Below, piece after piece: positions 1 through 64,000 of a stretch of 64,000 bases of DNA (positions are counted from its first letter, which is position 1; each line of letters begins with the position of its first letter). The stretch is taken from assembly GCA_965656495.1 (NCBI GenBank), contig CBFHKU010000003.1, positions 64,001 to 128,000 of the forward strand. The letters are read 5' to 3'. The DNA is from Coraliomargaritaceae bacterium. Its GTDB lineage: Bacteria > Verrucomicrobiota > Verrucomicrobiia > Opitutales > Coraliomargaritaceae. A model generated the notes under the pieces. It did not search any database and was not told the origin of the DNA. It worked only from the letters and a program-made list of their open reading frames with translations. The position numbers and the translations under genes were made by a program.

Positions 1-1689
1 ATTGCTGGATACCTTTTACTGTTTGGCCCCAATTGGAAGGGTTTGAGCGATCAAGTGTTCTCCGCACTCGGCCTGTACGCAAATATTGAGATGTGGCAGT
101 TGTCTGGTAATTATTGGGGCCCTGGTGCGGAGAGCGCGCCATTGTTACATACTTGGTCGCTATCGGTTGAAGAGCAGTTCTATTTTTTTTATCCCTTACT
201 TTTACTGATCTTATTAAAGTTCACGCCAAAACGGGTATTTACGCTGATCCTCATCGGGAGTGTATTTAGTTTAGCTATGTGCGTCTATGCCACCGAACGC
301 CACGCCAATGCTGCTTTTTACTTCTTGCCGACGCGTGCATGGGAGCTAGCGGCAGGTTGTTTATTGGCGATCTTTGAGCGTTCTCGAGGCCCAGTGCCTA
401 AAGGGAGCATTAGTCGCAGTCTTGCACTTGCTGGACTGTTGCTCATTTGCGCGGGATATTTAATCATAAAAGGCCCTGAAGGTTTTCCCGGCTTCTGGGC
501 GTTGCTACCCGTGGTTGGCACTGTTTTAGTGATTCGATTTGCGTGTACCGAGCAGTGCCTTGCAGGAAAAATATTGGGATGGGCACCTGTTGTGTATATC
601 GGGAAATGCTCTTATTCGATGTATTTGTGGCATTGGCCTGTGATCGTTCTAGTCTCTGCGCTTAAGCTAAAATACCCCGAACTGGTCAATCTATGGGCTA
701 TTCTAGCAGCGATGACTGTGCTCACTTTGGTGTCTTATCATTTCATTGAGTATCCGACGCGTAAGATGAAACGAATACTGCCATTAGTTCTGGCCGGTTT
801 GGCCACTAGCTTGGGGTTCGCTACTTTTTTACGTCATGCTGAGTATGTATATGATTTATCCATCTTTGCTCCTGTGGAAGCTTTTGGTGCGGTCTACGAT
901 GTCGTGCCATTCCCGCCTGAATTAGACGAGCGTCTTGAAGGTGTTGTGTCGCCGGACCGAGACCCCGCACAATATGCAGCATACGCGAATGATGGGGTTG
1001 TCCGTCAATTCGGGGGCGAAACGCCATCAGTAGTTGTTCTAGGCAGTTCTCATGGATTAATGTGGGGGAGAACGATTGAAGATATTTGTCGAGAGCTTGG
1101 CTTGACGGTTTTTTTCTATACTGCACGAGCGACGCCTCCTTGGATCTCGCTTCCAGTAGTTGCAGAAGCATCGCGTTTTTTTACCGAAGATCAGAAGTAT
1201 GCATTCGATATGAAGCGCATAGAGAATATTAAGGAATGGGCTCCTGATGTTGTGATCATAGTGGACCGTTGGTCTGTTCGTGGTGACCCGTTTGAGCATA
1301 CCGAGCTGCTTCAATATATAGAATCATGTGGGTCACAAGTCCTTCTGATCGGCCAACCACCTGAGTTGTCGACAGGGGATATGAGTATTCCACTACTCAT
1401 GGCCTATCGGTATGCTTCTTCTAATAGTCCGCCGCATCAAGATTACTTAGAGGCGCATCGTCCAGTGGTTGTCGATGATGCAAATTCTCGTATACGCGAG
1501 CTAGCAGAATTCTTTGAGTTTTGTCATTTCGTCGCCGTACAGGATCTATTTGAAACTGAAGATGCTCACGTGGTAGTCCGCGAGGGCAATCAAATCTTGT
1601 ATATTGACGACGATCATTTGAGTCAGGCGGGTGTGCAAAAAGCTAAAGACCGTCTCAAGCAAGCAATAGTAGCTTTAGTCAAAGAATAA
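1..1689 (+). CDS. OafA/acyltransferase-3 family O-acyltransferase with C-terminal SGNH domain (5'-truncated by window edge)
   Basis: Frame open from base 1; HTWSLSVEEQFY, YFLPTRAWEL and SYSMYLWHWP AT3 motifs; SGNH-type GSSHG and DDDHLS motifs. Confidence 0.9.
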   Translation: MAGYLLLFGPNWKGLSDQVFSALGLYANIEMWQLSGNYWGPGAESAPLLHTWSLSVEEQFYFFYPLLLLILLKFTPKRVFTLILIGSVFSLAMCVYATERHANAAFYFLPTRAWELAAGCLLAIFERSRGPVPKGSISRSLALAGLLLICAGYLIIKGPEGFPGFWALLPVVGTVLVIRFACTEQCLAGKILGWAPVVYIGKCSYSMYLWHWPVIVLVSALKLKYPELVNLWAILAAMTVLTLVSYHFIEYPTRKMKRILPLVLAGLATSLGFATFLRHAEYVYDLSIFAPVEAFGAVYDVVPFPPELDERLEGVVSPDRDPAQYAAYANDGVVRQFGGETPSVVVLGSSHGLMWGRTIEDICRELGLTVFFYTARATPPWISLPVVAEASRFFTEDQKYAFDMKRIENIKEWAPDVVIIVDRWSVRGDPFEHTELLQYIESCGSQVLLIGQPPELSTGDMSIPLLMAYRYASSNSPPHQDYLEAHRPVVVDDANSRIRELAEFFEFCHFVAVQDLFETEDAHVVVREGNQILYIDDDHLSQAGVQKAKDRLKQAIVALVKE

Positions 1690-1699
1690 CATTAAGGAA

Positions 1700-2104
1700 A
1701 TGAAGATGCTTGGGGAAGTAATCGAACTGCAATCTCTAGGAGATTCAAGAGGAGGGCTTATTGTTGCGGAGGCACAGCGACACATACCATTTGAAATTAA
1801 GAGAGTGTATTGGATCCATAGCACACAAGCTGGAGTGGAACGTGGTTTTCATGCCCATAAAGTGTTACGACAAGTTGCCGTTGTCGTTAATGGTTCATGC
1901 GAAATAGTGCTAGACGACGGCAATGATACAGCATGCATTCCTATGCATGCCTCTGGTGCGGGCGTTGTGATTGAGCCAGGTATCTGGCATTACATGAAAA
2001 ACTTTACAGCTGACTGTGTTTTACTCGTGTTTGCGGATGCGCATTACGATGAGGCGGATTACATCAGAGATCACGACGAATTTGTTCGGTCGATTGAAAG
2101 CTAG
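1700..2104 (+). CDS. fdtA: FdtA/QdtA-family cupin, dTDP-4-keto-6-deoxyglucose 3,4-ketoisomerase
   Basis: DSRGGL, IPFEIKRVY, RGFHAHK, IWHYM and YDEADYIRD motifs. Confidence 0.88.
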   Translation: MKMLGEVIELQSLGDSRGGLIVAEAQRHIPFEIKRVYWIHSTQAGVERGFHAHKVLRQVAVVVNGSCEIVLDDGNDTACIPMHASGAGVVIEPGIWHYMKNFTADCVLLVFADAHYDEADYIRDHDEFVRSIES

Positions 2105-2112
2105 GTTTATAT

Positions 2113-3090
2113 ATGTTAGAATTTGTTAAGTATCGTGCCGACTTGAAGGAAGAGTGGGACCGTTTTGTCGAGAGTTCTAAGAATTCCAGTTTCTTGCTAA
2201 AACGCGATTATATGGAGTATCATGCTGATCGTTTTGAAGATGCGTCGGTTATGGTTTATGATGGGGGCTCATTGGTCATGGTCCTTCCCGCCAATCAGAG
2301 AAGTGAAACAATTGTTAGTTCACATGATGGCTTAACTTATGGAGGATTTGTTCTGGATCGTGAGATTAAGCTGCCTGTTGTTTTGCCCGCAATCGCAGGA
2401 GTCCTAGATTTTTATAATCGTAACGGGGTCGCGAGTTTGGAGGTTAAAGTAATTCCTCGCTTCTTCAATACGGTGTCCTCGGATGAAGTAGACTATGCAA
2501 TGTTTGTGTGTGGCGCGGAACTGTATCGGAGAGATACAGCACTCGTTGTCGACCAAGCTGCACGTATTCAGTATAGTGGAAATTACCGTCGAGAGGCGAA
2601 TCGTGCGCGTAAAGAGGGCTTAACCGTGCAAGAGGAAGCCGAGTTGGAGCCATTTTGGAATGAAGTGCTTCGGCCGAATTTGAGTTTGCGATTTGGGGTC
2701 GAACCAGTGCATACGCTGGAAGAGATGGAGACCTTGAAATCGCGTTTTCCTGAAAATATCAAATGCTATTCGGTTCGTGATCGTGATGGTGTCATTCAGT
2801 GTGGTTCCGTCTTCTATTTATCTAAAGAGATTGCGCACTCCCAATACATATCGTCTTCAGATGCTGGGCGACGTAACGGGGCACTCAACCTCCTCTTTAT
2901 TGATTTGATGGATGAAGTACTTTGTGGGCATCGTTTCTTCGATTATGGTACTGCTAATGATAATCAGGGCAGAAAGCTTAATCTCGGTTTACTCGCGTGG
3001 AAAGAACGCATGGGAGGTCGCACTGTGGTTCATGACTTTTATCGTGTTGATACCAGTAAGGCAGACTTAGTTGGATCTGTAATACAATGA
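2113..3090 (+). CDS. FemAB-like GNAT-fold acyl/aminoacyltransferase
   Basis: RDYMEYHADRF, SHDGLTYGG and FDYG...GLLAWKERMGG pattern of FemAB-related GNATs found in O-antigen loci. Confidence 0.7.
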   Translation: MLEFVKYRADLKEEWDRFVESSKNSSFLLKRDYMEYHADRFEDASVMVYDGGSLVMVLPANQRSETIVSSHDGLTYGGFVLDREIKLPVVLPAIAGVLDFYNRNGVASLEVKVIPRFFNTVSSDEVDYAMFVCGAELYRRDTALVVDQAARIQYSGNYRREANRARKEGLTVQEEAELEPFWNEVLRPNLSLRFGVEPVHTLEEMETLKSRFPENIKCYSVRDRDGVIQCGSVFYLSKEIAHSQYISSSDAGRRNGALNLLFIDLMDEVLCGHRFFDYGTANDNQGRKLNLGLLAWKERMGGRTVVHDFYRVDTSKADLVGSVIQ

Positions 3091-4037
3091 TTGAAATCAG
3101 AGAAGGCTGTGTTGTCGGCGAGGTTGAAAACAATCATCCTCCATTGTCGGTTATCCCGTGCTCTCTGGCCGCAGCATGTGAAAATGCAAGAATTGGGTGC
3201 CGTGATTCCAAAGAATTAAATCAGTTGCTTATGAAGCGATTGGGGGCGTTGGAAGTTGTGGTTGGGCAGAATTGTCGAGAATCTTTGAGGGGCGTATTGG
3301 ATTGTTTAGGCATTCAATCGCCAAATGATGAGGTGGCAGTTTTTACTACAAGTGGAAAGCCTTACTTGTCGGGATGTGTTTCGAAAACAATCGATTCTGC
3401 GGGGTCATGGGTTCGTGAAACGATTACTTCGAAGACTAAGGCTATTTTAGTTGTTCATGAATTTGGTTATCCTTACGAGAATGTTTCAAGGTTTAGACAG
3501 TTTGAATTGCCAATTGTTGAAGATGTCGCGTTTTCATTTAATTCTAGACATCTTGGCGGCGATTTAGTTGGCACTAGAGGTGACTACGCTGTGTTCAGTT
3601 TTTCGAAGTATTTCGATATCCAAATCGGTGGAGCTTCCGCGAGGCTAAATCCAGACGTTCCCGAGCTTCCCATTGAGCAGAATAGTAATGCTGTCCACTA
3701 CGTGAAAGGTGTTGTTCTTTCTCAGTATTCTAACATTGAACCATTTGCACAAACGAGGATTGGTCTCTTCAAGTATTACGTAGAACGATTTCGGGCAATT
3801 GGAGTGGTCCCTTATTTTGAGGATACTATGGGAGTCGTTCCTGGCGTATTTCTCTTTCGTGCTCCGACTGATTGGAATCTGGTTCAGCTAAAGGAATACT
3901 TATGGAAGCGTGGGATACAATGCACCGTATTCTATGGTGACGATGCTTTTTACCTGCCCCTTCATCATGCGATGGACGAAGCGACCATTGACTATCTGTA
4001 TTGGATGGTTCGCTCATTTTTAGATGAGAATAAATAA
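3087..4037 (+). CDS. Divergent, short DegT/DnrJ/EryC1/StrS-like PLP-dependent protein
   Basis: TKAILVVHEFG, IVEDVAFS, GDYAVFSFSKYF (putative PLP Lys), C-terminal LPLH. Confidence 0.65.
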   Translation: MIEIREGCVVGEVENNHPPLSVIPCSLAAACENARIGCRDSKELNQLLMKRLGALEVVVGQNCRESLRGVLDCLGIQSPNDEVAVFTTSGKPYLSGCVSKTIDSAGSWVRETITSKTKAILVVHEFGYPYENVSRFRQFELPIVEDVAFSFNSRHLGGDLVGTRGDYAVFSFSKYFDIQIGGASARLNPDVPELPIEQNSNAVHYVKGVVLSQYSNIEPFAQTRIGLFKYYVERFRAIGVVPYFEDTMGVVPGVFLFRAPTDWNLVQLKEYLWKRGIQCTVFYGDDAFYLPLHHAMDEATIDYLYWMVRSFLDENK

Positions 4038-4863
4038 TTTTATATTAACAGGATTTGATCGGTCTGGTACTAGCGCGATCTCTCGAACCCTTGCAATGCA
4101 TCCTAGCGTTGAACTTGTCTTTCGTCCTTTTAACGGAGGAAGTATTCGTGAGAAGATGTATGATATTTTGTCGGATGAGAACGTGTCTGATGCAGATGTT
4201 CAATTCTTCAGTGAATTGTCGAAGGGTAAGTTTGATTCCCGCTATGTTGTATCATGGTGGCATAAAAAGTATTCTTCTATCTCTAATCGCTTTCTAGAAG
4301 ATCGTTTGCATGTAATTATTACGAACTTGAACCATTTTACAGTTCCTTGGGTTTCGGCGAAATTTCCTAATATTGAGAGTTGGGCTATCTGGCGTAATCC
4401 ACTCGATATTGTTCAATCATGCCTAGAGAATAATTTCCTAGGTGATTGGTATGAAGATGCACTAGAGAATGTAATACAAGCTGTAAGGTCAGATGAATTT
4501 CTAAGTTCTCAGTTTTTACAGTATGAGGACTGTTTAGATGATGAGGTTAAGAAAATTTCGTACCTCTTAGCAGTTCGTAATACTTATTTGTTCAATAATA
4601 TAGAACGTGGGAAAATTGTGGACTATGATTTGTTTAAAACAGATCCTAACCGTGCATTAAGGCCAGTTTTGGATTATTTTGAGTTAGACAGTAGTTACGA
4701 TTTTAGTAGTATGCTGGAGCAGGATCTAAATAGTGTTCCTGGTAAAGTAAGATATGCTCCTGGCATGAAGAAAAAACACACGTTTTCGGATGAGAACGTA
4801 GAGTTTCTAAGCCGCGTTATGCTGCCCTTACAAGAAGCTTTGGGGCGAAAAGCGAATGATTAA
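4024..4863 (+). CDS. Sulfotransferase-family protein
   Basis: N-terminal [12 protein letters not shown]-binding loop; [10 protein letters not shown] 3'-phosphate-binding-like motif. Confidence 0.65.
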
Positions 4864-5965
4864 GTTCCTAGACCTTAAAAAAGTAAACGATGCTTACAAT
4901 GTAGAGATTTTGGAGGCTATACAGCGTGTGTTAGACTCTGGATGGTATCTTCTCGGCCAAGAAGGCGCGGCCTTCGAACAGGAGTTTGCCACATACTGCG
5001 AAGCGGAGTATTGCCTCGGTGTGGCCAACGGTCTTGATTCGCTCATTCTCATCCTGATGGCGTATCGTGAGTTGGGCTTAATGGATGAAGGTGATGAGGT
5101 GATCGTTCCTGCGAATACTTACATTGCCTCTATTCTCGCGATCAGTCGGACGGGTTTGAAGCCCGTTCTGGTCGAGCCCGATGAACGCACGTATAATATC
5201 GACCCGAATCTGATTGAGGCTGCGATCACGGAAAAGACCAAAGCCATCATGGCGGTGCACCTGTATGGGCAATGTGCCGATATGGACCCGATCTGTGCGA
5301 TTGCCAAAAAGCATGGCTTGAAGGTGGTCGAAGATGCGGCGCAGGCCCACGCGGCCACTTACCGTGGACGTAAAACTGGCTCACTCGGTGACGCTGCTGG
5401 TTTTAGTTTTTATCCAGGTAAAAATCTGGGTGCATTGGGTGATGGCGGAGCCGTTACGACCAACGACGCTCAATTAGCCGAAACCATTAAAGCGCTACGC
5501 AATTACGGATCGCATCAAAAATACCATAATTTATACAAAGGGATGAATAGTCGCTTGGATGAGATTCAAGCGGCGATCCTGCGGGTGAAACTGCAGTCTC
5601 TCGATGCGGATACCAAAAAGCGCGAAGACGTTGCCAATCTTTACCTTTCTCGGCTCTCAGCCCTCAGCCTTCAGGTCTCTTTACCACACGTCGCCGACTA
5701 TGGCACACCCGCCTGGCACTTATTTGTGATTCGTGTTAAAGAGCGTGATGCGCTCGCGGCTCAATTATTAGAGCAAGGTGTTCAGACGATGGTTCATTAT
5801 CCTGTGCCGCCGCATTGCCAAAAGGCTTACTCTGAGTTGAAGCATTTATTGTTGCCACAAACGGAGCTGATTCACCAAGAGGTGCTGAGCCTGCCGATCA
5901 GTCCGGTGCTTTCCGAGGTTGAGGTCGAACGAGTCTGTTCGGCATTAAAACAGTTTTTTGTTTAG
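4856..5965 (+). CDS. fdtB: DegT-family sugar aminotransferase (FdtB/QdtB-like)
   Basis: [42 protein letters not shown]; located near fdtA. Confidence 0.88.
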
Positions 5966-5983
5966 CCAGTTTCCTGCGTATTG

Positions 5984-7519
5984 ATGGCCACAGATAAAGC
6001 AGCGAACTCACCGAAGAGTTCTTATGGCAGTATTCTGAAGTCGTCCACGATTGTGGGGGGGGCGGAGGCATTCGTATATATCATTCGCTTACTTCGAGGT
6101 AAGTTGACTGCGGTGCTTTTGGGTACGGCTGGTGTCGGGCTGATTGGCATCTATTCCTCTATGATCAACCTTGTTGCTACTATCAGTGCGATGGGGCTGA
6201 GCAGTAGTGGTGTGCGAGAAATCGCGAGTGCTCGTGGTGCTGCGGATGAGGAGTTGATCGGGCAGCTGCAGTTGGCGATCAGTCGAGTGATTCTTGTACT
6301 GGCATTTGCAGCAGTGATCTTTCTTGCGGGGGCGTCTCCTTGGTTAAGTCGCTTGATGTTTGAGGGGAGTGAGTCTGCGGCTCTCCCCATCGCCTTCTTA
6401 GGTCTAGCGATTGTTTTTAAAGGTCTGAATTTATCGCAAGAGTGTTCGATTCGGGGTTTTAGGCGTATTAGAGATTTCGCACGCATTTCTATTATAGGAG
6501 CATTGATCTCGGCAATATTATCGGTTGGGGTTTACTTGTGGATTGGAGCGGATGGAATCGTCCCGGTCATTGTCATCACTGCGGCGGTGAATTACTTCCT
6601 GGCGTGGTCGTTTTCGCGAAAGCTGCAGGTAGAACCAATATCCAGGAGTTGGGCGATTTCTTTAGTGCATTCGCGTCGACTAATTGGGTTGGGGGCTGCG
6701 GTTGCTTACGGATCAATGCTCTCGAATGTTCCGCCATTAGTGACTCGATCCTTAATAGTATCAAATATGGGATTGAGTGCGAATGGTCTATATTCTGCCG
6801 CATGGGTGATATCAGGGATGTTTGCCCAATTTATTCTTAAGGCGATGTCAGCTGATTTTTTTCCCAGATTGGCTGAGCATTCAGAGGATTCGAAGGTCGT
6901 GAATCAGTTGGTCAGTGAGCAAACAGAAATTGGGATTTTGATTGCATTGCCTGGTATCCTAGTGACGACGGCTTTTGCCCCTTTGGTATTACAATTTTTG
7001 TTTACTGCTGAATTTACCCCAGCGGCTGAGTTATTACCTTGGCTACTTTTGGGGGTCTTCGCTAAAGTGGTCAATTGGCCAATGGGGATGATCATACTTG
7101 CTCATGGTGATTCGAAGCGCTTTGCACTCTCGCAGACGCTATCCGTATGTTTACACGTCGGCCTGATTTATGGTCTCTTTTCATATTTTGGACTCATTGG
7201 AGCTGTCATGAGCTTTGCGTTACTCAACACTCTGTATTGTCCCGGGATCTATCTATACTTATATTTAAAGTATGACTTTCGGTGGGCTGGTGTGGTCGCT
7301 CCGCTGCTTCTAACTTCTTTGGTTCTATTCGCTTTAGTTGTATTGTTACGGATGTACTTAACTGAGGGGATTTCGTTTTATTGCAGCGCTATAGTCATCA
7401 TTCTCCTCGGCTGTGGATTTAGTATGCATGGCCTGCTCCGGCGTTTGGAGGGACATCCACGATTAAATAAGCTGTTGCAGAAGCTTCCATCGGGAATCGT
7501 GAAACGATTTGTGAAATAA
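5984..7519 (+). CDS. wzx: Wzx O-antigen/polysaccharide flippase
   Basis: About 510 aa with many hydrophobic segments; LLGTAGVGLIG and DFFPRL typical of O-antigen translocases. Confidence 0.85.
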   Translation: MATDKAANSPKSSYGSILKSSTIVGGAEAFVYIIRLLRGKLTAVLLGTAGVGLIGIYSSMINLVATISAMGLSSSGVREIASARGAADEELIGQLQLAISRVILVLAFAAVIFLAGASPWLSRLMFEGSESAALPIAFLGLAIVFKGLNLSQECSIRGFRRIRDFARISIIGALISAILSVGVYLWIGADGIVPVIVITAAVNYFLAWSFSRKLQVEPISRSWAISLVHSRRLIGLGAAVAYGSMLSNVPPLVTRSLIVSNMGLSANGLYSAAWVISGMFAQFILKAMSADFFPRLAEHSEDSKVVNQLVSEQTEIGILIALPGILVTTAFAPLVLQFLFTAEFTPAAELLPWLLLGVFAKVVNWPMGMIILAHGDSKRFALSQTLSVCLHVGLIYGLFSYFGLIGAVMSFALLNTLYCPGIYLYLYLKYDFRWAGVVAPLLLTSLVLFALVVLLRMYLTEGISFYCSAIVIILLGCGFSMHGLLRRLEGHPRLNKLLQKLPSGIVKRFVK

Positions 7520-7539
7520 AAGCGTGGGCTCATCTTGAT

Positions 7540-8409
7540 ATGAATAATGTAAATCCAACGGTGACGGTCAGAATGTCGGCTTACAATCATGAGCGATATA
7601 TTGAGCAAGCGATTCTTTCGATCGTAAATCAAACATATCAAGATTTTGAATTACTTGTAATTGACGATGGGTCGAAAGACCAGACCCCCGCGATTCTAAA
7701 AAGGTTGAGTGAAAAATATGGCTTCCATTTCGAAGTGCAGCAAAATCAAGGGCTATGTCCCACGCTGAATAAGTTAATAAGGCGGGCTCGTGGGAAATAC
7801 ATCACTGGTTGTGCATCTGATGATTGTTGGCCGCCGATGCGATTGGAAGAGCAAGTTGCACAGCTTGAAGGACGTCCTGAGCTAGATGTTGTGCTGGGTA
7901 AGCATACGATTATAGACGGAGAGGGGCAGGTTGTTGAGTCGGGTTGGAGAATGAGGCCACCTCTGCGGGGGCGAAAAGAATATTATCCTTTGCTGCGACG
8001 AAAACGTTCTTTCGAGGCAGGTACTATGATGGTACGAGCTCAGGTATTTGAATCAGTTGGGCTTTACGATGTGTCAATTGATGTTGAGGATTTCGATTGG
8101 ATGCTACGAGCGACCAAAGTGTGTAATATTGGGTATTGTAATCGAGTGTGGCTGTATCGCCGTAAGCACGAGAGTAATTGGACGGTGACTTTGAAGGGAA
8201 AGCAGAACATCCGATCCTCGGCGGCTAAGTTGCGTCAAAAACTCGGATTCAAGGATGGTCTCATCTTTTGGTATTACGGGGTTCCGCGAGATTTTAATGT
8301 AGCAGTCAAATCAAAGGGTCGTTCTAAGGGTCTTTATTATCTGTTGCTTCCATTATTCCTATTTAACCGGGACTATTTGCGCGTTTTGTACAAAAGCGTG
8401 TGTAAATGA
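7540..8409 (+). CDS. Glycosyltransferase family 2
   Basis: SAYNHERYIEQAI, IDDGSKD, ASDD, EDFDW motifs. Confidence 0.9.
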   Translation: MNNVNPTVTVRMSAYNHERYIEQAILSIVNQTYQDFELLVIDDGSKDQTPAILKRLSEKYGFHFEVQQNQGLCPTLNKLIRRARGKYITGCASDDCWPPMRLEEQVAQLEGRPELDVVLGKHTIIDGEGQVVESGWRMRPPLRGRKEYYPLLRRKRSFEAGTMMVRAQVFESVGLYDVSIDVEDFDWMLRATKVCNIGYCNRVWLYRRKHESNWTVTLKGKQNIRSSAAKLRQKLGFKDGLIFWYYGVPRDFNVAVKSKGRSKGLYYLLLPLFLFNRDYLRVLYKSVCK

Positions 8410-8447
8410 AATTACGATCTAGCTGATCTCTTTGCGTGCTATTCTAA

Positions 8448-9443
8448 ATGCTAATGAAAGAAATCGTATCAGATTTTAAGTGTTTTATCCGCAGGCTGTC
8501 CTCTCGCCGGACTGGGACTCATCCTGATGGCGACATTATGATTTTCTCAACAGCACGCAGCGGGTCGACCTGGGTGAAGGAAGTGATCGCCTCTCAGCAG
8601 AATATCAAATTTGTGAGTGAGCCACTACTGATGGAGAGCTTAACTCGCAGGCAGTTGGGGGTCGATCCTTCATGGGGATTAACGATTCCTAGCCGAGGGC
8701 GTGAGCAGATACTAAAGAATTATTTTCAGCGTCAATTTTCCGGAAGTTGTGGTTATGGTAGCCCTTCCTTTAAGTCGGAGTTCTATCGAAAACGCTATGA
8801 TCGTGTGGTATTGAAGCTTCTCCGTTGTCAGGATATGATGAACTGGTGTGCGGACCAGTTCGGAGTTAAGGTGGTTTACTTACTGAGGCACCCTGTGCCA
8901 GTCGCTTTGTCACGAAAAGAATACAAGCGGCTGCCCATGTTTTTGGAGAGTGATGAATTTCGTGAGCGTTATCTAAGTGATGCGCAACACGCTTTCGCCC
9001 TAGATGTCGTCAGTGATGGGACTGCTCTCGAACATAAAATCTTGGACTGGTGCTTGCAGAATTTGGCCCCGCTTAAACATCTGGATAGCAGCCGTTGGCT
9101 TACGCTTTACTATGAGGATATTGTGATGACTCCGGAGCAGCAACTGGAGCAGCTTAGTGCCTATCTGAATTTGGAAGATGTCGATTCGGCTTTGGCGCGG
9201 ATCAATCAGGCTTCTTCCACGACTTACAAGTCTGACGCTGAGACCCAGGCGGTCTTGTCGGGTGAGGAAGATCTGGGCAAGCGGCGTTCGTTTTTAGTCA
9301 ATAAGTGGTTGTCGCGCGTCAATGAAACAGAGCAGGCGCAGGTGCAGGCGATTTTTGATCAGTTTGAGATTGATGTATACCGCACAGATGCCGCGATGCC
9401 AGTCGTACGTATGAACTCGGAGGCGATTGCATGCGGTCACTGA
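8448..9443 (+). CDS. Sulfotransferase-family protein
   Basis: STARSGSTW PAPS loop; LLRHPVPVALS; YYEDIV. Confidence 0.75.
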   Translation: MLMKEIVSDFKCFIRRLSSRRTGTHPDGDIMIFSTARSGSTWVKEVIASQQNIKFVSEPLLMESLTRRQLGVDPSWGLTIPSRGREQILKNYFQRQFSGSCGYGSPSFKSEFYRKRYDRVVLKLLRCQDMMNWCADQFGVKVVYLLRHPVPVALSRKEYKRLPMFLESDEFRERYLSDAQHAFALDVVSDGTALEHKILDWCLQNLAPLKHLDSSRWLTLYYEDIVMTPEQQLEQLSAYLNLEDVDSALARINQASSTTYKSDAETQAVLSGEEDLGKRRSFLVNKWLSRVNETEQAQVQAIFDQFEIDVYRTDAAMPVVRMNSEAIACGH

Positions 9444-10774
9444 TACGTAGTCTACATGGGCGTCGTACTTATATACGGCGAATTGACTGTGCATACAAGC
9501 GTCTGAAAGCAGTCGAAATGCTGGGCTCTAAAGAAGTGGAGGGGTTGGCGGAAGAGACACGTAGCGCATTCCTTCAATTCTGTATCGAGCACGTCCCTTT
9601 TTATCGAGATGCGGCTAATCGTGAGGGGGTCCATAATTTAAATGACTGGTTGAAACTGCCGATCCTAACAAAGGATTTGATACGTGCGCACTCGAAAGAA
9701 TTGCGTTCAGAGGGGCATGCGTCGCTGTGGGTTCGCCAAAATACATCCGGAGGTTCCACCGGTGAGCCAGTCACTTTTTTACAAGACGATACGTATCAAG
9801 TGGAAATGTGTGCCATGAAGCGAGTCTATGACTCTTGGACCGGTTTCCAATACGGCCAGCCAAAGGTTATCTTATGGGGGTCGGAGAGAGATCTCTTGGA
9901 AGGGCGTGAACACTGGAGGACGCATTTCGCGCGATGGATGCAAAACGAACATTGGATCAATGCCTTTAAAATGACTGAAGCCTCAATGGCGGCAACCGTG
10001 GATTTGATTAATAAGCGCAAGCCGGTACAAATCTTGGCTTACGTCGAGGCCATTTCTACACTGTGTAAATTCATTAAGAAGAATCGATTGAAAGTGTATG
10101 CGCCTCATGGTATCATGACTTCTGCTGGAACTCTTTACCCGGAGATCCGAAAGGAAATCTCCGAGACCTTTCAGGCACCTGTGTACAATCGCTACGGTTC
10201 ACGTGAAGTTGGGGATATGGGCAGTGAATGTTCGGATGACAGTGGCCTTTTGGTACACCCGATGATTCACCATCTTGAGATCGTCCGGGATGATGGTAGT
10301 CCTTGCGAAGCTGGAGAGCCAGGACGTATTCTAGTCAGTTGTATGACCAATCGAACGATGCCGCTGCTCCGTTACGATGTGGGGGATGTCGGCGTGTTGA
10401 AGGCAGAGACGCATGACGATGTGCCAGCTTTCCAGAGCTTGGAGTCAGTGAAAGGTCGGGTCACGGATAATTTTATCAATTTAGAGGGTGCACGTATTCA
10501 TGGTGAATTCTTTACCCACTTACTCTATCACTGTGACTGGGTGCATAAGTTCCGTTTCCATCAACGTGCCGATACCAGTATCGATATTTATGTTGTCCTG
10601 GCTCCTCAAATAAAGCTCATTGATTTAAAAAAAGAATGTGAGTCAATTGATCAGGAAATACGTAAAGTCATGGGAGAGGGGTGTTTGCTTCGTTGGTCCT
10701 CTGTCAGAGAACTGGAGTCCCATGCAAACGGTAAGTATCGTTATGTAATTTCAGACACCCAGCAGTCATTTTAA
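9431..10774 (+). CDS. Phenylacetate-CoA ligase-like (CapK-type) adenylate-forming protein
   Basis: TSGGSTGEP, YGSREVG, MPLLRYDVGD, GRVTD, NGKYRYV motifs. Confidence 0.85.
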   Translation: MRSLIRSLHGRRTYIRRIDCAYKRLKAVEMLGSKEVEGLAEETRSAFLQFCIEHVPFYRDAANREGVHNLNDWLKLPILTKDLIRAHSKELRSEGHASLWVRQNTSGGSTGEPVTFLQDDTYQVEMCAMKRVYDSWTGFQYGQPKVILWGSERDLLEGREHWRTHFARWMQNEHWINAFKMTEASMAATVDLINKRKPVQILAYVEAISTLCKFIKKNRLKVYAPHGIMTSAGTLYPEIRKEISETFQAPVYNRYGSREVGDMGSECSDDSGLLVHPMIHHLEIVRDDGSPCEAGEPGRILVSCMTNRTMPLLRYDVGDVGVLKAETHDDVPAFQSLESVKGRVTDNFINLEGARIHGEFFTHLLYHCDWVHKFRFHQRADTSIDIYVVLAPQIKLIDLKKECESIDQEIRKVMGEGCLLRWSSVRELESHANGKYRYVISDTQQSF

Positions 10775-10787
10775 TTCAGTTTTGTCA

Positions 10788-12062
10788 ATGTTACCTAGAT
10801 TTTTTAAGCAGCCTTTCTTTGTTACCGGAGCCTTTTTGTCGGCCTACATCGTCATATTTGTGTTTTTGACAGGCCTAGTTTCGCCGCGGTTGGCTACGCT
10901 TGCGGGGGTTCTTGGCGTTGGTGCACTTTGTGCAGAATCTCTTCAACGTGGAGTGCTCGCCAAATTTCTTGAAAAGCTGTGGCCGATGGCTCCGTGGATT
11001 CTATTCGCACTCTTGAGCTATGCGGTCCTTCCTCTGATTCCCTATGCTGGATCGCGCGCTTGGAACAATTTGACCGGTGTAATTTATGCCATATCGATCT
11101 TCATGGTCGTGCGACATTATGGGAGGTTGGCATGCGTGGAGCCACTGTATGTGTCTTACGTCTTTATTGTGGTCTGTTTCTTCGTGTTATTCCCCGGAGT
11201 TTTGGGGGTCGCTGAAGGCCAGGAGCGCCTTCGTTTGAGTGCAGAAGTATTGGGTCAGGAGAAGGGGTTGAACCCGAATGATGTGGCACGTTTGATGGGC
11301 ATTTCCGGCCTGATGATTTTAGGTAGTTTGAGAGGCTTCAACTTTAAGCTATTTACGCGTGGGCATGCTATCGATCGCGGGCTCAACGTTCTCAAAGTGG
11401 TTGGTGTATTTGCCGCGATTTATGTAATCGTCTTCCACTCGGGTTCCCGTGCGGCTCTGGCTTGGATTGCTGGGATGGCGGTGTATGTGGTAGCTGCGTA
11501 TTACAATCGTAATATCGTTTTCTCCTTATTTGCGGCGGGGAGCATGGCATTTATTGGGTTGCTAGTTGGTTACCATCTCTTTCCAGACATTGAAGTGTTT
11601 AGCCGCATTTCGGTGCTATTCGATGAGGTGGCTATGCGAGGAGAAGGCGAAAAAAGTTTTTATGCCCGAGTGGACATGATTCAAGAGGCGCTAGGGCTTT
11701 GGATGCAAAGTCCCGTCTGGGGGAATGGAAATGAAGCGTATCGTGTGCAAGGAAGTTACGCAACTTATAGCCATTCGAATTATACCGAGCTGCTGGCGAA
11801 TTATGGCCTGCTTGGTTTTATTCTTTTTAATATGCCCTTTGCCTTGGGTGCCTGGACAGGATGGAAGATGCGTAAAAGTATGAATCAGGATATCCGTAAG
11901 ATAGCGATTTGGACGCTAATTTGCTGTGGAATTCTCTTTGTGGTGAGCTTTGTGAATGTGATCTACTACACAAAGTATGTGCTTTTGTTTTATGCATTCC
12001 TGCTCGGGAAGATTTATTACATCAAGGATCACTATGCACAGTTTAATCGGCCGATAACGTAG
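10788..12062 (+). CDS. Wzy polymerase / O-antigen ligase family membrane protein
   Basis: Multi-TM protein; LNPNDVA, SGSRAAL, PVWGNG, YSHSNYTELLANYGLLG motifs. Confidence 0.8.
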   Translation: MLPRFFKQPFFVTGAFLSAYIVIFVFLTGLVSPRLATLAGVLGVGALCAESLQRGVLAKFLEKLWPMAPWILFALLSYAVLPLIPYAGSRAWNNLTGVIYAISIFMVVRHYGRLACVEPLYVSYVFIVVCFFVLFPGVLGVAEGQERLRLSAEVLGQEKGLNPNDVARLMGISGLMILGSLRGFNFKLFTRGHAIDRGLNVLKVVGVFAAIYVIVFHSGSRAALAWIAGMAVYVVAAYYNRNIVFSLFAAGSMAFIGLLVGYHLFPDIEVFSRISVLFDEVAMRGEGEKSFYARVDMIQEALGLWMQSPVWGNGNEAYRVQGSYATYSHSNYTELLANYGLLGFILFNMPFALGAWTGWKMRKSMNQDIRKIAIWTLICCGILFVVSFVNVIYYTKYVLLFYAFLLGKIYYIKDHYAQFNRPIT

Positions 12063-12186
12063 GTTATCTTTCGCACATTTGATTTGAGTGTGCTTAGGAA
12101 GGTTCCGAAAAAGAACCAAGACCAATGAGCAAAGCGACCCGATTCGCACGAATCACGGAGAAGCTGGAAAGTCTATTCAATCAAGA

Positions 12187-13269
12187 ATGAAAATCTGTCT
12201 CTTTACTGCATCTTTAAATCGTGGAGGCGCGGAGCGTGTTTTTGTGAATCTGGCTAATCATTGGATCAATCAGGGGCATGAGGTGGATTTCGTGGTGCTC
12301 TCGCCGGAGGGTGGTTTCCGTAAAACTTTGCAATCTGGGGTCAGACTAGTCGATTTGCGCGAACAACGAACCGGACTGCCAGCGCGAATTGATTTCATCC
12401 GCGCGTTTGTAGGTTACTTGAAAAAAGAAAAGCCGGATCAGGTCTTTGCGACCTTAACTTATGTCACCACGATAGCACTCTGGGCGAAGCGACTCGCCCG
12501 CTACACCGGTCGGGTGGTCGTGCGCCAGGCCAACTCCCTTACGAATCAGTCCAAGCAGAGTATTCCTGTGAAAGTATGGAATTGGGTCGGTTATCACATC
12601 TGCTACCGCTGGGCCGATACCATTCTCGTCAATTCCCGCAACAGTGAGTCGGAAATGCTGGAGATGCTTCCGGCTTTGAAGGATAAAGTCCGCTTAATTT
12701 ACAACCCTGTTGAGGTTGATGGGCCTATGCCGCTAACCTCTGATCAAGAGCCGTCGCCAATTGTTTTGGCTTCCGGTCGTTTTGCGCCGCAAAAAGACTA
12801 CCCCACCTTGCTTCGGGCCTTTGCCAAAGTAAGGGCTCAGGTCGATGCTAGGCTGATTATCCTTGGGGACGGCCCCTTGAGGTCGGAGATCGAGTTACTG
12901 ATCAGCGAGCTGAAGCTCAATGAACCCGTCGAACTCATGGGTTATGTGGAGAATACTCAGGACTATTATGCCAGTGCCCGTGTCTTTGCTCTCGCCTCTC
13001 GCTGGGAGGGCTTTCCCAATGTATTGGTGGAAGCGCTTGCAGCAGGAGTGCCGGCTGTGGTCACCGATGGCAAAGGTGCAAGCCGGGAAATTCTCGAACC
13101 GATCTTGCCGGATAATATCGTGCCGGTTGGTGATGTGGCTGCCTTGGCGGAGCGGATTGTTGCAAGCTTAGAGCAGACACCTGAGTGTGAACGTTATAGA
13201 GACTCGATCCGTGAGCGATTTAACTTACCTGTGATTGCAAATCAATACTTGGATACTGCAGCATGTTAA
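12187..13269 (+). CDS. Glycosyltransferase family 4
   Basis: GGAERV, GRFAPQKDY, SRWEGFPNVLVEA; ATG at 12187 chosen over upstream GTG. Confidence 0.9.
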   Translation: MKICLFTASLNRGGAERVFVNLANHWINQGHEVDFVVLSPEGGFRKTLQSGVRLVDLREQRTGLPARIDFIRAFVGYLKKEKPDQVFATLTYVTTIALWAKRLARYTGRVVVRQANSLTNQSKQSIPVKVWNWVGYHICYRWADTILVNSRNSESEMLEMLPALKDKVRLIYNPVEVDGPMPLTSDQEPSPIVLASGRFAPQKDYPTLLRAFAKVRAQVDARLIILGDGPLRSEIELLISELKLNEPVELMGYVENTQDYYASARVFALASRWEGFPNVLVEALAAGVPAVVTDGKGASREILEPILPDNIVPVGDVAALAERIVASLEQTPECERYRDSIRERFNLPVIANQYLDTAAC

Positions 13270-14060
13270 GAAGGCATATTAAAGCTGTTCTAGAGTATCC
13301 TCTCCTCCTCACTGCAGGATGGCGTAGGTTACCTGATTTTATTATTATCGGGGCGCAGAAGTCGGGCACCACCTCTCTCTTTGATTATCTGACCATGCAC
13401 CCGGAGGTTCTGAAGAACCCTCTCAATTATAAAGAGCTGTATTTCTTTAACACCCATTATCAACGGGGGATGAAATACTATAGGCATTATTTTCCACTCA
13501 AGTTCCGTTCCGGCTTGGTGGGCGAGGCGACGACCACGTATTTACACAGTCTGGAAGCGCCAGCTCGGGTGGCTCAGTGCCTCCCTGAAGTGAAGCTAAT
13601 CCTGACTTTGCGGGATCCCGTCGACCGCGCGATTTCCCATTACTACCATCACGTTAAGCGCGGCAGGGAAAGCAGAACTTTGGATGAGGCTTTCTCGCAG
13701 GATTATTTAGATCGATTCAATTCCGGCAAATTGGAAGACGATAAATTTACCTATCGGTATCTGAATAATAGCAATTACGCTCGGCACTTGGCCAACTGGC
13801 AGCAGCACTTCATGGAGAAACGCTTTTGTATCAATGCGGCAGAAGACATGTTTGAACGTCCGCAGGAGGTCTATGATCAGGCCTGTGACTTCCTCGGTCT
13901 GAAACGTGTGCACCTGCCTGAGTTTAAAGTTCGAAATAAGGGTTCGGAACGAAAGGAAATCCGAGAAATCGAGCAACGGCTGTGCGAATTTTATAGACCA
14001 CATGTAGCACAGCTCTACGCGTCGCCATTGATCAAGTTCCGCTGGGAGCGCTTTTATTGA
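13263..14060 (+). CDS. Sulfotransferase (Sulfotransfer_1, heparan-sulfate O-sulfotransferase-like)
   Basis: LPDFIIIGAQKSGTTSL, KELYFF, GEATTTY, LRDPVDRAISHY. Confidence 0.88.
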   Translation: MLRRHIKAVLEYPLLLTAGWRRLPDFIIIGAQKSGTTSLFDYLTMHPEVLKNPLNYKELYFFNTHYQRGMKYYRHYFPLKFRSGLVGEATTTYLHSLEAPARVAQCLPEVKLILTLRDPVDRAISHYYHHVKRGRESRTLDEAFSQDYLDRFNSGKLEDDKFTYRYLNNSNYARHLANWQQHFMEKRFCINAAEDMFERPQEVYDQACDFLGLKRVHLPEFKVRNKGSERKEIREIEQRLCEFYRPHVAQLYASPLIKFRWERFY

Positions 14061-15316
14061 GGAGCATTGATTCTCTCTTTTGTATTCACGTGATGCCTGA
14101 AAAGCCCAAAACTCTGCTCTTCCTGACCTATCAGTATCCCTTCCTTCCGGGGGAGTATTTCATCGAGAGTGAAATCAGTTTCCTCTCCGAAGCCTTCTCT
14201 GAAGTGCTGGTTGTTCCAGCGCGTTGTTTTTGGTGGCGCAGCGCAAAAACTTCTCGTGGCTTGCCTGAAAATGTTACTCTCGTTGACCCAAGGCAATTAT
14301 TTTGGATTCAGCGAGTTTTGTATTCCTTGGCAGGAGCGATTGAAATGCTGCCAATGATACTGTTAGGGCGCAAAATTTGGCCGGGGGCTAAGGTCGGGAC
14401 AGCTGGCTGGTTTGACGAGTTTAAGTCGATGTATAAAACCTGTGTACTTGCACACATGTTGCGACATTTATTGAGAACCCGAATGATTAGTTCGGATGTC
14501 GTTGCTTATGCGTATTGGAGAGATTTTTCTGCGGCTGCACTGGCATTTTTGAGGAAACAAAGTCTGGTGCGGCGTCTCTTTGTCAGATGTCATCGGGTTG
14601 ATATTTATCATCCGAAACGCTGGTCGGTTCAAAGTTTTATTGATAGCTATGCGGACGCTATTTTTCCGGTGTCTCAGGATGGCTTCAATCATCTGGTCGG
14701 TGAGAAAGGGCTCGACGCCGGAAAAATCGAGGTGCAGCGTCTGGGAATTCGAGTGCCGGGAACTCAGACGCGACAATCGACGGACGGCGTCTTGCGATTG
14801 GTCTCCTGTTCAAATATTGTTCCCGTGAAGAGGGTTGATTTGATCGCCCGTGTGGTGGCCTTGCTGCCAGGGCGGGTCGAGTGGACCCATATTGGGGATG
14901 GGCCGGAGAAATCACTGGTGGATCAGGTTGTGGCTACTTTGGATTCGAAGCATACGGCTCATTTTACAGGGCGCTTATCGAACGATGCAGTCTATAATTA
15001 CTATTCACATAATCCCGTTGATTGGTTTATTAACTTGAGTGAGTCTGAGGGAGTCCCTGTTTCGATTATGGAGGCAATGGCGCACAGCATTCCATGCGTT
15101 GCCACCGATGTTGGCGGGACCTCTGAAATTGTCCACAAATCAAATGGCATTTTGGTTTCGGCCGATACGCCTTTGGAAGAAATTGTTTCCTTAATCATCC
15201 AACAATCACCATCGGAAAATCTGGAAATGTTGCGGGCGCGAGCACGTGAAACAGCAGAGGAAATGTGTTCTGCAGAGGCAAATTACCGGCGTTTTTGTAA
15301 GATTATTAGCCAGTGA
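14057..15316 (+). CDS. Glycosyltransferase family 4 (true start may be ATG 14093)
   Basis: GEYFIESEI, VPVKRVDL, SESEGVPVSIMEAM, ATDVGGTSEI. Confidence 0.88.
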   Translation: MRSIDSLFCIHVMPEKPKTLLFLTYQYPFLPGEYFIESEISFLSEAFSEVLVVPARCFWWRSAKTSRGLPENVTLVDPRQLFWIQRVLYSLAGAIEMLPMILLGRKIWPGAKVGTAGWFDEFKSMYKTCVLAHMLRHLLRTRMISSDVVAYAYWRDFSAAALAFLRKQSLVRRLFVRCHRVDIYHPKRWSVQSFIDSYADAIFPVSQDGFNHLVGEKGLDAGKIEVQRLGIRVPGTQTRQSTDGVLRLVSCSNIVPVKRVDLIARVVALLPGRVEWTHIGDGPEKSLVDQVVATLDSKHTAHFTGRLSNDAVYNYYSHNPVDWFINLSESEGVPVSIMEAMAHSIPCVATDVGGTSEIVHKSNGILVSADTPLEEIVSLIIQQSPSENLEMLRARARETAEEMCSAEANYRRFCKIISQ

Positions 15317-16488
15317 GCAAATCAACTTTAGTTCATACGGTGCCTTCTTTGGGTATGACCGGTGGCGGGCCACCTCGCTCTGTCAGTCAGCTTTGCGGTG
15401 CGCTTTGTGACGAGTCTGAACGGGCGATTTCTATTATCACGGCGCTCTATATGGATGACCCTCTGGTGCCGTTGCATCAGAGGATTGAGTTGATGACGCA
15501 CGCGGCCAAGGGTCACTCGTTCACTGCCCGACTCCAGGAGACAGGATTTCGCGATTCGCTGCATGCTTTGGTGCGGAAGCAATCAATATCACTCATCCAT
15601 CAACATGGAATCTGGCTTCGGTCGTCTCATGAGGTTATAGGATTTGCGCATGAGTGCTCGATACCTTTAGTGGTCGCGCCCAGGGGCATGTTAGAGCCTT
15701 GGGCAATCAATCATAGTAAATGGAAGAAAAAACTGGCTTGGGTACTCTATCAGAAAAAAGACTTGGAGAAAGTTGCTGGATTTCATGCGACCGCTCACTC
15801 AGAGGCCGAAAGTATTCGTCGACTGGGCTTTAAACAACCGATTGCAGTCATTCCTAATGGGGTTCAATTGCCAGAGGCAATTGAGTGTGAAAGTGCTAAG
15901 GTGAGGAAGTTGGAAGGTGAGAGAAAAACTGCTTTCTTTCTGTCTCGGATACATCCAAAGAAGGGGCTACCAATGTTGTTGGATGCCTGGAAGAAACTCT
16001 CGCCAGAGAGCTGGCGCTTGGTGATTGCGGGTAATGATGATGGCGGGCATGTGGCTGAATTACAGGCTCTAGTAAAACGCTTGGGTCTATCTGAGGGGGT
16101 GTCCTACGCTGGGCCGCTCTTTGGTGAGGCCAAAGAAAAGGCTTATCGTGAAGCGGATCTTTTCGTGTTGCCCTCCTATTCTGAGAATTTTGGCATCGTT
16201 GTGACGGAAGCTCTGGGCTACAAAGTGCCGGTACTGACGACGACAGGCTGCCCGTGGAAGGAATTAGAAACATATAATTGCGGCTGGTGGGTGGAACCGA
16301 CTCCATTAGGCATTGAGCAAGGGCTACAACTTGCCTTGGCAACTTCAGGTCAAGAACTCAGTGAGATGGGCGCGCGTGGTCGTGCGCTTGTTGAAGAAAA
16401 ATATCAATGGCCGGGAATTGCAGAAAGGATGATTGAATTTTACGACTGGCTACTGAAAGGTGGGAATCAGCCTGAATTCGTAGTATGA
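15313..16488 (+). CDS. Glycosyltransferase family 4
   Basis: GGGPPRSV, PRGMLEPW, SRIHPKKG, PSYSENFGIVVTEAL. Confidence 0.9.
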   Translation: MSKSTLVHTVPSLGMTGGGPPRSVSQLCGALCDESERAISIITALYMDDPLVPLHQRIELMTHAAKGHSFTARLQETGFRDSLHALVRKQSISLIHQHGIWLRSSHEVIGFAHECSIPLVVAPRGMLEPWAINHSKWKKKLAWVLYQKKDLEKVAGFHATAHSEAESIRRLGFKQPIAVIPNGVQLPEAIECESAKVRKLEGERKTAFFLSRIHPKKGLPMLLDAWKKLSPESWRLVIAGNDDGGHVAELQALVKRLGLSEGVSYAGPLFGEAKEKAYREADLFVLPSYSENFGIVVTEALGYKVPVLTTTGCPWKELETYNCGWWVEPTPLGIEQGLQLALATSGQELSEMGARGRALVEEKYQWPGIAERMIEFYDWLLKGGNQPEFVV

Positions 16489-17027
16489 AAAAGCTAGATA
16501 TAAAAGCGAATCGTGCCATTTCAAAATATTCAAAGAGGGAGCTCCTGCTCCGTGTGATTTGGGGCTTTGGCAAGCTGGTGTTTCGCTTAACCCCTCGTCC
16601 ATGGTTTGGGCTGCGTCGTGCGATTCTCCGATGCTTTGGCGCAAAGGTCGGAGGGAATGTCAATATCTACCCTTCGGCCCTAATTTATTTTCCGTGGAAT
16701 TTGGAAATCGGCGACGATTCCTCTATCGGAGAGTGGGCCTTGATTTATAATTTGGGTTCCGTTACGATTGGTGAATGTACGACCATTTCGCAACGTGCGC
16801 ACTTGTGTGCAGGAACTCATGATTACTCTAACCCCGTCCTGCCATTAATTAAGCCACCAATCACCATTGGCAATGAAGTATGGGTTTGCGCAGATGCCTT
16901 CGTTGGTCCCGGAATTTTAATAGACGACAGGAGTATTGTTGCTGCGCGTGCAGTCGTTGTTAAAAATGTCCCTTCCTCTGTATTGGTAGGCGGAAATCCA
17001 GCAAAGTTTATTAAAGATAGATTATAA
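16485..17027 (+). CDS. wcaF: WcaF-like hexapeptide-repeat acetyltransferase
   Basis: FPWNLEIGDDS, ISQRAHLCAGTHDY, VGGNPAKFIK. Confidence 0.85.
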   Translation: MKKLDIKANRAISKYSKRELLLRVIWGFGKLVFRLTPRPWFGLRRAILRCFGAKVGGNVNIYPSALIYFPWNLEIGDDSSIGEWALIYNLGSVTIGECTTISQRAHLCAGTHDYSNPVLPLIKPPITIGNEVWVCADAFVGPGILIDDRSIVAARAVVVKNVPSSVLVGGNPAKFIKDRL

Positions 17028-17028
17028 T

Positions 17029-17844
17029 ATGAATTACCTAAGACGAATAATAGAACTCTGGGCCAGAGGCAAAACTTTTAAAAGAAAGCTCAATGTGGGT
17101 GGGAAAATTGTTCCGCTAATAATCAGTCCAGATGCACAGTTAAAATACTTAAAGTCAGGCTCAGAAGGCTTTGATCGTGATTTGATAGCGATTGCTGAAC
17201 TCTTTCTAAAAAGGGATTCCAATGTTTGGGATGTTGGAGCTAATGTAGGAGTATTTACTTTTGCTGCAGCAGTTATCGCAAAGGAAGGCTCAGTGGTCTC
17301 GTTTGAGGCAGATACATGGCTTGTGGGTCTTTTGCGCCGCACGAGAAATTTGCCTGCTTTTAAGGATTTTAATATCAGAATATTACCAGTTGCTTTATCT
17401 GGCAAAGATGGTGTTGCCACTTTTCAAGTAGCAAAGCGAGGGCGTGCATCCAGCTCTCTTGAAAGTGCAGGTGGGCGCAGTCAGATGGGGGGAATTCGAG
17501 AGAAACAAGATGTCCCGACACTGAAAATCGATACACTGCTGAAGTCACTGGAGGCGCCAGATTTTATAAAAATAGATGTAGAAGGTGCCGAACTTATGGT
17601 TTTAAATGGTGCTCCTAATGTCATTCATCGCGTAAGACCAATATTTTATATTGAGGTTTCTCGTGAGTCACAAAGAGAAATCTTTGAGTTATTTAAAGAT
17701 GCCAATTATCTTAGTTATACTCATGGATTCAAAATTATAGATGATACAGAGAACGTTTCTAGTAATGTTTATTTTGTTCCTGAGGAAAAAGTTGATTTTT
17801 ATAAGGAGGCAAGTGCATCATGTGCGAGCAGTAAAATTTCATGA
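17029..17844 (+). CDS. FkbM-family methyltransferase
   Basis: WDVGANVG, SFEAD, FIKIDVEGAEL. Confidence 0.88.
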   Translation: MNYLRRIIELWARGKTFKRKLNVGGKIVPLIISPDAQLKYLKSGSEGFDRDLIAIAELFLKRDSNVWDVGANVGVFTFAAAVIAKEGSVVSFEADTWLVGLLRRTRNLPAFKDFNIRILPVALSGKDGVATFQVAKRGRASSSLESAGGRSQMGGIREKQDVPTLKIDTLLKSLEAPDFIKIDVEGAELMVLNGAPNVIHRVRPIFYIEVSRESQREIFELFKDANYLSYTHGFKIIDDTENVSSNVYFVPEEKVDFYKEASASCASSKIS

Positions 17845-18650
17845 TCTCTATTCTTATTTTAACTAAAAATGAAGCAGTAAATTTAGGGGATTGCCTAGAC
17901 TCGGTAGCATTTTCGGATGATGTCGTAATTTTAGATTCGGAAAGCACAGATGAGACAGTGCAGATTGCTAAATCCTATGGAACAACAGTGCTGACGCGTC
18001 CTTTTGATAATTATGCGGCGCAACGAAATTTTGGTCTGGCGCATAATTTCAAGCACGATTGGGTTCTCATGCTCGATGCCGATGAGCGGATTCCTGAGGA
18101 TTTTGTTGCAGAGATTCGTGCAGTAACGGATCGAATTGATAATCCAGTGACGCTCTATCGGATGCGCCGGAAGGATATGTTCATGGGGCGTTGGTTGAAG
18201 CGCTCCAGCGGCTACCCCACTTGGTTTGGGCGCCTCTTTCGTAAAGGGCAAGTTCGTGTAGAACGTGAAATCAATGAGGAATATTATACCGATGGTGAGA
18301 TTGGACTATTGCAGGGGCATTTGATTCATTACCCATTCAATAAAGGCATAGCCTATTGGTTTGAGCGGCACAATCGCTACTCTTCAATGGAGGCACTAAA
18401 GTTGAGCGAAGAACGTGCCGAATCCATTTCTTGGAAAGACTTTCTAAGTAAAGATCCAATGCTTAAACGCAAAGCCTTTAAGGCCTTTGCCTATCGTTTG
18501 CCATTTCGGCCATTACTGGCTTTTTGTTTTCTTTACATTTTTAAACTTGGTTTTCTCGACGGCAAAGCTGGCTTTCATTTCAGCCTTTTGCGTTCAACTT
18601 ATGAGTATATGATTTCGCTAAAAATGAAGGAGCTTAATCCTAAAAGTTGA
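17841..18650 (+). CDS. Glycosyltransferase family 2 (beta-1,4-glucosyltransferase-like)
   Basis: LTKNEA, DSESTD, QRNFGL, WVLMLDADE, GFLDGKAG. Confidence 0.9.
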   Translation: MISILILTKNEAVNLGDCLDSVAFSDDVVILDSESTDETVQIAKSYGTTVLTRPFDNYAAQRNFGLAHNFKHDWVLMLDADERIPEDFVAEIRAVTDRIDNPVTLYRMRRKDMFMGRWLKRSSGYPTWFGRLFRKGQVRVEREINEEYYTDGEIGLLQGHLIHYPFNKGIAYWFERHNRYSSMEALKLSEERAESISWKDFLSKDPMLKRKAFKAFAYRLPFRPLLAFCFLYIFKLGFLDGKAGFHFSLLRSTYEYMISLKMKELNPKS

Positions 18651-19950
18651 GGATAAACTCCACAAATTTTGAATAGGCTTTTGATCGATCAAATAAGGCT
18701 TCCGCCATCTTTCTAGCGTTGGCACTGTGGCGGTTTAAAATATTCAAATTAAACAAGTAATTCTCAAAGGCGGCATGGAGTGATTCCACGTCGCCTTCTT
18801 TGTGTTCGGAGCCCGCATTGTATTTTCTAAGTAGTTGCCCGAGTTCGCCGCCGAGGCAGCTTAGAATAGGCAGTCCTGCCGCAGCGTATTCCGCTACCTT
18901 GTAGGGACATGCGACCAGAGTTTCGGGTTTGTTGGTGACGAGGCCAATGTCTGCGTTGAGAAGAAGTTCGTTGACGCTTTGTTTATCGAGTTGGCCGTGA
19001 AATGTTACAACAGCGGAGTGGGAGAGCAGCTGGTGCTCTTGGCAGTATTTTTTTAATTCAGGCTCTTGGCTGCCGGTTCCTGCAAAGTGAAGATGAATGG
19101 ATATATTTCCGGATTCTCTGCATTTCTGGACAGCTTGTACGACGGTGCGAAGGTCGTAGCCTTCATTCATTGAGCCTAGACAGACTGCTTGTAATTCTTT
19201 AGATACGGATTCCGGTGTTGTTGCTTCCAGTTCTATGTTTTGGAAGCGGGAAAGGTCAGTCCCATGGTAGCAAAGATGCGTCGGGGTTGTGGAGTTTTCT
19301 TGTAGGTATTGATTTGCGAGATTCAGGTATGTCTGCCCAACCGCAGAAATTTTATACGCTTTTGTATAAGCTTGTTTGGCGGAAAAGTGCATCGGGTATA
19401 GGAGCCCGTTTTTGAGTTGTTTGGGGATCCATTTTGGCAGTGCCCGATAGAATGTTTCTGGCCAAGCATCCATGATGTCGACCACAACCTGGCACCTTCT
19501 GCTGCGATTGTTGGGCAATGACTGATTCACATAATCCCTGATCTTAAATGCCTGCTCGGCGACTCCTAGCGGTGGAAGCGATACTACAATGCGGTCGGGA
19601 GCTTTGAGGGTGCCATTCTTTAGCCCAGTGATGGCGTTCTTGTAGAAGCCAACGCCGAAGGCTTTGTGATTCCTTAACCGAGCGATACTGATGTTCTTGG
19701 TATAAGGCGGGGTCTCGATCAGACGGACGACAAAGCCGTCGGTGTCAGGGCAGGGCGGGCGCTTGGTTTTGCTGAGATGGGAAAAGTCGGAGGACCACCA
19801 GATGACTTCGTGTCCCTGTTCTGCTAATACGCGGCAGAGCGTCCAATAGCGTAAGGGCAGATCCGTTTCGTTAGGTAGTTGATCGAAGGGATTGACGACC
19901 CAAACGACTTTTGGGGTGCTGGATATTTCGTTCTGTTGCTCGCAAGACAT
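18640..19950 (-). CDS. Glycosyltransferase family 4
   Basis: DIMDAWPE, PYKVAEYAAAGLPI; GT-B length; overlaps the convergent GT2 by 11 bp. Confidence 0.8.
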   Translation of the reverse strand: MSCEQQNEISSTPKVVWVVNPFDQLPNETDLPLRYWTLCRVLAEQGHEVIWWSSDFSHLSKTKRPPCPDTDGFVVRLIETPPYTKNISIARLRNHKAFGVGFYKNAITGLKNGTLKAPDRIVVSLPPLGVAEQAFKIRDYVNQSLPNNRSRRCQVVVDIMDAWPETFYRALPKWIPKQLKNGLLYPMHFSAKQAYTKAYKISAVGQTYLNLANQYLQENSTTPTHLCYHGTDLSRFQNIELEATTPESVSKELQAVCLGSMNEGYDLRTVVQAVQKCRESGNISIHLHFAGTGSQEPELKKYCQEHQLLSHSAVVTFHGQLDKQSVNELLLNADIGLVTNKPETLVACPYKVAEYAAAGLPILSCLGGELGQLLRKYNAGSEHKEGDVESLHAAFENYLFNLNILNRHSANARKMAEALFDRSKAYSKFVEFILNF

Positions 19951-19959
19951 AAGATCGAA

Positions 19960-21339
19960 TTAGGCGGAGACAGATTGGAGAAAGTCAGCGATAAGTTTTG
20001 TGCGATCAAAGTTTGTTTGAACTGCCGCATGGGCGCGGGCTTGCATGGCAGCCCGCTCTTCTTCGCATTGGTCGGCGGCTGCCTTGAGGGCAGCGACTGC
20101 GGCGTCGACATCGCCGTGCTCAATCGACCAGCCGACAGGCTCTACCTGTGATGATTGATGATTGATGGTTGATACTTGATCGGGTTCAATGATGTCGCTG
20201 AGGTAGCTGTCTTTCGGGCCAAGGGTAAGCACTGCTCGGCCAATGCTGAGGGCTCCATAGATTTTACAGGGGTGTACTATCCCGCTCATATTTTCGCCTA
20301 GAGAGACGATATGCAGGTCGGCGGCGGAAAGGGAGTAGCGTATCTGATCGAGCGGTTGGTAGGGGAGAGACACGACCGAAGGTCGTGATGTTGAAGGTGG
20401 GAAAGTTTGAATGTGTGAAGGTTGTTTACTTCTTCCCTTATCTGCCTGAGGGATAAATTCGTTGTCAGACTTTCTTACTTTCTTACTTTCATACTTTCGC
20501 ACCCAGTCGTCGATGCGTGCATCGACGACGGCCTTTCCTTTGCCGCCGCCGATGAAGGCGAAAACGAAGCGTGGGTCGTCCGCAAGTTTTTCGGCGGCAT
20601 CCAGTATCGTGTCGAGCGGATGTACGATACTGTGATTGCCGCTATACATTACAACGAACTTGTTCTCCCAGCCTTGTGCTTTGCGGAAAGGATTATCGGC
20701 ATGGGCAACGGGGTCTAAATGATCATCCATTGGCCAGGGAGGGATGACATGAATTGGAGCTCTTAAATCTTTTTCAGGATCACGAAGCTTTGCTTCAAGG
20801 CGAGCTTTCATGAAGCGATCGAGCGCGATAATGGTATCGGCGCGTTTAAGAATACGTCGGTTCAGCCAATCCATCGCAAGGACCAAGGGGTGACCCTTGC
20901 CGAATTTCCCCATCGCGATGGCTTGATCCGGATTGATGTCCATCACCCAGTAGTGCACCTTCAGGCGGGGACGAAAAAATCCAATAGTGACGGCGCATAT
21001 CGCAGCCATGGGTGGGGAGGTTGAAACGAGCAGGTCGGTCAGTTTTCGGTTAAACAGCCCATGAAAGATACATTGGCAGAGAAAAGAAAGTTGAGCCAAA
21101 ATACGAATTGCCAGGTTGGCTTTACCCAATGAAGCAAGCTTCAGTCGCCGGATATGGATCCCATCGCGCGCTTCTTTCGCCTTAAAGACTTCAGCAGGAT
21201 TATCATAACCTCGGATTGCAGTTAGAACCTCAACGGCATTTCCCTTTTTTACTAAAGTTTGTGCTGCTTCATCCAAATATTGGCCGACAGCGGCGGGGTC
21301 GGGCGGGAAAACCTGAGTGATAATGAGGAACCGTTTCAT
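19960..21339 (-). CDS. Glycosyltransferase family 4 (WbuB/WcaI-like) carrying two repeat-derived in-frame inserts
   Basis: QVFPPD, STSPP, WVMDINPD, YSGNHS, HPCKIYG. Confidence 0.85.
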   Translation of the reverse strand: MKRFLIITQVFPPDPAAVGQYLDEAAQTLVKKGNAVEVLTAIRGYDNPAEVFKAKEARDGIHIRRLKLASLGKANLAIRILAQLSFLCQCIFHGLFNRKLTDLLVSTSPPMAAICAVTIGFFRPRLKVHYWVMDINPDQAIAMGKFGKGHPLVLAMDWLNRRILKRADTIIALDRFMKARLEAKLRDPEKDLRAPIHVIPPWPMDDHLDPVAHADNPFRKAQGWENKFVVMYSGNHSIVHPLDTILDAAEKLADDPRFVFAFIGGGKGKAVVDARIDDWVRKYESKKVRKSDNEFIPQADKGRSKQPSHIQTFPPSTSRPSVVSLPYQPLDQIRYSLSAADLHIVSLGENMSGIVHPCKIYGALSIGRAVLTLGPKDSYLSDIIEPDQVSTINHQSSQVEPVGWSIEHGDVDAAVAALKAAADQCEEERAAMQARAHAAVQTNFDRTKLIADFLQSVSA

Positions 21340-21436
21340 ATGCCTTAAGGTAAGGTTGTGTCGTAATTAGATTCATTCGCAATGCTGAATGAACTCGAAA
21401 TTTTTAATCAGCGCACTAAGTTGTTCGTTCTGTAAT

Positions 21437-23878
21437 ATGCGTTTTTTCACGATTTTTGTATTATTAATGCCTCTTGTCTTGAGCGCGAGCACTCCAGATA
21501 GTCGAGTCAAAAATATTCCCAATACCGCGCGGCTGGAACTGGCGGCGGTGCGGGAGGTGGTGTTGCCGGAGGGGGCTTCGGAAAAGTTGGTGGCGGCGGT
21601 TGGGGATTTGCAGGTGGTCTGGGCTGAACGGGTGCGGGGTTCGAGCGGGCTTAACTTGGCGACGGGAGCGCCGTCTAAGTTTTCGATCGTGTTGGAGTAT
21701 CGCGATGTGCCGGCATGGGTGCGTTTGTGGCGGCCCTGGCCGGCGGGGAGTTTTACGATTTCCCGGGAGCGGAGCCGGGTCTACATTCGGGCGGTAGGCG
21801 ATGCGGGTTTGCTGAATGGAGTCTATGCGCTTTGTCATGAGGTGCTGGGGGCGCGCTGGTATTGGGCGGGGGATTTGGGGAAAGCCTATGTGGGCGAAGT
21901 GCCGCGCTTTTTTCCGGAACGTTTCGGGTCGCGTTCGCCCGCTTTTGTGCAGCGCAGGATGTATCCGATGAACAACGACTTCGGACGGCGGAATCGTTTG
22001 GTTGGGGGTTACAGTTTTAATCACAACATGGCGAGGGTCTTCAGTCCGAAGGTCTACGCGGCTGACCCGGAGATTTTTCCGGTGGTGCGGGGAGTGAAGA
22101 AAATCCCGAAGGGCAGCGGGGCGTATGATGCCATGCCGGATCTCTTGCATCCACGGTCAGTGGAAATCGCGGCGGAGGCGGCCTTGGAGCATTTCGCGGC
22201 GAATCCGGAGAGTGTCAGCTTTTCGCTCTCGATCAATGACAATACCAATTTCGACGGGCAGGCACAGACCCGCGAATTTTTCGGGGAGATGGAGTTTTAC
22301 CGCAGGCGCCCGAATTTCTCGGACTATGTTTTCCGTTTTATGAATGCGGTAGCAAAGCAAGTCTTTGATGAGGGGGGTGCATGGAAGACGCCTGATGGGG
22401 AAGACCGCTATCTTACCGCACTGGCTTATCATTGGACGGAGCAATCGCCGGGCTTTAAGCTGCACCCCCGGGTCATGCCGGTGCTAACTTCAGACCGCGC
22501 GCAGTGGCACGATCCCGACTATCGCATGGATGACCGCGCCCTTATAAAACGTTGGTCGCGGAGCGGGACAAAACGAATCGCCACTTGGGATTATTATTTT
22601 GGTTCGCCTTACCCTTATCCTCGGCAGTTTAACCAATGGATCAGCGAAAGCATCAGGCACCTGGCGAAGAACAAGGTAACGGTGTTTTTCTCGCAACTGC
22701 CCTCGGCATGGGGCTTGGATGGTGGCAAGGCATGGTTGGCCTCGCGGCTCTTGTGGAATCCCTCTCTGGATACAGAGGAATTGTTGGATGAATTCTACAC
22801 TACCTTCTTCGGGCCGGCGGCGGGTGCGATGCGGGCTTTTTATGAAAGGGCGGAGGCGCATCGCAACGCTCATGAAGGGGAGTGGTGTTGGATCAAGCAT
22901 TATCTGGACGAAGCCGCGATTGAACTCTTTCCGCCGACGGTTTTGCGGGAAATGCGCGACTCGATCGAGGCGGGTCGTGCGAGCGTGTCAGCAGATTCAA
23001 TCTACGCGAAACGCATTGCGGTGGTTTCAGACGCTTTCGGTTTTACGGAACAGTACGCCGTATACCAGACCGCGCGGCGCGAGCTGGTGGATGCGACTCT
23101 GGCAGAAAGCCCCTCGCTCGCGGGTAAAATCGGAACCTTCCTCGAGGCGCGGGTCGGCTTTGAAGGGTATGCGGAGAATCTTTTGCAGGATCCCATGCAC
23201 GCGCGGCTGGAATACTTCATGCGCTTGAATCAATCCGACCCGGTGCCGATGGCGTTGGGGGTCGCGGCGCGACTGGAGGCTTCCTTGGATGGTCTGGATC
23301 TCACTGACTATGCCGCGAATCTGGAGGTTGCCGCACGTTGGGCAAAGCAGCCGACGGCTTTTAAGAAAGTTTTCTGGAACGAGGACCTCAGGCATCAATT
23401 TGGAATGACCCGAGCCCGAACATTCTATGAGCCGAGTATTCCGAAAATCTATGATTGGTCGCTTGGTCTGCGGGCGGCAGAGCATCTGCGTATCGCGCCT
23501 GCTTCGGGGAATGCCGGCCTTCTTATTATGCACGCAGACTACGTGAATTTTTATAGCGATGTGCGTTTGAAAAACACCCGCGATTACGTGATAGAATTTG
23601 AACTGGAAGCTCTAAACAGTCCGGACAATCGGATTTTTGTGCAGGCGATATGGAAGGATGCCGACAATAAAAAGATTCGGAATGATAAGCTGCTGCAGTT
23701 ACCGAACGACGAGGCTGGGCGGAGCTATCGTTTTTTCATTCCGGTGCGATCACCGGAGGCGGCTGCGTTTCTTCAGGTTCGTTTGAAAACTGAGCGCCAA
23801 TATCCGGGCGATTACTTAAAAGTTATGCGCGCCCAAGTGCACGCGGGACTCAAGGACTCCGCCGCGGCGGCGCAATAA
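21437..23878 (+). CDS. Secreted DUF4838-type (glycoside-hydrolase-like) protein
   Basis: Signal-peptide-like N-terminus; GLLNGVY..LGARWY, SPAFVQR, FSLSINDN, LASRLLWNP..LLDEFY..FFGPAA pattern. Confidence 0.6.
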   Translation: MRFFTIFVLLMPLVLSASTPDSRVKNIPNTARLELAAVREVVLPEGASEKLVAAVGDLQVVWAERVRGSSGLNLATGAPSKFSIVLEYRDVPAWVRLWRPWPAGSFTISRERSRVYIRAVGDAGLLNGVYALCHEVLGARWYWAGDLGKAYVGEVPRFFPERFGSRSPAFVQRRMYPMNNDFGRRNRLVGGYSFNHNMARVFSPKVYAADPEIFPVVRGVKKIPKGSGAYDAMPDLLHPRSVEIAAEAALEHFAANPESVSFSLSINDNTNFDGQAQTREFFGEMEFYRRRPNFSDYVFRFMNAVAKQVFDEGGAWKTPDGEDRYLTALAYHWTEQSPGFKLHPRVMPVLTSDRAQWHDPDYRMDDRALIKRWSRSGTKRIATWDYYFGSPYPYPRQFNQWISESIRHLAKNKVTVFFSQLPSAWGLDGGKAWLASRLLWNPSLDTEELLDEFYTTFFGPAAGAMRAFYERAEAHRNAHEGEWCWIKHYLDEAAIELFPPTVLREMRDSIEAGRASVSADSIYAKRIAVVSDAFGFTEQYAVYQTARRELVDATLAESPSLAGKIGTFLEARVGFEGYAENLLQDPMHARLEYFMRLNQSDPVPMALGVAARLEASLDGLDLTDYAANLEVAARWAKQPTAFKKVFWNEDLRHQFGMTRARTFYEPSIPKIYDWSLGLRAAEHLRIAPASGNAGLLIMHADYVNFYSDVRLKNTRDYVIEFELEALNSPDNRIFVQAIWKDADNKKIRNDKLLQLPNDEAGRSYRFFIPVRSPEAAAFLQVRLKTERQYPGDYLKVMRAQVHAGLKDSAAAAQ

Positions 23879-24434
23879 TCCAGAGCACGGGGGGCAGGGC
23901 TTTCTTGCCCAGGGCGGGGTCGTAGCACTCCACTCGCCAGCCTTCCGATTCTTTTGCGCGCATCCACGAGGCCACTGCATCCGCCTCGTTCGACCCGCCG
24001 GGGTGCGCGCGGTACGCGGTCACGAGTAGGAGCCCATCCGGCGCAAGGAGGCGGCCGCTGGCATCCAAAGCCCTTACGGTGTCGCTTGCCTGAGTCTGGA
24101 TCGTCTTTTCGCTGCCGGGCAGATAGCCGAGATTAAAAACGATCACTTGGGCGGTGGCGGGCGATTGCTCCGCAAGGGTAGCCAGCACGGTGGCATGGTT
24201 GTCTTGATGGAGCTGCACTTGCTCAAGGCAGCCCCCTTCGCGCAGACGTTCCCGCGTGGCACCGATGGCGGCAGCCTGCACATCGATCGCGCAGACGCGC
24301 CCGGTTGCGCCCACCTGTTCTGCAAGCAGGAGACTGTCGTGTCCATTCCCGGCGGTGGCATCGACCGCGAAGTCGCCTGGGCGCAAGTGGGCTTTGATTC
24401 GATCGTGGACGAGTTGGGTTAAACGCTGCTTCAT
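23850..24434 (-). CDS. Class I SAM methyltransferase of the YtqB/MnmM family
   Basis: DATAGNGHDS, IDVQ, VFNLGYLPG, YRAHPGGSNE. Confidence 0.8.
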   Translation of the reverse strand: MKQRLTQLVHDRIKAHLRPGDFAVDATAGNGHDSLLLAEQVGATGRVCAIDVQAAAIGATRERLREGGCLEQVQLHQDNHATVLATLAEQSPATAQVIVFNLGYLPGSEKTIQTQASDTVRALDASGRLLAPDGLLLVTAYRAHPGGSNEADAVASWMRAKESEGWRVECYDPALGKKALPPVLWIIAPPRRSP

Positions 24435-24436
24435 TT

Positions 24437-24690
24437 AAACACAGAGGATTGGAGTTATAGAAAAACGCGGAGGATCAAAGAATTGGAGTTGTGGATATTA
24501 TAAACGCAGAGGATCAAAGAAATGGAGTTATTTATTATAAACGCGGAGGATCAAAGAATCGGAGTTATGGATGTAATAAACGCAGAGCATCAAAGAATCG
24601 GAGTTATGGATGTAATAAACGCAGAGCATCAAAGAATCGGAGTTGTTGATTTAATGAATATCTCTCCGTTCCTCTGCTCCTCTGCGTTAA
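24437..24690. repeat. Tandem 37-39-bp repeat array closed by one inverted copy
   Basis: Units AAACGCRGAGSATCAAAGAAWYGGAGTT start at 24463, 24502, 24539, 24578, 24617 (truncated unit at 24437); inverted copy CTCTCCGTTCCTCTGCTCCTCTGCGTTAA at 24662-24690. Confidence 0.95.
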
Positions 24691-24707
24691 TAATTTGATG
24701 GGCTCAA

Positions 24708-25799
24708 TCAGGGTTGGCGCAAAAAGCGGGCGAGGTCGGTTTCGGGATAAAGAGGGCGCTCGTGCAGGAGATAATCGACAAACTGACGGGTCATGAGTGG
24801 AGCGAGGGAAGCGCCTTTTGAACCGAGGCCGTTGAGGAGATAGAGTCCTTTCTTTTGAGGGTGCTGTCCCATTATGGGGCGGGCATCTACGGTGCTGGGA
24901 CGCAGACCTGCGAGGTGTTGCTCGATTTCCAACTCGGGCACTTTCTTTAGTATTTTTGCCAAGCCTTCAAGGAGGGCGGTCTTCGCGGCGGCAGTCGGTG
25001 TTTCGCTCAAATCCTCCTCGTCATAAGTGGCGCCGATGCGGAAGCGGTTTTCGCCGTAGGGCAGGAGCCATTTTCCGTTGTGGAAGATGGAGTGGGGGAG
25101 TTGCAGTTCCGGGCAGGAGAAGGCAAGGGTCTCGCCCTTAACCGGCTTCATCGCCAAGTCGGGGAAAAATGGATTTTGAGTGACGGCGGCGCCTTCGCAA
25201 AAAACGACCTGCTGCGCGGTGACATTTTTATACTGCCAAAGCCCTTCCGCTCCTTGCTGGAGCGCGTGGTGGTCAAAGTATTCCTCGCGGTAGCAATCCG
25301 CCGCCACGAGGTCGGCCCGCATCGCCGCGAGTAAGGGCGGGAGATCCACGTAGGCTGCGCCGTGAATTTCAAAACTCCCGCAGGGATCCTGCAAGGCCTC
25401 GGGGCCTTCACCCGCCGGGCTGAGTTTCCCCAACACATCGGCGTAGCGGGGATTGCGCGAGCGACGCCCGATGCGTTTGAGGTCTGCTTCATTCTGGCAG
25501 AAACGTCGCAAGGGGATGGGGTGGTAAATTTGAATGCCAAGCTCCGCCTCGATGGTGCGGTAGCTGTGCTCTGCTTCGGGGAGGAGTGCATCAATTTGCC
25601 AGCTTTTGACCGCCCATCGTCCCGTCACCGGATTGATAACCCCCGCCGCGACCGAAGCCGCACAGGGCTTTGAGGAATCACCCACCACAAGGACCCGTTG
25701 CCCCGCGGCACGCAGACGCCATGCCAGCAGGCATCCAGCTAGACCCGCCCCCACAATGAGGGTGTCGGGCGCTGCTGCTTCTTGGTTGATCGTTTCCAC
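24708..25799 (-). CDS. FAD-dependent DAO-family oxidoreductase (MnmC C-terminal domain-like)
   Basis: IVGAGLAG, ASVAAGVINP, PVKGE, IGATY, AGLRPS, NGLGSKG. Confidence 0.85.
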   Translation of the reverse strand: METINQEAAAPDTLIVGAGLAGCLLAWRLRAAGQRVLVVGDSSKPCAASVAAGVINPVTGRWAVKSWQIDALLPEAEHSYRTIEAELGIQIYHPIPLRRFCQNEADLKRIGRRSRNPRYADVLGKLSPAGEGPEALQDPCGSFEIHGAAYVDLPPLLAAMRADLVAADCYREEYFDHHALQQGAEGLWQYKNVTAQQVVFCEGAAVTQNPFFPDLAMKPVKGETLAFSCPELQLPHSIFHNGKWLLPYGENRFRIGATYDEEDLSETPTAAAKTALLEGLAKILKKVPELEIEQHLAGLRPSTVDARPIMGQHPQKKGLYLLNGLGSKGASLAPLMTRQFVDYLLHERPLYPETDLARFLRQP

Positions 25800-25864
25800 C
25801 GCTTTACGTATTACTTATTAACCTCAAACATCAACCTGAAAGCCTCCCGCCGCAAACACTTCCT

Positions 25865-26323
25865 GTGAAGCTGCTCCAAAAAATCCGCCGTCTTTTCTCG
25901 CCCAAGCTACGTCCGCCGGGCCCAGAGGCTACAACTGCGGAAAAGGGCCGTTTCGGAGAAGACCTGGCGGCACAATTTTGCCGTGAGAAGCTCCATTACC
26001 GCATCATTGCCCGAAATTGGCGCTGCGGACACGACGAGATCGATCTTATTTGCCGCGATAACAAAGTGCTGGTGTTCATCGAAGTGCGTACCCGCAAAGC
26101 AGGGGCACGCATTCAAGGCGTCCAGTCCGTGGATCGCCGCAAGCGCCGCAAATTGAAGCGTGCCTGCCGTAATTATCTCTATCGCCTCCGCGAGCCGGCG
26201 CCCCATTTCCGTTTTGACATTATCGATATTGCCCTCTCCAAAAAAGGAGTGGGAAAGATTCGCCATTTCCCAAATATTCAGCTTTTCTCCAAACACTTTA
26301 GTGTCCCTATTTGCTCAAAATGA
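25865..26323 (+). CDS. YraN family putative endonuclease
   Basis: GRFGEDLA, IIARNWR, EIDLI, LVFIEVRTR, RFDII. Confidence 0.9.
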   Translation: MKLLQKIRRLFSPKLRPPGPEATTAEKGRFGEDLAAQFCREKLHYRIIARNWRCGHDEIDLICRDNKVLVFIEVRTRKAGARIQGVQSVDRRKRRKLKRACRNYLYRLREPAPHFRFDIIDIALSKKGVGKIRHFPNIQLFSKHFSVPICSK

Positions 26324-27879
26324 CAGAACTTAACGAAGCTTCCCGCCATCCATTCCTGGAAGGCCTCAGTAAGCACCGGGGTGCGCCGCCGACCGTCATG
26401 GTCATTTTTGGTGCTTCCGGCGACTTGGCCGCGCGTAAACTCATCCCTGCGATTTTTAATCTCGGCATTGATAATTTACTGCCCGGTGAATTCCACCTGA
26501 TTGGGTATGGTCGCCGTGAAATGAGCGACGAGGCCTTTCGTAGCGACATGGATGCCGCCATTGAGTCGCACTCCCGCCGCCCCCTTGATCCGGCGATTTG
26601 GGAGCGGGTACGCGAAGGGATGAGTTACCAGCCGGGCGGCTACGACGACCCCAAGGTCTTTGAAATTCTAGCGGAACGAATTGCGAAAATAGAGACTGAA
26701 CTCGGTCGCGAAGTTCAGCGCCTGTTCTATATCTCGACCCCGCCGAGTGTCTTTGAGCCGATCATCGAAAACCTCGGACGCTCGGGTTTGGCAAAAGCGC
26801 ATTTGCATACTCCCTTCGCTTCCAAGGTGATTGTTGAAAAACCCTTTGGGCACGATCTCGAATCCGCCCGCGCTCTGAACGCCTCGATTCAAGAGGTCTT
26901 TGAGGAATCGCAGGTCTACCGCATTGACCATTACCTCGGGAAGGAAACCGTGCAGGATTTGCTCGTGCAGCGTTTTGCCAATTCCATCTTTGAGCCGATG
27001 TGGAATCGGGAACACGTGAACAATGTTCAAATCACGGTGGCGGAAAGTTTGGGGGTCGGTTCTCGTGGGGGTTACTACGATACCAGCGGAGCCCTGCGGG
27101 ACATGATCCAGAATCACACCATGCAACTGCTCGCGCTCACCGCAATGGAGCCGCCGGTTTCGCTCGACCCCGAATCCATTCGCGATGAAAAGGTCAAAGT
27201 TCTAAAAGCGATTCAGCCATTGAATTTGACTGCTCCCGGTCAGGGAGGGGACGTGGTGCGCGCCCGCTACACCAATGGAATTCTGAATGGCGATCCCGTT
27301 GCGGGTTACATGGAGGAATCCGGCATTCCGGCAGATTCCAATACGGAAACCTATGCGGCGCTGCGTCTATCGATCAATAATTGGCGCTGGAAAGGGGTTC
27401 CTTTTTATATTCGCTCCGGTAAGCGCATGGCACGCCGCGCCAGTGAAATCGCGGTACAGTTCAAGCGGCCTCCCGGGATTCTTTTTTCTGAAGGGGAGAA
27501 GTTTAACGTCGCGCCGAATACGATGGTCATTCGCATCCAACCGGACGAGGGGGTCACGCTGGTCCTGAACTCGAAGGTTCCGGGTCTGGAAACCCGCACC
27601 CAGCCGGTAAAAATGCATTTTCGATATGCCGCGACTTATGGTTCCAATACCCCGGAAGCCTACGAACGTTTGATTCTGGATGCGATGGTGGGGGACGGGA
27701 CGCTCTTCATCCGAGGGGATGAAACGGAGGCCTCCTGGAAATTGATCACGCCTATTTTGGAGCATTGGCAGGCGAGCGGAACGAAAGGCATGGAAGAATA
27801 TGCCGCCGGTTCCTGGGGCCCTGCGGCAAGTGATGCCATGCTGGCAGTCGCGGACAACACTTGGCGCAATGCCGGTTAA
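26320..27879 (+). CDS. zwf: Glucose-6-phosphate 1-dehydrogenase
   Basis: GASGDLAARK, EKPFG, RIDHYLGKE; ATGA overlap with the YraN stop. Confidence 0.97.
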   Translation: MTELNEASRHPFLEGLSKHRGAPPTVMVIFGASGDLAARKLIPAIFNLGIDNLLPGEFHLIGYGRREMSDEAFRSDMDAAIESHSRRPLDPAIWERVREGMSYQPGGYDDPKVFEILAERIAKIETELGREVQRLFYISTPPSVFEPIIENLGRSGLAKAHLHTPFASKVIVEKPFGHDLESARALNASIQEVFEESQVYRIDHYLGKETVQDLLVQRFANSIFEPMWNREHVNNVQITVAESLGVGSRGGYYDTSGALRDMIQNHTMQLLALTAMEPPVSLDPESIRDEKVKVLKAIQPLNLTAPGQGGDVVRARYTNGILNGDPVAGYMEESGIPADSNTETYAALRLSINNWRWKGVPFYIRSGKRMARRASEIAVQFKRPPGILFSEGEKFNVAPNTMVIRIQPDEGVTLVLNSKVPGLETRTQPVKMHFRYAATYGSNTPEAYERLILDAMVGDGTLFIRGDETEASWKLITPILEHWQASGTKGMEEYAAGSWGPAASDAMLAVADNTWRNAG

Positions 27880-27900
27880 GTAGCGGGCTATACTTTTGAG

Positions 27901-28866
27901 ATGGCTGAATTGATCACACATCTTCCCGGGCAGGAGCTCGCGGTCAGCGCGGTTGAGAAACGGCTTCGCCAAATGTGGGATGCAGATGGGGAGGCCTCGC
28001 CTTCGCATTTTCGGGCCTCGCAAATGAACATCGTGCTGCATTTTGGTTTTCAGGTAACACCGGCGGAGGCCTTGGAGGCATTCGATTCCTTATTACGTTT
28101 TGTGCAGCGTTACCCTGGGCGTATCATTGTGCTTTGCCCCAGCGAAACGCGGCAAGACGGTTCGATGGGCGCGAAACTCTTCAGCCAATGCTACATTGGG
28201 CCGTCGCAGCGCGAGATGTGTTGTTGCGAGGCGCTCATGCTCGCCTTTGAGCCGGAGGATTGCGGGCACTTGGCGAATCAGGTTTCGGTATGGCTGGAGT
28301 CGGATCTGCCGACATACCACTGGTTCATGAAGGTTCCGGGAGCCCGCATTCATAAGTATTTTGACAATCTCCTCAAGGGGGTGCGCCGCATGATTTACGA
28401 CGGAAGTCTCGAGCAAAGTGACTTGCGGTCCTTGGATTGGCCGCGACCCGAACGGGTGCGCGATCTGGCGCAGGCGCGGCTTTTGCCGATCCGCCAATCG
28501 CTGGGACAATTCCTGAGCGGTTTCCCGATTGAGGGCTTGCTGGACGGACTCACGGGCATTCGGTTGGGGTATGCGCCGGAGCGGAAGGGTGAGGCGGTCC
28601 GTCTTGCGGAGTGGCTGGAGTCCTGCCTTGGCGGGCGCTTAAAAATTCAGACCGGGCTTTTTGAGGCAGCATCCCCGCAGGCTGAGCCCCTGCAATTAAA
28701 CATGCTCTGGGATTATGCGGACGATCGTTATCTCAAATGGGAGCTTTATTGCGAGGGGGAGCGCGCGCGTTTTGACTTTAAGCTCGGCGCTGAGGCAAAA
28801 TCCTTCATGACGCAACTCAAGCCGCTTGCGCCGGAGCAAGCCTTGGCAGAGGCCCTCTTTTTCTAG
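27901..28866 (+). CDS. opcA: OpcA G6PD assembly/effector protein
   Basis: Directly after zwf; RASQMN, YPGRII, CCCE, DLPTYHW. Confidence 0.8.
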   Translation: MAELITHLPGQELAVSAVEKRLRQMWDADGEASPSHFRASQMNIVLHFGFQVTPAEALEAFDSLLRFVQRYPGRIIVLCPSETRQDGSMGAKLFSQCYIGPSQREMCCCEALMLAFEPEDCGHLANQVSVWLESDLPTYHWFMKVPGARIHKYFDNLLKGVRRMIYDGSLEQSDLRSLDWPRPERVRDLAQARLLPIRQSLGQFLSGFPIEGLLDGLTGIRLGYAPERKGEAVRLAEWLESCLGGRLKIQTGLFEAASPQAEPLQLNMLWDYADDRYLKWELYCEGERARFDFKLGAEAKSFMTQLKPLAPEQALAEALFF

Positions 28867-28965
28867 GGGATAAACTACAAGGGTTAAGCCTTGCTTGCGC
28901 TTCGGCGGATTGATTCAATACGCCTTGAAAAACTAGGAGCTACTTTCGCCTATTATTGGTTCAAA

Positions 28966-31900
28966 ATGTCGCAGAATTTGAAAAGTGATATCCCCACTCA
29001 AGAGGCAGAACAACGCCTCGAATTGATGCGTGCCATGTGGCGGAGTCGCTTGGGCGACCTGCGGGAACAAAGCCTCATTCGTCAGGGGAAAGGCTGGTTC
29101 CATATCTCGGGAATGGGGCATGAATCCTTGGCGACTGCGGCATTGCATCTTGAAGCGGGTGACTACGCCTTCCCGTATTATCGTGACCGGGCTTTTTGCG
29201 TTCAACGGGGTCTCGATGATGCCGCACTCGCGCTGGCGTTCTATGCGAAACGTGATTCCTCCAGTGGCGGGCGCCAGTTGACCGGGCATTTCAGTGACCG
29301 CGCCCTGAACATCTGGAGCCATCCATCCCCGGTTGGTGCGCACCTCCTGCCGGCCTGCGGGGCGGCTTGGGGTATTCAAATGGATGGATCGGGGCAGGTG
29401 GTGTATGCTTCGCTTGGCGAGGCGGCGGCGCGGCAGGGTGATTTCTACGAAGCGGTTTGTTTTGCGAAGGAACGGCAGCTGCCGATTGTTTTTGTGGTCG
29501 AGGACAACCGCATTGCGATCAGCACCGACACACAGCGGACGAATCCCCTGGCGTTGGGAGTCTTGGCGGCGGAAGAATGGCGACGCGTTGACGGGGTCGA
29601 GGTGGATGCGGTTTCAGCGGTGATGAAGGATGCCATTGAATTTGCGCGCTCGGGCAAGGGTCCCGCTTTTGTATGGTGTGATGTCGAGCGTTTCTCAAAT
29701 CATTCGAGCGCGGATGACCAGCGCATGTATCGCGCTCCCGATGAGCTGGAAGCCCTGCAGACCCGCGATCCGGTAGCGCTTTACCGGGCGCAGTTGATCG
29801 AGTCGGGTGTATTGACTGAAGCGGAGGCGGAGGCACAGGAAACAGAAATAAAGGCGGAGGTTCGCGCCGCGTATAAGGCCGCCGAGTCCGCGGAGGATCC
29901 CCACGCAAAGGAGCAGGGCGCGCACCTCTATGGGCCAAGCTATGAACCGGAGCCCGTTCCGGTGGAGTTGGACTCCGAGTGCCGGATTCTTGACGCGGTC
30001 AATCGCACCTTTCACGCCGCTTTGGATCAATTGCCGGAAGTGGTCTTTTTTGGTGAGGATATTGCGGACCCGAAGGGCGGGGTCTTTAACCTGACGAAGG
30101 GGCTTTCGACCAAGGATCCCGCGCGGGCGGTGAATTCGCCCCTCGCGGAATCCACCATTATGGGGGTGGCGGTTGGGCTGGCGTCCTACGGCAAGCGTCC
30201 CTGTTTTGAAATTCAATTTGTGGACTTCATTTATCCTGGCTGGAATCAGTTGGTCAGCAACATGGCGACCCTGCGCTGGCGGAGCTTTGGGCAATGGGAA
30301 TGCCCCCTGGTGATTTATGCACCCTGCGGGGGTTATTTGCCCGGCGGGGCGCTTTGGCACAGTCAATCCGGCGAGGCGAATTTTGCGCGTATTCCGGGTC
30401 TCCGAGTGGTGGTACCCTCGACGCCAAACGATGCGGCGGGACTTTTTTGGGCGGCATTGCGCGGGAGTGACCCCACCATCATTCTTTTGCCGAAGCATTT
30501 GATGTGGGCGGCACAGGCCGCCCCGGCACCCGTGCCACCTGTATCGCTTGGCAAAGCCCGGGTCCTGCGTGAAGGGGATGTCCTGACCTTGGTGACCTGG
30601 GGAAATTGCGTGGAATTGGTGGAGGAAAGCCTTGAGAAAATGGAGGCTGAACTCGCAATCGAATTGATCGACCTGCGTTCGATCGCGCCTTGGGACCGCG
30701 AGTGTCTCATGGAATCGGTCTGTAAGACGGGGCGTTTGCTCGTGGTTCAGGAGGACAACATCACCGCGAGTATTGGGCAGATGTTGGTGGCGGAGCTGTG
30801 CAGTGAGCGCCGGGTTTTAGAGGCCTTGAAAAGCCCCCCGGCGATTGTTTCGAAAGGCGACGTCCACATTGGCTTTAATCCGATTTATGAATACGCCGCC
30901 CTGCCGGATCATGAGCGGGTCGTGAATGCGATTGAAAGTATTCTGGGAACCGCCTTGAAGTCCTCGCTCGAGGCCGCAAAATGGAGCGAGCAATCGGATG
31001 CGCCTGCCGCACCAACCAAGACTCCCGCCGGGGAAGCAAAACCAATCATGAACTCCGAAAATCTAATTAAAACGATCACGGTGCCGATTCTGGGCGAGGG
31101 GATTCGGGTGGCGCGCATTGTGGCGGTGCATAAAGCGGTGGGCGATCTCGTCGCGGCGGATGAAGCGCTCTGTGAAGTCGAGACCGACAAGGCGGTTTTC
31201 CCGATTGAATGCGATGTGGAGGGGCGCTTGCTCGAGTGGAACGCCGGTCTGGATGATGAGGTCAAGGTGGGGCAGGAATTATTGAAGCTTCAGATCGCGG
31301 GGGAGGCCGTCGCAACGGATGCTCCGGCAACGGTCGTCGATGCCGCACCTGCAAATACGGGGCTCTCTCCGGAGGCGATTCAGCAAATACAGGGGATCAT
31401 CCCGGCAACGATTGACATGACTTGTCGTTGGGAGGCGGTGCGTGCTGCTCGCCTGCGGAGTAAAGCATTGGGCGGCGGAACCCTTTCACCGGTGACGATG
31501 GCGGCATGGGTGGCGGTGCAGTCGATGAAGTCGCACAAGCGTTTTGCCAGTTATGTGAGCGGCGGCAAGTTGCGGGAGGATGAAGCCGACTTCGATCTGG
31601 GCATCGCAGTTGCCTTGCCCGGTGATGTTTTGGAAACCGCGGTGGTGCCGTCTGCCAATAAACTGACTTGGGAATCGTTCCCAGAGGCGGTGAATCTCGC
31701 CTTGAAAAAAGCGCGCCAGGGGGAATCGGTTTCAAAGAATCGCGTTTCACTGATTATCTCCAGCTTGGGGACCTACTCGGTGCGTTCTGCTATTCCGGTG
31801 GTGGTGCCGCCCGCGGTGGCGACGCTCTTTGTCGGGGCGCCTCAAAGCCTGCCGGATCCGAAGTCAGAAACGGGTGCCTTGATGGAGGTGGTTTCGCTGG

Positions 31901-31995
31901 TCCTGACCTTTGATCATCGCTGGATCAATGGTGTGGGTGCCGCCGCGTTCCTTTCAAAGGTGCGCAAGGGGATTGAGCGTTTTGACTTAGTCTGA
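28966..31995 (+). CDS. 2-oxoacid dehydrogenase fusion: E1alpha + E1beta + lipoyl domain + E2 catalytic domain
   Basis: E1a [32 protein letters not shown]1b FGEDI..GGVF, PLAES, EIQFVDF, WHSQS; lipoyl EVETDKA; E2 [10 protein letters not shown]. Confidence 0.9.
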
Positions 31996-32035
31996 GTTGC
32001 CAGCGGGCGGTTTTGGCGCTCATTTGTTTTACCGA

Positions 32036-32743
32036 ATGAAACAGGCATGTGAGCATTGTAAGGTGATTTTTTCGCCGATGGCACCGGGTGAACGCTTTTG
32101 TTGCGGTGGTTGCCAAGCGGTGGCGGGATTACTGGCGCGTGAGGGTCTGGAAGAGTTTTATCGTCGGCGCGATGCCCCCGGGCAACCGGTTGGGGAATTG
32201 CCGCAAGTCAATGTGTCCTGGGCAAAGGATGCGCAGGCGGCGGCCGAGGCCGAGGGCGAGGCGGATTCTGGAACTGCAGCAGGGGGGCATCTGCGGATTG
32301 AAGTGGAGGGCATGACCTGCGCGGGCTGTGCCTGGTTGATCGAATGCCTCTTTAACCGGGAAAACGGCGCAAATCGCGCTGCGGTTTCTTTGACGGGCGG
32401 GTACCTGGATATGTGGTGGAAAAAGGATGCGGGCTTCCGCTTGGCAGATTTCATCACGCGGCTTGCGGGCTATGGATATCGGGCAAAAGCTTACCGCCGC
32501 AGTCGAATCAGGGCGGTCCTTGCGCCGCATGGATATTTTGCAATGGGCCTGATCTTTAGCCTGAATGCGGGCTTTTTGATCTGGTTGAATCGACTCAGCC
32601 AGCAGGAGGGTCAGGTGGAGACCTCCTTGCGCATCGTATTGAATGGCTTGCTTGCTGTAAGCCTATTCGCAGGGGCGGCTTGCTGGCTGATCTGGGTCTA
32701 TCGCTTGCGGAGAAAACGCATCGGCAAAGGATCCGTCGCCTAA
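32036..32743 (+). CDS. Stand-alone CcoI/FixI-type N-terminal metal-binding protein (CxxC, FCCxGC, HMA) with two C-terminal TM segments
   Basis: CEHC, FCCGGCQAV, GMTCAGCAWLIE; no ATPase core. Confidence 0.75.
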   Translation: MKQACEHCKVIFSPMAPGERFCCGGCQAVAGLLAREGLEEFYRRRDAPGQPVGELPQVNVSWAKDAQAAAEAEGEADSGTAAGGHLRIEVEGMTCAGCAWLIECLFNRENGANRAAVSLTGGYLDMWWKKDAGFRLADFITRLAGYGYRAKAYRRSRIRAVLAPHGYFAMGLIFSLNAGFLIWLNRLSQQEGQVETSLRIVLNGLLAVSLFAGAACWLIWVYRLRRKRIGKGSVA

Positions 32744-33306
32744 TTCCCCGGGGCGATGAAATTTTCCGGCAGGGGTGGGAGTTCCAATACCATTGGCTCC
32801 GGTGCAGGTTTCGACTTGGCTTGCAGATGTTTATTGCAGATCAAATCGCGAATGAGGGGGTCGTAGGCTGGATCCTGCGTAAGTTTTGCGTAGGCAGCTT
32901 CGGTTGCGTTAATAAAAGTTTTACACTGGGCGACGCGGGAGGCGTTGGGTTCGTTCTCTTTTATTTCCTTATTCAGGTAAGCGAGCGCTGGTTCGACCCC
33001 GCGATACTGAAAGGCTTTCAGCAATGAAAGGTTCAGGGTTTTACGAGAGCAGGGCTTGAGCCACCAATCCTTTCGTTGTTCTGAAGCCATGATGATTAAT
33101 TGATCCACTTGCCGATCGTTGTTTACGCGCTGCTGCGGGCTTAGGGTAACATAGGACTCCGTCGCCAATGCAATCGCATGGTCCAATTGTTGTGCAATTG
33201 CCAGGGTTTGCTGACTTTTGTTTTCATAAGATGCCCCCGCAAAAAAAGTAGCGAAGGTTCCACACATTAGTGCGCCAAGCAGTAAGGTATTAGAGATCTT
33301 ATTCAT
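32740..33306 (-). CDS. Hypothetical exported/membrane-anchored protein
   Basis: 188-aa ORF filling the gap; hydrophobic N-terminus; visibly more AT-rich than neighbours. Confidence 0.6.
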   Translation of the reverse strand: MNKISNTLLLGALMCGTFATFFAGASYENKSQQTLAIAQQLDHAIALATESYVTLSPQQRVNNDRQVDQLIIMASEQRKDWWLKPCSRKTLNLSLLKAFQYRGVEPALAYLNKEIKENEPNASRVAQCKTFINATEAAYAKLTQDPAYDPLIRDLICNKHLQAKSKPAPEPMVLELPPLPENFIAPGN

Positions 33307-33363
33307 GCTATATAGGTTTGATAGTTATAAGGAAAGGGCGGGTAGTTGGATTCGGCGGCGGGT

Positions 33364-34797
33364 TTAGGGTTTCCCGCTGCTTACTTCCCGGATTTGAGTG
33401 CTGTCGATTAAAGTTTCACCGGCATACATTTTGGTCACCACAACCAGTGGCTTGCCGGCTTCGCACCAGTCCCCCTCGCGCAGGCGGGTAAAGGCGGCTT
33501 GGATGTTGTCTTCCAGTTCGTGCACGAATTCCATGAAGAAGGGTTCGATCCCGTGTAACAGGAGGAGTTGCTTGAAGAGGATGGGGTTGTCGGTAAAGGC
33601 GTAAACCGGGACATTCGGGCGCAGCGAGGACAGTTTTTGGGTGAAGATGCCGCGTCGGGTAAAGACGAGAATGGGCGCGTCCATCTCGGTCGCAAGGTAT
33701 GCCGCGGAGCGAAGCATTTTACTCTTGGGTAGGTTTAAAACGAGGTCCTTGCGTAAGTTTTCAGTTTGTTCCTGCTCAATCCGGGTGGCGATGCGGTTCA
33801 CGGTTTCCACGCATTCCACCGGATATTTCCCGACCGTGGTTTCGCCGGAAAGCATGACGCAGTCAGCCTGCTCCCGGATTGCATTGGCAATGTCGGTGAC
33901 CTCCGCCCGAGTCGGGATCGGGGAATCGATCATCGATTCCAGCATATGGGTTGCAACGATGACCGGCTTGAGTTGACGAATGCAGGTGTTGATGGCGCGG
34001 CTTTGGATGACCGGCAAATCCTCAAACGGGCACTCAACCCCGAGGTCGCCCCGGGCAATCATCAGGCCGTCCGCCGCAAGGATGATTTCATCCAGATTGG
34101 TAATCGCCTGTTGGTCTTCAATCTTGGCAATGACTTTTGCGGGGCTGGCACGGTGGCGGAGGTATTCATGGAATACATCGAGGTCCGCCGGTTCCCGTAC
34201 AAAGGAGAGCGCAAAAAAGTCGATGTTCTCATCAATCCCGACATCGATGTCGGCTTGGTCTTTTTCAGTCAGAGAGGGTAGGTTGACCCGCACGCCCGGC
34301 AGATTGATGTGTCGGCGGTTGCCGAGGGGACCGGGAATGCAGACCTCGCAGCGCACCCGCGTGCCATTGATCTCCTTTACCTCGAGCCGAATAAGGCCGC
34401 TGTCCACCAACACGGTGTCGCCGACCTTTATATCGTTGGCAAAGCTTTCGTAGTTGACGTCAACCCGGCGAACGCCGTCTTCGCCGATCCCGCCCAGACC
34501 CTCGCCGTAGGTGAAGTCAAAGGTTTCGCCGCTTTCGAGTTCAAAGGTTTCCGGCACATCGCGGGTGCGAATTTCGGGCCCCTTCACATCCATAAGGATC
34601 GCGATATGTCGCCCGACGCGCTCGCCCGCCGCGCGGACTTTATGAATGATTTCGCGGGTCCATTCGTGGTCGGCGTGCGCCATATTGATACGGCAGATGT
34701 CAACGCCCTCGCGAATGAGGGCTTCCAGTGTTTCGGCATCCTGAGTAGCCGGGCCGACGGTGAAGATAAGTTTTGTTTTCCGGTGAGTGGTTCTCAT
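33364..34797 (-). CDS. pyk: Pyruvate kinase
   Basis: [46 protein letters not shown]. Confidence 0.97.
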
Positions 34798-34817
34798 AAG
34801 AGTGATTGTGGGATCCG

Positions 34818-35594
34818 CTATAGGGCTGCGGGGTCAACAACATGGATGGCGAAGTCTTTGTTAAGGTTAAGGCTGGCAAAGCGATCATTAACGCATTCCA
34901 GACTATTGCAATCTTTGCTTAGGTGGGCGAGGTAAAGATTTTGTAACTGGGAGCTGCCGTTCATCTTGGTGAGGGCTTCAAAGGCGGCGTTGTTCGAGAG
35001 GTGCCCGTGGCGGCCACGGATGCGCTGCTTGGTGGACCAGGGCCGTTTGGTGTCTTTCTCAAGGAGTTCCTCGTCATAGTTGGCCTCGATCACCAGCGTT
35101 TGCACCGATCGCATCTGCTCAAATACATGGGCCGGCACGTAGCCGAGGTCCGTGATCCATGCGAGGCTTTGTGGCGGGGTGGATGCGCCGTCCCCCCAGC
35201 GAAAGACGTAGCCCACCGGGTCATAGGCGTCATGGGGCAGGGCAAAGGAGCGCACCTCAAGATCCCGGAAGTGGAAGGTCGTGCCCGTTTCAAAAACCTG
35301 CCAATTCGGGCGTTTGCTGAGTTTGGCCTGTACCGCATCGGCGGTATCACGGTTTGCAAAGATCGGGAGATCGGGGCGACGGGAGAGCCCCCGTATCCCC
35401 TGCGCATGGTCGCTGTGTTCGTGGGTGAGGAAAACCGCCTGAATTTGATCAATGGATTCGCCGAGGGATTCAAGTTTCGCCGCAATACGTTTTCCGCTGA
35501 AACCGGCATCGATTAGAATCTTGCTTTCGGGGGTGCGAAGGAGGGCGCAGTTACCCAAACTACTGGAGCCAAGAATCTGAAAATCGGGATGCAT
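34818..35594 (-). CDS. MBL-fold metallo-hydrolase (YycJ/WalJ-like)
   Basis: [33 protein letters not shown]. Confidence 0.9.
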
Positions 35595-35769
35595 GTGGTA
35601 CTTTGTTAATTAACATCCGGACTTCCGCAAAGCATTTTTACGCGCTTGCCTCTTAAATAAGAGGGCCTATGAATTATATTTTATCCCGCAAAGTCGCTTC
35701 TTTGCTCTAATTGCTGTTTTAAAAGCAAGGGGGTTTGTAAGCCTTCAGCGGGGGATACGATTTTTTACG

Positions 35770-36750
35770 ATGAAGACAGAGAAAAACAAGCCAGCGCAGG
35801 AGGAATTACTCCAAGCGCCGGGTGCGCCCGAAAAGAGCTACGATAAGGATTTTGTCCTGACCGATGCTTATCGCGAGAGCTTGCCTGATATGCAAAATGC
35901 GGACGCCCGCGAAATTTTTGGAGCGAATGTCCCGATCCTGAAAGTGGGGATTTCCAACTTCCGCTTGCCCCTGCGCTACATTCGCCCGAACTCCGATACC
36001 ATCAATTTGGAAACCTCTGTGACCGGCACCGTGTCGCTGGAGGCCAACCAGAAGGGGATCAATATGTCGCGTATTATGCGCGTTTTTTACGAGTTTGAGG
36101 AGCGTATTTTTACTCCGGACCTCCTGCAGGAGATTTTGTTGTCCTATAAAAAGGAACTGCGGGCGCACCGCGCGCAACTGAAATTGGAATTTGAATACCC
36201 GATTCTCAAGCCGAGCCTGCGCTCTGGATTGGAGGGTTGGCAATACTACCGCAGCGCTTTTGAAGGGCGCATTGATGAGCTGAATCGCTTCCGCAAATAC
36301 CTGCACTTTGATTTTGTGTATTCCTCGGCGTGCCCGTGTTCCTCCGAACTCGCGGAGCATGCGCGGGGTCAACGCAATGTATACGGGATTCCGCATTCCC
36401 AGCGCAGCACCGCGCGCGTGAGCGTCGAAGTCGTGCCGGGTGAACACCTCTCGCTCGAGGATTTGCAGGCGATTTGCCTCGAGGCGCTCAAGACCGAGAC
36501 GCAGGTCATGGTCAAGCGGGAAGACGAACAGGCCTTCGCCGAGCTCAACGGTGCCTTCACAAAATTCGTGGAGGATGCCGCCCGTTTGCTTTACGAGGAA
36601 TTGGAGGCGGAGCCGCGCATTCACGATTTCCAAGTGGCCTGTGCGCACCTTGAGTCCCTGCATTCCCATGATGCCGTTGCTGTTATTCACAAGGGCTTAC
36701 CCGGGGGCTTTAGTGGTCAATTCGACGATTTCAAGGGCTTGCTGCGCTAG
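35770..36750 (+). CDS. folE2: GTP cyclohydrolase IB
   Basis: [40 protein letters not shown]. Confidence 0.95.
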
Positions 36751-36878
36751 TCGTTGCCAGTTTATTCACAGTCCCTGTGGCGTTGCTGTGAATTTTGGGA
36801 ACAAGTCCGGCGATTGCATGTAAATAGGTGCTTCGCCGGATTAAATCCGCAGTCATTGGAGCTAGGTAGACAAATATT

Positions 36879-37430
36879 GTGAGTAAATTAGAAAAAAGTA
36901 CTGCCACGGAAGACGAGCGGTTCGATGTTGTTAACACGGAGGACGAGGTCGTTGAGGTAAAAACGCGTGCGGAGGTGCATCGTCTGGGTTTGAGGCATCG
37001 CGCCATTCATGTTTTCGTCTTTAATGCCGCCGGAGATATCTTCCTGCAGCGCCGCTCCATGAATAAAGATTCCGCTCCGGGGAAATGGGTGAGTTCCTGC
37101 TCCGGCCACGTCGATAGCGGTGAGGATTACGATCCGGCGGCAAGGCGTGAATTGGGTGAGGAGATCGGGCTTTATGAGCCGCTTGAATTTTCGCGGACTT
37201 TTAAGGTGGAGGCCTGTCGCGAGACCGGGAACGAATTCGTCTGGTTGTACACCTGTAAGGCGGAGGGCCCCTTCGAGTTGGACCCCCATGAAATCAGCGA
37301 AGGCAAATGGGTGAGCCTTGAAGATTTGGAAGCGTGGATCGATGCCCGCCCCAGGGATTTCTCTTGGTCCTTCATCTATCTTTGGGAGAAATATACCGAG
37401 CAAGCCGCCGCAGGCGAGGGAAGCTCCTGA
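36879..37430 (+). CDS. NUDIX hydrolase (IPP-isomerase-like)
   Basis: [36 protein letters not shown]. Confidence 0.88.
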
Positions 37431-37493
37431 TATTTTCAGAGAGGGAGCGGCTTGTCGCTTGCCACGCGAGGCGAGATCAGCACGCTTGGTCAA

Positions 37494-38132
37494 ATGTCTG
37501 GCAGTTCAAGCACCGCACGTCCACGTCTCGCCGTCATCGATTACGGCATGGGTAACCTGCGCTCGGTCGTAAAAGCCTGGGAGCATGTCGGTGCCGATGC
37601 TTATTTGGCGGGCGAACCGGAGGCGGTTGGCGACGCCGACGCGGTGGTATTCCCCGGTCAGGGCGCGATGGTGGATGCCATGCGTCGGCTGAGTGAAACC
37701 GGATTTGACCGCGTCATCCGGGATTGGATTGAGGCGGATAAGCCTTTCTTCGGGATTTGCCTCGGCCTGCAGGCGCTCTTTGAGTCCACGGAAGAGGGCA
37801 ACTGCAAGGGCTTGGGGGTCTTTGAGGGATCGGTCCGGCGTTTCGAGGTCGATCCCTCCCTGAAGGTGCCGCACATGGGCTGGAACAGCGTGACCTTTGC
37901 AGAAGGAGCGCCGCTCACCGAGGGCTTCGAGAGCGGGGTCGACCAATTCTACTTTGTGCACAGTTATCACATCGTTCCGGCAGATTCCTCCCTTGTTTGG
38001 TTTGAGACCGACTACGGGGGTTCCTTCGCCTCGGGCATCCAGCGGGGGCGTTGTTATGCCACCCAGTTCCACCCTGAAAAAAGTCAGTCAAAAGGATTGC
38101 AACTTTACGCGAATTTTTTGTTATGCTTATGA
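37494..38132 (+). CDS. hisH: Imidazole glycerol phosphate synthase subunit HisH
   Basis: [38 protein letters not shown]. Confidence 0.96.
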
Positions 38133-38198
38133 CTGTCTCTTTTTCTAACTGAGGCTTGCATAACGATTAACCCAATTTTACTGAATACACCCTGAGAC

Positions 38199-39491
38199 AT
38201 GGAGGAGCAAACCGCACTCATTCGCCTCGACGATACTAACTACGAATTCCCCCTTATTCTAGGAACTGAGGGCGAAAAAGCCTTTGATATACGCAGCCTG
38301 CGCGCGAAATCCGGCTACATTGCCTTTGATGAAGGCTACGGTAACACCGGTTCCTGCCTGAGTGATATCACTTTTATCGACGGCGAACAGGGGGTCTTGC
38401 GGCATCGGGGTTACCCCATCGAGCAACTGGCGGCAAAGTCCACCTTCCTCGAAACCGCCATGCTCATCATTTATGGTGAATTGCCCGCTGAGGAAAAACT
38501 AAACACCTTTCGCCAACAGGTGCGCGGCAGTGCGACGATTCACACCAGCATGCACCACCACTTTGAAGGCTTCCCCAGCAACGCCCATCCCATGTCGATT
38601 CTTTCGGCGATGCTCAATGCCCTCGGTGCCTACTACCCCGAGATGTCCTCCAATGACCGCGAGCAGGACCTCGCCCATTTTGATGAGACCGCCGCCCTCC
38701 TGATTTCCAAAGTGCGCACCATTGCGGCCATGACCTTCCGCATGAAAAAGGGACTCCCCTTTGTGGCGCCCGACCACTCGAGGCGCTATTGCGAGAATTT
38801 CCTCCATATGATGTTCTCTGAGCCCTACGAGGAATACGTCGATAATGTCGGAGCGGGCGATGCCCTCGATCTCTTCCTGCGCTTACATGCTGACCACGAG
38901 CAAAACTGCTCCACCTCAACCGTGCGCATGGTCGCATCCGGCGGTGCAAATCTCTTCGCCTCCGTCTCCGCCGGGGTCTGCGCTCTCTGGGGGCCCTCCC
39001 ACGGCGGCGCCAACATGGCGGTCGTGCAAATGCTCGAGGATATCCACGCCAGCGGTGACGACGGGTCACGCTTTATCGAGGCCGCCAAAGAAGGCAAAGC
39101 CAAGCTCATGGGCTTCGGGCACCGCGTCTACAAAAACTACGACCCCCGCGCCAAGATCCTCGGCAAGACCGTCGAGCAAGTCCTCACCCAAATCGGCGTG
39201 GACGATCCCCTGCTCAAGATCGCCCGGCGTTTGGAGCAATCCGCCCTCGAGGACGATTACTTCGTCAGCCGCAAACTTTATCCCAATGTGGATTTCTACA
39301 GCGGGATCCTCCTGCGCGCCATCGGCATCCCGCCGGAAATGTTTACCGTCATGTTCGCGATTGGCCGCATGCCGGGCTGGATCGCAAATTGGAAGGAAAT
39401 CGCCGAAAACCCCAAGGGCCGTATTCACCGACCCCGCCAGATCTACACCGGTCAAGGGCTTCGCGACTACACCCCCCTCGAAAAACGCTAA
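38199..39491 (+). CDS. gltA: Citrate synthase (type II)
   Basis: [40 protein letters not shown]. Confidence 0.97.
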
Positions 39492-40279
39492 GCGGAATCC
39501 CCGCTCTTACTCGCTTTCTCTTCCGGCGCGTGGACCACGTCCTCCAGCTTCAGGCCCGTGTAGCGGTGGATGCCGCGCAGCAACATCCACAGGGCCAGCA
39601 CCATAATCGCGAGACTCGGCACCACGATCACCGGCCAGCTCCACGCCATCATTTTCGCCACCTCCGCATTGAAGGCATCCGAACCACTCGGGCTCACCAC
39701 AATCCAGCGCGCCAGCATAAAATTTAAAACCGCGCTCAACAGAAACGAGCCCGCCAACAGCCAGGTGCATTTTTCCAGCAGCTTCTCAAAACCCGCCACC
39801 GAATCATTTTCCTCCAGCGCAGCCTGCACCTTATCGACATCCATAATCTCCGGCGAGTAGAGCAGCGTCCGGATCAAAGGGTAGGGCGTCTTCAGCGAAA
39901 TCACCACCGCTATCCCAATCAGCGCCGGGATCGCCGCCTCCTTCACCGCAAACCATTCCGTCGGAATATTCAGGATGCCGATCCCGCCCGTCAGCAGCAC
40001 GCTGATCAGTCCCAGAATCGAGAGGAAGTTGTATTTCTGCCGCTTGAAATAATCATAGATGAAATAGACGACTGGGAAAGCCAGCGCGATCAACAGAATC
40101 GGAATCGCGACATTCTCAAAGTGCGGCTCCAAATAGGCGCCGAACCAACCGCGCCCCTTATTTAATATCATAATCGGCAAAAGAATATTAAAGCCGAGGT
40201 TGAGGAACATGTTCTCCTTTTTCGGTGCCGGTTTTCCCGCCGTCGAACTTTCCGAGGTGCTGTGTTGCGAAGCTGCCAT
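39488..40279 (-). CDS. Multi-TM membrane protein (VC0807-like)
   Basis: [38 protein letters not shown]. Confidence 0.7.
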
Positions 40280-40304
40280 AAACCGCACTAGGCTTCCCAC
40301 TCAT

Positions 40305-40955
40305 ATGTCAAATGCAAGCTCTATCCGCTGCCTCATCACCGCCGGACCGACCCGCGAGTTCCTCGACCCGGTGCGTTTCCTGAGTAATCCCTCCACCGGT
40401 AAGATGGGTTTTGCCCTCGCCGAGGCCGCCCTCCGCCTCGGTTGGAATGTCGATCTCGTCGCCGGCCCCGTCAGCCTGCCCGAGCCCGAAGGCGCCATCC
40501 TATACCCCGTGGTAAGCGCCGAGGAAATGTTCCATCAGGCCGACGCCCTTTTCGATGCCTGCGATGTCTGCATCATGGCTGCCGCCGTCAGCGATTTCCG
40601 CCCCGCGCACTATCAAGCCCAAAAAGAAAAGAAGACCGATGCCGCCCTCAGCCTCCAACTGGAGCGCACCCCCGACATCCTCGCCACCCTCACCGAGCGC
40701 AAACTCCATCAAACCGTGGTTGGATTCGCCGCCGAGACCCAACACCTCGCCGAAAACGCCCGCGCCAAACTCGCCGCCAAACGCTGCGACCTCATTATCG
40801 CCAACGACCTCACCCAACCCGGCGCCGGATTTGCCACCGATACCAATACCGTCACCCTCTTCGCCGCCGACGGTTCAGACGAAACCCTCGGCCCCGCCCT
40901 CAAATCCGCCCTCGCCACCGAAATTATCCACCGCATCGCCCGCCTCCGCCCTTGA
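40305..40955 (+). CDS. coaB: Stand-alone phosphopantothenate-cysteine ligase
   Basis: [42 protein letters not shown]; no CoaC domain. Confidence 0.9.
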
Positions 40956-40984
40956 GCCCGCTTCCAGCATTGTCATCCCCTCAG

Positions 40985-41036
40985 TCTTACTCATACTCTA
41001 AATCCTAATCTTAATCCTACTCTTAATCTTAATCCT
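40985..41036. repeat. Hexamer array (TCYTAM)n, left arm of an inverted pair
   Basis: tcttac tcatac tctaaa tcctaa tcttaa tcctac tcttaa tcttaa tcct, then a C9 run at 41037-41045. Confidence 0.92.
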
Positions 41037-41064
41037 CCCCCCCCCATCTAAAACAACAGTCCAC

Positions 41065-41463
41065 ATGGCTTCCGCCCTCGATCACGAAAAATTAAAGGTG
41101 TATCAAAAAACCCTTCAATTTATCAGTGAGGTGGAAACGCTGCGAAGCGAAATCCCCAAAGGACACACCGCCGCAATCCATCTCGAACGAGCCGCGACCT
41201 CCATCGCACTCAACATTGCAGAAGGAAATGGTAAATATACCGCCGCAGACCGTTGCCGATTTTTTGATATTGCCCGAGGCTCTGCCACTGAATGTGCCGC
41301 AGCTCTGGACATCCTTAATGCAAAAGCAGTCCTCAGTAATGAGACTACAATTCCCGCCAAGGCCCTGCTTTCTGAAATTGTTGCGATGTTGGTCGGATTA
41401 ATTCGCAGTCAAAATTCTGGACGAACGCACGAACCTCCTCAGCCTTACAATGCAAAGGATTAG
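41065..41463 (+). CDS. Four-helix-bundle protein (23S rRNA intervening-sequence protein / TIGR02436-like family)
   Basis: HEKLKVYQK, LERAATSIALNIAEGNG, RFFDIARGSATEC, EIVAMLVGLI. Confidence 0.92.
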   Translation: MASALDHEKLKVYQKTLQFISEVETLRSEIPKGHTAAIHLERAATSIALNIAEGNGKYTAADRCRFFDIARGSATECAAALDILNAKAVLSNETTIPAKALLSEIVAMLVGLIRSQNSGRTHEPPQPYNAKD

Positions 41464-41489
41464 CTTGTGCTTTCTGAATTGTTGGAAAG

Positions 41490-41555
41490 GTTAGAGTGAG
41501 ATTAAGATTAGGATTAAGATTAGGATTAAGATTAAGAGTAAGAATAAGGGGAAGA
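41490..41555. repeat. Hexamer array (KTARGA)n, right arm, reverse complement of 40985-41036
   Basis: gttaga gtgaga ttaaga ttagga ttaaga ttagga ttaaga ttaaga gtaaga ataagg ggaaga. Confidence 0.92.
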
Positions 41556-41580
41556 GGAAGTTTATCATTTATAAAGGCAT

Positions 41581-42765
41581 ATGAAAAATACCGGGCTTGA
41601 TAAAATCCTGGGCCGAATTGAGGATCTCGACTCGGTCAACCTCGGTATTCTCGTCCAGCGCCTCGCCCGCGAGCGCAAACTTCAGGAAACCGTCTTCAAT
41701 ACCATTCAGGATGGCATCCTCGTCATTGATACCGATGGCATCGTGCAATACGCCAACGCCGCCGCCCTCGGCATCATCGGTCTCAAGGAAAACGACATCG
41801 GCACCGCCCGCCTCTGGAAAATGGTGCCCGACCTCGCCCGCTCCATCGACCCGCAAAGCGTGGACGGTTCCCGCGCCGCGAAACCCGTCCTCGCCCGCGA
41901 AGTCGAGCTCACCTATCCCGAACGCCGCTACCTCCGCCTTTATATGGTGCCCATTGCCACCCAGGTCGGCGCGTCCGATAGCGGCGGTTACGTCGTGGTC
42001 CTCACCGACGTCACCGAAGACAAGGTCACCCTCGAAGAACGCATCGAGAGCGAACGCATTGATTCCATCATGCGCCTTGCCGCCGGAGTCGCCCATGAAC
42101 TCGGCAACCCCCTCAACTCCCTCACCATCCACCTGCAACTCATCAAGCGTCAACTCGCCAAACTAGAAGCCGACGCCGGGTCGCCCGCCTCCAAATCCAT
42201 CGCCGATTCCCTCCAAATCTGCCAGGGCGAAGTTTCCCGCCTCGATGGCATCATTACCCATTTCCTCGAGGCAGTCCGCCCACAAAAACCCGAACTCAAC
42301 GAGATCAACCTCCTCGAACTCGTCGAGGAAGTCCTGCGCGTGCAGGAGGCTGAGCTCGTGGACCGCAAGCTCGAGATCGACATCGAGGTCAACGATACCC
42401 CGCCCGCCATTCTCGGCGACCGCGGACAAATCAAGCAGGTCTTTTTCAACGTCACCAAAAACGCCATGGAAGCCATGCAGGCCGGTGGACAACTCCGCAT
42501 CCGTACCGCCCTCGACGACGAATTCCTCACCCTCCAATTCATTGACACCGGTTCCGGCATCGCCGAAGCCGACCTCGCCAAAGTCCTCCAGGCCTATTAT
42601 ACCACCAAAGAAGAAGGCCATGGCCTCGGCATGATGATCGTCCAACGCATCATGCGCGACCACGGCGGACAAATCGGAATCGAATCCCGCGAGGGTGCCG
42701 GCACCGTCATTTCCCTCCAATTCCCCCTCCCGCATCGCCGCACCCGACTCCTCGAAGGCGATTAA
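41581..42765 (+). CDS. PAS-domain sensor histidine kinase (NtrB-like)
   Basis: [40 protein letters not shown]. Confidence 0.93.
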
Positions 42766-42828
42766 AAACAATTACTTGCGCATAAATGGTTGCATACCGC
42801 CAAATTCTCTTTTTTCTCCTCCGCTAGC

Positions 42829-43986
42829 ATGGCAAACGGTTTTAAAGAAGGAATACTCGCATTTGAAGACGGAACAATTTTCCGCGGACGCGCCTTTGGA
42901 GCCGCCGCCACCAAAACCGGAGAGGCCTGTTTCAACACCAGCATGACCGGTTATCAGGAAATCCTGACCGATCCCTCCTATTTCTCCCAGATCATCACCA
43001 TGACCGCCGTCCAGATCGGGAACTACGGTATTTGCCCCGAGGATGTTGAATCCGATGGCCCCAAGGTTAGCGGCTTCGTGGTGCGTGAGGTCAGCCCCCT
43101 CACCAGCAATTGGCGGAGCAACCAGTCCATCCAGGACTACCTCACCGAAGCAGGCATCCCCGGCCTCGAAGGCGTCGATACCCGCGCCATCACCAAAAAA
43201 CTCCGCGTCGCCGGTGCCCTCAACGCCTGCCTCAGCACCGAAGGCCTCAGCGATGAGGAAGCCGTCGCCAAAGCCCGCGATTTCGGCGGACTCGTCGGAG
43301 TCGATTTTGTCAAGGAAGTCACCGCCGCCGCCCCCTACGATTGGACCGCCCGCGGCGAGCCCTGCACTCCCTTTACCGTCGTCGGTACCGATATAAGCAC
43401 CGCCCCCGTTCCCCAGCAACGCTTCAAAATTGCCGCCCTCGACTTTGGCGCCAAATACTCCATCTATCGCCGCCTCCAACAACACGGCTTCGACGTCCAC
43501 GTCTTCCCCGCCAACACCCCCGCCGAGGCCATCCGCGAATTCAATCCCCAGGGACTCTTCCTTTCCAACGGCCCCGGCGATCCCGCCGCCGTCACCTACG
43601 CCCACGCCACCGTGCGCGAACTCATCGACCATTATCCCACCTTTGGCATCTGCCTCGGGCACCAGATCATCACCCACGCCCTCGGCGCCGAAACCTTTAA
43701 GCTCAAATTCGGGCACCGCGGCGGCAACCAACCCGTCAAGAATCTCGAGACCGGAAAAGTTGCCATCACCGCTCAGAATCACGGCTTCGCCTCCACCAAA
43801 GAAGAACTCGAAAAACACGGCGCCATCGTCACCGAGATCAACCTCAACGACCAAACCGTCGAAGGCCTCCGCCTTAAGGACCGCCCCGTCTTCTCCGTGC
43901 AATACCACCCCGAGGCCGCCCCCGGCCCCAACGACGCCGACCCCCTCTTCACCGAATTCCATCAACTCGTCGCCCAACACGTATAG
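42829..43986 (+). CDS. carA: Carbamoyl-phosphate synthase small subunit
   Basis: [45 protein letters not shown]. Confidence 0.97.
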
Positions 43987-44000
43987 GGTGTGGGTGGCTA

Positions 44001-44056
44001 AGGGGTGGGAAAGTGCAAAGGTGTGAAAGTGGGAAGGTTAGGGAACGTCAAAAGTA
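44001..44056. repeat. Octamer array (GAARGTNN)n directly after carA
   Basis: aggggtgg gaaagtgc aaaggtgt gaaagtgg gaaggtta, then gaacgtca aaagt. Confidence 0.75.
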
Positions 44057-44521
44057 ACCCACGCGCCAACCAATAGCATGTGTACCAGTGATGCCATTTT
44101 TTAAGGAAACGCATACAGAAGCTTCTTGGCTACGAAGCCTTCATGGTTAGAGCGGTCGATGGATCTGCATGACTTCGGTGCAGGTTTTTGAAAAACCAAC
44201 GGCAACCGAAGCGATAACAGGCATCCCGGTTCCTTTATGGAAGGGAAGCTTGCTTATTCGTTGAACACCCAAGCACAAAGCCCACCTCGAATGTGCGTGT
44301 CCCGGTTAACCGCAGGGTCCAAGCGGAACCCAATCTGCCGGACCGCTGCTGAATTCGGTATGGATGCGACTCCTGCAGCTATGTATTTCAATTTATGACT
44401 CAGCTGAAGCACAATCGCAAGCATCCAGCTTCTGTATTGCCCTAAGGCCAGCTTAGCTGGCGACCGCTAATGGGCGCTGATTTTCGCTAATCCTTAAAAC
44501 AAAAATATGAGCGGTTCCCGG

Positions 44522-44663
44522 CTCTGCGTTTTATATTCTAACGCGGAGGAGCTCTCAAACTCTGCGTTTATGATTTAACGCGGAGGAGCGGAGGATCAGA
44601 GGCTCTGCGTTTATGATTTAACGCGGAGGAGCGGAGGAGCGAAGGGCTCTCAAACTCTGCGTT
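44522..44663. repeat. REP-like palindrome array, left of the Doc-type TA pair
   Basis: CTCTGCGTT-(8-9 nt AT-rich)-AACGCGGAG at 44522-44548, 44560-44585, 44603-44628; extra half-site 44655-44663. Confidence 0.95.
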
Positions 44664-44709
44664 GGATAGTTGACTTGCAAATTATTGTGAAATCGCAGAT
44701 AGTAAAGGT

Positions 44710-44895
44710 ATGGATGCAATGGAAGTCATCGACCACTTCAAGCGCTTACCTGAAGAAGAACAAGGTAAGGTCGTTGAGTTCATCCGTAAGGATAGCTCTG
44801 CGAAAGTGCGCTATGCCGACGATGAGGCTGCCAAAGCTGCGGGCGAGGCTGTCTTTAATGAACACCCCGAAGTGTTCCGCAAGTTGGCACAATGA
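44710..44895 (+). CDS. Putative antitoxin of the Doc-type toxin
   Basis: 61 aa; ATGA overlap with the toxin; C-terminal FNEHPEVFRKLAQ resembles Doc-neutralising helices. Confidence 0.7.
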   Translation: MDAMEVIDHFKRLPEEEQGKVVEFIRKDSSAKVRYADDEAAKAAGEAVFNEHPEVFRKLAQ

Positions 44896-45275
44896 GCGAT
44901 CCGGTCTTTTTGACGACCGCTCAGGTAGAAGCTTATCACAGACGAGGCTTGGAGCTTTATGGCGGTTCCGAAGGTCTCCGGAACCGTTCTCTTTTTGAAA
45001 GTGCGGTAGCTCAGGCTCAGAACGTATACTGGTATGGAAATGGCGACCTGTATGACATTGCGGCGGCTTACTGCTACTATATCGCACAAGTCCAAGTGTT
45101 CCTTGATGGGAATAAAAGGGCTGCAACTGCTGCATGCTTGGCCTTCCTGAAGTTGAACGGTGTCAGAACTGATATTGAACTGACGATGCCTCTCTATAAT
45201 GCCTTGATTGATATTGCAGAACATCGCATGGACCGTGACGGTCTGGCGGGCATGCTTCGCGAGTTGCTCACATAG
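44892..45275 (+). CDS. Death-on-curing (Doc/Fic) family toxin
   Basis: YGGSEGLRN..LFESA, AAAY, FLDGNKR. Confidence 0.88.
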   Translation: MSDPVFLTTAQVEAYHRRGLELYGGSEGLRNRSLFESAVAQAQNVYWYGNGDLYDIAAAYCYYIAQVQVFLDGNKRAATAACLAFLKLNGVRTDIELTMPLYNALIDIAEHRMDRDGLAGMLRELLT

Positions 45276-45341
45276 CCGCAAAAGGGGGTTAAAGGTGGGA
45301 ACGTTGAACGACGGGCGTTGTTGAGTTGTGACCCTTTGCTG

Positions 45342-45473
45342 CTCTGCGTTTATGATTTAACGCGGAGGAGCAGAGGAGCAGAGGCTCTGCGTTTTATATT
45401 TTAACGCGGAGGAGCGGAGGAGCAGAGGGGCTCTGGAACTCTGCGTTTTATATTTTAACGCGGAGGGGCGCGG
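45342..45473. repeat. REP-like palindrome array, right of the Doc-type TA pair
   Basis: CTCTGCGTT-(8-9 nt)-AACGCGGAG at 45342-45367, 45385-45411, 45439-45465, with GAGCRGAG tails. Confidence 0.95.
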
Positions 45474-45474
45474 C

Positions 45475-47052
45475 TCAATTAAGGAGGGCGTTGGATTCGA
45501 GCCAGGTGAGGAAGTTGTCGGTGGCGGCTTGGGCGGTGTCGACGGGGATGCCGCCACGGGCGCGGACTTTTTCGGCTTCATTGGGTTCAAAGGTACGGAT
45601 GATGGCTTTGGCGGATCCGCTGCGAAGGGTGTCGAGGGCGACGCGGGCGTCGCGGCTGCGGCGCATGGAACAAAGCACGACACGGGCTTCGCGGGCATTG
45701 ACCTGTTGGAGGACGCGGGCGTCTGAGCCGTCGCCCTGGAGGGCATGGTTTCCGCGTTCCCGGAGTTGGCGGACCACGGAGGCGTCGTCATCGACCACTA
45801 TAACTTCGAGCCCGTGCTCGATGAGGAATTGCACAGTCTGGCGGCCCGCGCGTCCGTAACCGAGGAGGACGGCGTGATCCTTAAAGGTTTTAAATGCATC
45901 GCTGCGGGCGTAGCGGGGTTTGGGGTGGAGCTTCATGAGTCGCCAGGCGATGGAATCGCGCGACACCAGGGGGGTGAGGGTCATGGTGCCGACCGTGATG
46001 AGGGCGAGCATGGAGAAGAGTTCGGGGCTGAGGTGTCCGGCGCTCATGCCGAAGAAGGCGAGGAGGAGGGAAAATTCACTGGTCTGGGAAAGGAGGATGC
46101 CGGCTTCGAGGGCGGCGCGGGTGGAGTAGCCGAGCCGCTCGGCGAGGAAGGTGACGAGGAGGACCGTGACGAGGATGAGGACCAGAATAAGGACGAGGCC
46201 GTGAACCGCCATGGAGGCGGTGGGGAGGGTCAGGACAAAACCGATGCTGATAAAAAAGAGGGCGAGGAAGAAACCGGTGAGGGAATGGAGCATGCCCCGG
46301 ACGAGTCCATTCATGGGGAAGGCGGAGAGGACAAAGCCCGCGAGGAAGGCCCCGACGAGGTAGGGGAGGTCGAGGAGGTGGGCGATTGCGGAAAAGGTGA
46401 AGAGGGTGGCGAGGGCGCCGAGCATGAGGGTTTCTTCATCGGCGCTGAAGCGACCGCAGACCCAGGGGATAAGGCGTCGGTGGAGGAGGAGGGCGGCGGC
46501 ACCGAGGGCGAGGGCTTTGAGGAGGGCGGTAGCGCAGAGGAGGGGTCCGCCTGCCACCGCTTGCAGGCCTACGATCACGAGAATGATAAAGACGTCCTGC
46601 ATGAGGAGAACGCCCACTACGAGGCGTCCGTAGGGTTCAAAGAATTGGCGGCGTTGCTGGAGGTGGCGCACCGCCACGAGGGTAGAACTGGCGGAAAGTG
46701 CCGAGCCAATATAGAAAGCGGTCATCCAATCATAGCCGAGCCACCGCGCGGTGAGGCTCCCGGCGAGACCCAGCAAGAGGAACTGGGTGAAGGCTAGGAT
46801 AAGAACCGGTCGGGCGCGGCCTTTGACGCGGCGTGGGCTGAGGTCGGCGCCGGCGGTAAAGACGAGGACCGCGAGTCCGAGCTCGATGGTTTCACGCACA
46901 AGGGCGGGATCGATCTGGATTTGAAGGGCATCGGCGAGGAATTGGAGGCCGACCCCGCCGAGCATGAGGAGCGGGATGACGGGAAGTCGCACGAGCTTGG
47001 CGAGGCCAAAGGCGAGCGCTGCCACAAGGAGGAGGATGGCGTAACCGCTCAT
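45475..47052 (-). CDS. CPA2/Kef-type cation:proton antiporter with TrkA-N (RCK) domain
   Basis: [31 protein letters not shown]; start inferred at ATG 47052. Confidence 0.88.
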
Positions 47053-48692
47053 GACTGCACGAGCCCCTCCTTGAGCAGGATTTCTTTTTGTGCAATAGTA
47101 CCGTCGGCGGAGGGCATCAAGAGGTAGGCGGTTTCGAGGTCGAGCAAGTCGTCCACCATGGAAAGGTCGAAGGCATGAATGGCGCAGCGCACCCCAAAGG
47201 TTTTGCAACGATAGGCAAGGAGGTGATTAACGTCCTCGATTTGAAGAGCGGAAACCACCAGGCGGGCGCGGCGCAGTCCGATTTCCTCCACCACCGATTC
47301 GTATTCAACACTGCCGATAAAGGTTTCGGCTGCGCCGAGGCCGTCCAGTTTGCGGGGGTCGGTATCGACTGCGAGGACCGCTTGCCCTCTGGCGGCGAGG
47401 GCGGTTGCGATGGCGCGTCCCATCGCGTTCATGCCGACTATAATGCAATGCCCGCTGCGGGAATCCTCTGCCTCGGTGAGGGTCTTTTGTTTACCGCCGA
47501 GGAAGCGAAGGACGCCGCTCTTTTCGCACACCCGGTAAAGTGCGTTCGCGTGGAGGATGAGGTAGGAAGAGACCGCGATTGTGACGAGCCCCACCATCCC
47601 GCCGAGGGTGACGAGGGGCCCGCCTATGAGTCCGGAACTGGCACCGAGTGCGAGGAGGATGAAGGAGAATTCACTGACCTGCCCGGTGGCGATGGCGGTA
47701 TGGAAGGCGGTGTGAGCATCAAAGCGCATCCGGGTGAGGATTGTAAATACGAGGAGTGGTTTTATGAGGAGCACGAAAACGCTGAGGGCGAGCGCCGCGA
47801 CCCAGACGGTTCCGAAGTCCTGCACTTCCATGCGGATGCCGAGGGTCACGAGAAAGACCGCGATGAAGAAAGTCATGAGGGGGTGGAGGCGGCGATGCAG
47901 GTCTTCGTGCATCGGCAATTGCGCCACTGCGACGCCGGCGAGGAAGGCTCCGATTTCGAGGGAGAGATGGAATTGGTGAGCGAGGAGGACGATAAGGAAG
48001 CACCAGCAAAGCGCCCAGATAAAGATGGTATCGGGGGAGTTGGCGGCCCATGCAAAGGGGCGGGGCAGGAGGTAACGCGCTGCCGCAAGCACCACCAAGA
48101 GGAGTAGTGCCATCCCACCGAAGGCGACCCCAAGGCTTTTGAGGACGGGGCTCAGTTCAAAACTGGCACCGCTCCCGAGGCCGCTCAGGACCGTGAGGGC
48201 GAGGATTACGACAATGTCCTGCCCGAGGAAGAGGCCGACTGCGAGGCGGGCGTAGCGGCGGTGCATGTGCCCCTTTTGGTCGAGCAATTTAATGACGACA
48301 ACGGTGCTGCTGAAGGTAACGGTCGCGGCGAGGAAGACCGCGGGGAGCCATTCAAAGCCCAGGAGGCGCGCCACTGCAAATCCGCCAAGGGCGGTGAAGC
48401 ATACCTGAAAACCGCTCAGGAGGAGGGCGGCTTTTCCAAGGTCCTTGATTTTCCCGAAGCTCAGTTCGAGGCCGACGAGGAAGAGGAGGAGGGCGATGCC
48501 GAGTTCCGCAATGAGTTCGAGGGAATGATCGATCGCAACCAGCCCGAGGGCGGGGCCGAGCAAAAGCCCCGCGAGGAGGTAGCCCACCAGTGACGGCATC
48601 CCGATTTTTTTCCCGAGGAACGCAAAGGCGGTCGCCGCGAGGATGATGTAACCGAGGTCGAGGAGTAGGGTGACTTCTGAAAAACCGTCCAC
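47049..48692 (-). CDS. CPA2/Kef-type cation:proton antiporter with degenerate RCK domain
   Basis: [42 protein letters not shown]; start inferred at GTG 48692. Confidence 0.88.
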
Positions 48693-48768
48693 GCATTCAT
48701 TGAGAGGCGTATTCCCGGCGGTGGCAATACCACGCAAGGTCTGGGGTAAAAATTTTCAAGCGCGCGAT

Positions 48769-50070
48769 TTATCGGTGGTCTTGAAGGTTTGGGGTTGGGT
48801 CGGATGCCGAAAGCCCTTGTATCCGGCTCATGATTTCACCGATGAGATAAATCGAGCCGGTCACGAGAATGGTTGCTCCGGGTTGTCCGGCGGTGCAGCA
48901 GTCTTTTGAAGGAAAGAGTTGAGCGAGGGTGTCGTCGCGGACGGGGATGGGGTAAGGGTCGGGCAGGTGGCGGCGGAGGCTTTGGGTGGAAGTGGCGCGG
49001 GGCTGGCTGGGCTCTACGAGGATGAGCTCGCGGGCATGGGGTGCGACGGTCTCGATGAGGCTGCGTCCGCGCTCCTCGCCAAGGGTGCCTGCGATGATGA
49101 TGGGTTTTTCTTTGAGCTGTTGCAGGTTTTCGGCGAGGTAGGCGGCGCCCTCGGAGTTGTGGGTGGCGTCGAGAATGAGGCTGCGATCGGGCAGTGCGAT
49201 GGTTTGCCAGCGGCCCGGCCAGTTTACTTGTTGTAGGGCGTTGTGTTTAGAAATGGGAAATCGTTGTTGGAGGATTTCGGTGGCATAGAGTGCAAGGCCG
49301 GCATTGTGCTGTTGGAACCTGCCGTGGAGGTTGGTCTCAGGCAGTGTTTCGGGATCGGGGAAACGTTCCGCAAGGGTATAAACGGGGCTTTGGCGTTCCT
49401 TTGCGATGGCGCGTAATGCGGCTTCGGCCTCGGGGGGAAGGAAACCAAACAGGACCGGTTTGTGGGGTTTGATGATGCCCCCTTTTTCGCGGGCAATCGC
49501 GCTCAGGGTATCGCCCAAAAGGTCGCAATGGTCGAGGCCGATGGAGGTGATAATGCTGAGTTCGGGGTCGACCACGTTGGTGGCGTCGAGGCGTCCGCCG
49601 AGTCCGGTCTCAATGAGCGCGAGATCGACTTGTGCTTCGGAAAAACGAAGGAAGGCCATGGCGGCCATGTATTCAAAAAAGGTGGGGCCGAGTTCGGGGT
49701 TTTCTTTGGCAAGGGTTTCGGCGAGGGGACGCATCCGGGCGGTGTATTCCATTAGGGCTGCTTCCTGCAATGGTTGACGGTTTACCTGAAGGCGTTCCCC
49801 AAGGTGCAGGAGGTGGGGAGAGGTAAAGAGCCCGGTCTTGTATCCATTGTCCCGATACAAAGCCTCGAGGATGGCACAGACGGAACCTTTGCCATTGGTG
49901 CCTGCGACGTGGATGAGGGGGAAGCGTTCCTGGGGGTTTTTCAGGCAGGCGAGAAAGGCCTGCATGCGCTCGAGGCCGTATTTGGAGCCTTGGTTGCGAA
50001 GGGCGTAAAGGAAATCGCAGGTCGCGGCATAGGGGTTTGCCGTGCTGCTGGAATCATTGGCCTCGTGCAT
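48769..50070 (-). CDS. folC: Folylpolyglutamate/dihydrofolate synthase
   Basis: [48 protein letters not shown]. Confidence 0.95.
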
Positions 50071-50097
50071 TGCTTTGCCGGAGCCGGCCGTTGGGGT

Positions 50098-50958
50098 CTA
50101 GGCGCTTTGGGAGGCAGTCTTTTTGCCAAAGCACTTTAGGAGATGAATGAGTCGATCGCGCATTTCAGCGCGGGGCGTGATCATATCAACGAGACCGTGT
50201 TCGAGGAGGAACTCGGAGGTTTGGAATCCTTCGGGCAAATCCTGTTGGGTGGTTTCTTTGATAACACGTGGTCCGGCGAAGCCGATGAGGGCTTCCGGTT
50301 CGGCGATAATGACATCTCCGAGAGAGGCGTAGCTCGCCATCACTCCAGCCATGGTGGGGTTGGTAAGAATTGAGATAAAAGGGATGCCGGCTTCGCTGAG
50401 GCGGGCCAGGGCTGCGCTGGTTTTGGCAAGCTGCATGAGGCTTAGGATGCCTTCCTGCATGCGTGCGCCGCCCGAGGCGGAGACGATGATGACCGGGCAT
50501 TTTTCTTCGAGGCCACGTTCAATTGCGCGGGTGATTTTTTCGCCGGCCGCGGATCCGAGGGAGGCTCCCATGAAGCGGAAATCCATCACGGCGATACTGA
50601 CGGGGAGGCCATCCATGGTACCGAGGCCGTCCACTACGGCATCATTTTCCTTGGTTTTCGCCTGATTGGCTTTGAGTTTTTCGGTATATTTTGCGGTGGC
50701 GTTGAATTTGAGGGGGTCGAGTGATTGAACGCCCTGATCCTTTTCTTCGAAGGAATTTTCATCGAGCAAGGAAGCGATACGGTCGCGGGCATTGAGCGGA
50801 AAATGGTAACCGCTGCTGGGAACCACCATGAGGTTTTCCTTGAGGACACGGTTATAAATAATCTCCCCGGTCTTTGGGCATTTGGTCCAAAGGTCCTTGG
50901 GTATATCTTTTTTCTTAACCGTGACGGTTGAGTAGTTCGGTTTGCCAAAAATTGCCAT
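50098..50958 (-). CDS. accD: Acetyl-CoA carboxylase carboxyltransferase beta subunit
   Basis: [45 protein letters not shown]. Confidence 0.96.
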
Positions 50959-50981
50959 TATTTTAAGGAGGGAAGTTGTTG

Positions 50982-51713
50982 TTAACCGTGTCCGATGGCG
51001 ACTGCCCGGAGGTGGGTCACGCCGGCGGCGCGAAGAGTGCGGGCGCAGGCATTGAGAGTCGAACCGGTGGTGAAGACATCGTCCACGAGTATGTAATATG
51101 TATTTGCCATTAAATCAGCTGCAGGGGAGATGGCAAAGGCATTTTTTACGTTTTGTATTCGATCTTTGCGGTCGAGTTGGGTCTGTGATTCGGTGAATTC
51201 TTTGCGTTCGAGGAGGGTTTGAACGGCTTGGGCATCGCTGTTGCGGAGGAGGGTGCGTGCGATTTGCTCGCTTTGATTAAAACCCCGTTCCCGTAGTTTT
51301 GTGGGATGAAGGGGGACCGGCACGAGAATGGCACCGCTCAGGAATGCTTGAAAATGGGGTTGCTCATGTAGCATTCGGGCAAGGTCTTTGAGAATGTAGA
51401 AACCCTGCCGGTATTTGAGGGCGTGCAGGAGGCTGCGCCCCGGGCCTTTGGTGAGAAAGAGGCTTTTTCCTTTTTCAAAGACTGGTTCCAGTTCGGTGCA
51501 GTGGGGGCATTCGCGGGCTGCGATGACCGCTCCAAAAAAGGGATATCCGCAGGTTTTGCAGGCCGGGGGGGTGCAGAACTGCAGCTCGCGAGCGCAGGAG
51601 GGGCAAAGGTATTGATATTTCCCCTGCTCAACCGGCCCGGCGCAATGGACGCAACTGCGCGGAAAGAGCAGGTCGGCGGCGGCATCAAGTGCAGCTTGTA
51701 GGTAGAACGCCAT
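50982..51713 (-). CDS. comF: ComF family phosphoribosyltransferase-like protein
   Basis: Zn-ribbon CxxC pairs, [25 protein letters not shown]. Confidence 0.92.
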
Positions 51714-51719
51714 TGGTCT

Positions 51720-52073
51720 TTAGGCCACTCTGAGAGCTTTGGCGAGTTGTTGTAGGCGTTTATCGTGGGTCCACAGATTGCAGGCATGCAGGCGGCATGC
51801 CGCAAGCAGATGGGCATCAATCCAGCCTATGCCGCGACCCATAAGGCGGTGCTTTTCGATAAGGTAGAGGACTTCCTCGTTTTCGGCAGCAGGGATTTGC
51901 GGGAGCGCCTGAAAGAGGTGCATTAATGTTTTGCGTTGTTGTAGGTTGCCGAGGGCGAGTTCGCCCAGCACGTGGGGGTGCATATAAACCATCCCATTGC
52001 CGAGTGCTTCGACCAGTTCCGCGTTTTTTCGCCGGAGGTGGTCAATCCAGACGGAAGTATCAACGAGGGTCAT
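51720..52073 (-). CDS. vapC: VapC PIN-domain toxin
   Basis: LVDTSVWIDH, LGELALG, IGWIDAHLL, LWTHDKRL. Confidence 0.92.
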   Translation of the reverse strand: MTLVDTSVWIDHLRRKNAELVEALGNGMVYMHPHVLGELALGNLQQRKTLMHLFQALPQIPAAENEEVLYLIEKHRLMGRGIGWIDAHLLAACRLHACNLWTHDKRLQQLAKALRVA

Positions 52074-52264
52074 GGCTTGGCGCGGCGACGGGGGACGGGG
52101 GTGAGGCGCGGTTCGCTGCCGCCGAGGTTTGCAAGGCGGTGGGCGCTTTGTAACTGGACCAAGGCTTCGAGACCCATGCGCACAAGCGCGGTTTTTTCAC
52201 TCACACCGGTTAGGCGGGTGGCTTCCTCAATCAATTCCGGATCAATATTTAGGGTCGTTTTCAT
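52070..52264 (-). CDS. vapB: VapB antitoxin
   Basis: MKTTLNIDPELIEEATRLTG..EKTALVRMGLEAL; 4-bp overlap with vapC. Confidence 0.9.
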   Translation of the reverse strand: MKTTLNIDPELIEEATRLTGVSEKTALVRMGLEALVQLQSAHRLANLGGSEPRLTPVPRRRAKP

Positions 52265-52281
52265 ACATATAAGGATGTATG
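52262..52281. promoter_or_regulatory. Probable VapB operator palindrome CATACAT-N6-ATGTATG overlapping the vapB start codon
   Basis: Perfect 7-bp inverted repeat; type II TA operons commonly autorepress through such sites. Confidence 0.55.
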
Positions 52282-52296
52282 AAATGGATGTATCGA

Positions 52297-53034
52297 TCAA
52301 TAAAAAACACGGTCGAGGCAGAGGCCGGTTCCGGGGGCGGTGACAATGCGGTGGGTGCGGGTGCGGGAGTCGAGGATCTCGCGGATGTCGTCGGGGCTGA
52401 GGCGTCCGCGGCCCACGGCGTAGAGTGCCCCGGCAAAACTGCGAACCATCCGGTAGAGATAGCCGCTGCCCTCGGTCGTCATGGTGAGGTGGCGCCCTTT
52501 TTGAACGAGATCGAGGCGATGGACGGTTTTGACGGGATTGGGGTCACTGTCCTTGCCGTGGGTTGCGCCGAAGGCAGAGAAATCATGGGTGCCGACGAGA
52601 AGTTTGGCGGCTTTTTGCATGGCGGGCAGGTCGAGGGGGACATCGCGGCAGGCCCAGAGGTAGCGTTGCTCGAGCGGGTTGGCGCGGCCCAAATAGAAGC
52701 GGTAAATATAACGTTTTCCGATGGCGGAGTGGCGGGCGTGGAAGGATTCGGCTACGGCAGTTGCGGAACGTATTTGAATGGTATGGGGAAGGATTGAATG
52801 AAGGGCGCGAATGAGCTTGCCGGAATCATGGGGCCATTGGGCGTCGAAATGGAAACATTGCCCGCGGGCGTGGACTCCGGCATCGGTACGGCCACTGCCG
52901 TGTGTTTTGATAGCTTGGTCAAAGATCTGGCTCAAGGCGTCTTCGAGGACATTTTGAATACCGTTGCCCCCGGTCTGGCGTTGCCAGCCGTCAAATTCGG
53001 TGCCGTCGTAGGCGCAGATGCATTTCCAGCGCAT
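52297..53034 (-). CDS. truA: tRNA pseudouridine(38-40) synthase
   Basis: [45 protein letters not shown]. Confidence 0.96.
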
Positions 53035-53083
53035 GTAAGGATGCTTGCCAAAGGCGCGGGGGATGCAAGGCTGTGTTGCAGAG

Positions 53084-53651
<568 letters not shown>

Positions 53652-53674
<23 letters not shown>

Positions 53675-55628
53675 GGTTTTGCAATTTTCCGGCGCGCTCG
53701 GGGTATTGCTTGATGAATTCGAGGAAGAGGTCTTTGGCAATGGGGCCGGCGGTGGACCCGCCGTGATAGGCCTGACTTTCTTCGGTGCCTTCGACCATGA
53801 CCGCAACCGCGATTTGCGGATTCTCCACCGGAGCAAAACCAATAAACCATGCGAGGTTCACTTCTTTGCCGTGGGCGCGGAAATCGGCGGTGCCGGTTTT
53901 TCCGGCGGTGCGGAACTCGTCGATGCCGACGAGACGTCCGGTTCCATTGCGACCTGTAACACGCTCCATCCCTTGCCAAAGAAGGGCGCGCTGACGCGGG
54001 CTGAGATCGAGGGCTTCTCCACCGTGATCGACGGGCTCTCTTTCATGTGGCGCTTTGGCGAGGATGGTCGGGCGGGTGCGGGTTTCATTGCGGGCGAGCG
54101 AGGCGGTGAAGCAAGCCATCTGCAGTGGGGTTGCCAGTAGGAAGCCTTGTCCAATCGCAGTATTGGCGGTATCGCCTGGAACCCAGCCCGAACCGGTGGC
54201 CTCGCGTTTCCACTCCTTGGAGGGTACGATATTACGCTTCGTTTCATAGGGGAGTTCGATCCCGGTTTTTTGATCAAAGCCAAAACGCTGGGCTTCGGCA
54301 CTGAGCACATCAATCCCCATCGAGAGGCCTTCGGCGTAGAAGAAAACATTGCAACTGCCCTCAATCGCATCTGCCAATTGCACGTTTCCGTGACCGTTTC
54401 GGGCATGACAACGAAAGACGCGGTTACCGACGCGGTAAACCCCGCTGCAATTATGGGTCGTCTCCGGGTCAATTGAACCGTGGCGCATTCCCGCGATGGC
54501 GGTGAGGAGTTTAAAGGTGGAGCCGGGGGGGTAGGAGAGTTGAAGGGCGCGGTTTAGCCAGGCGCCTGTTTCGTTGATTTGGTCAAAGGTCGCTTGAGGG
54601 ATGAAAGGACTTAGGTGATTTTGATTGTAGGTGGGATGACTGGCGAGGGCGAGGACTTCCCCGGTGTGAATGTCGAGGGCGACCGCCGCTCCGGCGCGCT
54701 CTCCAAGAGCGGTTTCAGCAGCGCGCTGCAGGTCGATATCAATACTGATATTGAGCGATTGCCCTTGTTGCGGCGCATTGAGTTCGAGGCGGGTATCCTG
54801 AAAACCAAGGGGGTCCACGCGCCAGAGTTCGCGTCCGGTGGTCCCGGTCAGTTCGTCATTGAAATAGGCCTCAAGGCCGGAACGCCCGACTTTTTTCTGA
54901 AAGGCAAAGGTCTTGATGCCGTCATTTGGGAATTCTTCGGGCGCGAGATTTTTATTTTGGACGTAGCCCAAGAGATGGGCGGCGAGCTCGCGGTAGGGGT
55001 AGTAGCGGGCTGTATCGGTATGTATTTGGATGGGGGAACCGGGCGGGGGCGGTATTTGTTCAACCAGTTGGGCGTATTGGTTGGGGGTCAGGTCCCGGAC
55101 AAGAGGCAGGGGCAGAAGGAGGTTTTCGTTAAAGTGGCGGATAAGGCGGCTTTCACTGAGGGTGTCCTCGCGCCCGGTGATCGCATTGATCTGATCGAGG
55201 TATTTCTGGATGACTTCCTGTCGTGCCTGCCATTGAAGTTTATTGTAGTCCGGGAGGGGCGGGGAATCGGGGCGTTCCTCCGGGGGCGTTTCGTTAAAGC
55301 GGTCATTGATTTCGGCGCGTGCCTCCTTGAAGAGTTTGGAATAGCGGGAGCGAAACTCCGGGCGCAAATCATCGAGATAGACAACTGCGGAGTAATGGGG
55401 GCGGTTTCCAACAAGGAGTCGGCCACGGCGGTCATAGACGTCGCCCCGGGGGCCCGGTTTTAAAATACGGCGTTCGGTTTGGCGTTTTTCGATGACTTCG
55501 TAGGCGTCGCGGTCAATGAGTTGTCGCCACGCCAGGCCCAAGATCAGGATGGCGGTGAGGGCGAAGGTCAGCCAAACGAAGAAGAGGATGCGCGGGTTTT
55601 CCCCCTTGTGATGATCCAGCGGTTCCAT
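53652..55628 (-). CDS. mrdA: Penicillin-binding protein 2
   Basis: [16 protein letters not shown] (SxxK), SCN, KTG; downstream of mreBCD. Confidence 0.93.
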
Positions 55629-55635
55629 TTCCGGT

Positions 55636-56166
55636 TTAACGAATGGGGAGGCCCTCCGGTTCAGGGTCGAGGCGGAAGAATGCAATCAGCATGCGTTGGA
55701 AGCGAAAAAACCATGCTGTGATTAACAAGAGAGCGAGGCTTGAGCTCAAGATGACGAGGGCGGTTTGTATCCATAAATCCAATACAAAATAACTTCCGGC
55801 GCCTTTGGTGAGTGTCAGGGCCAGAATCACGCCAATGTTGAAAAATTGGGTAAGAATGAAGGGATGATAGCTCTGTTCTGCGCGGAGGCGGTGTCGCAGT
55901 AAGCCGGTGAGGGTTCCGGCTAGGAGAAAGAGGGCGGTGAAAAACCCGAAAGGCACGGGGCAGGCGGCGTCGATCCAGAGGCCGGAGAGGAGTATGCAGA
56001 TAAATGCGGAAGGTGGTTTCAGGTAAAGGGCGGGCATGACCGGCATTGGACCCAAGAGGAGGAGGTAGATTCCGAGGCTCGCAAGGCTACTGTTTGCGAG
56101 TTGAGCCAGATAAAAGAAGAGGATGTTGGCCCCAAGAAAAATAAAGGCGCGGGAATCAATCAACAT
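55636..56166 (-). CDS. mreD: MreD-like membrane protein
   Basis: Hydrophobic 176-aa ORF between mreC and mrdA; assigned mainly by position. Confidence 0.65.
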
Positions 56167-57007
56167 GGCTTGATACCTCCGTTGCGAGTAGTGGGATAAG
56201 GACCGTGACTTCCTTGAGCTCGTGCAGACGATCATCGAGTTCAACTGCCCCGGTTTGGAAGATGCCGGTGCTACCGGGCGCTAACCAAGGGACCGTACCA
56301 ATTTTAAGTCCGGCGGGAAAGGTTCCGCCCAGATGGGTCGAGACAAGGCTGAGGGGGCTGCGGCTGGTAGTGAGGAGATCCTGCGGGACATCGCTGACTT
56401 CACCACGGGGCGAGGCAAAGCCCGACTGAATGCGCCCTTGATAGACCACCGGGCGGGAGTCGCCCTCAAAGCTGGCGGCCATGCGGAAGCGCGGGCTCGT
56501 GACGAGTTCGACCCGGCTGGTGTAAGCGTAGACTTCCACAACCCGGCCCACGACCCCGCCGGAAAAAATAACGGCAGCCCCTACCGGGATTTGGTAATCG
56601 CGGCCCTTGCGAATGAGGAGGTGCTGCCACCAGGCATTGAGGTCGCGCCGAATGACGCGTGCGACTTCATGGTGAAATGCCTGCTGCGGGGGGAGGTCGA
56701 GGAGGTTTTCGAGGCGCTCGATTTCTTCTTCGAGGGTTTGGTATCGCTGTGCGATGACGTGATAGCGGGCGTTGGTACGGGCGAGGTCACGACCTGCCTC
56801 GAGGAGGTCGATTTTTGAATGGTTACGCGCGGCCCAGAAATCGGAGAGTTGGTCGATTTTTGTGGTGACGAGCCAAGCGGGGGCATGGAACTCCGCGAAA
56901 CTCAAACGGGTGAAACTTTTAACAGAGGCGGGAAGGATCCACCAAAAGAGTAGAAAGGCGGCAAGGGCGACCAGCGGCTTGATTTTCTCAAGGCGGAGTT
57001 TCGCCAC
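56156..57007 (-). CDS. mreC: Rod shape-determining protein MreC
   Basis: TM plus coiled coil, ARVIRR, GVVGRV, GGTFPAGLKIG. Confidence 0.9.
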   Translation of the reverse strand: MAKLRLEKIKPLVALAAFLLFWWILPASVKSFTRLSFAEFHAPAWLVTTKIDQLSDFWAARNHSKIDLLEAGRDLARTNARYHVIAQRYQTLEEEIERLENLLDLPPQQAFHHEVARVIRRDLNAWWQHLLIRKGRDYQIPVGAAVIFSGGVVGRVVEVYAYTSRVELVTSPRFRMAASFEGDSRPVVYQGRIQSGFASPRGEVSDVPQDLLTTSRSPLSLVSTHLGGTFPAGLKIGTVPWLAPGSTGIFQTGAVELDDRLHELKEVTVLIPLLATEVSSHVD

Positions 57008-57016
57008 GGCGGGAGA

Positions 57017-58039
57017 TTAGTTCTTGGGGTTACCCGCGAGGTCTTTCAAAAGAAAGGCCAATTCCTGGAGGACGAGACCGGTGCCATTGGCAACCGCACT
57101 GAGGGGATCGTCTGCAATGATGACGGGCAGGCCGGTGGCATCACTGAGTTGCTGGTCGAGGCCGCGAATCATGGCGCCGCCGCCCGCAAGGACGAAACCG
57201 CGGTTAACGAGATCAGCGGAAAGTTCCGGCGGGCACCGCTCAAGGGCGTTGCGAACGAGTTCCACAATCGAAGCGATGGTATCGGCGAGCGCTTCGCGAA
57301 TTTCAACGGAGGTGATGGAAATGGTCTTGGGCAGGCCCGCAACAGAATCGCGTCCGCGCACCTCCATAGAGATTTCCTCTTCGAGCTTAAAGGCGGACCC
57401 CGCCCGGATCTTGATCTCTTCGGCGGTTCGTTCGCCGATCATGAGATTGTAGGCGCGTTTCAGGTAATTGACGATGGCGTTGTCGATTTCATCGCCACCG
57501 ACGCGGATGCTCTTGGTGTAGACGACCCCGGCAAGGGAAATGATAGCGACTTCGGTGGTGCCGCCGCCGATATCAACAATCATGTTGGCGGCGGGTTCGT
57601 CGATCGGGAGCCCCACGCCGATTGCGGCGGCCATCGGTTCTTCGATGAGGACAACATCGCGTGCGCCCGCCCGGATGGCGGAATCTTTAACAGCGCGTCG
57701 CTCGACTTCGGTAATCCCGGAGGGAACGGCAACCACGATGCGGGGTGCAATGAAAGTTTTTTTGCGGTTCACCTTGTTGATGAAATAACGGAGCATCGCT
57801 TCCGTGATCTCAAAGTCTGCAATCACGCCGTCCTTCATGGGGCGAATCGCGGTGATGTTGCCAGGGGTGCGGCCCAACATTTTTTTCGCTTCTGAACCAA
57901 CCGCGCAGACTTTTTTGGTGGAGGTATAGACCGCTACCACGCTCGGTTCGCTCAACACAATACCTTTATCCTTGGCGAAAACGAGGGTATTCGCGGTTCC
58001 GAGGTCAATGCCGATGTCGTTGGAGAGAAGTCCTAGCAC
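57017..58039 (-). CDS. mreB: Rod shape-determining protein MreB
   Basis: [39 protein letters not shown]. Confidence 0.98.
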
Positions 58040-58136
58040 GTTGATAAAAAATAAAGTGTTTTCCGCAATGAGCGTTTAAACAGGGTAATTTTTTCCAGTA
58101 AAAAAATATAAAGTCAAATTATAACGAAGCGGGCGT

Positions 58137-58640
58137 TCAGTCGCGGTTGACCTGATTGCGCAGGAAGGAAATGACATCCTCGAATTGGGCGGCGTTCTCA
58201 TTATTGGCGGCAACGAGGTTTTCATGCGCTTCAAGGACTTTGCGGGCGTCCGCAATTTCCTGGTTATTGAGCTGGGTATATTCGGTTTCTGCATCGCAGG
58301 TGCTACACAAGTCGCTGTCAATGCTGAGCAAGGTATGGAGGCCGAGGTTATTGAGGAGCTCATTGATGTTGGAACTGAGGTTGCAGAGCAGGAGGGTGCC
58401 ATTGGGTTCCTTATCGCGCAGCTCAATGGCCAGACCCGCCAGGATTCCCAAAAAGGTGGAATCCATCCCGCGGCAGTCCTCCAAATCAAAGACAAAGCGG
58501 CGGTGCCCCTGCTCTAACATGCGATCAATAAAATCCCGGAAGTTCCCGCAATTGAGATAGTTGGCCTTTCCTAAAATACGCACCGTTACATGCTCATCTT
58601 GTGGACAAACAAGGAAGGTGGGCTGTTGTGGATCGCTCAT
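58137..58640 (-). CDS. STAS-domain anti-sigma-factor antagonist
   Basis: FDLEDCRGMDSTFLGILAG; C-terminal AHENL. Confidence 0.85.
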   Translation of the reverse strand: MSDPQQPTFLVCPQDEHVTVRILGKANYLNCGNFRDFIDRMLEQGHRRFVFDLEDCRGMDSTFLGILAGLAIELRDKEPNGTLLLCNLSSNINELLNNLGLHTLLSIDSDLCSTCDAETEYTQLNNQEIADARKVLEAHENLVAANNENAAQFEDVISFLRNQVNRD

Positions 58641-58659
58641 CGCTGTTGCTTGGCGTGGC

Positions 58660-61395
58660 TCAGGATGCCGCAATGATGTCGCGCAGGACATACGGCAAAA
58701 TTCCGCGGTGCCGGTAGTAATCAATCTCGATGTTGGTATCGATACGGAGGATTAAATCGACCGACTCCGTGCTTCCGTCGGGGCGTTGGATGGTGAGCGG
58801 TAGGGTCTGACCCGGCTTGACGGAATCACTGAGACCATTGATAGAGAAAGTTTCCTCGCCGGAGAGGCTCAGGGTGGAGTCATCAACGCCTTCTGGGAAC
58901 TGGAGCGGCAGGACGCCCATCCCGATGAGATTGCTGCGGTGAATGCGTTCAAAGCTTTTGGCAACCACCGCTCGAACTCCGAGGAGGGCGGTACCCTTGG
59001 CGGCCCAGTCGCGCGAACTACCCATGCCGTAATCTTCACCTGCGATCACGATGAGTCCCTCGCCGCGCTCGCGGTAGGTTTGGCAGGCGTCGTGAATATC
59101 CATGGGGGTGGCTTCGGGCATGAGCTTCGTGAAGCCGCCCTCCTTGCCGTCTGCCATTTTATTTTTAAAGCGTACATTGGCAAAGGTGCCACGGGTCATG
59201 ATGCGGTCGTTGCCGCGCCGGGAGCCGAAACTATTAAAGTCTTTTTTATCGACGCCGCGTTCCTTGAGGTAGCGGCCTGCGGGACCTTCTTCTTTAATTG
59301 CACCAGCGGGTGAGATATGGTCGGTGGTGATGGAGTCGCCGACGATTGCAAGGGGCCGGAGGTTGTTGAGATCGGCGATGGTGCCGGGCTCGAGGCCAAA
59401 TTCTTCAAAGAAGGGGGGGCTTTGGATGTAGGTTGAATCGTGATCCCACTGGTAGTTGGCGCCGGTGCTGGATTGGACTTCGTTCCATTCAGGGTTGGCG
59501 TTGGCGAGGTCGCCGTATTTGCTCTGGAACATTTCGGGCTTGAGGCCGGAAAGGACGAGGGACTCGACTTCTTCGTTGCTGGGCCAGATGTCTTTTAAGA
59601 AAACGGGTTGCCCGTTGGAGTCGGTTCCGAGGGCTTCGTTGGAGAGGTCGATATCGACTGTTCCGGCAAGGGCGTATGCCACCACGAGGGGTGGGGACAT
59701 CAGGAAATTGGATTTGATGGCACCGTGCACGCGGGCCTCGAAATTACGGTTCCCGGAAAGGACGGAGGCACCGACGAGTTCGCCTTCCTTGAGGGCGGCT
59801 TCGATGGCGGGGTCGAGGGGGCCGGAGTTGCCGATACAGGTGGTGCAGCCATAACCGACGAGATTGAAACCAAGGGCGTCGAGGTCTTCCTGTAGCTCGG
59901 TGGCCTCGAGGTAATCGGTAACGACGCGGGAGCCGGGGCCGAGCGAAGTTTTGACAAGGGGATTGATTTTGAGGCCTTTCGCGCGGGCTTTACGCGCCAC
60001 GAGTCCGGCGGCAATCATAACCGAGGGGTTGGAGGTGTTGGTGCAACTCGTGATGGCGGCGATGAGAACCTGACCATGTGCAATCTCGGGGAGGGTCTCC
60101 TCTGCCACTGCTGCAGGGCTTGTTCCGGCGTCGCGCCCGCCCGCTGCAACCGGTGCGGCGACGCGGACTTTTTTGTCGCGGTCTGCGGCAGGCACGCCAA
60201 AGCCGCCTTCGGCGACGGGCATATCCATGAGTTGGCGGAAGCGCTCGCGCAGGGCGGGGACTTCGATGCGATCCTGCGGGCGTTTGGGTCCGGCGACGCA
60301 GGGGACAATGTCGCTGATGTCGAGGTCAAGGGATTTGGTGTATTCGATTTCCCCGGCACGCGGGATGCCGAATAAACCTTGAGCGCTGTAGTATTCCTTG
60401 ACGCGCTGGATATCGGCTTCGCTGCGCCCGGTGAGGCGGAGGTAATCGAGGGATTTTTCGTCAACGGGGAAGAAACCCATGGTGGCGCCGTATTCCGGGG
60501 CCATATTGGCAACGGTGGCGCGGTCGGCGAGGCTGAGGCGGGCGGCGCCTTCGCCGTAGAATTCGACGAACTTCCCGACGACCTTCTCGCTGCGGAGCAT
60601 TTCGGTGATGCGGAGGGTGAGGTCGGTGGCGGTGGCTCCTTCGGGGAGTTCGCCGGTGAGGTGAACGCCGATGACCTCCGGAGTTTTGAAATAGATGGGT
60701 TGTCCGAGCATTCCAGACTCGGCTTCGATGCCGCCGACGCCCCAACCGACGATACCGAGACCGTTAATCATGGTGGTATGGGAATCGGTACCCACGAGGG
60801 TGTCGGGGTAAAGGAGGCCGTCCTTTTCAAAGACGACGCGGGCGAGATACTCGAGGTTGACCTGGTGGACAATTCCAATGGCGGGCGGGACGACGCTGAA
60901 TGTTTCAAAGGCCTGCTGACCCCACTTGAGGAATTGATAACGTTCCTTGTTGCGGGCAAATTCGATTTTCAGGTTTTCGAGGAAGGCGTTGGCGGAACCG
61001 GAGCGGTCGACTTGGACGGAGTGATCGACTACGAGGTCGACGGGCACGAGGGGTTCGATCTTGGCGGGGTCGGAACCAATCGCTTGAACGGCGTCGCGCA
61101 TCGCGGCGAGGTCCACCAAGAGGGGGACTCCGGTGAAGTCCTGCAGCACCACCCGGGAAACGACGAAGGGGATTTCCTTGTTGCCGACCTCGCGCGGGTT
61201 CCATTGGGCAAGGGCTTCAACGTCTTCTTTTACAATGCGTTTGCCGTCGCAATTCCGAAGCACGGACTCTAGTACGATCCGAATGCTGACGGGCAATTTG
61301 GCAATGCCTTCAAACCCGGCCTGACTTTGCAGGGCGGGCAGGCTGTAGTAATGCTTGCCGTTGAGTTCTTGGAGGACGTTAAAGGGATCATTCAT
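58660..61395 (-). CDS. acnA: Aconitate hydratase A
   Basis: [55 protein letters not shown]. Confidence 0.98.
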
Positions 61396-61452
61396 GCGAG
61401 GCACCTCATTATGTATCGGTTCTTTTTCCCGAGAAGTTATCAGTTGTGGTTG

Positions 61453-61926
61453 CTAGGATTTAAGAGCGGCTTTGATGGCGTCAAAGTCAGGAAGTTGTTT
61501 TGGGTCATCGGAAGATTCGGCATAGATAATTGTACCGTTTTCATCGACGACAAAAGCAGAGCGTTTCGCTACACCTTTGAAGCCGAGCAAGTCTGGATAC
61601 AGCACATCGTATGCCGCCGCGACTTCTTTGTTGAAATCACTGAGCAGGGGGAATTTCAGGGCATCCACTTCTGCCATTTTTTCGAGGGTAAAGGGGCTAT
61701 CGACCGAGATGCCGTAGACCGCGGCATTGAGGTCCGCGTAGTCTTGAATGCCGGAGCTGACGGAGCACATTTCCTCCATGCATACACTGGTAAAGGCAAG
61801 GGGGAAGAAGAGGAGGACCGTCTTTTGCTTGCCGTAATTATCGGAGAGGCGCACATCGTGGAGGCCTTCGGCGTTTTTGGTTTTAAGGGTGAAGTCCGGT
61901 GCGGAGGAGTTGGATGGGAGGGCCAT
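61453..61926 (-). CDS. Peroxiredoxin (AhpE/BCP-like, 1-Cys)
   Basis: FFPLAFTSVCMEE, GISVDS, LLSDFNK, KRSAFVVD. Confidence 0.9.
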   Translation of the reverse strand: MALPSNSSAPDFTLKTKNAEGLHDVRLSDNYGKQKTVLLFFPLAFTSVCMEEMCSVSSGIQDYADLNAAVYGISVDSPFTLEKMAEVDALKFPLLSDFNKEVAAAYDVLYPDLLGFKGVAKRSAFVVDENGTIIYAESSDDPKQLPDFDAIKAALKS

Positions 61927-61961
61927 GTTGTATATTGCTTAGGTTGATGAGTGGGCGGAAT

Positions 61962-63143
61962 TTATCCGACTAATTTGAAGAAAATGCGTTTCCCAGCCTG
62001 AATGATAGTGGCTTCGTTGTTTCGGCTGAGGGTAAAGTTGGGGTCGTTTTGTTTTTCGCTGTCAATTTTCACGCCGCCTTGTTCGACCAAGCGACGAATC
62101 GCGCCCTTGCTCTCGAAGAGCTGAGACGCGGCCATCAGGTTGACGAGGGAGTTGCTTTCCGCGTCCGGGGAAAGCTCGCTCCAGGTGAAAGTGGGCATAT
62201 CGTCCGGCAGTTTGTTTTTTGAAAAGACCTGCTCGAATTGCTGTAATTCATGGCGTGCGATTTTCATGGAGTGAAACTGACCCACGAGGGCAGAAGCCAG
62301 GCTCTTTTTGGCGTCCATGGGATGCCCGGCTTTGAGTTTTTCAACGCGTGCTTCGTCAAACTCCAACAGGAGTTGGTAGTAGTCCCACATGGTTGCATCG
62401 GGGATGGACATGATTTTCCCAAACATTTCCTTTGGGCTGTCGGTGAAGGCGATATAGTTGTCTGCGCTCTTCGACATTTTCATGGAACCGTCGAGACCGA
62501 CCAGGAGGGGCATGGTGATGACGGATTGTTCCTGTTTGCCCGCATCTTTTTGGAGGGCGCGACCGACCAGCATGTTGAAGAGTTGGTCGGTTCCGCCGAT
62601 TTCGACGTCGGCATGGATCTTGAGGGAGTCGTAGCCCTGAATGAGTGGGTAGAGAAATTCGATAATCGAGATGGGCGTGTTGCCGGCGTAGCGTTTTGCG
62701 AAATCATCGCGCTCGAGCATTCGGGCAACGGTCATTTTGCGGGCGAGTTTGAGGCAGTCCTCGAAATTCATCGCATCAAACCACTCGCTGTTATAATAGA
62801 CGGTGGTTTTATCGCGATCCAGAACTTTGAAGGCCTGTTCCAGGTAGGTTTCGGCGTTGGACCGAATTTCTTCGCGGGTGAGTTGGGGCCGCGAGGAGGA
62901 ACGCCCGGAGGGGTCGCCGATCAGGGTCGTAAAGTCACCGATGATCAGGATCGCTTCATGACCCATCGCCTGAAATTGCCGCAATTTATTGAAGACTACA
63001 AGGTGCCCAAAGGTCAGGTCCGGGCGGGTGGGGTCAACGCCGAGCTTGATCCGGAGCGGACGGTTGCCATGGAGGCGGTCTTCCAGTTCGGATTCGCCGA
63101 TGATAGTATCGGTGTTAATGCTGATTGTTTGAATCAAACTCAT
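61962..63143 (-). CDS. tyrS: Tyrosine-tRNA ligase
   Basis: KLGVDPT, GDPSG, YPLIQGYDS, GGTDQLFN, KMSKS, C-terminal S4 domain. Confidence 0.96.
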   Translation of the reverse strand: MSLIQTISINTDTIIGESELEDRLHGNRPLRIKLGVDPTRPDLTFGHLVVFNKLRQFQAMGHEAILIIGDFTTLIGDPSGRSSSRPQLTREEIRSNAETYLEQAFKVLDRDKTTVYYNSEWFDAMNFEDCLKLARKMTVARMLERDDFAKRYAGNTPISIIEFLYPLIQGYDSLKIHADVEIGGTDQLFNMLVGRALQKDAGKQEQSVITMPLLVGLDGSMKMSKSADNYIAFTDSPKEMFGKIMSIPDATMWDYYQLLLEFDEARVEKLKAGHPMDAKKSLASALVGQFHSMKIARHELQQFEQVFSKNKLPDDMPTFTWSELSPDAESNSLVNLMAASQLFESKGAIRRLVEQGGVKIDSEKQNDPNFTLSRNNEATIIQAGKRIFFKLVG

Positions 63144-63205
63144 GGCGCGTTAGGAAAGCTTTAACTAATTGCGACAAGCGCTCGCTGGGTAAAGGAAAAA
63201 CGGAG

Positions 63206-63772
63206 CTAGAGCCGCTGACGGACCGCCTCGTAGAGGCAAACGCCGGCGGAGACGGAGACGTTGAGGCAATCGACTTTACCCGCCATAGGGATGCTGACGA
63301 GATGGTCACAGTGATCGGCGGTAACCTTGCGAATGCCCCATCCCTCGCTTCCAAGGACAAAGGCGGTCGGTTGCTGGAGGTCAACCGCGTAGAGGGCTCC
63401 AGTACCCCGGTCGGAGGTGCCGACGATTTGGAGGCCCTGATCCTTGAGTTTTCGAAGGAGGGCATTGATGTTCTTGACCTTGAGGAAAGGGACTTCATCG
63501 GCGCCGCCGCAGGAAATATCGCGAACCGTATGGGTGATCCCGCAGGAACCCTTCACGGGGGCGAGAATTGCGGTAACACCCGCGCCGGAGGCGGTGCGCA
63601 TGCAGGCCCCGAGATTGTGGGGATCCTGCACGCCCTCCAAAATAAGGAGGAGCGGATTTTCGGTGCGATCCAGCAAATCAAAAAGATCATCCTCCGTTTC
63701 AAGATGCACCACGGAGGCGGATTGGGAATAACGCGGGGGGCGTTTGATTTTGTGAACGGAATTGCGACCCAT
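63206..63772 (-). CDS. rlmB: SpoU/TrmH-family 2'-O-methyltransferase (short RlmB-like)
   Basis: QDPHNLGACMR, LGSEGWG, IPMAGKVDCLNVSVS. Confidence 0.8.
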   Translation of the reverse strand: MGRNSVHKIKRPPRYSQSASVVHLETEDDLFDLLDRTENPLLLILEGVQDPHNLGACMRTASGAGVTAILAPVKGSCGITHTVRDISCGGADEVPFLKVKNINALLRKLKDQGLQIVGTSDRGTGALYAVDLQQPTAFVLGSEGWGIRKVTADHCDHLVSIPMAGKVDCLNVSVSAGVCLYEAVRQRL

Positions 63773-63781
63773 AATGAGAAA

Positions 63782-64000
63782 CTACAAGAGCTCGGTCTGT
63801 TTTTTACTGTCGGGTTCGAGTCCGGTGAGTTGCCAGCCTTTTTCGGTTAGGACGCGGCCTTGGGCGGTGCGCTGGAGGTAACCCTCTTGGATAAGGAAGG
63901 GTTCGTGGACTTCTTCGAGGGTGTGGGCCTCTTCGCCGACTGCCACTGCCACCGTTCCGAGCCCGACCGGACCGCCGCGATAATTGGCGGCGATGACGCG
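63782..64000 (-). CDS. ruvB: Holliday junction helicase RuvB, C-terminal part (gene starts beyond the window)
   Basis: Manual translation [49 protein letters not shown]...; absent from the ORF track. Confidence 0.92.

What the first reader, a model, noticed from the sequence alone, without database searches (positions are those of the whole stretch)
5650..45473. Synthesis: candidate system of short-period inverted repeat arms that carry, lose and leave behind small cargo
Seen: at least six unit types (one 6-mer, two 7-mers, the GAARGTNN 8-mer, a 10-mer, and the AACGCRGAG family) in three states: enclosing a small gene (41 kb, 44.5-45.5 kb), empty arrays or pairs (20.4 kb, 24.5 kb), and single arms in spacers or in-frame protein linkers (5.65, 15.9, 20.15, 44.0, 45.3 kb). 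They cluster in the glycan locus and the skew-flip hotspot; I saw none in 46-64 kb. Inference: a shared mechanism without a local transposase, possibly involving four-helix-bundle proteins, that moves small genes and diversifies surface-glycan enzymes. The link between families is a hypothesis and I cannot confirm novelty without a literature search.
Basis: inference. Interest (0 to 1): 0.8.

Follow-up and report, generated by a model that had tools for sequence, protein, structure and literature searches.

The report
Repeat-armed gene cassettes invading sugar enzymes
Short mirror-image repeat runs are scattered through this marine bacterium's genome and match the arms around two kinds of small genes of unknown function; they are likely the leftovers of those gene cassettes, and different repeat types sit in frame at the same few positions of sugar-building enzymes in related species, by a copying mechanism that is still unknown.

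Summary
The arrays are real: 111 periodic runs in intergenic DNA against 0 in ten shuffles. They occur genome-wide and are not concentrated in the glycan locus (4 seen, 4.15 expected).

They are not one system. The 6-, 7- and 8-nt units match the arms of four-helix-bundle genes, one arm type per paralog. The AACGCRGAG type resembles the arms of GxxExxY nuclease genes. A RAYT-type REP joins 31 of 34 mosaic spacers, none in the window.

Presence/absence is shown: the 41-kb cassette is missing in three congeners and partly deleted in a fourth. Foreign cargo is weak: 2 of 23 toxin genes are flanked on both sides.

The strongest result is in-frame arms. All 6 real hits lie in 3 genes of one glycan locus. 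Orthologs carry different repeat families at the same positions or lack them. Relatives also have arms in PurL and UvrA.

The mobilising enzyme is unidentified. The scan noted armed cassettes and in-frame arms before in other genomes; nine literature searches found no unified description.

The parts
5655..5675 (-). 7-nt array (about 3 units) in frame in the DegT-type aminotransferase gene 4856-5965; no net length gain
   Evidence: same length as the 74% ortholog
15883..15921 (+). decayed 8-nt arm forming the linker of GT4 gene 15313-16488; relatives show other arm types or none here (judged by eye)
   Evidence: below the strict threshold
19960..21339 (-). WcaI-like GT4 glycosyltransferase, 459 aa, host of two in-frame repeat inserts
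20149..20182 (-). single 7-nt arm read in frame, 13 aa longer than the congener ortholog
20371..20503 (-). gene-less inverted 8-nt arm pair plus a small GAA-loop hairpin, read in frame, about 36 aa longer than the congener ortholog
24438..24694 (+). AACGCRGAG array (39-nt period x5) with an inverted end; absent in 2 and different in 2 of 4 congeners
40973..41036 (+). left 6-nt arm (pyrimidine-rich strand first)
41065..41463 (+). four-helix-bundle gene (TIGR02436 / PF05635; related to PDB 2gsc)
41494..41560 (+). right 6-nt arm
44005..44040 (+). single 8-nt arm after the carA stop; shared with congener G002
44050..44523 (+). non-coding modules shared with other spacers; the piece at about 44437-44511 recurs at 18 other places in the genome
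44522..44663 (.). AACGCRGAG hairpin array, left of the toxin-antitoxin pair
44710..44895 (+). 61-aa ORF, likely the antitoxin by position (no family hit)
44892..45275 (+). Doc/Fic-family toxin gene
45284..45330 (+). decayed mixed 8-/7-nt arm
45342..45470 (.). AACGCRGAG hairpin array, right of the pair, same orientation as the left one; the block from about 44523 to 45462 is absent in the 96%-identical relative G006

Best explanation
The arrays match the inverted arms found around two families of small genes (four-helix-bundle genes for the 6-, 7- and 8-nt units, GxxExxY nuclease genes for the AACGCRGAG and 10-nt types) and are likely the spread remains of those gene cassettes, which would be copied as ready-made blocks by an unidentified activity and then lose their gene by short-homology deletion. 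SHOWN: arms around cognate genes; presence/absence at orthologous sites; replacement of one cassette type by another at one site; internal deletions of both gene types; unit-number change in arms; 39-218-bp blocks shared between distant spacers; in-frame arms of different families at the same enzyme positions. INFERRED: (1) New arms land preferentially in or beside old ones, which builds co-oriented mosaic spacers; recombination between mosaics shuffles blocks and now and then moves or drops a neighbour such as the Doc-type pair. (2) Hits inside genes survive only when in frame and in a tolerant loop; an occupied loop is then re-invaded. Glycan genes are hit most, likely because cassettes are common in these mobile, tolerant loci. 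(3) The cognate protein acts on its own arm type in trans, as RAYTs are proposed to do for REPs; this step has only correlational support.
For: All 4 own four-helix-bundle genes have arms, each of a different type (one is degenerate). Arms were seen by eye at 27 of 29 examined loci from relatives and self (30 loci returned). The three 6-nt pyrimidine-first cassettes group together (93/76; 99/96 with one armless gene), and the two TGAT-type ones are sisters (97/95). All 8 genomes with 8 or more 8-nt hits have the gene; the 17 without it have 3 or fewer (P=0.013; kin not independent). G016 carries another clade with other arms at the site where G000, G006 and G012 have the 8-nt cassette. GxxExxY genes: 3 of 5 own genes lie inside inverted arms and 2 beside arrays; 17-18 of 24 loci show such arms by eye; two hollowed copies flank an intact one. 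The 41-kb cassette is absent in G001, G002 and G005; G006 has it with a 72-nt deletion between 9-nt direct repeats and shorter arms. All 34 of 34 multi-family mosaics share a block with another mosaic; arms are co-oriented (17/17, 15/15, 8/8, 20/23, 20/22; copies not independent). In frame: 6 real hits in 3 genes, all among the 39 of 1673 CDS of one glycan locus (P=1.2e-5), codon-shuffle null 0 in 5 of 5. WcaI-like orthologs carry 8-nt or 7-nt pairs, or nothing, at the same sites. In RfbB, 10 of 15 lengthened copies are periodic in each of two loops, against 0 of 20 conserved controls.
Against: No transposase activity is known for either protein family, and none was tested. No target-site duplication is visible at 41 kb (relatives only 83-89% alike). 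No four-helix-bundle ORF remnant was found inside any gene-less pair in this genome. The common GAACATC 7-nt family has no cognate gene among the four own paralogs. 16 of 24 genomes with the gene have fewer than 8 hits of the 8-nt type. Up- and downstream flanks paired better with each other than with any other locus's flank in only 12 of 27 and 8 of 24 cases. No GxxExxY gene inside exact AACGCRGAG arms was seen, so that link is by resemblance and adjacency. Arm labels on the tree were set by eye, with no shuffle test, and the 8-nt clade is one orthologous site. In-frame arms also occur in PurL (2 genomes) and UvrA (1).
Confidence: 0.55

Rival explanations
1. One shared system: all arm types are recognised by one machinery that picks up small foreign genes such as toxin-antitoxin pairs and moves them.
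For: The array-TA-array block is absent in the 96%-identical G006. The carA-kefB spacer has different content in 5 of 5 genomes compared. Toxin genes flanked on both sides: 2 of 23 against 13 of 1728 other genes, P=0.016. Arms of different families are co-oriented.
Against: 21 of 23 toxin genes lack arms on both sides, and against small genes (8 of 388) P=0.10. The TA flanks are direct, not inverted. G005 has another gene in that spacer without 8-nt arms. Arm types sort with two unrelated gene families.
Confidence: 0.15
2. The REP-associated tyrosine transposase (RAYT) spreads the mosaics: arms hitch-hike on REP-containing single-stranded segments, and the small genes are passengers.
For: Two RAYT-like genes, each flanked by its own REP family; one keeps an HVH motif. 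Its REP is in 31 of 34 multi-family mosaics, and 34 of 43 REP loci hold arms. The relative G006 is rich in both.
Against: No copy of this REP lies in the window. It occurs in only 5 of 41 genomes; five genomes rich in 8-nt arms lack it, and G003 and G005 have it with 3 arm hits each. Other RAYT/REP types in those genomes were not searched.
Confidence: 0.15
3. Repeat units are added de novo to both ends of DNA breaks by a template-using polymerase and the ends are rejoined, which would give inward-pointing inverted arms around whatever lies between.
For: Fixed polarity of arms; unit-level variation; pairs with short unrelated centres and one mismatched left/right pair in an ortholog; no gene remnants in empty pairs.
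Against: Distant spacers share multi-family blocks at 88% identity or more. The only reverse transcriptase found lies among unrelated island-like genes, with no arms noted. Arm type follows gene clade.
Confidence: 0.07
4. Independent slippage microsatellites with no mobile component.
For: Unit numbers do change by slippage-like steps between G000 and G006.
Against: A few unit families recur genome-wide, pair as inverted arms, share flanking blocks and appear or vanish as whole cassettes.
Confidence: 0.03

Closest known systems
23S rRNA intervening sequence with an S23p ORF (Coxiella burnetii; PMC4990558, passages read)
   Same: Same protein family (PF05635) between terminal inverted repeats; that paper reports tandem heptamers upstream of the ORF, variable in number, and ORF decay.
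   Different: Here the cassettes lie between and inside protein genes, use several unit types, and have many gene-less copies. RNase III processing was not tested, and there is no sense-strand pairing bias.
Rickettsia palindromic elements (RPE; as reviewed in PMC2229807, passages read)
   Same: Palindromic repeats fused in frame in protein genes as well as intergenic.
   Different: RPEs are 105-146-bp elements with no coding form described there. Here the inserts are periodic arms with cognate genes, different families occupy the same position in orthologs, and glycan enzymes are favoured.
Bacterial heptamer repeats: Xanthomonas/Nostoc (PMC4692102, passages) and Beggiatoaceae TAACTGA (PMC4679880, passages)
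   Same: Mostly intergenic 7-nt arrays, oriented, often as convergent pairs; a few lie inside ORFs.
   Different: Neither main text contains 'helix bundle'. The first found no association with mobile elements, and the second found in-ORF copies mainly at protein ends. Their supplements were not read.
REP/REPIN with RAYT (PMC3116915, passages)
   Same: A single-copy gene per repeat family, flanked by its repeats; clusters formed by insertion into or beside existing elements. One true REP-like family with RAYT is present in this genome.
   Different: The short-period arms are tandem arrays, not REP hairpins, and their cognate genes are not HUH transposases.

Membership tests
Four-helix-bundle / S23p protein (TIGR02436, PF05635) | HMM score above the curated cut-off | tested here: met
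   72.5 bits vs 24; 77.4 vs 33.8; matches PDB 2gsc, E 4.7e-7
23S rRNA intervening sequence (IVS) | Located in a 23S rRNA gene | tested here: not met
   Lies between a coaB-like gene and a histidine kinase gene
23S rRNA intervening sequence (IVS) | S23p ORF between terminal inverted repeats | tested here: met
23S rRNA intervening sequence (IVS) | Excised from RNA by RNase III | not testable with these tools
   Only contig-level runs were listed; the sense strand paired better in 9 of 27 loci
MITE / non-autonomous IS derivative | Terminal inverted repeats | tested here: met
MITE / non-autonomous IS derivative | Target-site duplication | tested here: inconclusive
   None visible at 41 kb; the empty alleles are only 83-89% alike
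MITE / non-autonomous IS derivative | Cognate transposase with the same ends | tested here: inconclusive
   The two Y1 transposases have other ends; other transposase families were not searched
REP/REPIN-RAYT | Short palindrome flanking a RAYT and dispersed in extragenic DNA | tested here: not met
   Met by the separate GTGG-tagged family (133 copies), but not by the window's arrays; no such REP in the window
RPE-like in-frame palindromes | Palindromic repeat fused in frame, absent from orthologs | tested here: met
RPE-like in-frame palindromes | Host protein translated and active with the insert | not testable with these tools
   ORFs are intact and conserved on both sides; no expression data
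Diversity-generating retroelement (Avd relative) | Reverse transcriptase and template repeat next to the gene | tested here: not met
   The only RT is on another contig
Phase-variable slippage SSR | Array arises and varies in place, without mobility | tested here: not met
   Whole cassettes present/absent and blocks shared between loci

The most novel reading that the evidence does not exclude
Four-helix-bundle and GxxExxY genes are the coding members of an undescribed class of transposase-free mobile cassettes, each protein clade serving its own repeat word in trans. They are the source of the long-unexplained 6-8-nt bacterial repeats, and their arms repeatedly rewrite the same loops of glycan-building enzymes, acting as a natural loop-swapping diversifier of surface sugars.
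Probability: 0.3. Interest if true: 0.88.

Novelty: new variant of a known kind. Interest (0 to 1): 0.64.

Why it matters
Dispersed heptamer-type repeats in bacteria have been described without an origin, and PF05635 and GxxExxY proteins have no known function. A one-to-one match of repeat word to protein clade gives a direct binding and mobility test for both questions. The ortholog series shows protein loops being refilled by different repeat families at fixed positions, a recurring source of new peptide sequence in surface-glycan enzymes whose effect on activity can be assayed.

Tried and rejected
(1) mRNA-hairpin selection: the sense strand paired better in only 9 of 27 and 9 of 24 loci; not supported.
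(2) Local retro-element: one RT, elsewhere in the genome; rejected.
(3) AACGCRGAG survey across relatives: the pattern was mis-spaced and gave 0 hits in the own genome; uninformative, so the spread of this family was tested only at single loci.
(4) Population contigs over 40.3-46.2 kb (4 runs): they show the G006-type allele (72-nt deletion) beside the window type. Joints that skip the cassettes have short sides or unknown middles and fit other repeat loci, so they show neither excision nor inversion. Population variation of the in-frame arms remains unexamined.
(5) ORF remnants in gene-less pairs: found only for GxxExxY.
(6) A full cassette interrupting the GT4 at an insert site: none among 8 orthologs; the longest gene holds three in-frame inserts instead.
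(7) Structure model of the GT4: the job had not finished, so 'surface loop' rests on alignment gaps and general knowledge of these folds.
(8) Rows dropped: 7 of 13 in-CDS hits were spurious ORFs or N-terminal extensions over mosaic spacers. In some searches, of 14 ORFs scanned, 3 without a family hit, 4 upstream of the real start and 1 ordinary coding match (WecG) were set aside.
(9) The crude gene caller truncates AT-rich genes; a longest-ORF set was used.
(10) Literature searches found no paper joining these parts; subscription journals are mostly not held. Elhai 2008 was seen only as a reference. PMC8700078 and bioRxiv 2021.01.26.428298 (passages) mention the families only in passing.
Full report
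SETTING. The window is contig C3:64001-128000 of a 2.06-Mb, 99%-complete genome. Close relatives of one window gene are titled Verrucomicrobia, Puniceicoccaceae, Opitutaceae and similar, and public runs holding the DNA are marine or aquatic. Bases 1-21 kb are the end of a glycan locus; the rest is mostly housekeeping genes.

OBSERVATION. The arrays exist at the stated places. A genome-wide scan found 134 periodic arrays, 105 of them intergenic, although only 13% of the genome is intergenic. Intergenic DNA gave 111 runs (periods 6: 38, 7: 29, 8: 33, 9: 2, 10: 9) against 0 in each of ten shuffles. A few unit families account for them. No family hit lies beyond 45.47 kb, and no 10-nt array lies in the window. 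The skew flip at 38.2-44.0 kb affects genes on both strands and has no arms at its left edge. Congeners share the gene order, so it looks like an old inversion.

WHO OWNS THE ARMS. The genome has 4 four-helix-bundle genes, 5 GxxExxY genes and 2 Y1 transposases of RAYT layout. Each four-helix-bundle gene has its own arm type: 6-nt (the 41-kb gene), 8-nt, a TTAGAAG-type 7-nt and a degenerate TGAT-type 7-nt. In relatives, 27 of 29 examined loci show arms by eye, and similar arms sit on related proteins (labels by eye, no shuffle test). The 6-nt clade puts the pyrimidine-rich arm first, so 'purine arm first' is not general. All 8 of 41 genomes with 8 or more 8-nt hits have the gene, and the 17 without it have 3 or fewer; 16 genomes have the gene but few 8-nt hits, as expected if they use other words. 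Three of the 5 own GxxExxY genes lie inside inverted arms and two beside arrays, one of them an AACGCRGAG array. By eye, 17-18 of 24 loci in relatives have arms of this general kind. Assigning AACGCRGAG to this family is inference. The common GAACATC 7-nt family has no cognate gene here.

FILLED, HOLLOWED, EMPTY. The 598-bp insert at 41 kb is replaced by about 30 bp in G001, G002 and G005, with no visible target duplication. G006 (about 96% identical) has it with shorter arms and a 72-nt deletion between 9-nt direct repeats that removes the conserved core; the same allele shows in population contigs. Two hollowed GxxExxY copies flank an intact one on contig C4. At another site G016 carries a different clade with different arms where G000, G006 and G012 carry the 8-nt cassette. 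The 24.5-kb array is absent in G001 and G002 and different in G005 and G006. No four-helix-bundle remnant was found in gene-less pairs of this genome.

MOSAICS. Of 60 loci with periodic arrays, 34 mix two or more families. All 34 share a 39-218-bp block at 88% identity or more with another mosaic, and 31 contain the REP of one RAYT. Arms of different families are co-oriented (copies not independent). The 44-kb spacer belongs to this network: one module recurs at 18 other places. The REP is not needed for arm spread in general: it is absent from the window and from five arm-rich relatives.

CARGO. The Doc-type pair lies between two same-orientation hairpin arrays. The block is missing in G006, and the spacer differs in all five genomes compared. 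But only 2 of 23 toxin genes (PIN, Doc, ParE) have arms on both sides, against 13 of 1728 other genes (P=0.016) and 8 of 388 small genes (P=0.10). The spacer is a variable slot; general cargo capture is not shown.

IN-FRAME ARMS. A strict scan gave 13 in-CDS hits: 7 in spurious ORFs over mosaics, and 6 in three genes (the WcaI-like GT4, the DegT gene, and RfbB 9 kb upstream of the window). All three lie in the one glycan locus (39 of 1673 CDS, P=1.2e-5; codon shuffles 0 in 5 of 5). The GT4 is about 36 and 13 aa longer at two sites than its 80%-identical congener ortholog. Among 8 orthologs the first site holds an 8-nt pair in two, a 7-nt pair in one and no array in the rest; the second site holds other 7-nt arms in two; one gene has a third insert. 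RfbB has three variable loops that are shorter in solved structures. In two of them, 10 of 15 lengthened copies are periodic (mostly 7 or 8 nt), against 0 of 20 conserved controls. The 15.9-kb linker keeps its length but shows different arm-like words in relatives (by eye). The 5.65-kb array adds no length. In G012, G016 and G009, internal in-frame 8-nt arms lie in 6 glycan gene copies (GT4, GT2 x2, RfbB x3) and in 3 others (PurL x2, UvrA): enriched in glycan genes, not confined to them.

MECHANISM. The best reading (0.55) is gene-armed cassettes copied as blocks, decaying by deletion and slippage, piling into mosaics, and surviving in genes only in frame. Shown and inferred steps are separated in Best explanation. 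The mover is unknown: neither protein family is a known transposase, the only RT is unlinked, and no sense-strand hairpin bias was found. Rivals are a single cargo system (0.15), RAYT hitch-hiking (0.15), de novo addition at breaks (0.07) and slippage alone (0.03).

KNOWN AND NEW. The cassette works like the ORF-bearing 23S rRNA intervening sequence, for which heptamers beside the ORF are in print (PMC4990558, passages), but it is not one. The in-frame copies behave like RPEs (PMC2229807, passages). The arrays resemble described heptamer repeats whose papers do not name this gene family in their main text (supplements not read). Nine searches found no unified account. The scan's notes report armed cassettes in at least 25 other genomes and in-frame arms in several; these are unchecked notes, not support.

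VERDICT. Interest 0.64.

Noticed in passing
G000:C3:59600-60330 (L004), 4 kb upstream of the window: A four-helix-bundle cassette sits between a truncated rfbA-like 5' fragment and a decayed second rfbA-like start (gene identity recalled from the translation). Cassettes of this family precede rfbA-like starts in G040 and G028, where the arm appears to extend the N-terminus.
   Followed up: partly
window 20371-20387; also G000:C3:59835 and L093: A small GAA-loop hairpin directly abuts the arms at several sites. Other 20-30-nt palindromic mini-elements sit inside arms in RfbB loops (L101, L112) and in the G001 spacer.
   Followed up: no
G000:C4:74850-75890 (L007): Three tandem GxxExxY cassettes (one intact, two hollowed), each followed by a duplicated start of the downstream gene.
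   Followed up: partly
G000:C9:68590-69770 and C15:8700-10170: Two RAYT-like Y1 transposase genes, each flanked by arrays of its own REP family (133 and 14 regex hits genome-wide).
   Followed up: partly
genome-wide: 20 PIN-domain toxin genes in a 2.06-Mb genome, most inserted singly between housekeeping genes without repeats.
   Followed up: partly
L036 and L038 (G005, G002), carA-kefB spacer: An unannotated gene of about 200 codons with Cys/His motifs occupies the slot that holds the Doc pair in the window; it appears frameshifted in G002.
   Followed up: no
window 38199-43986: Segment with reversed third-position GC skew on both gene strands, shared gene order in congeners; likely an old inversion.
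   Followed up: partly
window 28891-31995: A single 1034-aa ORF matches pyruvate-dehydrogenase-type E1 alpha, E1 beta and E2 models, a three-way fusion.
   Followed up: no
G000:C13:29400-35900: Island-like region with a 457-aa reverse transcriptase, a resolvase-like gene and unknown genes.
   Followed up: no
L166, L188, L182 (G016, G009): In-frame 8-nt arms in interdomain regions of PurL (two genomes) and UvrA.
   Followed up: partly

Follow-up and report, generated by a model that had tools for sequence, protein, structure and literature searches.

A four-helix-bundle gene between facing hexamer arrays, and a possible pairing of PF05635 clades with their own repeat units

We found that a gene of the PF05635/TIGR02436 four-helix-bundle family, located between coaB and a histidine kinase gene of a Coraliomargaritaceae bacterium, is enclosed by two facing arrays of one degenerate hexamer, and that relatives from its protein clade are enclosed by the same hexamer across several phyla. 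This phenomenon is real and widespread. By analogy with RAYT proteins and REPINs, and at about even confidence, we propose a pairing in which the predicted pentamer would read roughly five units of its own repeat and would keep or spread the arrays.

The locus lies in the window, by which we mean the whole 64,000-nt stretch of DNA analysed, and has the following features.

40305..40955, plus strand: coaB, the upstream host gene, comprising the C-terminal CoaBC / DFP domain only (PF04127, E 1e-68; TIGR00521 positions 188-391)
40973..41036, plus strand: left arm, an array of degenerate TCNTAH hexamers in tandem (eight units plus TC in the core at 40985-41034, with degenerate units outside)
40991..40994, plus strand: TCAT, a 4-nt direct repeat paired with 41565-41568; tentative break point of a cassette-less allele in one run
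41065..41463, plus strand: PF05635/TIGR02436 four-helix-bundle gene, 132 aa, of the hexamer-associated clade (profiles, tree, 2GSC match and structure model)
41490..41555, minus strand: right arm, hexamers of the same family on the other strand (nine-unit core at 41490-41543)
41565..41568, plus strand: TCAT, partner of 40991-40994 at the cassette-less joint
41581..42765, plus strand: PAS-domain histidine kinase, the downstream host gene (PF02518, PF00512 and PAS families)

The preliminary description of this DNA had counted about nine hexamer units before the gene and about ten after it, a fair estimate given our parse of eight clear units plus TC on the left and nine on the right, with degenerate units beyond. 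It had also described an AT-richer 132-aa gene between co-oriented coaB and kinase genes, and both profile matches and base composition (48.6% GC in the PF05635 ORF vs 63.2% in coaB and 59.7% in the kinase) confirmed this. A repeat search paired 40973-41034 with 41494-41555 as inverted arms of 62 nt each, 85% complementary and with 459 nt between them, and returned five further slipped pairing registers of 37-51 nt, while TRF reported period-6 arrays at 40985-41036 and 41499-41548. The coaB and kinase genes are co-oriented with each other around the PF05635 gene, and the cassette site is between these protein-coding genes, not inside an rRNA gene. Apart from the 4-nt TCAT, the window cassette is without a target duplication, and it is without a long terminal inverted repeat; as had been stated earlier, no transposase is attached to it. 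No Rfam family was significant in 39000-46000, a promoter and terminator scan did not rise above shuffles, and PADLOC returned no defence-system match.

For the RNA spanning 40956-41583, the predicted fold pairs the two arms and places the ORF in the loop (-191.5 kcal/mol; z = -8.6 relative to 20 shuffles), in agreement with the earlier proposal of a slippable stem around the ORF. Four RNA runs contained 0.05-0.07 of the sequence words, and none covered the locus. The strong fold favours a reading that we consider possible but doubtful, in which gene and arms are a passive, stem-bounded passenger: they would move together by recombination or by hitch-hiking on other elements, the dispersed arrays described below would be scars, the importance of the arms would lie in the RNA stem that they form (a target of RNase III in rRNA settings), and no recognition of the repeat by the protein would be required. 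Passages of PMC4990558 on the Coxiella 23S rRNA intervening sequence (IVS) point the same way, as they describe a 28-bp stem cut by RNase III, tandem heptamers beside the ORF, and an RNA that the authors consider more important than the protein. The evidence from clade consensus, spacers and arm register, given below, argues against it.

The window protein matched PF05635 (E 1e-21; 77.4 bits vs a cut-off of 33.8) and TIGR02436 (72.5 bits vs a cut-off of 24), and gave no match to a GIY-YIG domain, to HUH-Y1 or to a nuclease or transposase family. A structure model made with 76 clade sequences places four helices at residues 4-27, 35-56, 60-86 and 92-116 (pLDDT 91). The R-x3-S-x3-N-x2-E motif of the family, as it appears in passages of PMC3936711 that place the family in cas loci only, is present in the window protein as R42, S46, N50 and E53; the invariant polar residues are Q39, R42, S46, N50, E53 and E76. 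The sole solved sequence relative that we found, Xcc0516 (PDB 2GSC, E 5e-7), has five chains and is called a homopentamer in passages of PMC4990558. Avd, the accessory protein of DGRs, is described in passages of 10.1101/2023.10.23.563531 as a pentamer resembling S23 proteins, with flipped-out RNA bases entering crevices between its subunits, and as binding RNA without doing chemistry. By analogy with Xcc0516 and Avd, the window protein is likely a five-subunit ring. It contains 15 K/R and 15 D/E residues, a net charge near zero. PF05635 was the only domain in 76 of 76 clade members searched, with no bAvd Pfam match, and look-alikes in a protein-cluster atlas were PF05635 clusters only, one of which had 24% bAvd.

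The structural likeness of Avd to the family, reported in passages of 10.1101/2023.10.23.563531, also suggests a reading that we regard as highly improbable, in which the protein would be an Avd-like helper of a reverse transcriptase (RT) that writes degenerate units onto DNA ends, telomere-fashion, around a unique spacer. Scrambled unit order, facing polarity and one RT-family match in the source genome are consistent with this. However, PF00078 does not track the arrays in 41 genomes: G003, G006, G009 and G014 have arrays without PF00078, and several RT-positive genomes are without arrays. Furthermore, no RT lies beside the gene, the sole PF00078 match is on another contig, and no Rfam template RNA was found.

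The window copy may be decaying, because a His replaces the nearly invariant Q39, because its branch in the tree is long, and because alleles of the gene with a 72-nt deletion occur (in G006 and in DNA runs X3 and X9). Intact alleles look constrained, because six of the nine ORF differences between strains among the rows listed are synonymous and three are not (binomial p 0.008). We also observed tandem-bundle PF05635 ORFs with two domains and ~255-285 aa in several Verrucomicrobiota (L306, L307, L308, L311, L314, L316); these are mostly flanked by longer-period inverted arrays, and their first domain is without part of the N-I-A-E-G motif.

The relation between protein and repeat was assessed on a tree of 141 distinct domains, assembled from the 80 closest matches to the window protein in the genome collection together with the PF05635 genes found in 40 relatives (seven of 148 rows being dropped as duplicates or as <80 aa) and built by a quick IQ-TREE search that leaves 66 of 138 forks open. 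The window protein falls in a long-branch clade of 86 of the 141 rows (SH-aLRT 99). The flank period is 6 in 84 of the 86 clade rows and 7 or 8 in 51 of the 55 rows outside. Using a flank test of two tandem TCNTRH units within 200 nt, applied to loci with full flanks, we found arrays at the 81 clade loci on both sides in 67 cases, on one side in 9 and on neither in 5, compared with 0 of 55 other-clade loci and 2 of 132 control windows 1.1 kb away. Examination of family flanks, which the preliminary description had proposed as a check, thus places inverted arrays at most loci of the same clade. Polarity varies: the pyrimidine strand is upstream at 42 clade loci, the arrangement is reversed at 7 and the arrays are direct at 3, and the rest have dimers. 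Hosts of the clade include Verrucomicrobiota, Planctomycetota, Bacteroidota, Desulfobacterota, SAR324 and others.

The source genome has four PF05635 paralogs, each inside inverted arrays of a different unit (6-, 7-, 8- and 7-mer). Because paralogs in one genome carry different units, the repeat unit follows the protein and not the host. Only one of the four belongs to the hexamer clade, and most gene-positive genomes likewise have a single clade copy, G276 being the exception. The third paralog (L003, G000:C3:59905) follows a truncated gene start that is partly repeated downstream and that is presumably nucleotidyltransferase-like.

Gene and arrays also co-occur across 301 genomes of the phylum. 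At least 10 array matches were present in 17 of 44 gene-positive genomes (profile hit at E<=1e-25) vs 12 of 257 gene-negative ones (odds ratio 12.9, kin not being independent), and any match in 28 of 44 vs 29 of 257. Fewer than 10 matches occurred in 27 of the 44 gene-positive genomes, 16 of which had none of that pattern; in six gene-positive genomes without the pattern, variant hexamers surround the clade gene in inverted orientation. Arrays were present and the clade gene was not found in G003, G005 and G014, and G059 (one contig, 99% complete) has array matches and no profile hit at E<=1e-4. Array matches number 57 in G059, 430 in G070 and 166 in G282, with no single-domain clade gene found in these three; G070 has the two-domain form. 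The match of clade and unit is no proof of recognition, because linkage alone would co-inherit gene and arms, and this co-inheritance is a real rival to recognition. A neutral stem of the kind required by a passive passenger gives no reason for one consensus across phyla at ~50% protein identity.

We surveyed the history of the cassette at the coaB-kinase junction using 30 kinase loci, of which 26 (the window's own included) have coaB adjoining, giving 25 relatives. Empty alleles, which had been proposed as a further check, exist: 20 of the 25 relatives having both neighbours are without the gene, three congeners among them. The other five have the cassette, intact in G012 and G016 and broken, with arrays, in G006, G009 and G018. 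The junction is also filled in G163, G166, L111 (Lentimonas) and L136 (Opitutales), and these filled loci assign the window to the Opitutales. In other genera, orthologs flanked by this hexamer occupy the same junction, and the pairwise identities of the PF05635 gene track those of coaB and the kinase. As the gene identities follow those of its neighbours, this supports vertical descent with repeated loss or breakage, and recent insertion at the junction is ruled out by the orthologs and the identity pattern. We conclude that the cassette has long resided at the coaB-kinase junction, is passed on there by vertical descent and is often in decay. The preliminary description had proposed a mobile or excisable cassette; movement of the gene over long times is supported (77 homolog loci in 54 neighbourhood groups), and a recent insertion or current mobility or excision at this site is not.

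An autonomous element that is currently mobile or precisely excising at this locus is accordingly a very unlikely reading. It would account for the three empty congeners, for the many neighbourhoods of the homologs and for a contig of run X11 that is without 40995-41568 and is joined across TCAT. However, this cassette-less joint was seen in one of eight DNA runs, on one contig at depth 7.5 with a 29-nt side (gene depth in X11: 14.7 vs 20-22 in the flanks). The vertical identity pattern, the single clade copy in the genome and the missing terminal repeat and target duplication also argue against it, as does the viral collection, in which none of 79 pattern matches was confirmed. Across the eight runs, the number of hexamer units differs between strains.

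The arrays are not peculiar to the PF05635 gene, because 55 TCYTAH arrays in 29 clusters occur across the source genome (2.06 Mb); the three largest contigs, C1-C3, contain 26, vs 0 and 0 in two block shuffles. Almost all dispersed arrays are gene-less. They lie between genes (just two of the 55 overlap an ORF of >=200 aa, the same repeat-spanning ORF in both cases), share boundary motifs with the gene's arms, and are nested in mosaics with other short repeats. Facing array pairs within 700 nt number 12 with the gene's polarity and 0 with the opposite one. Array sites differ between congeners, several of which have no arrays.

Arrays that are intergenic and often abut start codons, and whose unit numbers slip between strains, are what might be seen if the ring were a regulator that binds arrays in mRNA or DNA and tunes operons and itself, the arrays spreading by recombination and slippage and being retained where useful. 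We consider this unlikely. RNA binding by Avd without catalysis (passages of 10.1101/2023.10.23.563531) is in its favour, as is the post-transcriptional role proposed for TAACTGA arrays in PMC4679880, a paper whose searched passages do not mention the PF05635/TIGR02436 family. However, array sites that vary between congeners, or are missing altogether, are poor regulon behaviour, and regulation leaves unexplained both the inverted dimers with unique spacers and the swaps of whole cassettes described below.

The other repeats of the mosaics each trace to a small gene flanked by that repeat: the 8-mer to the second PF05635 gene, a palindrome to a Y1 transposase gene, and the 9-10-mers to GxxExxY genes. 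The Y1 gene is flanked by the palindrome of the same intergenic mosaics and the GxxExxY genes by their own repeats, and these known or predicted nucleases show the same gene-plus-own-repeat logic in the source genome. The five GxxExxY genes (L007-L011) and two Y1 genes (L005-L006) are mostly flanked by their own mosaic-recurrent repeats, and GxxExxY looks like a further gene-plus-cognate-repeat class.

Further repeats occur elsewhere in the window. An array of the GGTGGGAA-type 8-mer, whose family brackets the PF05635 paralog at G000:C3:150269, lies after carA at 44000-44040. A CTCTGCG...CGCGGAGGAG repeat, similar to the one next to the GxxExxY gene L009, forms direct arrays at 44533-44660 and 45341-45470 that flank a small ORF and a Fic/Doc gene (44675-45275), possibly a toxin-antitoxin pair delivered between repeats. 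At 24463-24655 there is a 39-nt tandem repeat in five copies. Outside the window, a ~1-kb gene that lies between two mosaics in the source genome is missing from G006 (G000:C12:9738-11701 vs L193), as if by deletion through recombination between the repeats, or by assembly collapse. The genes flanking the mosaics at G000:C16:3691-4271 and C1:101141-101863 are on different contigs in the congeners searched, and these mosaics may mark rearrangement junctions or assembly breaks.

Gene-less inverted dimers are abundant in G012, with ~40 among the 100 of 174 matches listed and 0 in a reversed-pattern control. Forty-seven G012 loci that we examined gave 36 dimer rows. Each has a spacer of its own, in most cases 5-34 nt long, and target duplications were present at 4 of the 36 rows vs 2.4 when shuffled, no excess. 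One spacer matches sequence just inside the gene's left arm, at the inner left end of the cassette, as would suit a passive passenger, and three dimer arms are identical to that arm. However, just this one spacer fits the cassette end and most are unique. We rejected the proposal that the dimers are simple deletion products of the present cassette, as one spacer fits and the other 8-9-nt matches look like chance.

Arms of five units are the mode in each set counted: 33 of 50 G012 arms, 28 of the 46 left arms and 16 of the 46 right arms around genes, and 22 of 55 source-genome arrays. The order of units differs in 29 of the 33 five-unit arms. Under a looser counting rule the hexamer mode is six (46 of 144) and that of 7- and 8-mer arms is five (21 of 63 and 6 of 14, respectively). 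The window's own arms have 8-9 units.

Register matching between facing arms showed no excess over shuffled unit order, either in 25 dimers (p 0.87/0.60) or in 46 gene-flanking pairs (p 0.40/0.44). This counts against the passive passenger, and selection for an RNase III stem is not supported, because a selected stem would be expected to match in register. For want of an in-register excess, we also rejected the arms as hairpin copies or as a stem selected for perfect pairing. On the reading that we prefer, the long RNA stem simply results from two arrays of one family facing each other. Partner swaps between genomes lower the arm match, so each genome has its own unit dialect.

Comparison of other junctions showed that, on a long time scale, whole gene-plus-arm units arrive, replace one another and disappear. 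At gltB-gltD, parts of the arms persist in 'empty' congener alleles, in one case from another type of cassette, as would also suit a passive passenger; at another junction, the gene in G016 belongs to a different clade and its arms differ as well. Lost cassettes have thus left some of the gene-less arrays behind as scars.

In G276, which gave 15 partial profile hits, mostly at contig ends, near-identical cassettes (L330-L356) lie inside a 24-bp terminal inverted repeat located outside the hexamer arrays. This MITE-like element has 27 ends and three complete copies, all with internally deleted ORFs and no transposase inside, and exact 9-bp target duplications flank two of the three complete copies. 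Other repeat elements are inserted into one copy. As the G276 copies sit inside a MITE, a transposase encoded elsewhere can propagate the cassette; the window copy is without such ends. Hitch-hiking of this kind favours the passive passenger, but the MITE was seen in one genome.

Under the pairing that we prefer, the resident gene would encode a four-helix-bundle protein forming a five-subunit ring; the ring would bind about five tandem hexamer units in a sequence-specific manner, one unit per subunit; and in this way it would keep up or propagate the arrays, in the manner of RAYT with REPINs. The substrate would be DNA or RNA, and the chemistry would be provided by the invariant polar residues or by a host or mobile-element enzyme. 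We favour this reading because the clade predicts the unit, paralogs differ in their units, gene and arrays co-occur, inverted dimers exist, the arms have a five-to-six-unit mode, a relative of the protein has five chains, the Y1 and GxxExxY genes of the source genome follow the same logic and intact alleles look constrained. Against it stand the array-bearing genomes without the gene, the gene-positive genomes with few or no matches, the dependence of the mode on the counting rule, the missing match to nuclease or transposase families, and a near-zero charge unlike the positively charged Avd barrel. The possible decay of the window copy, the scars among the gene-less arrays and the MITE-borne spread in G276 also count against it.

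Several known systems resemble the cassette, which nevertheless fails the defining tests for RAYT, Ssn, DGR, MITE and IVS. According to passages of PMC5581495 and PMC3733652, RAYT genes occur in single copy, descend mostly vertically and have REPINs on their flanks, and the RAYT/REP/REPIN systems, together with TIRtrons, share with the cassette a small gene of this kind flanked by inverted repeat copies. Intergenic gene-less inverted doublets with a spacer, repeat mosaics and several cognate pairs per genome are further likenesses in these passages. However, the protein here is a PF05635 helical bundle and not an HUH tyrosine transposase (PF01797), and the repeat is a tandem TCNTAH array and not the 20-40-nt palindrome with a GTAG/CGTC tag described for REPINs; the two Y1 genes of the source genome lie elsewhere, with other repeats. 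Ssn (SsnA) with its NTS/SRM repeats, in passages of PMC11893778, has its own flanking repeat in many genomic copies and a variant per homolog, but it is an ssDNA nuclease of the GIY-YIG type whose targets are hairpin repeats, whereas here there is neither a GIY-YIG domain nor a hairpin within the arms. The 23S rRNA IVSs (S23p/IVP; Coxiella, Leptospira) contain the same family, an ORF in a stem loop and ORF-adjacent tandem repeats (passages of PMC4990558, which do not link the repeats to dispersed families or protein clades); the cassette differs in having hexamers in place of heptamers, protein-coding neighbours and arms that are not register-matched. Avd and Xcc0516 are likewise four-helix bundles, both described as pentamers, and 2GSC is a sequence homolog, but in contrast to DGRs no RT, template or variable repeat lies beside the gene, whose product is nearly uncharged overall. 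MITEs are similarly non-autonomous with inverted ends, and the G276 cassette is inside a MITE-like unit; the window cassette and the G012 dimers differ in being without such termini or duplications, the terminal repeat having been examined in G276 only.

The protein family and its rRNA-IVS setting are already known, as is gene-plus-cognate-repeat logic from RAYT and Ssn. In the openly accessible literature searched, no paper joins the PF05635/TIGR02436 family to dispersed tandem arrays. To this the present analysis adds the controlled definition of the hexamer clade, counts of gene and array co-occurrence, the test of arm register, the preferred arm length and the derivative borne by a MITE.

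We tentatively suggest, as a possibility that we would not yet call probable, that PF05635 is a third, non-HUH and non-GIY-YIG, class of repeat-cognate protein: pentameric rings, each clade of which would recognise a unit of its own, 6, 7 or 8 nt long, in groups of five and would actively write or mobilise the arrays of PVC, Bacteroidota, Desulfobacterota and other genomes, with rRNA IVSs being such cassettes that landed in 23S rRNA. If true, this would amount to a natural code that relates protein sequence to repeat unit. Our finding links a large family with a solved structure to unexplained 6-8-nt intergenic tandem arrays that have been noted for a long time and to ORF-bearing rRNA IVSs, and it makes the function of the family testable, as a predicted substrate lies beside each gene and paralogs of the same genome serve as swap controls. 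If recognition is real, the clade-unit pairs would be natural, small and modular nucleic-acid binders.
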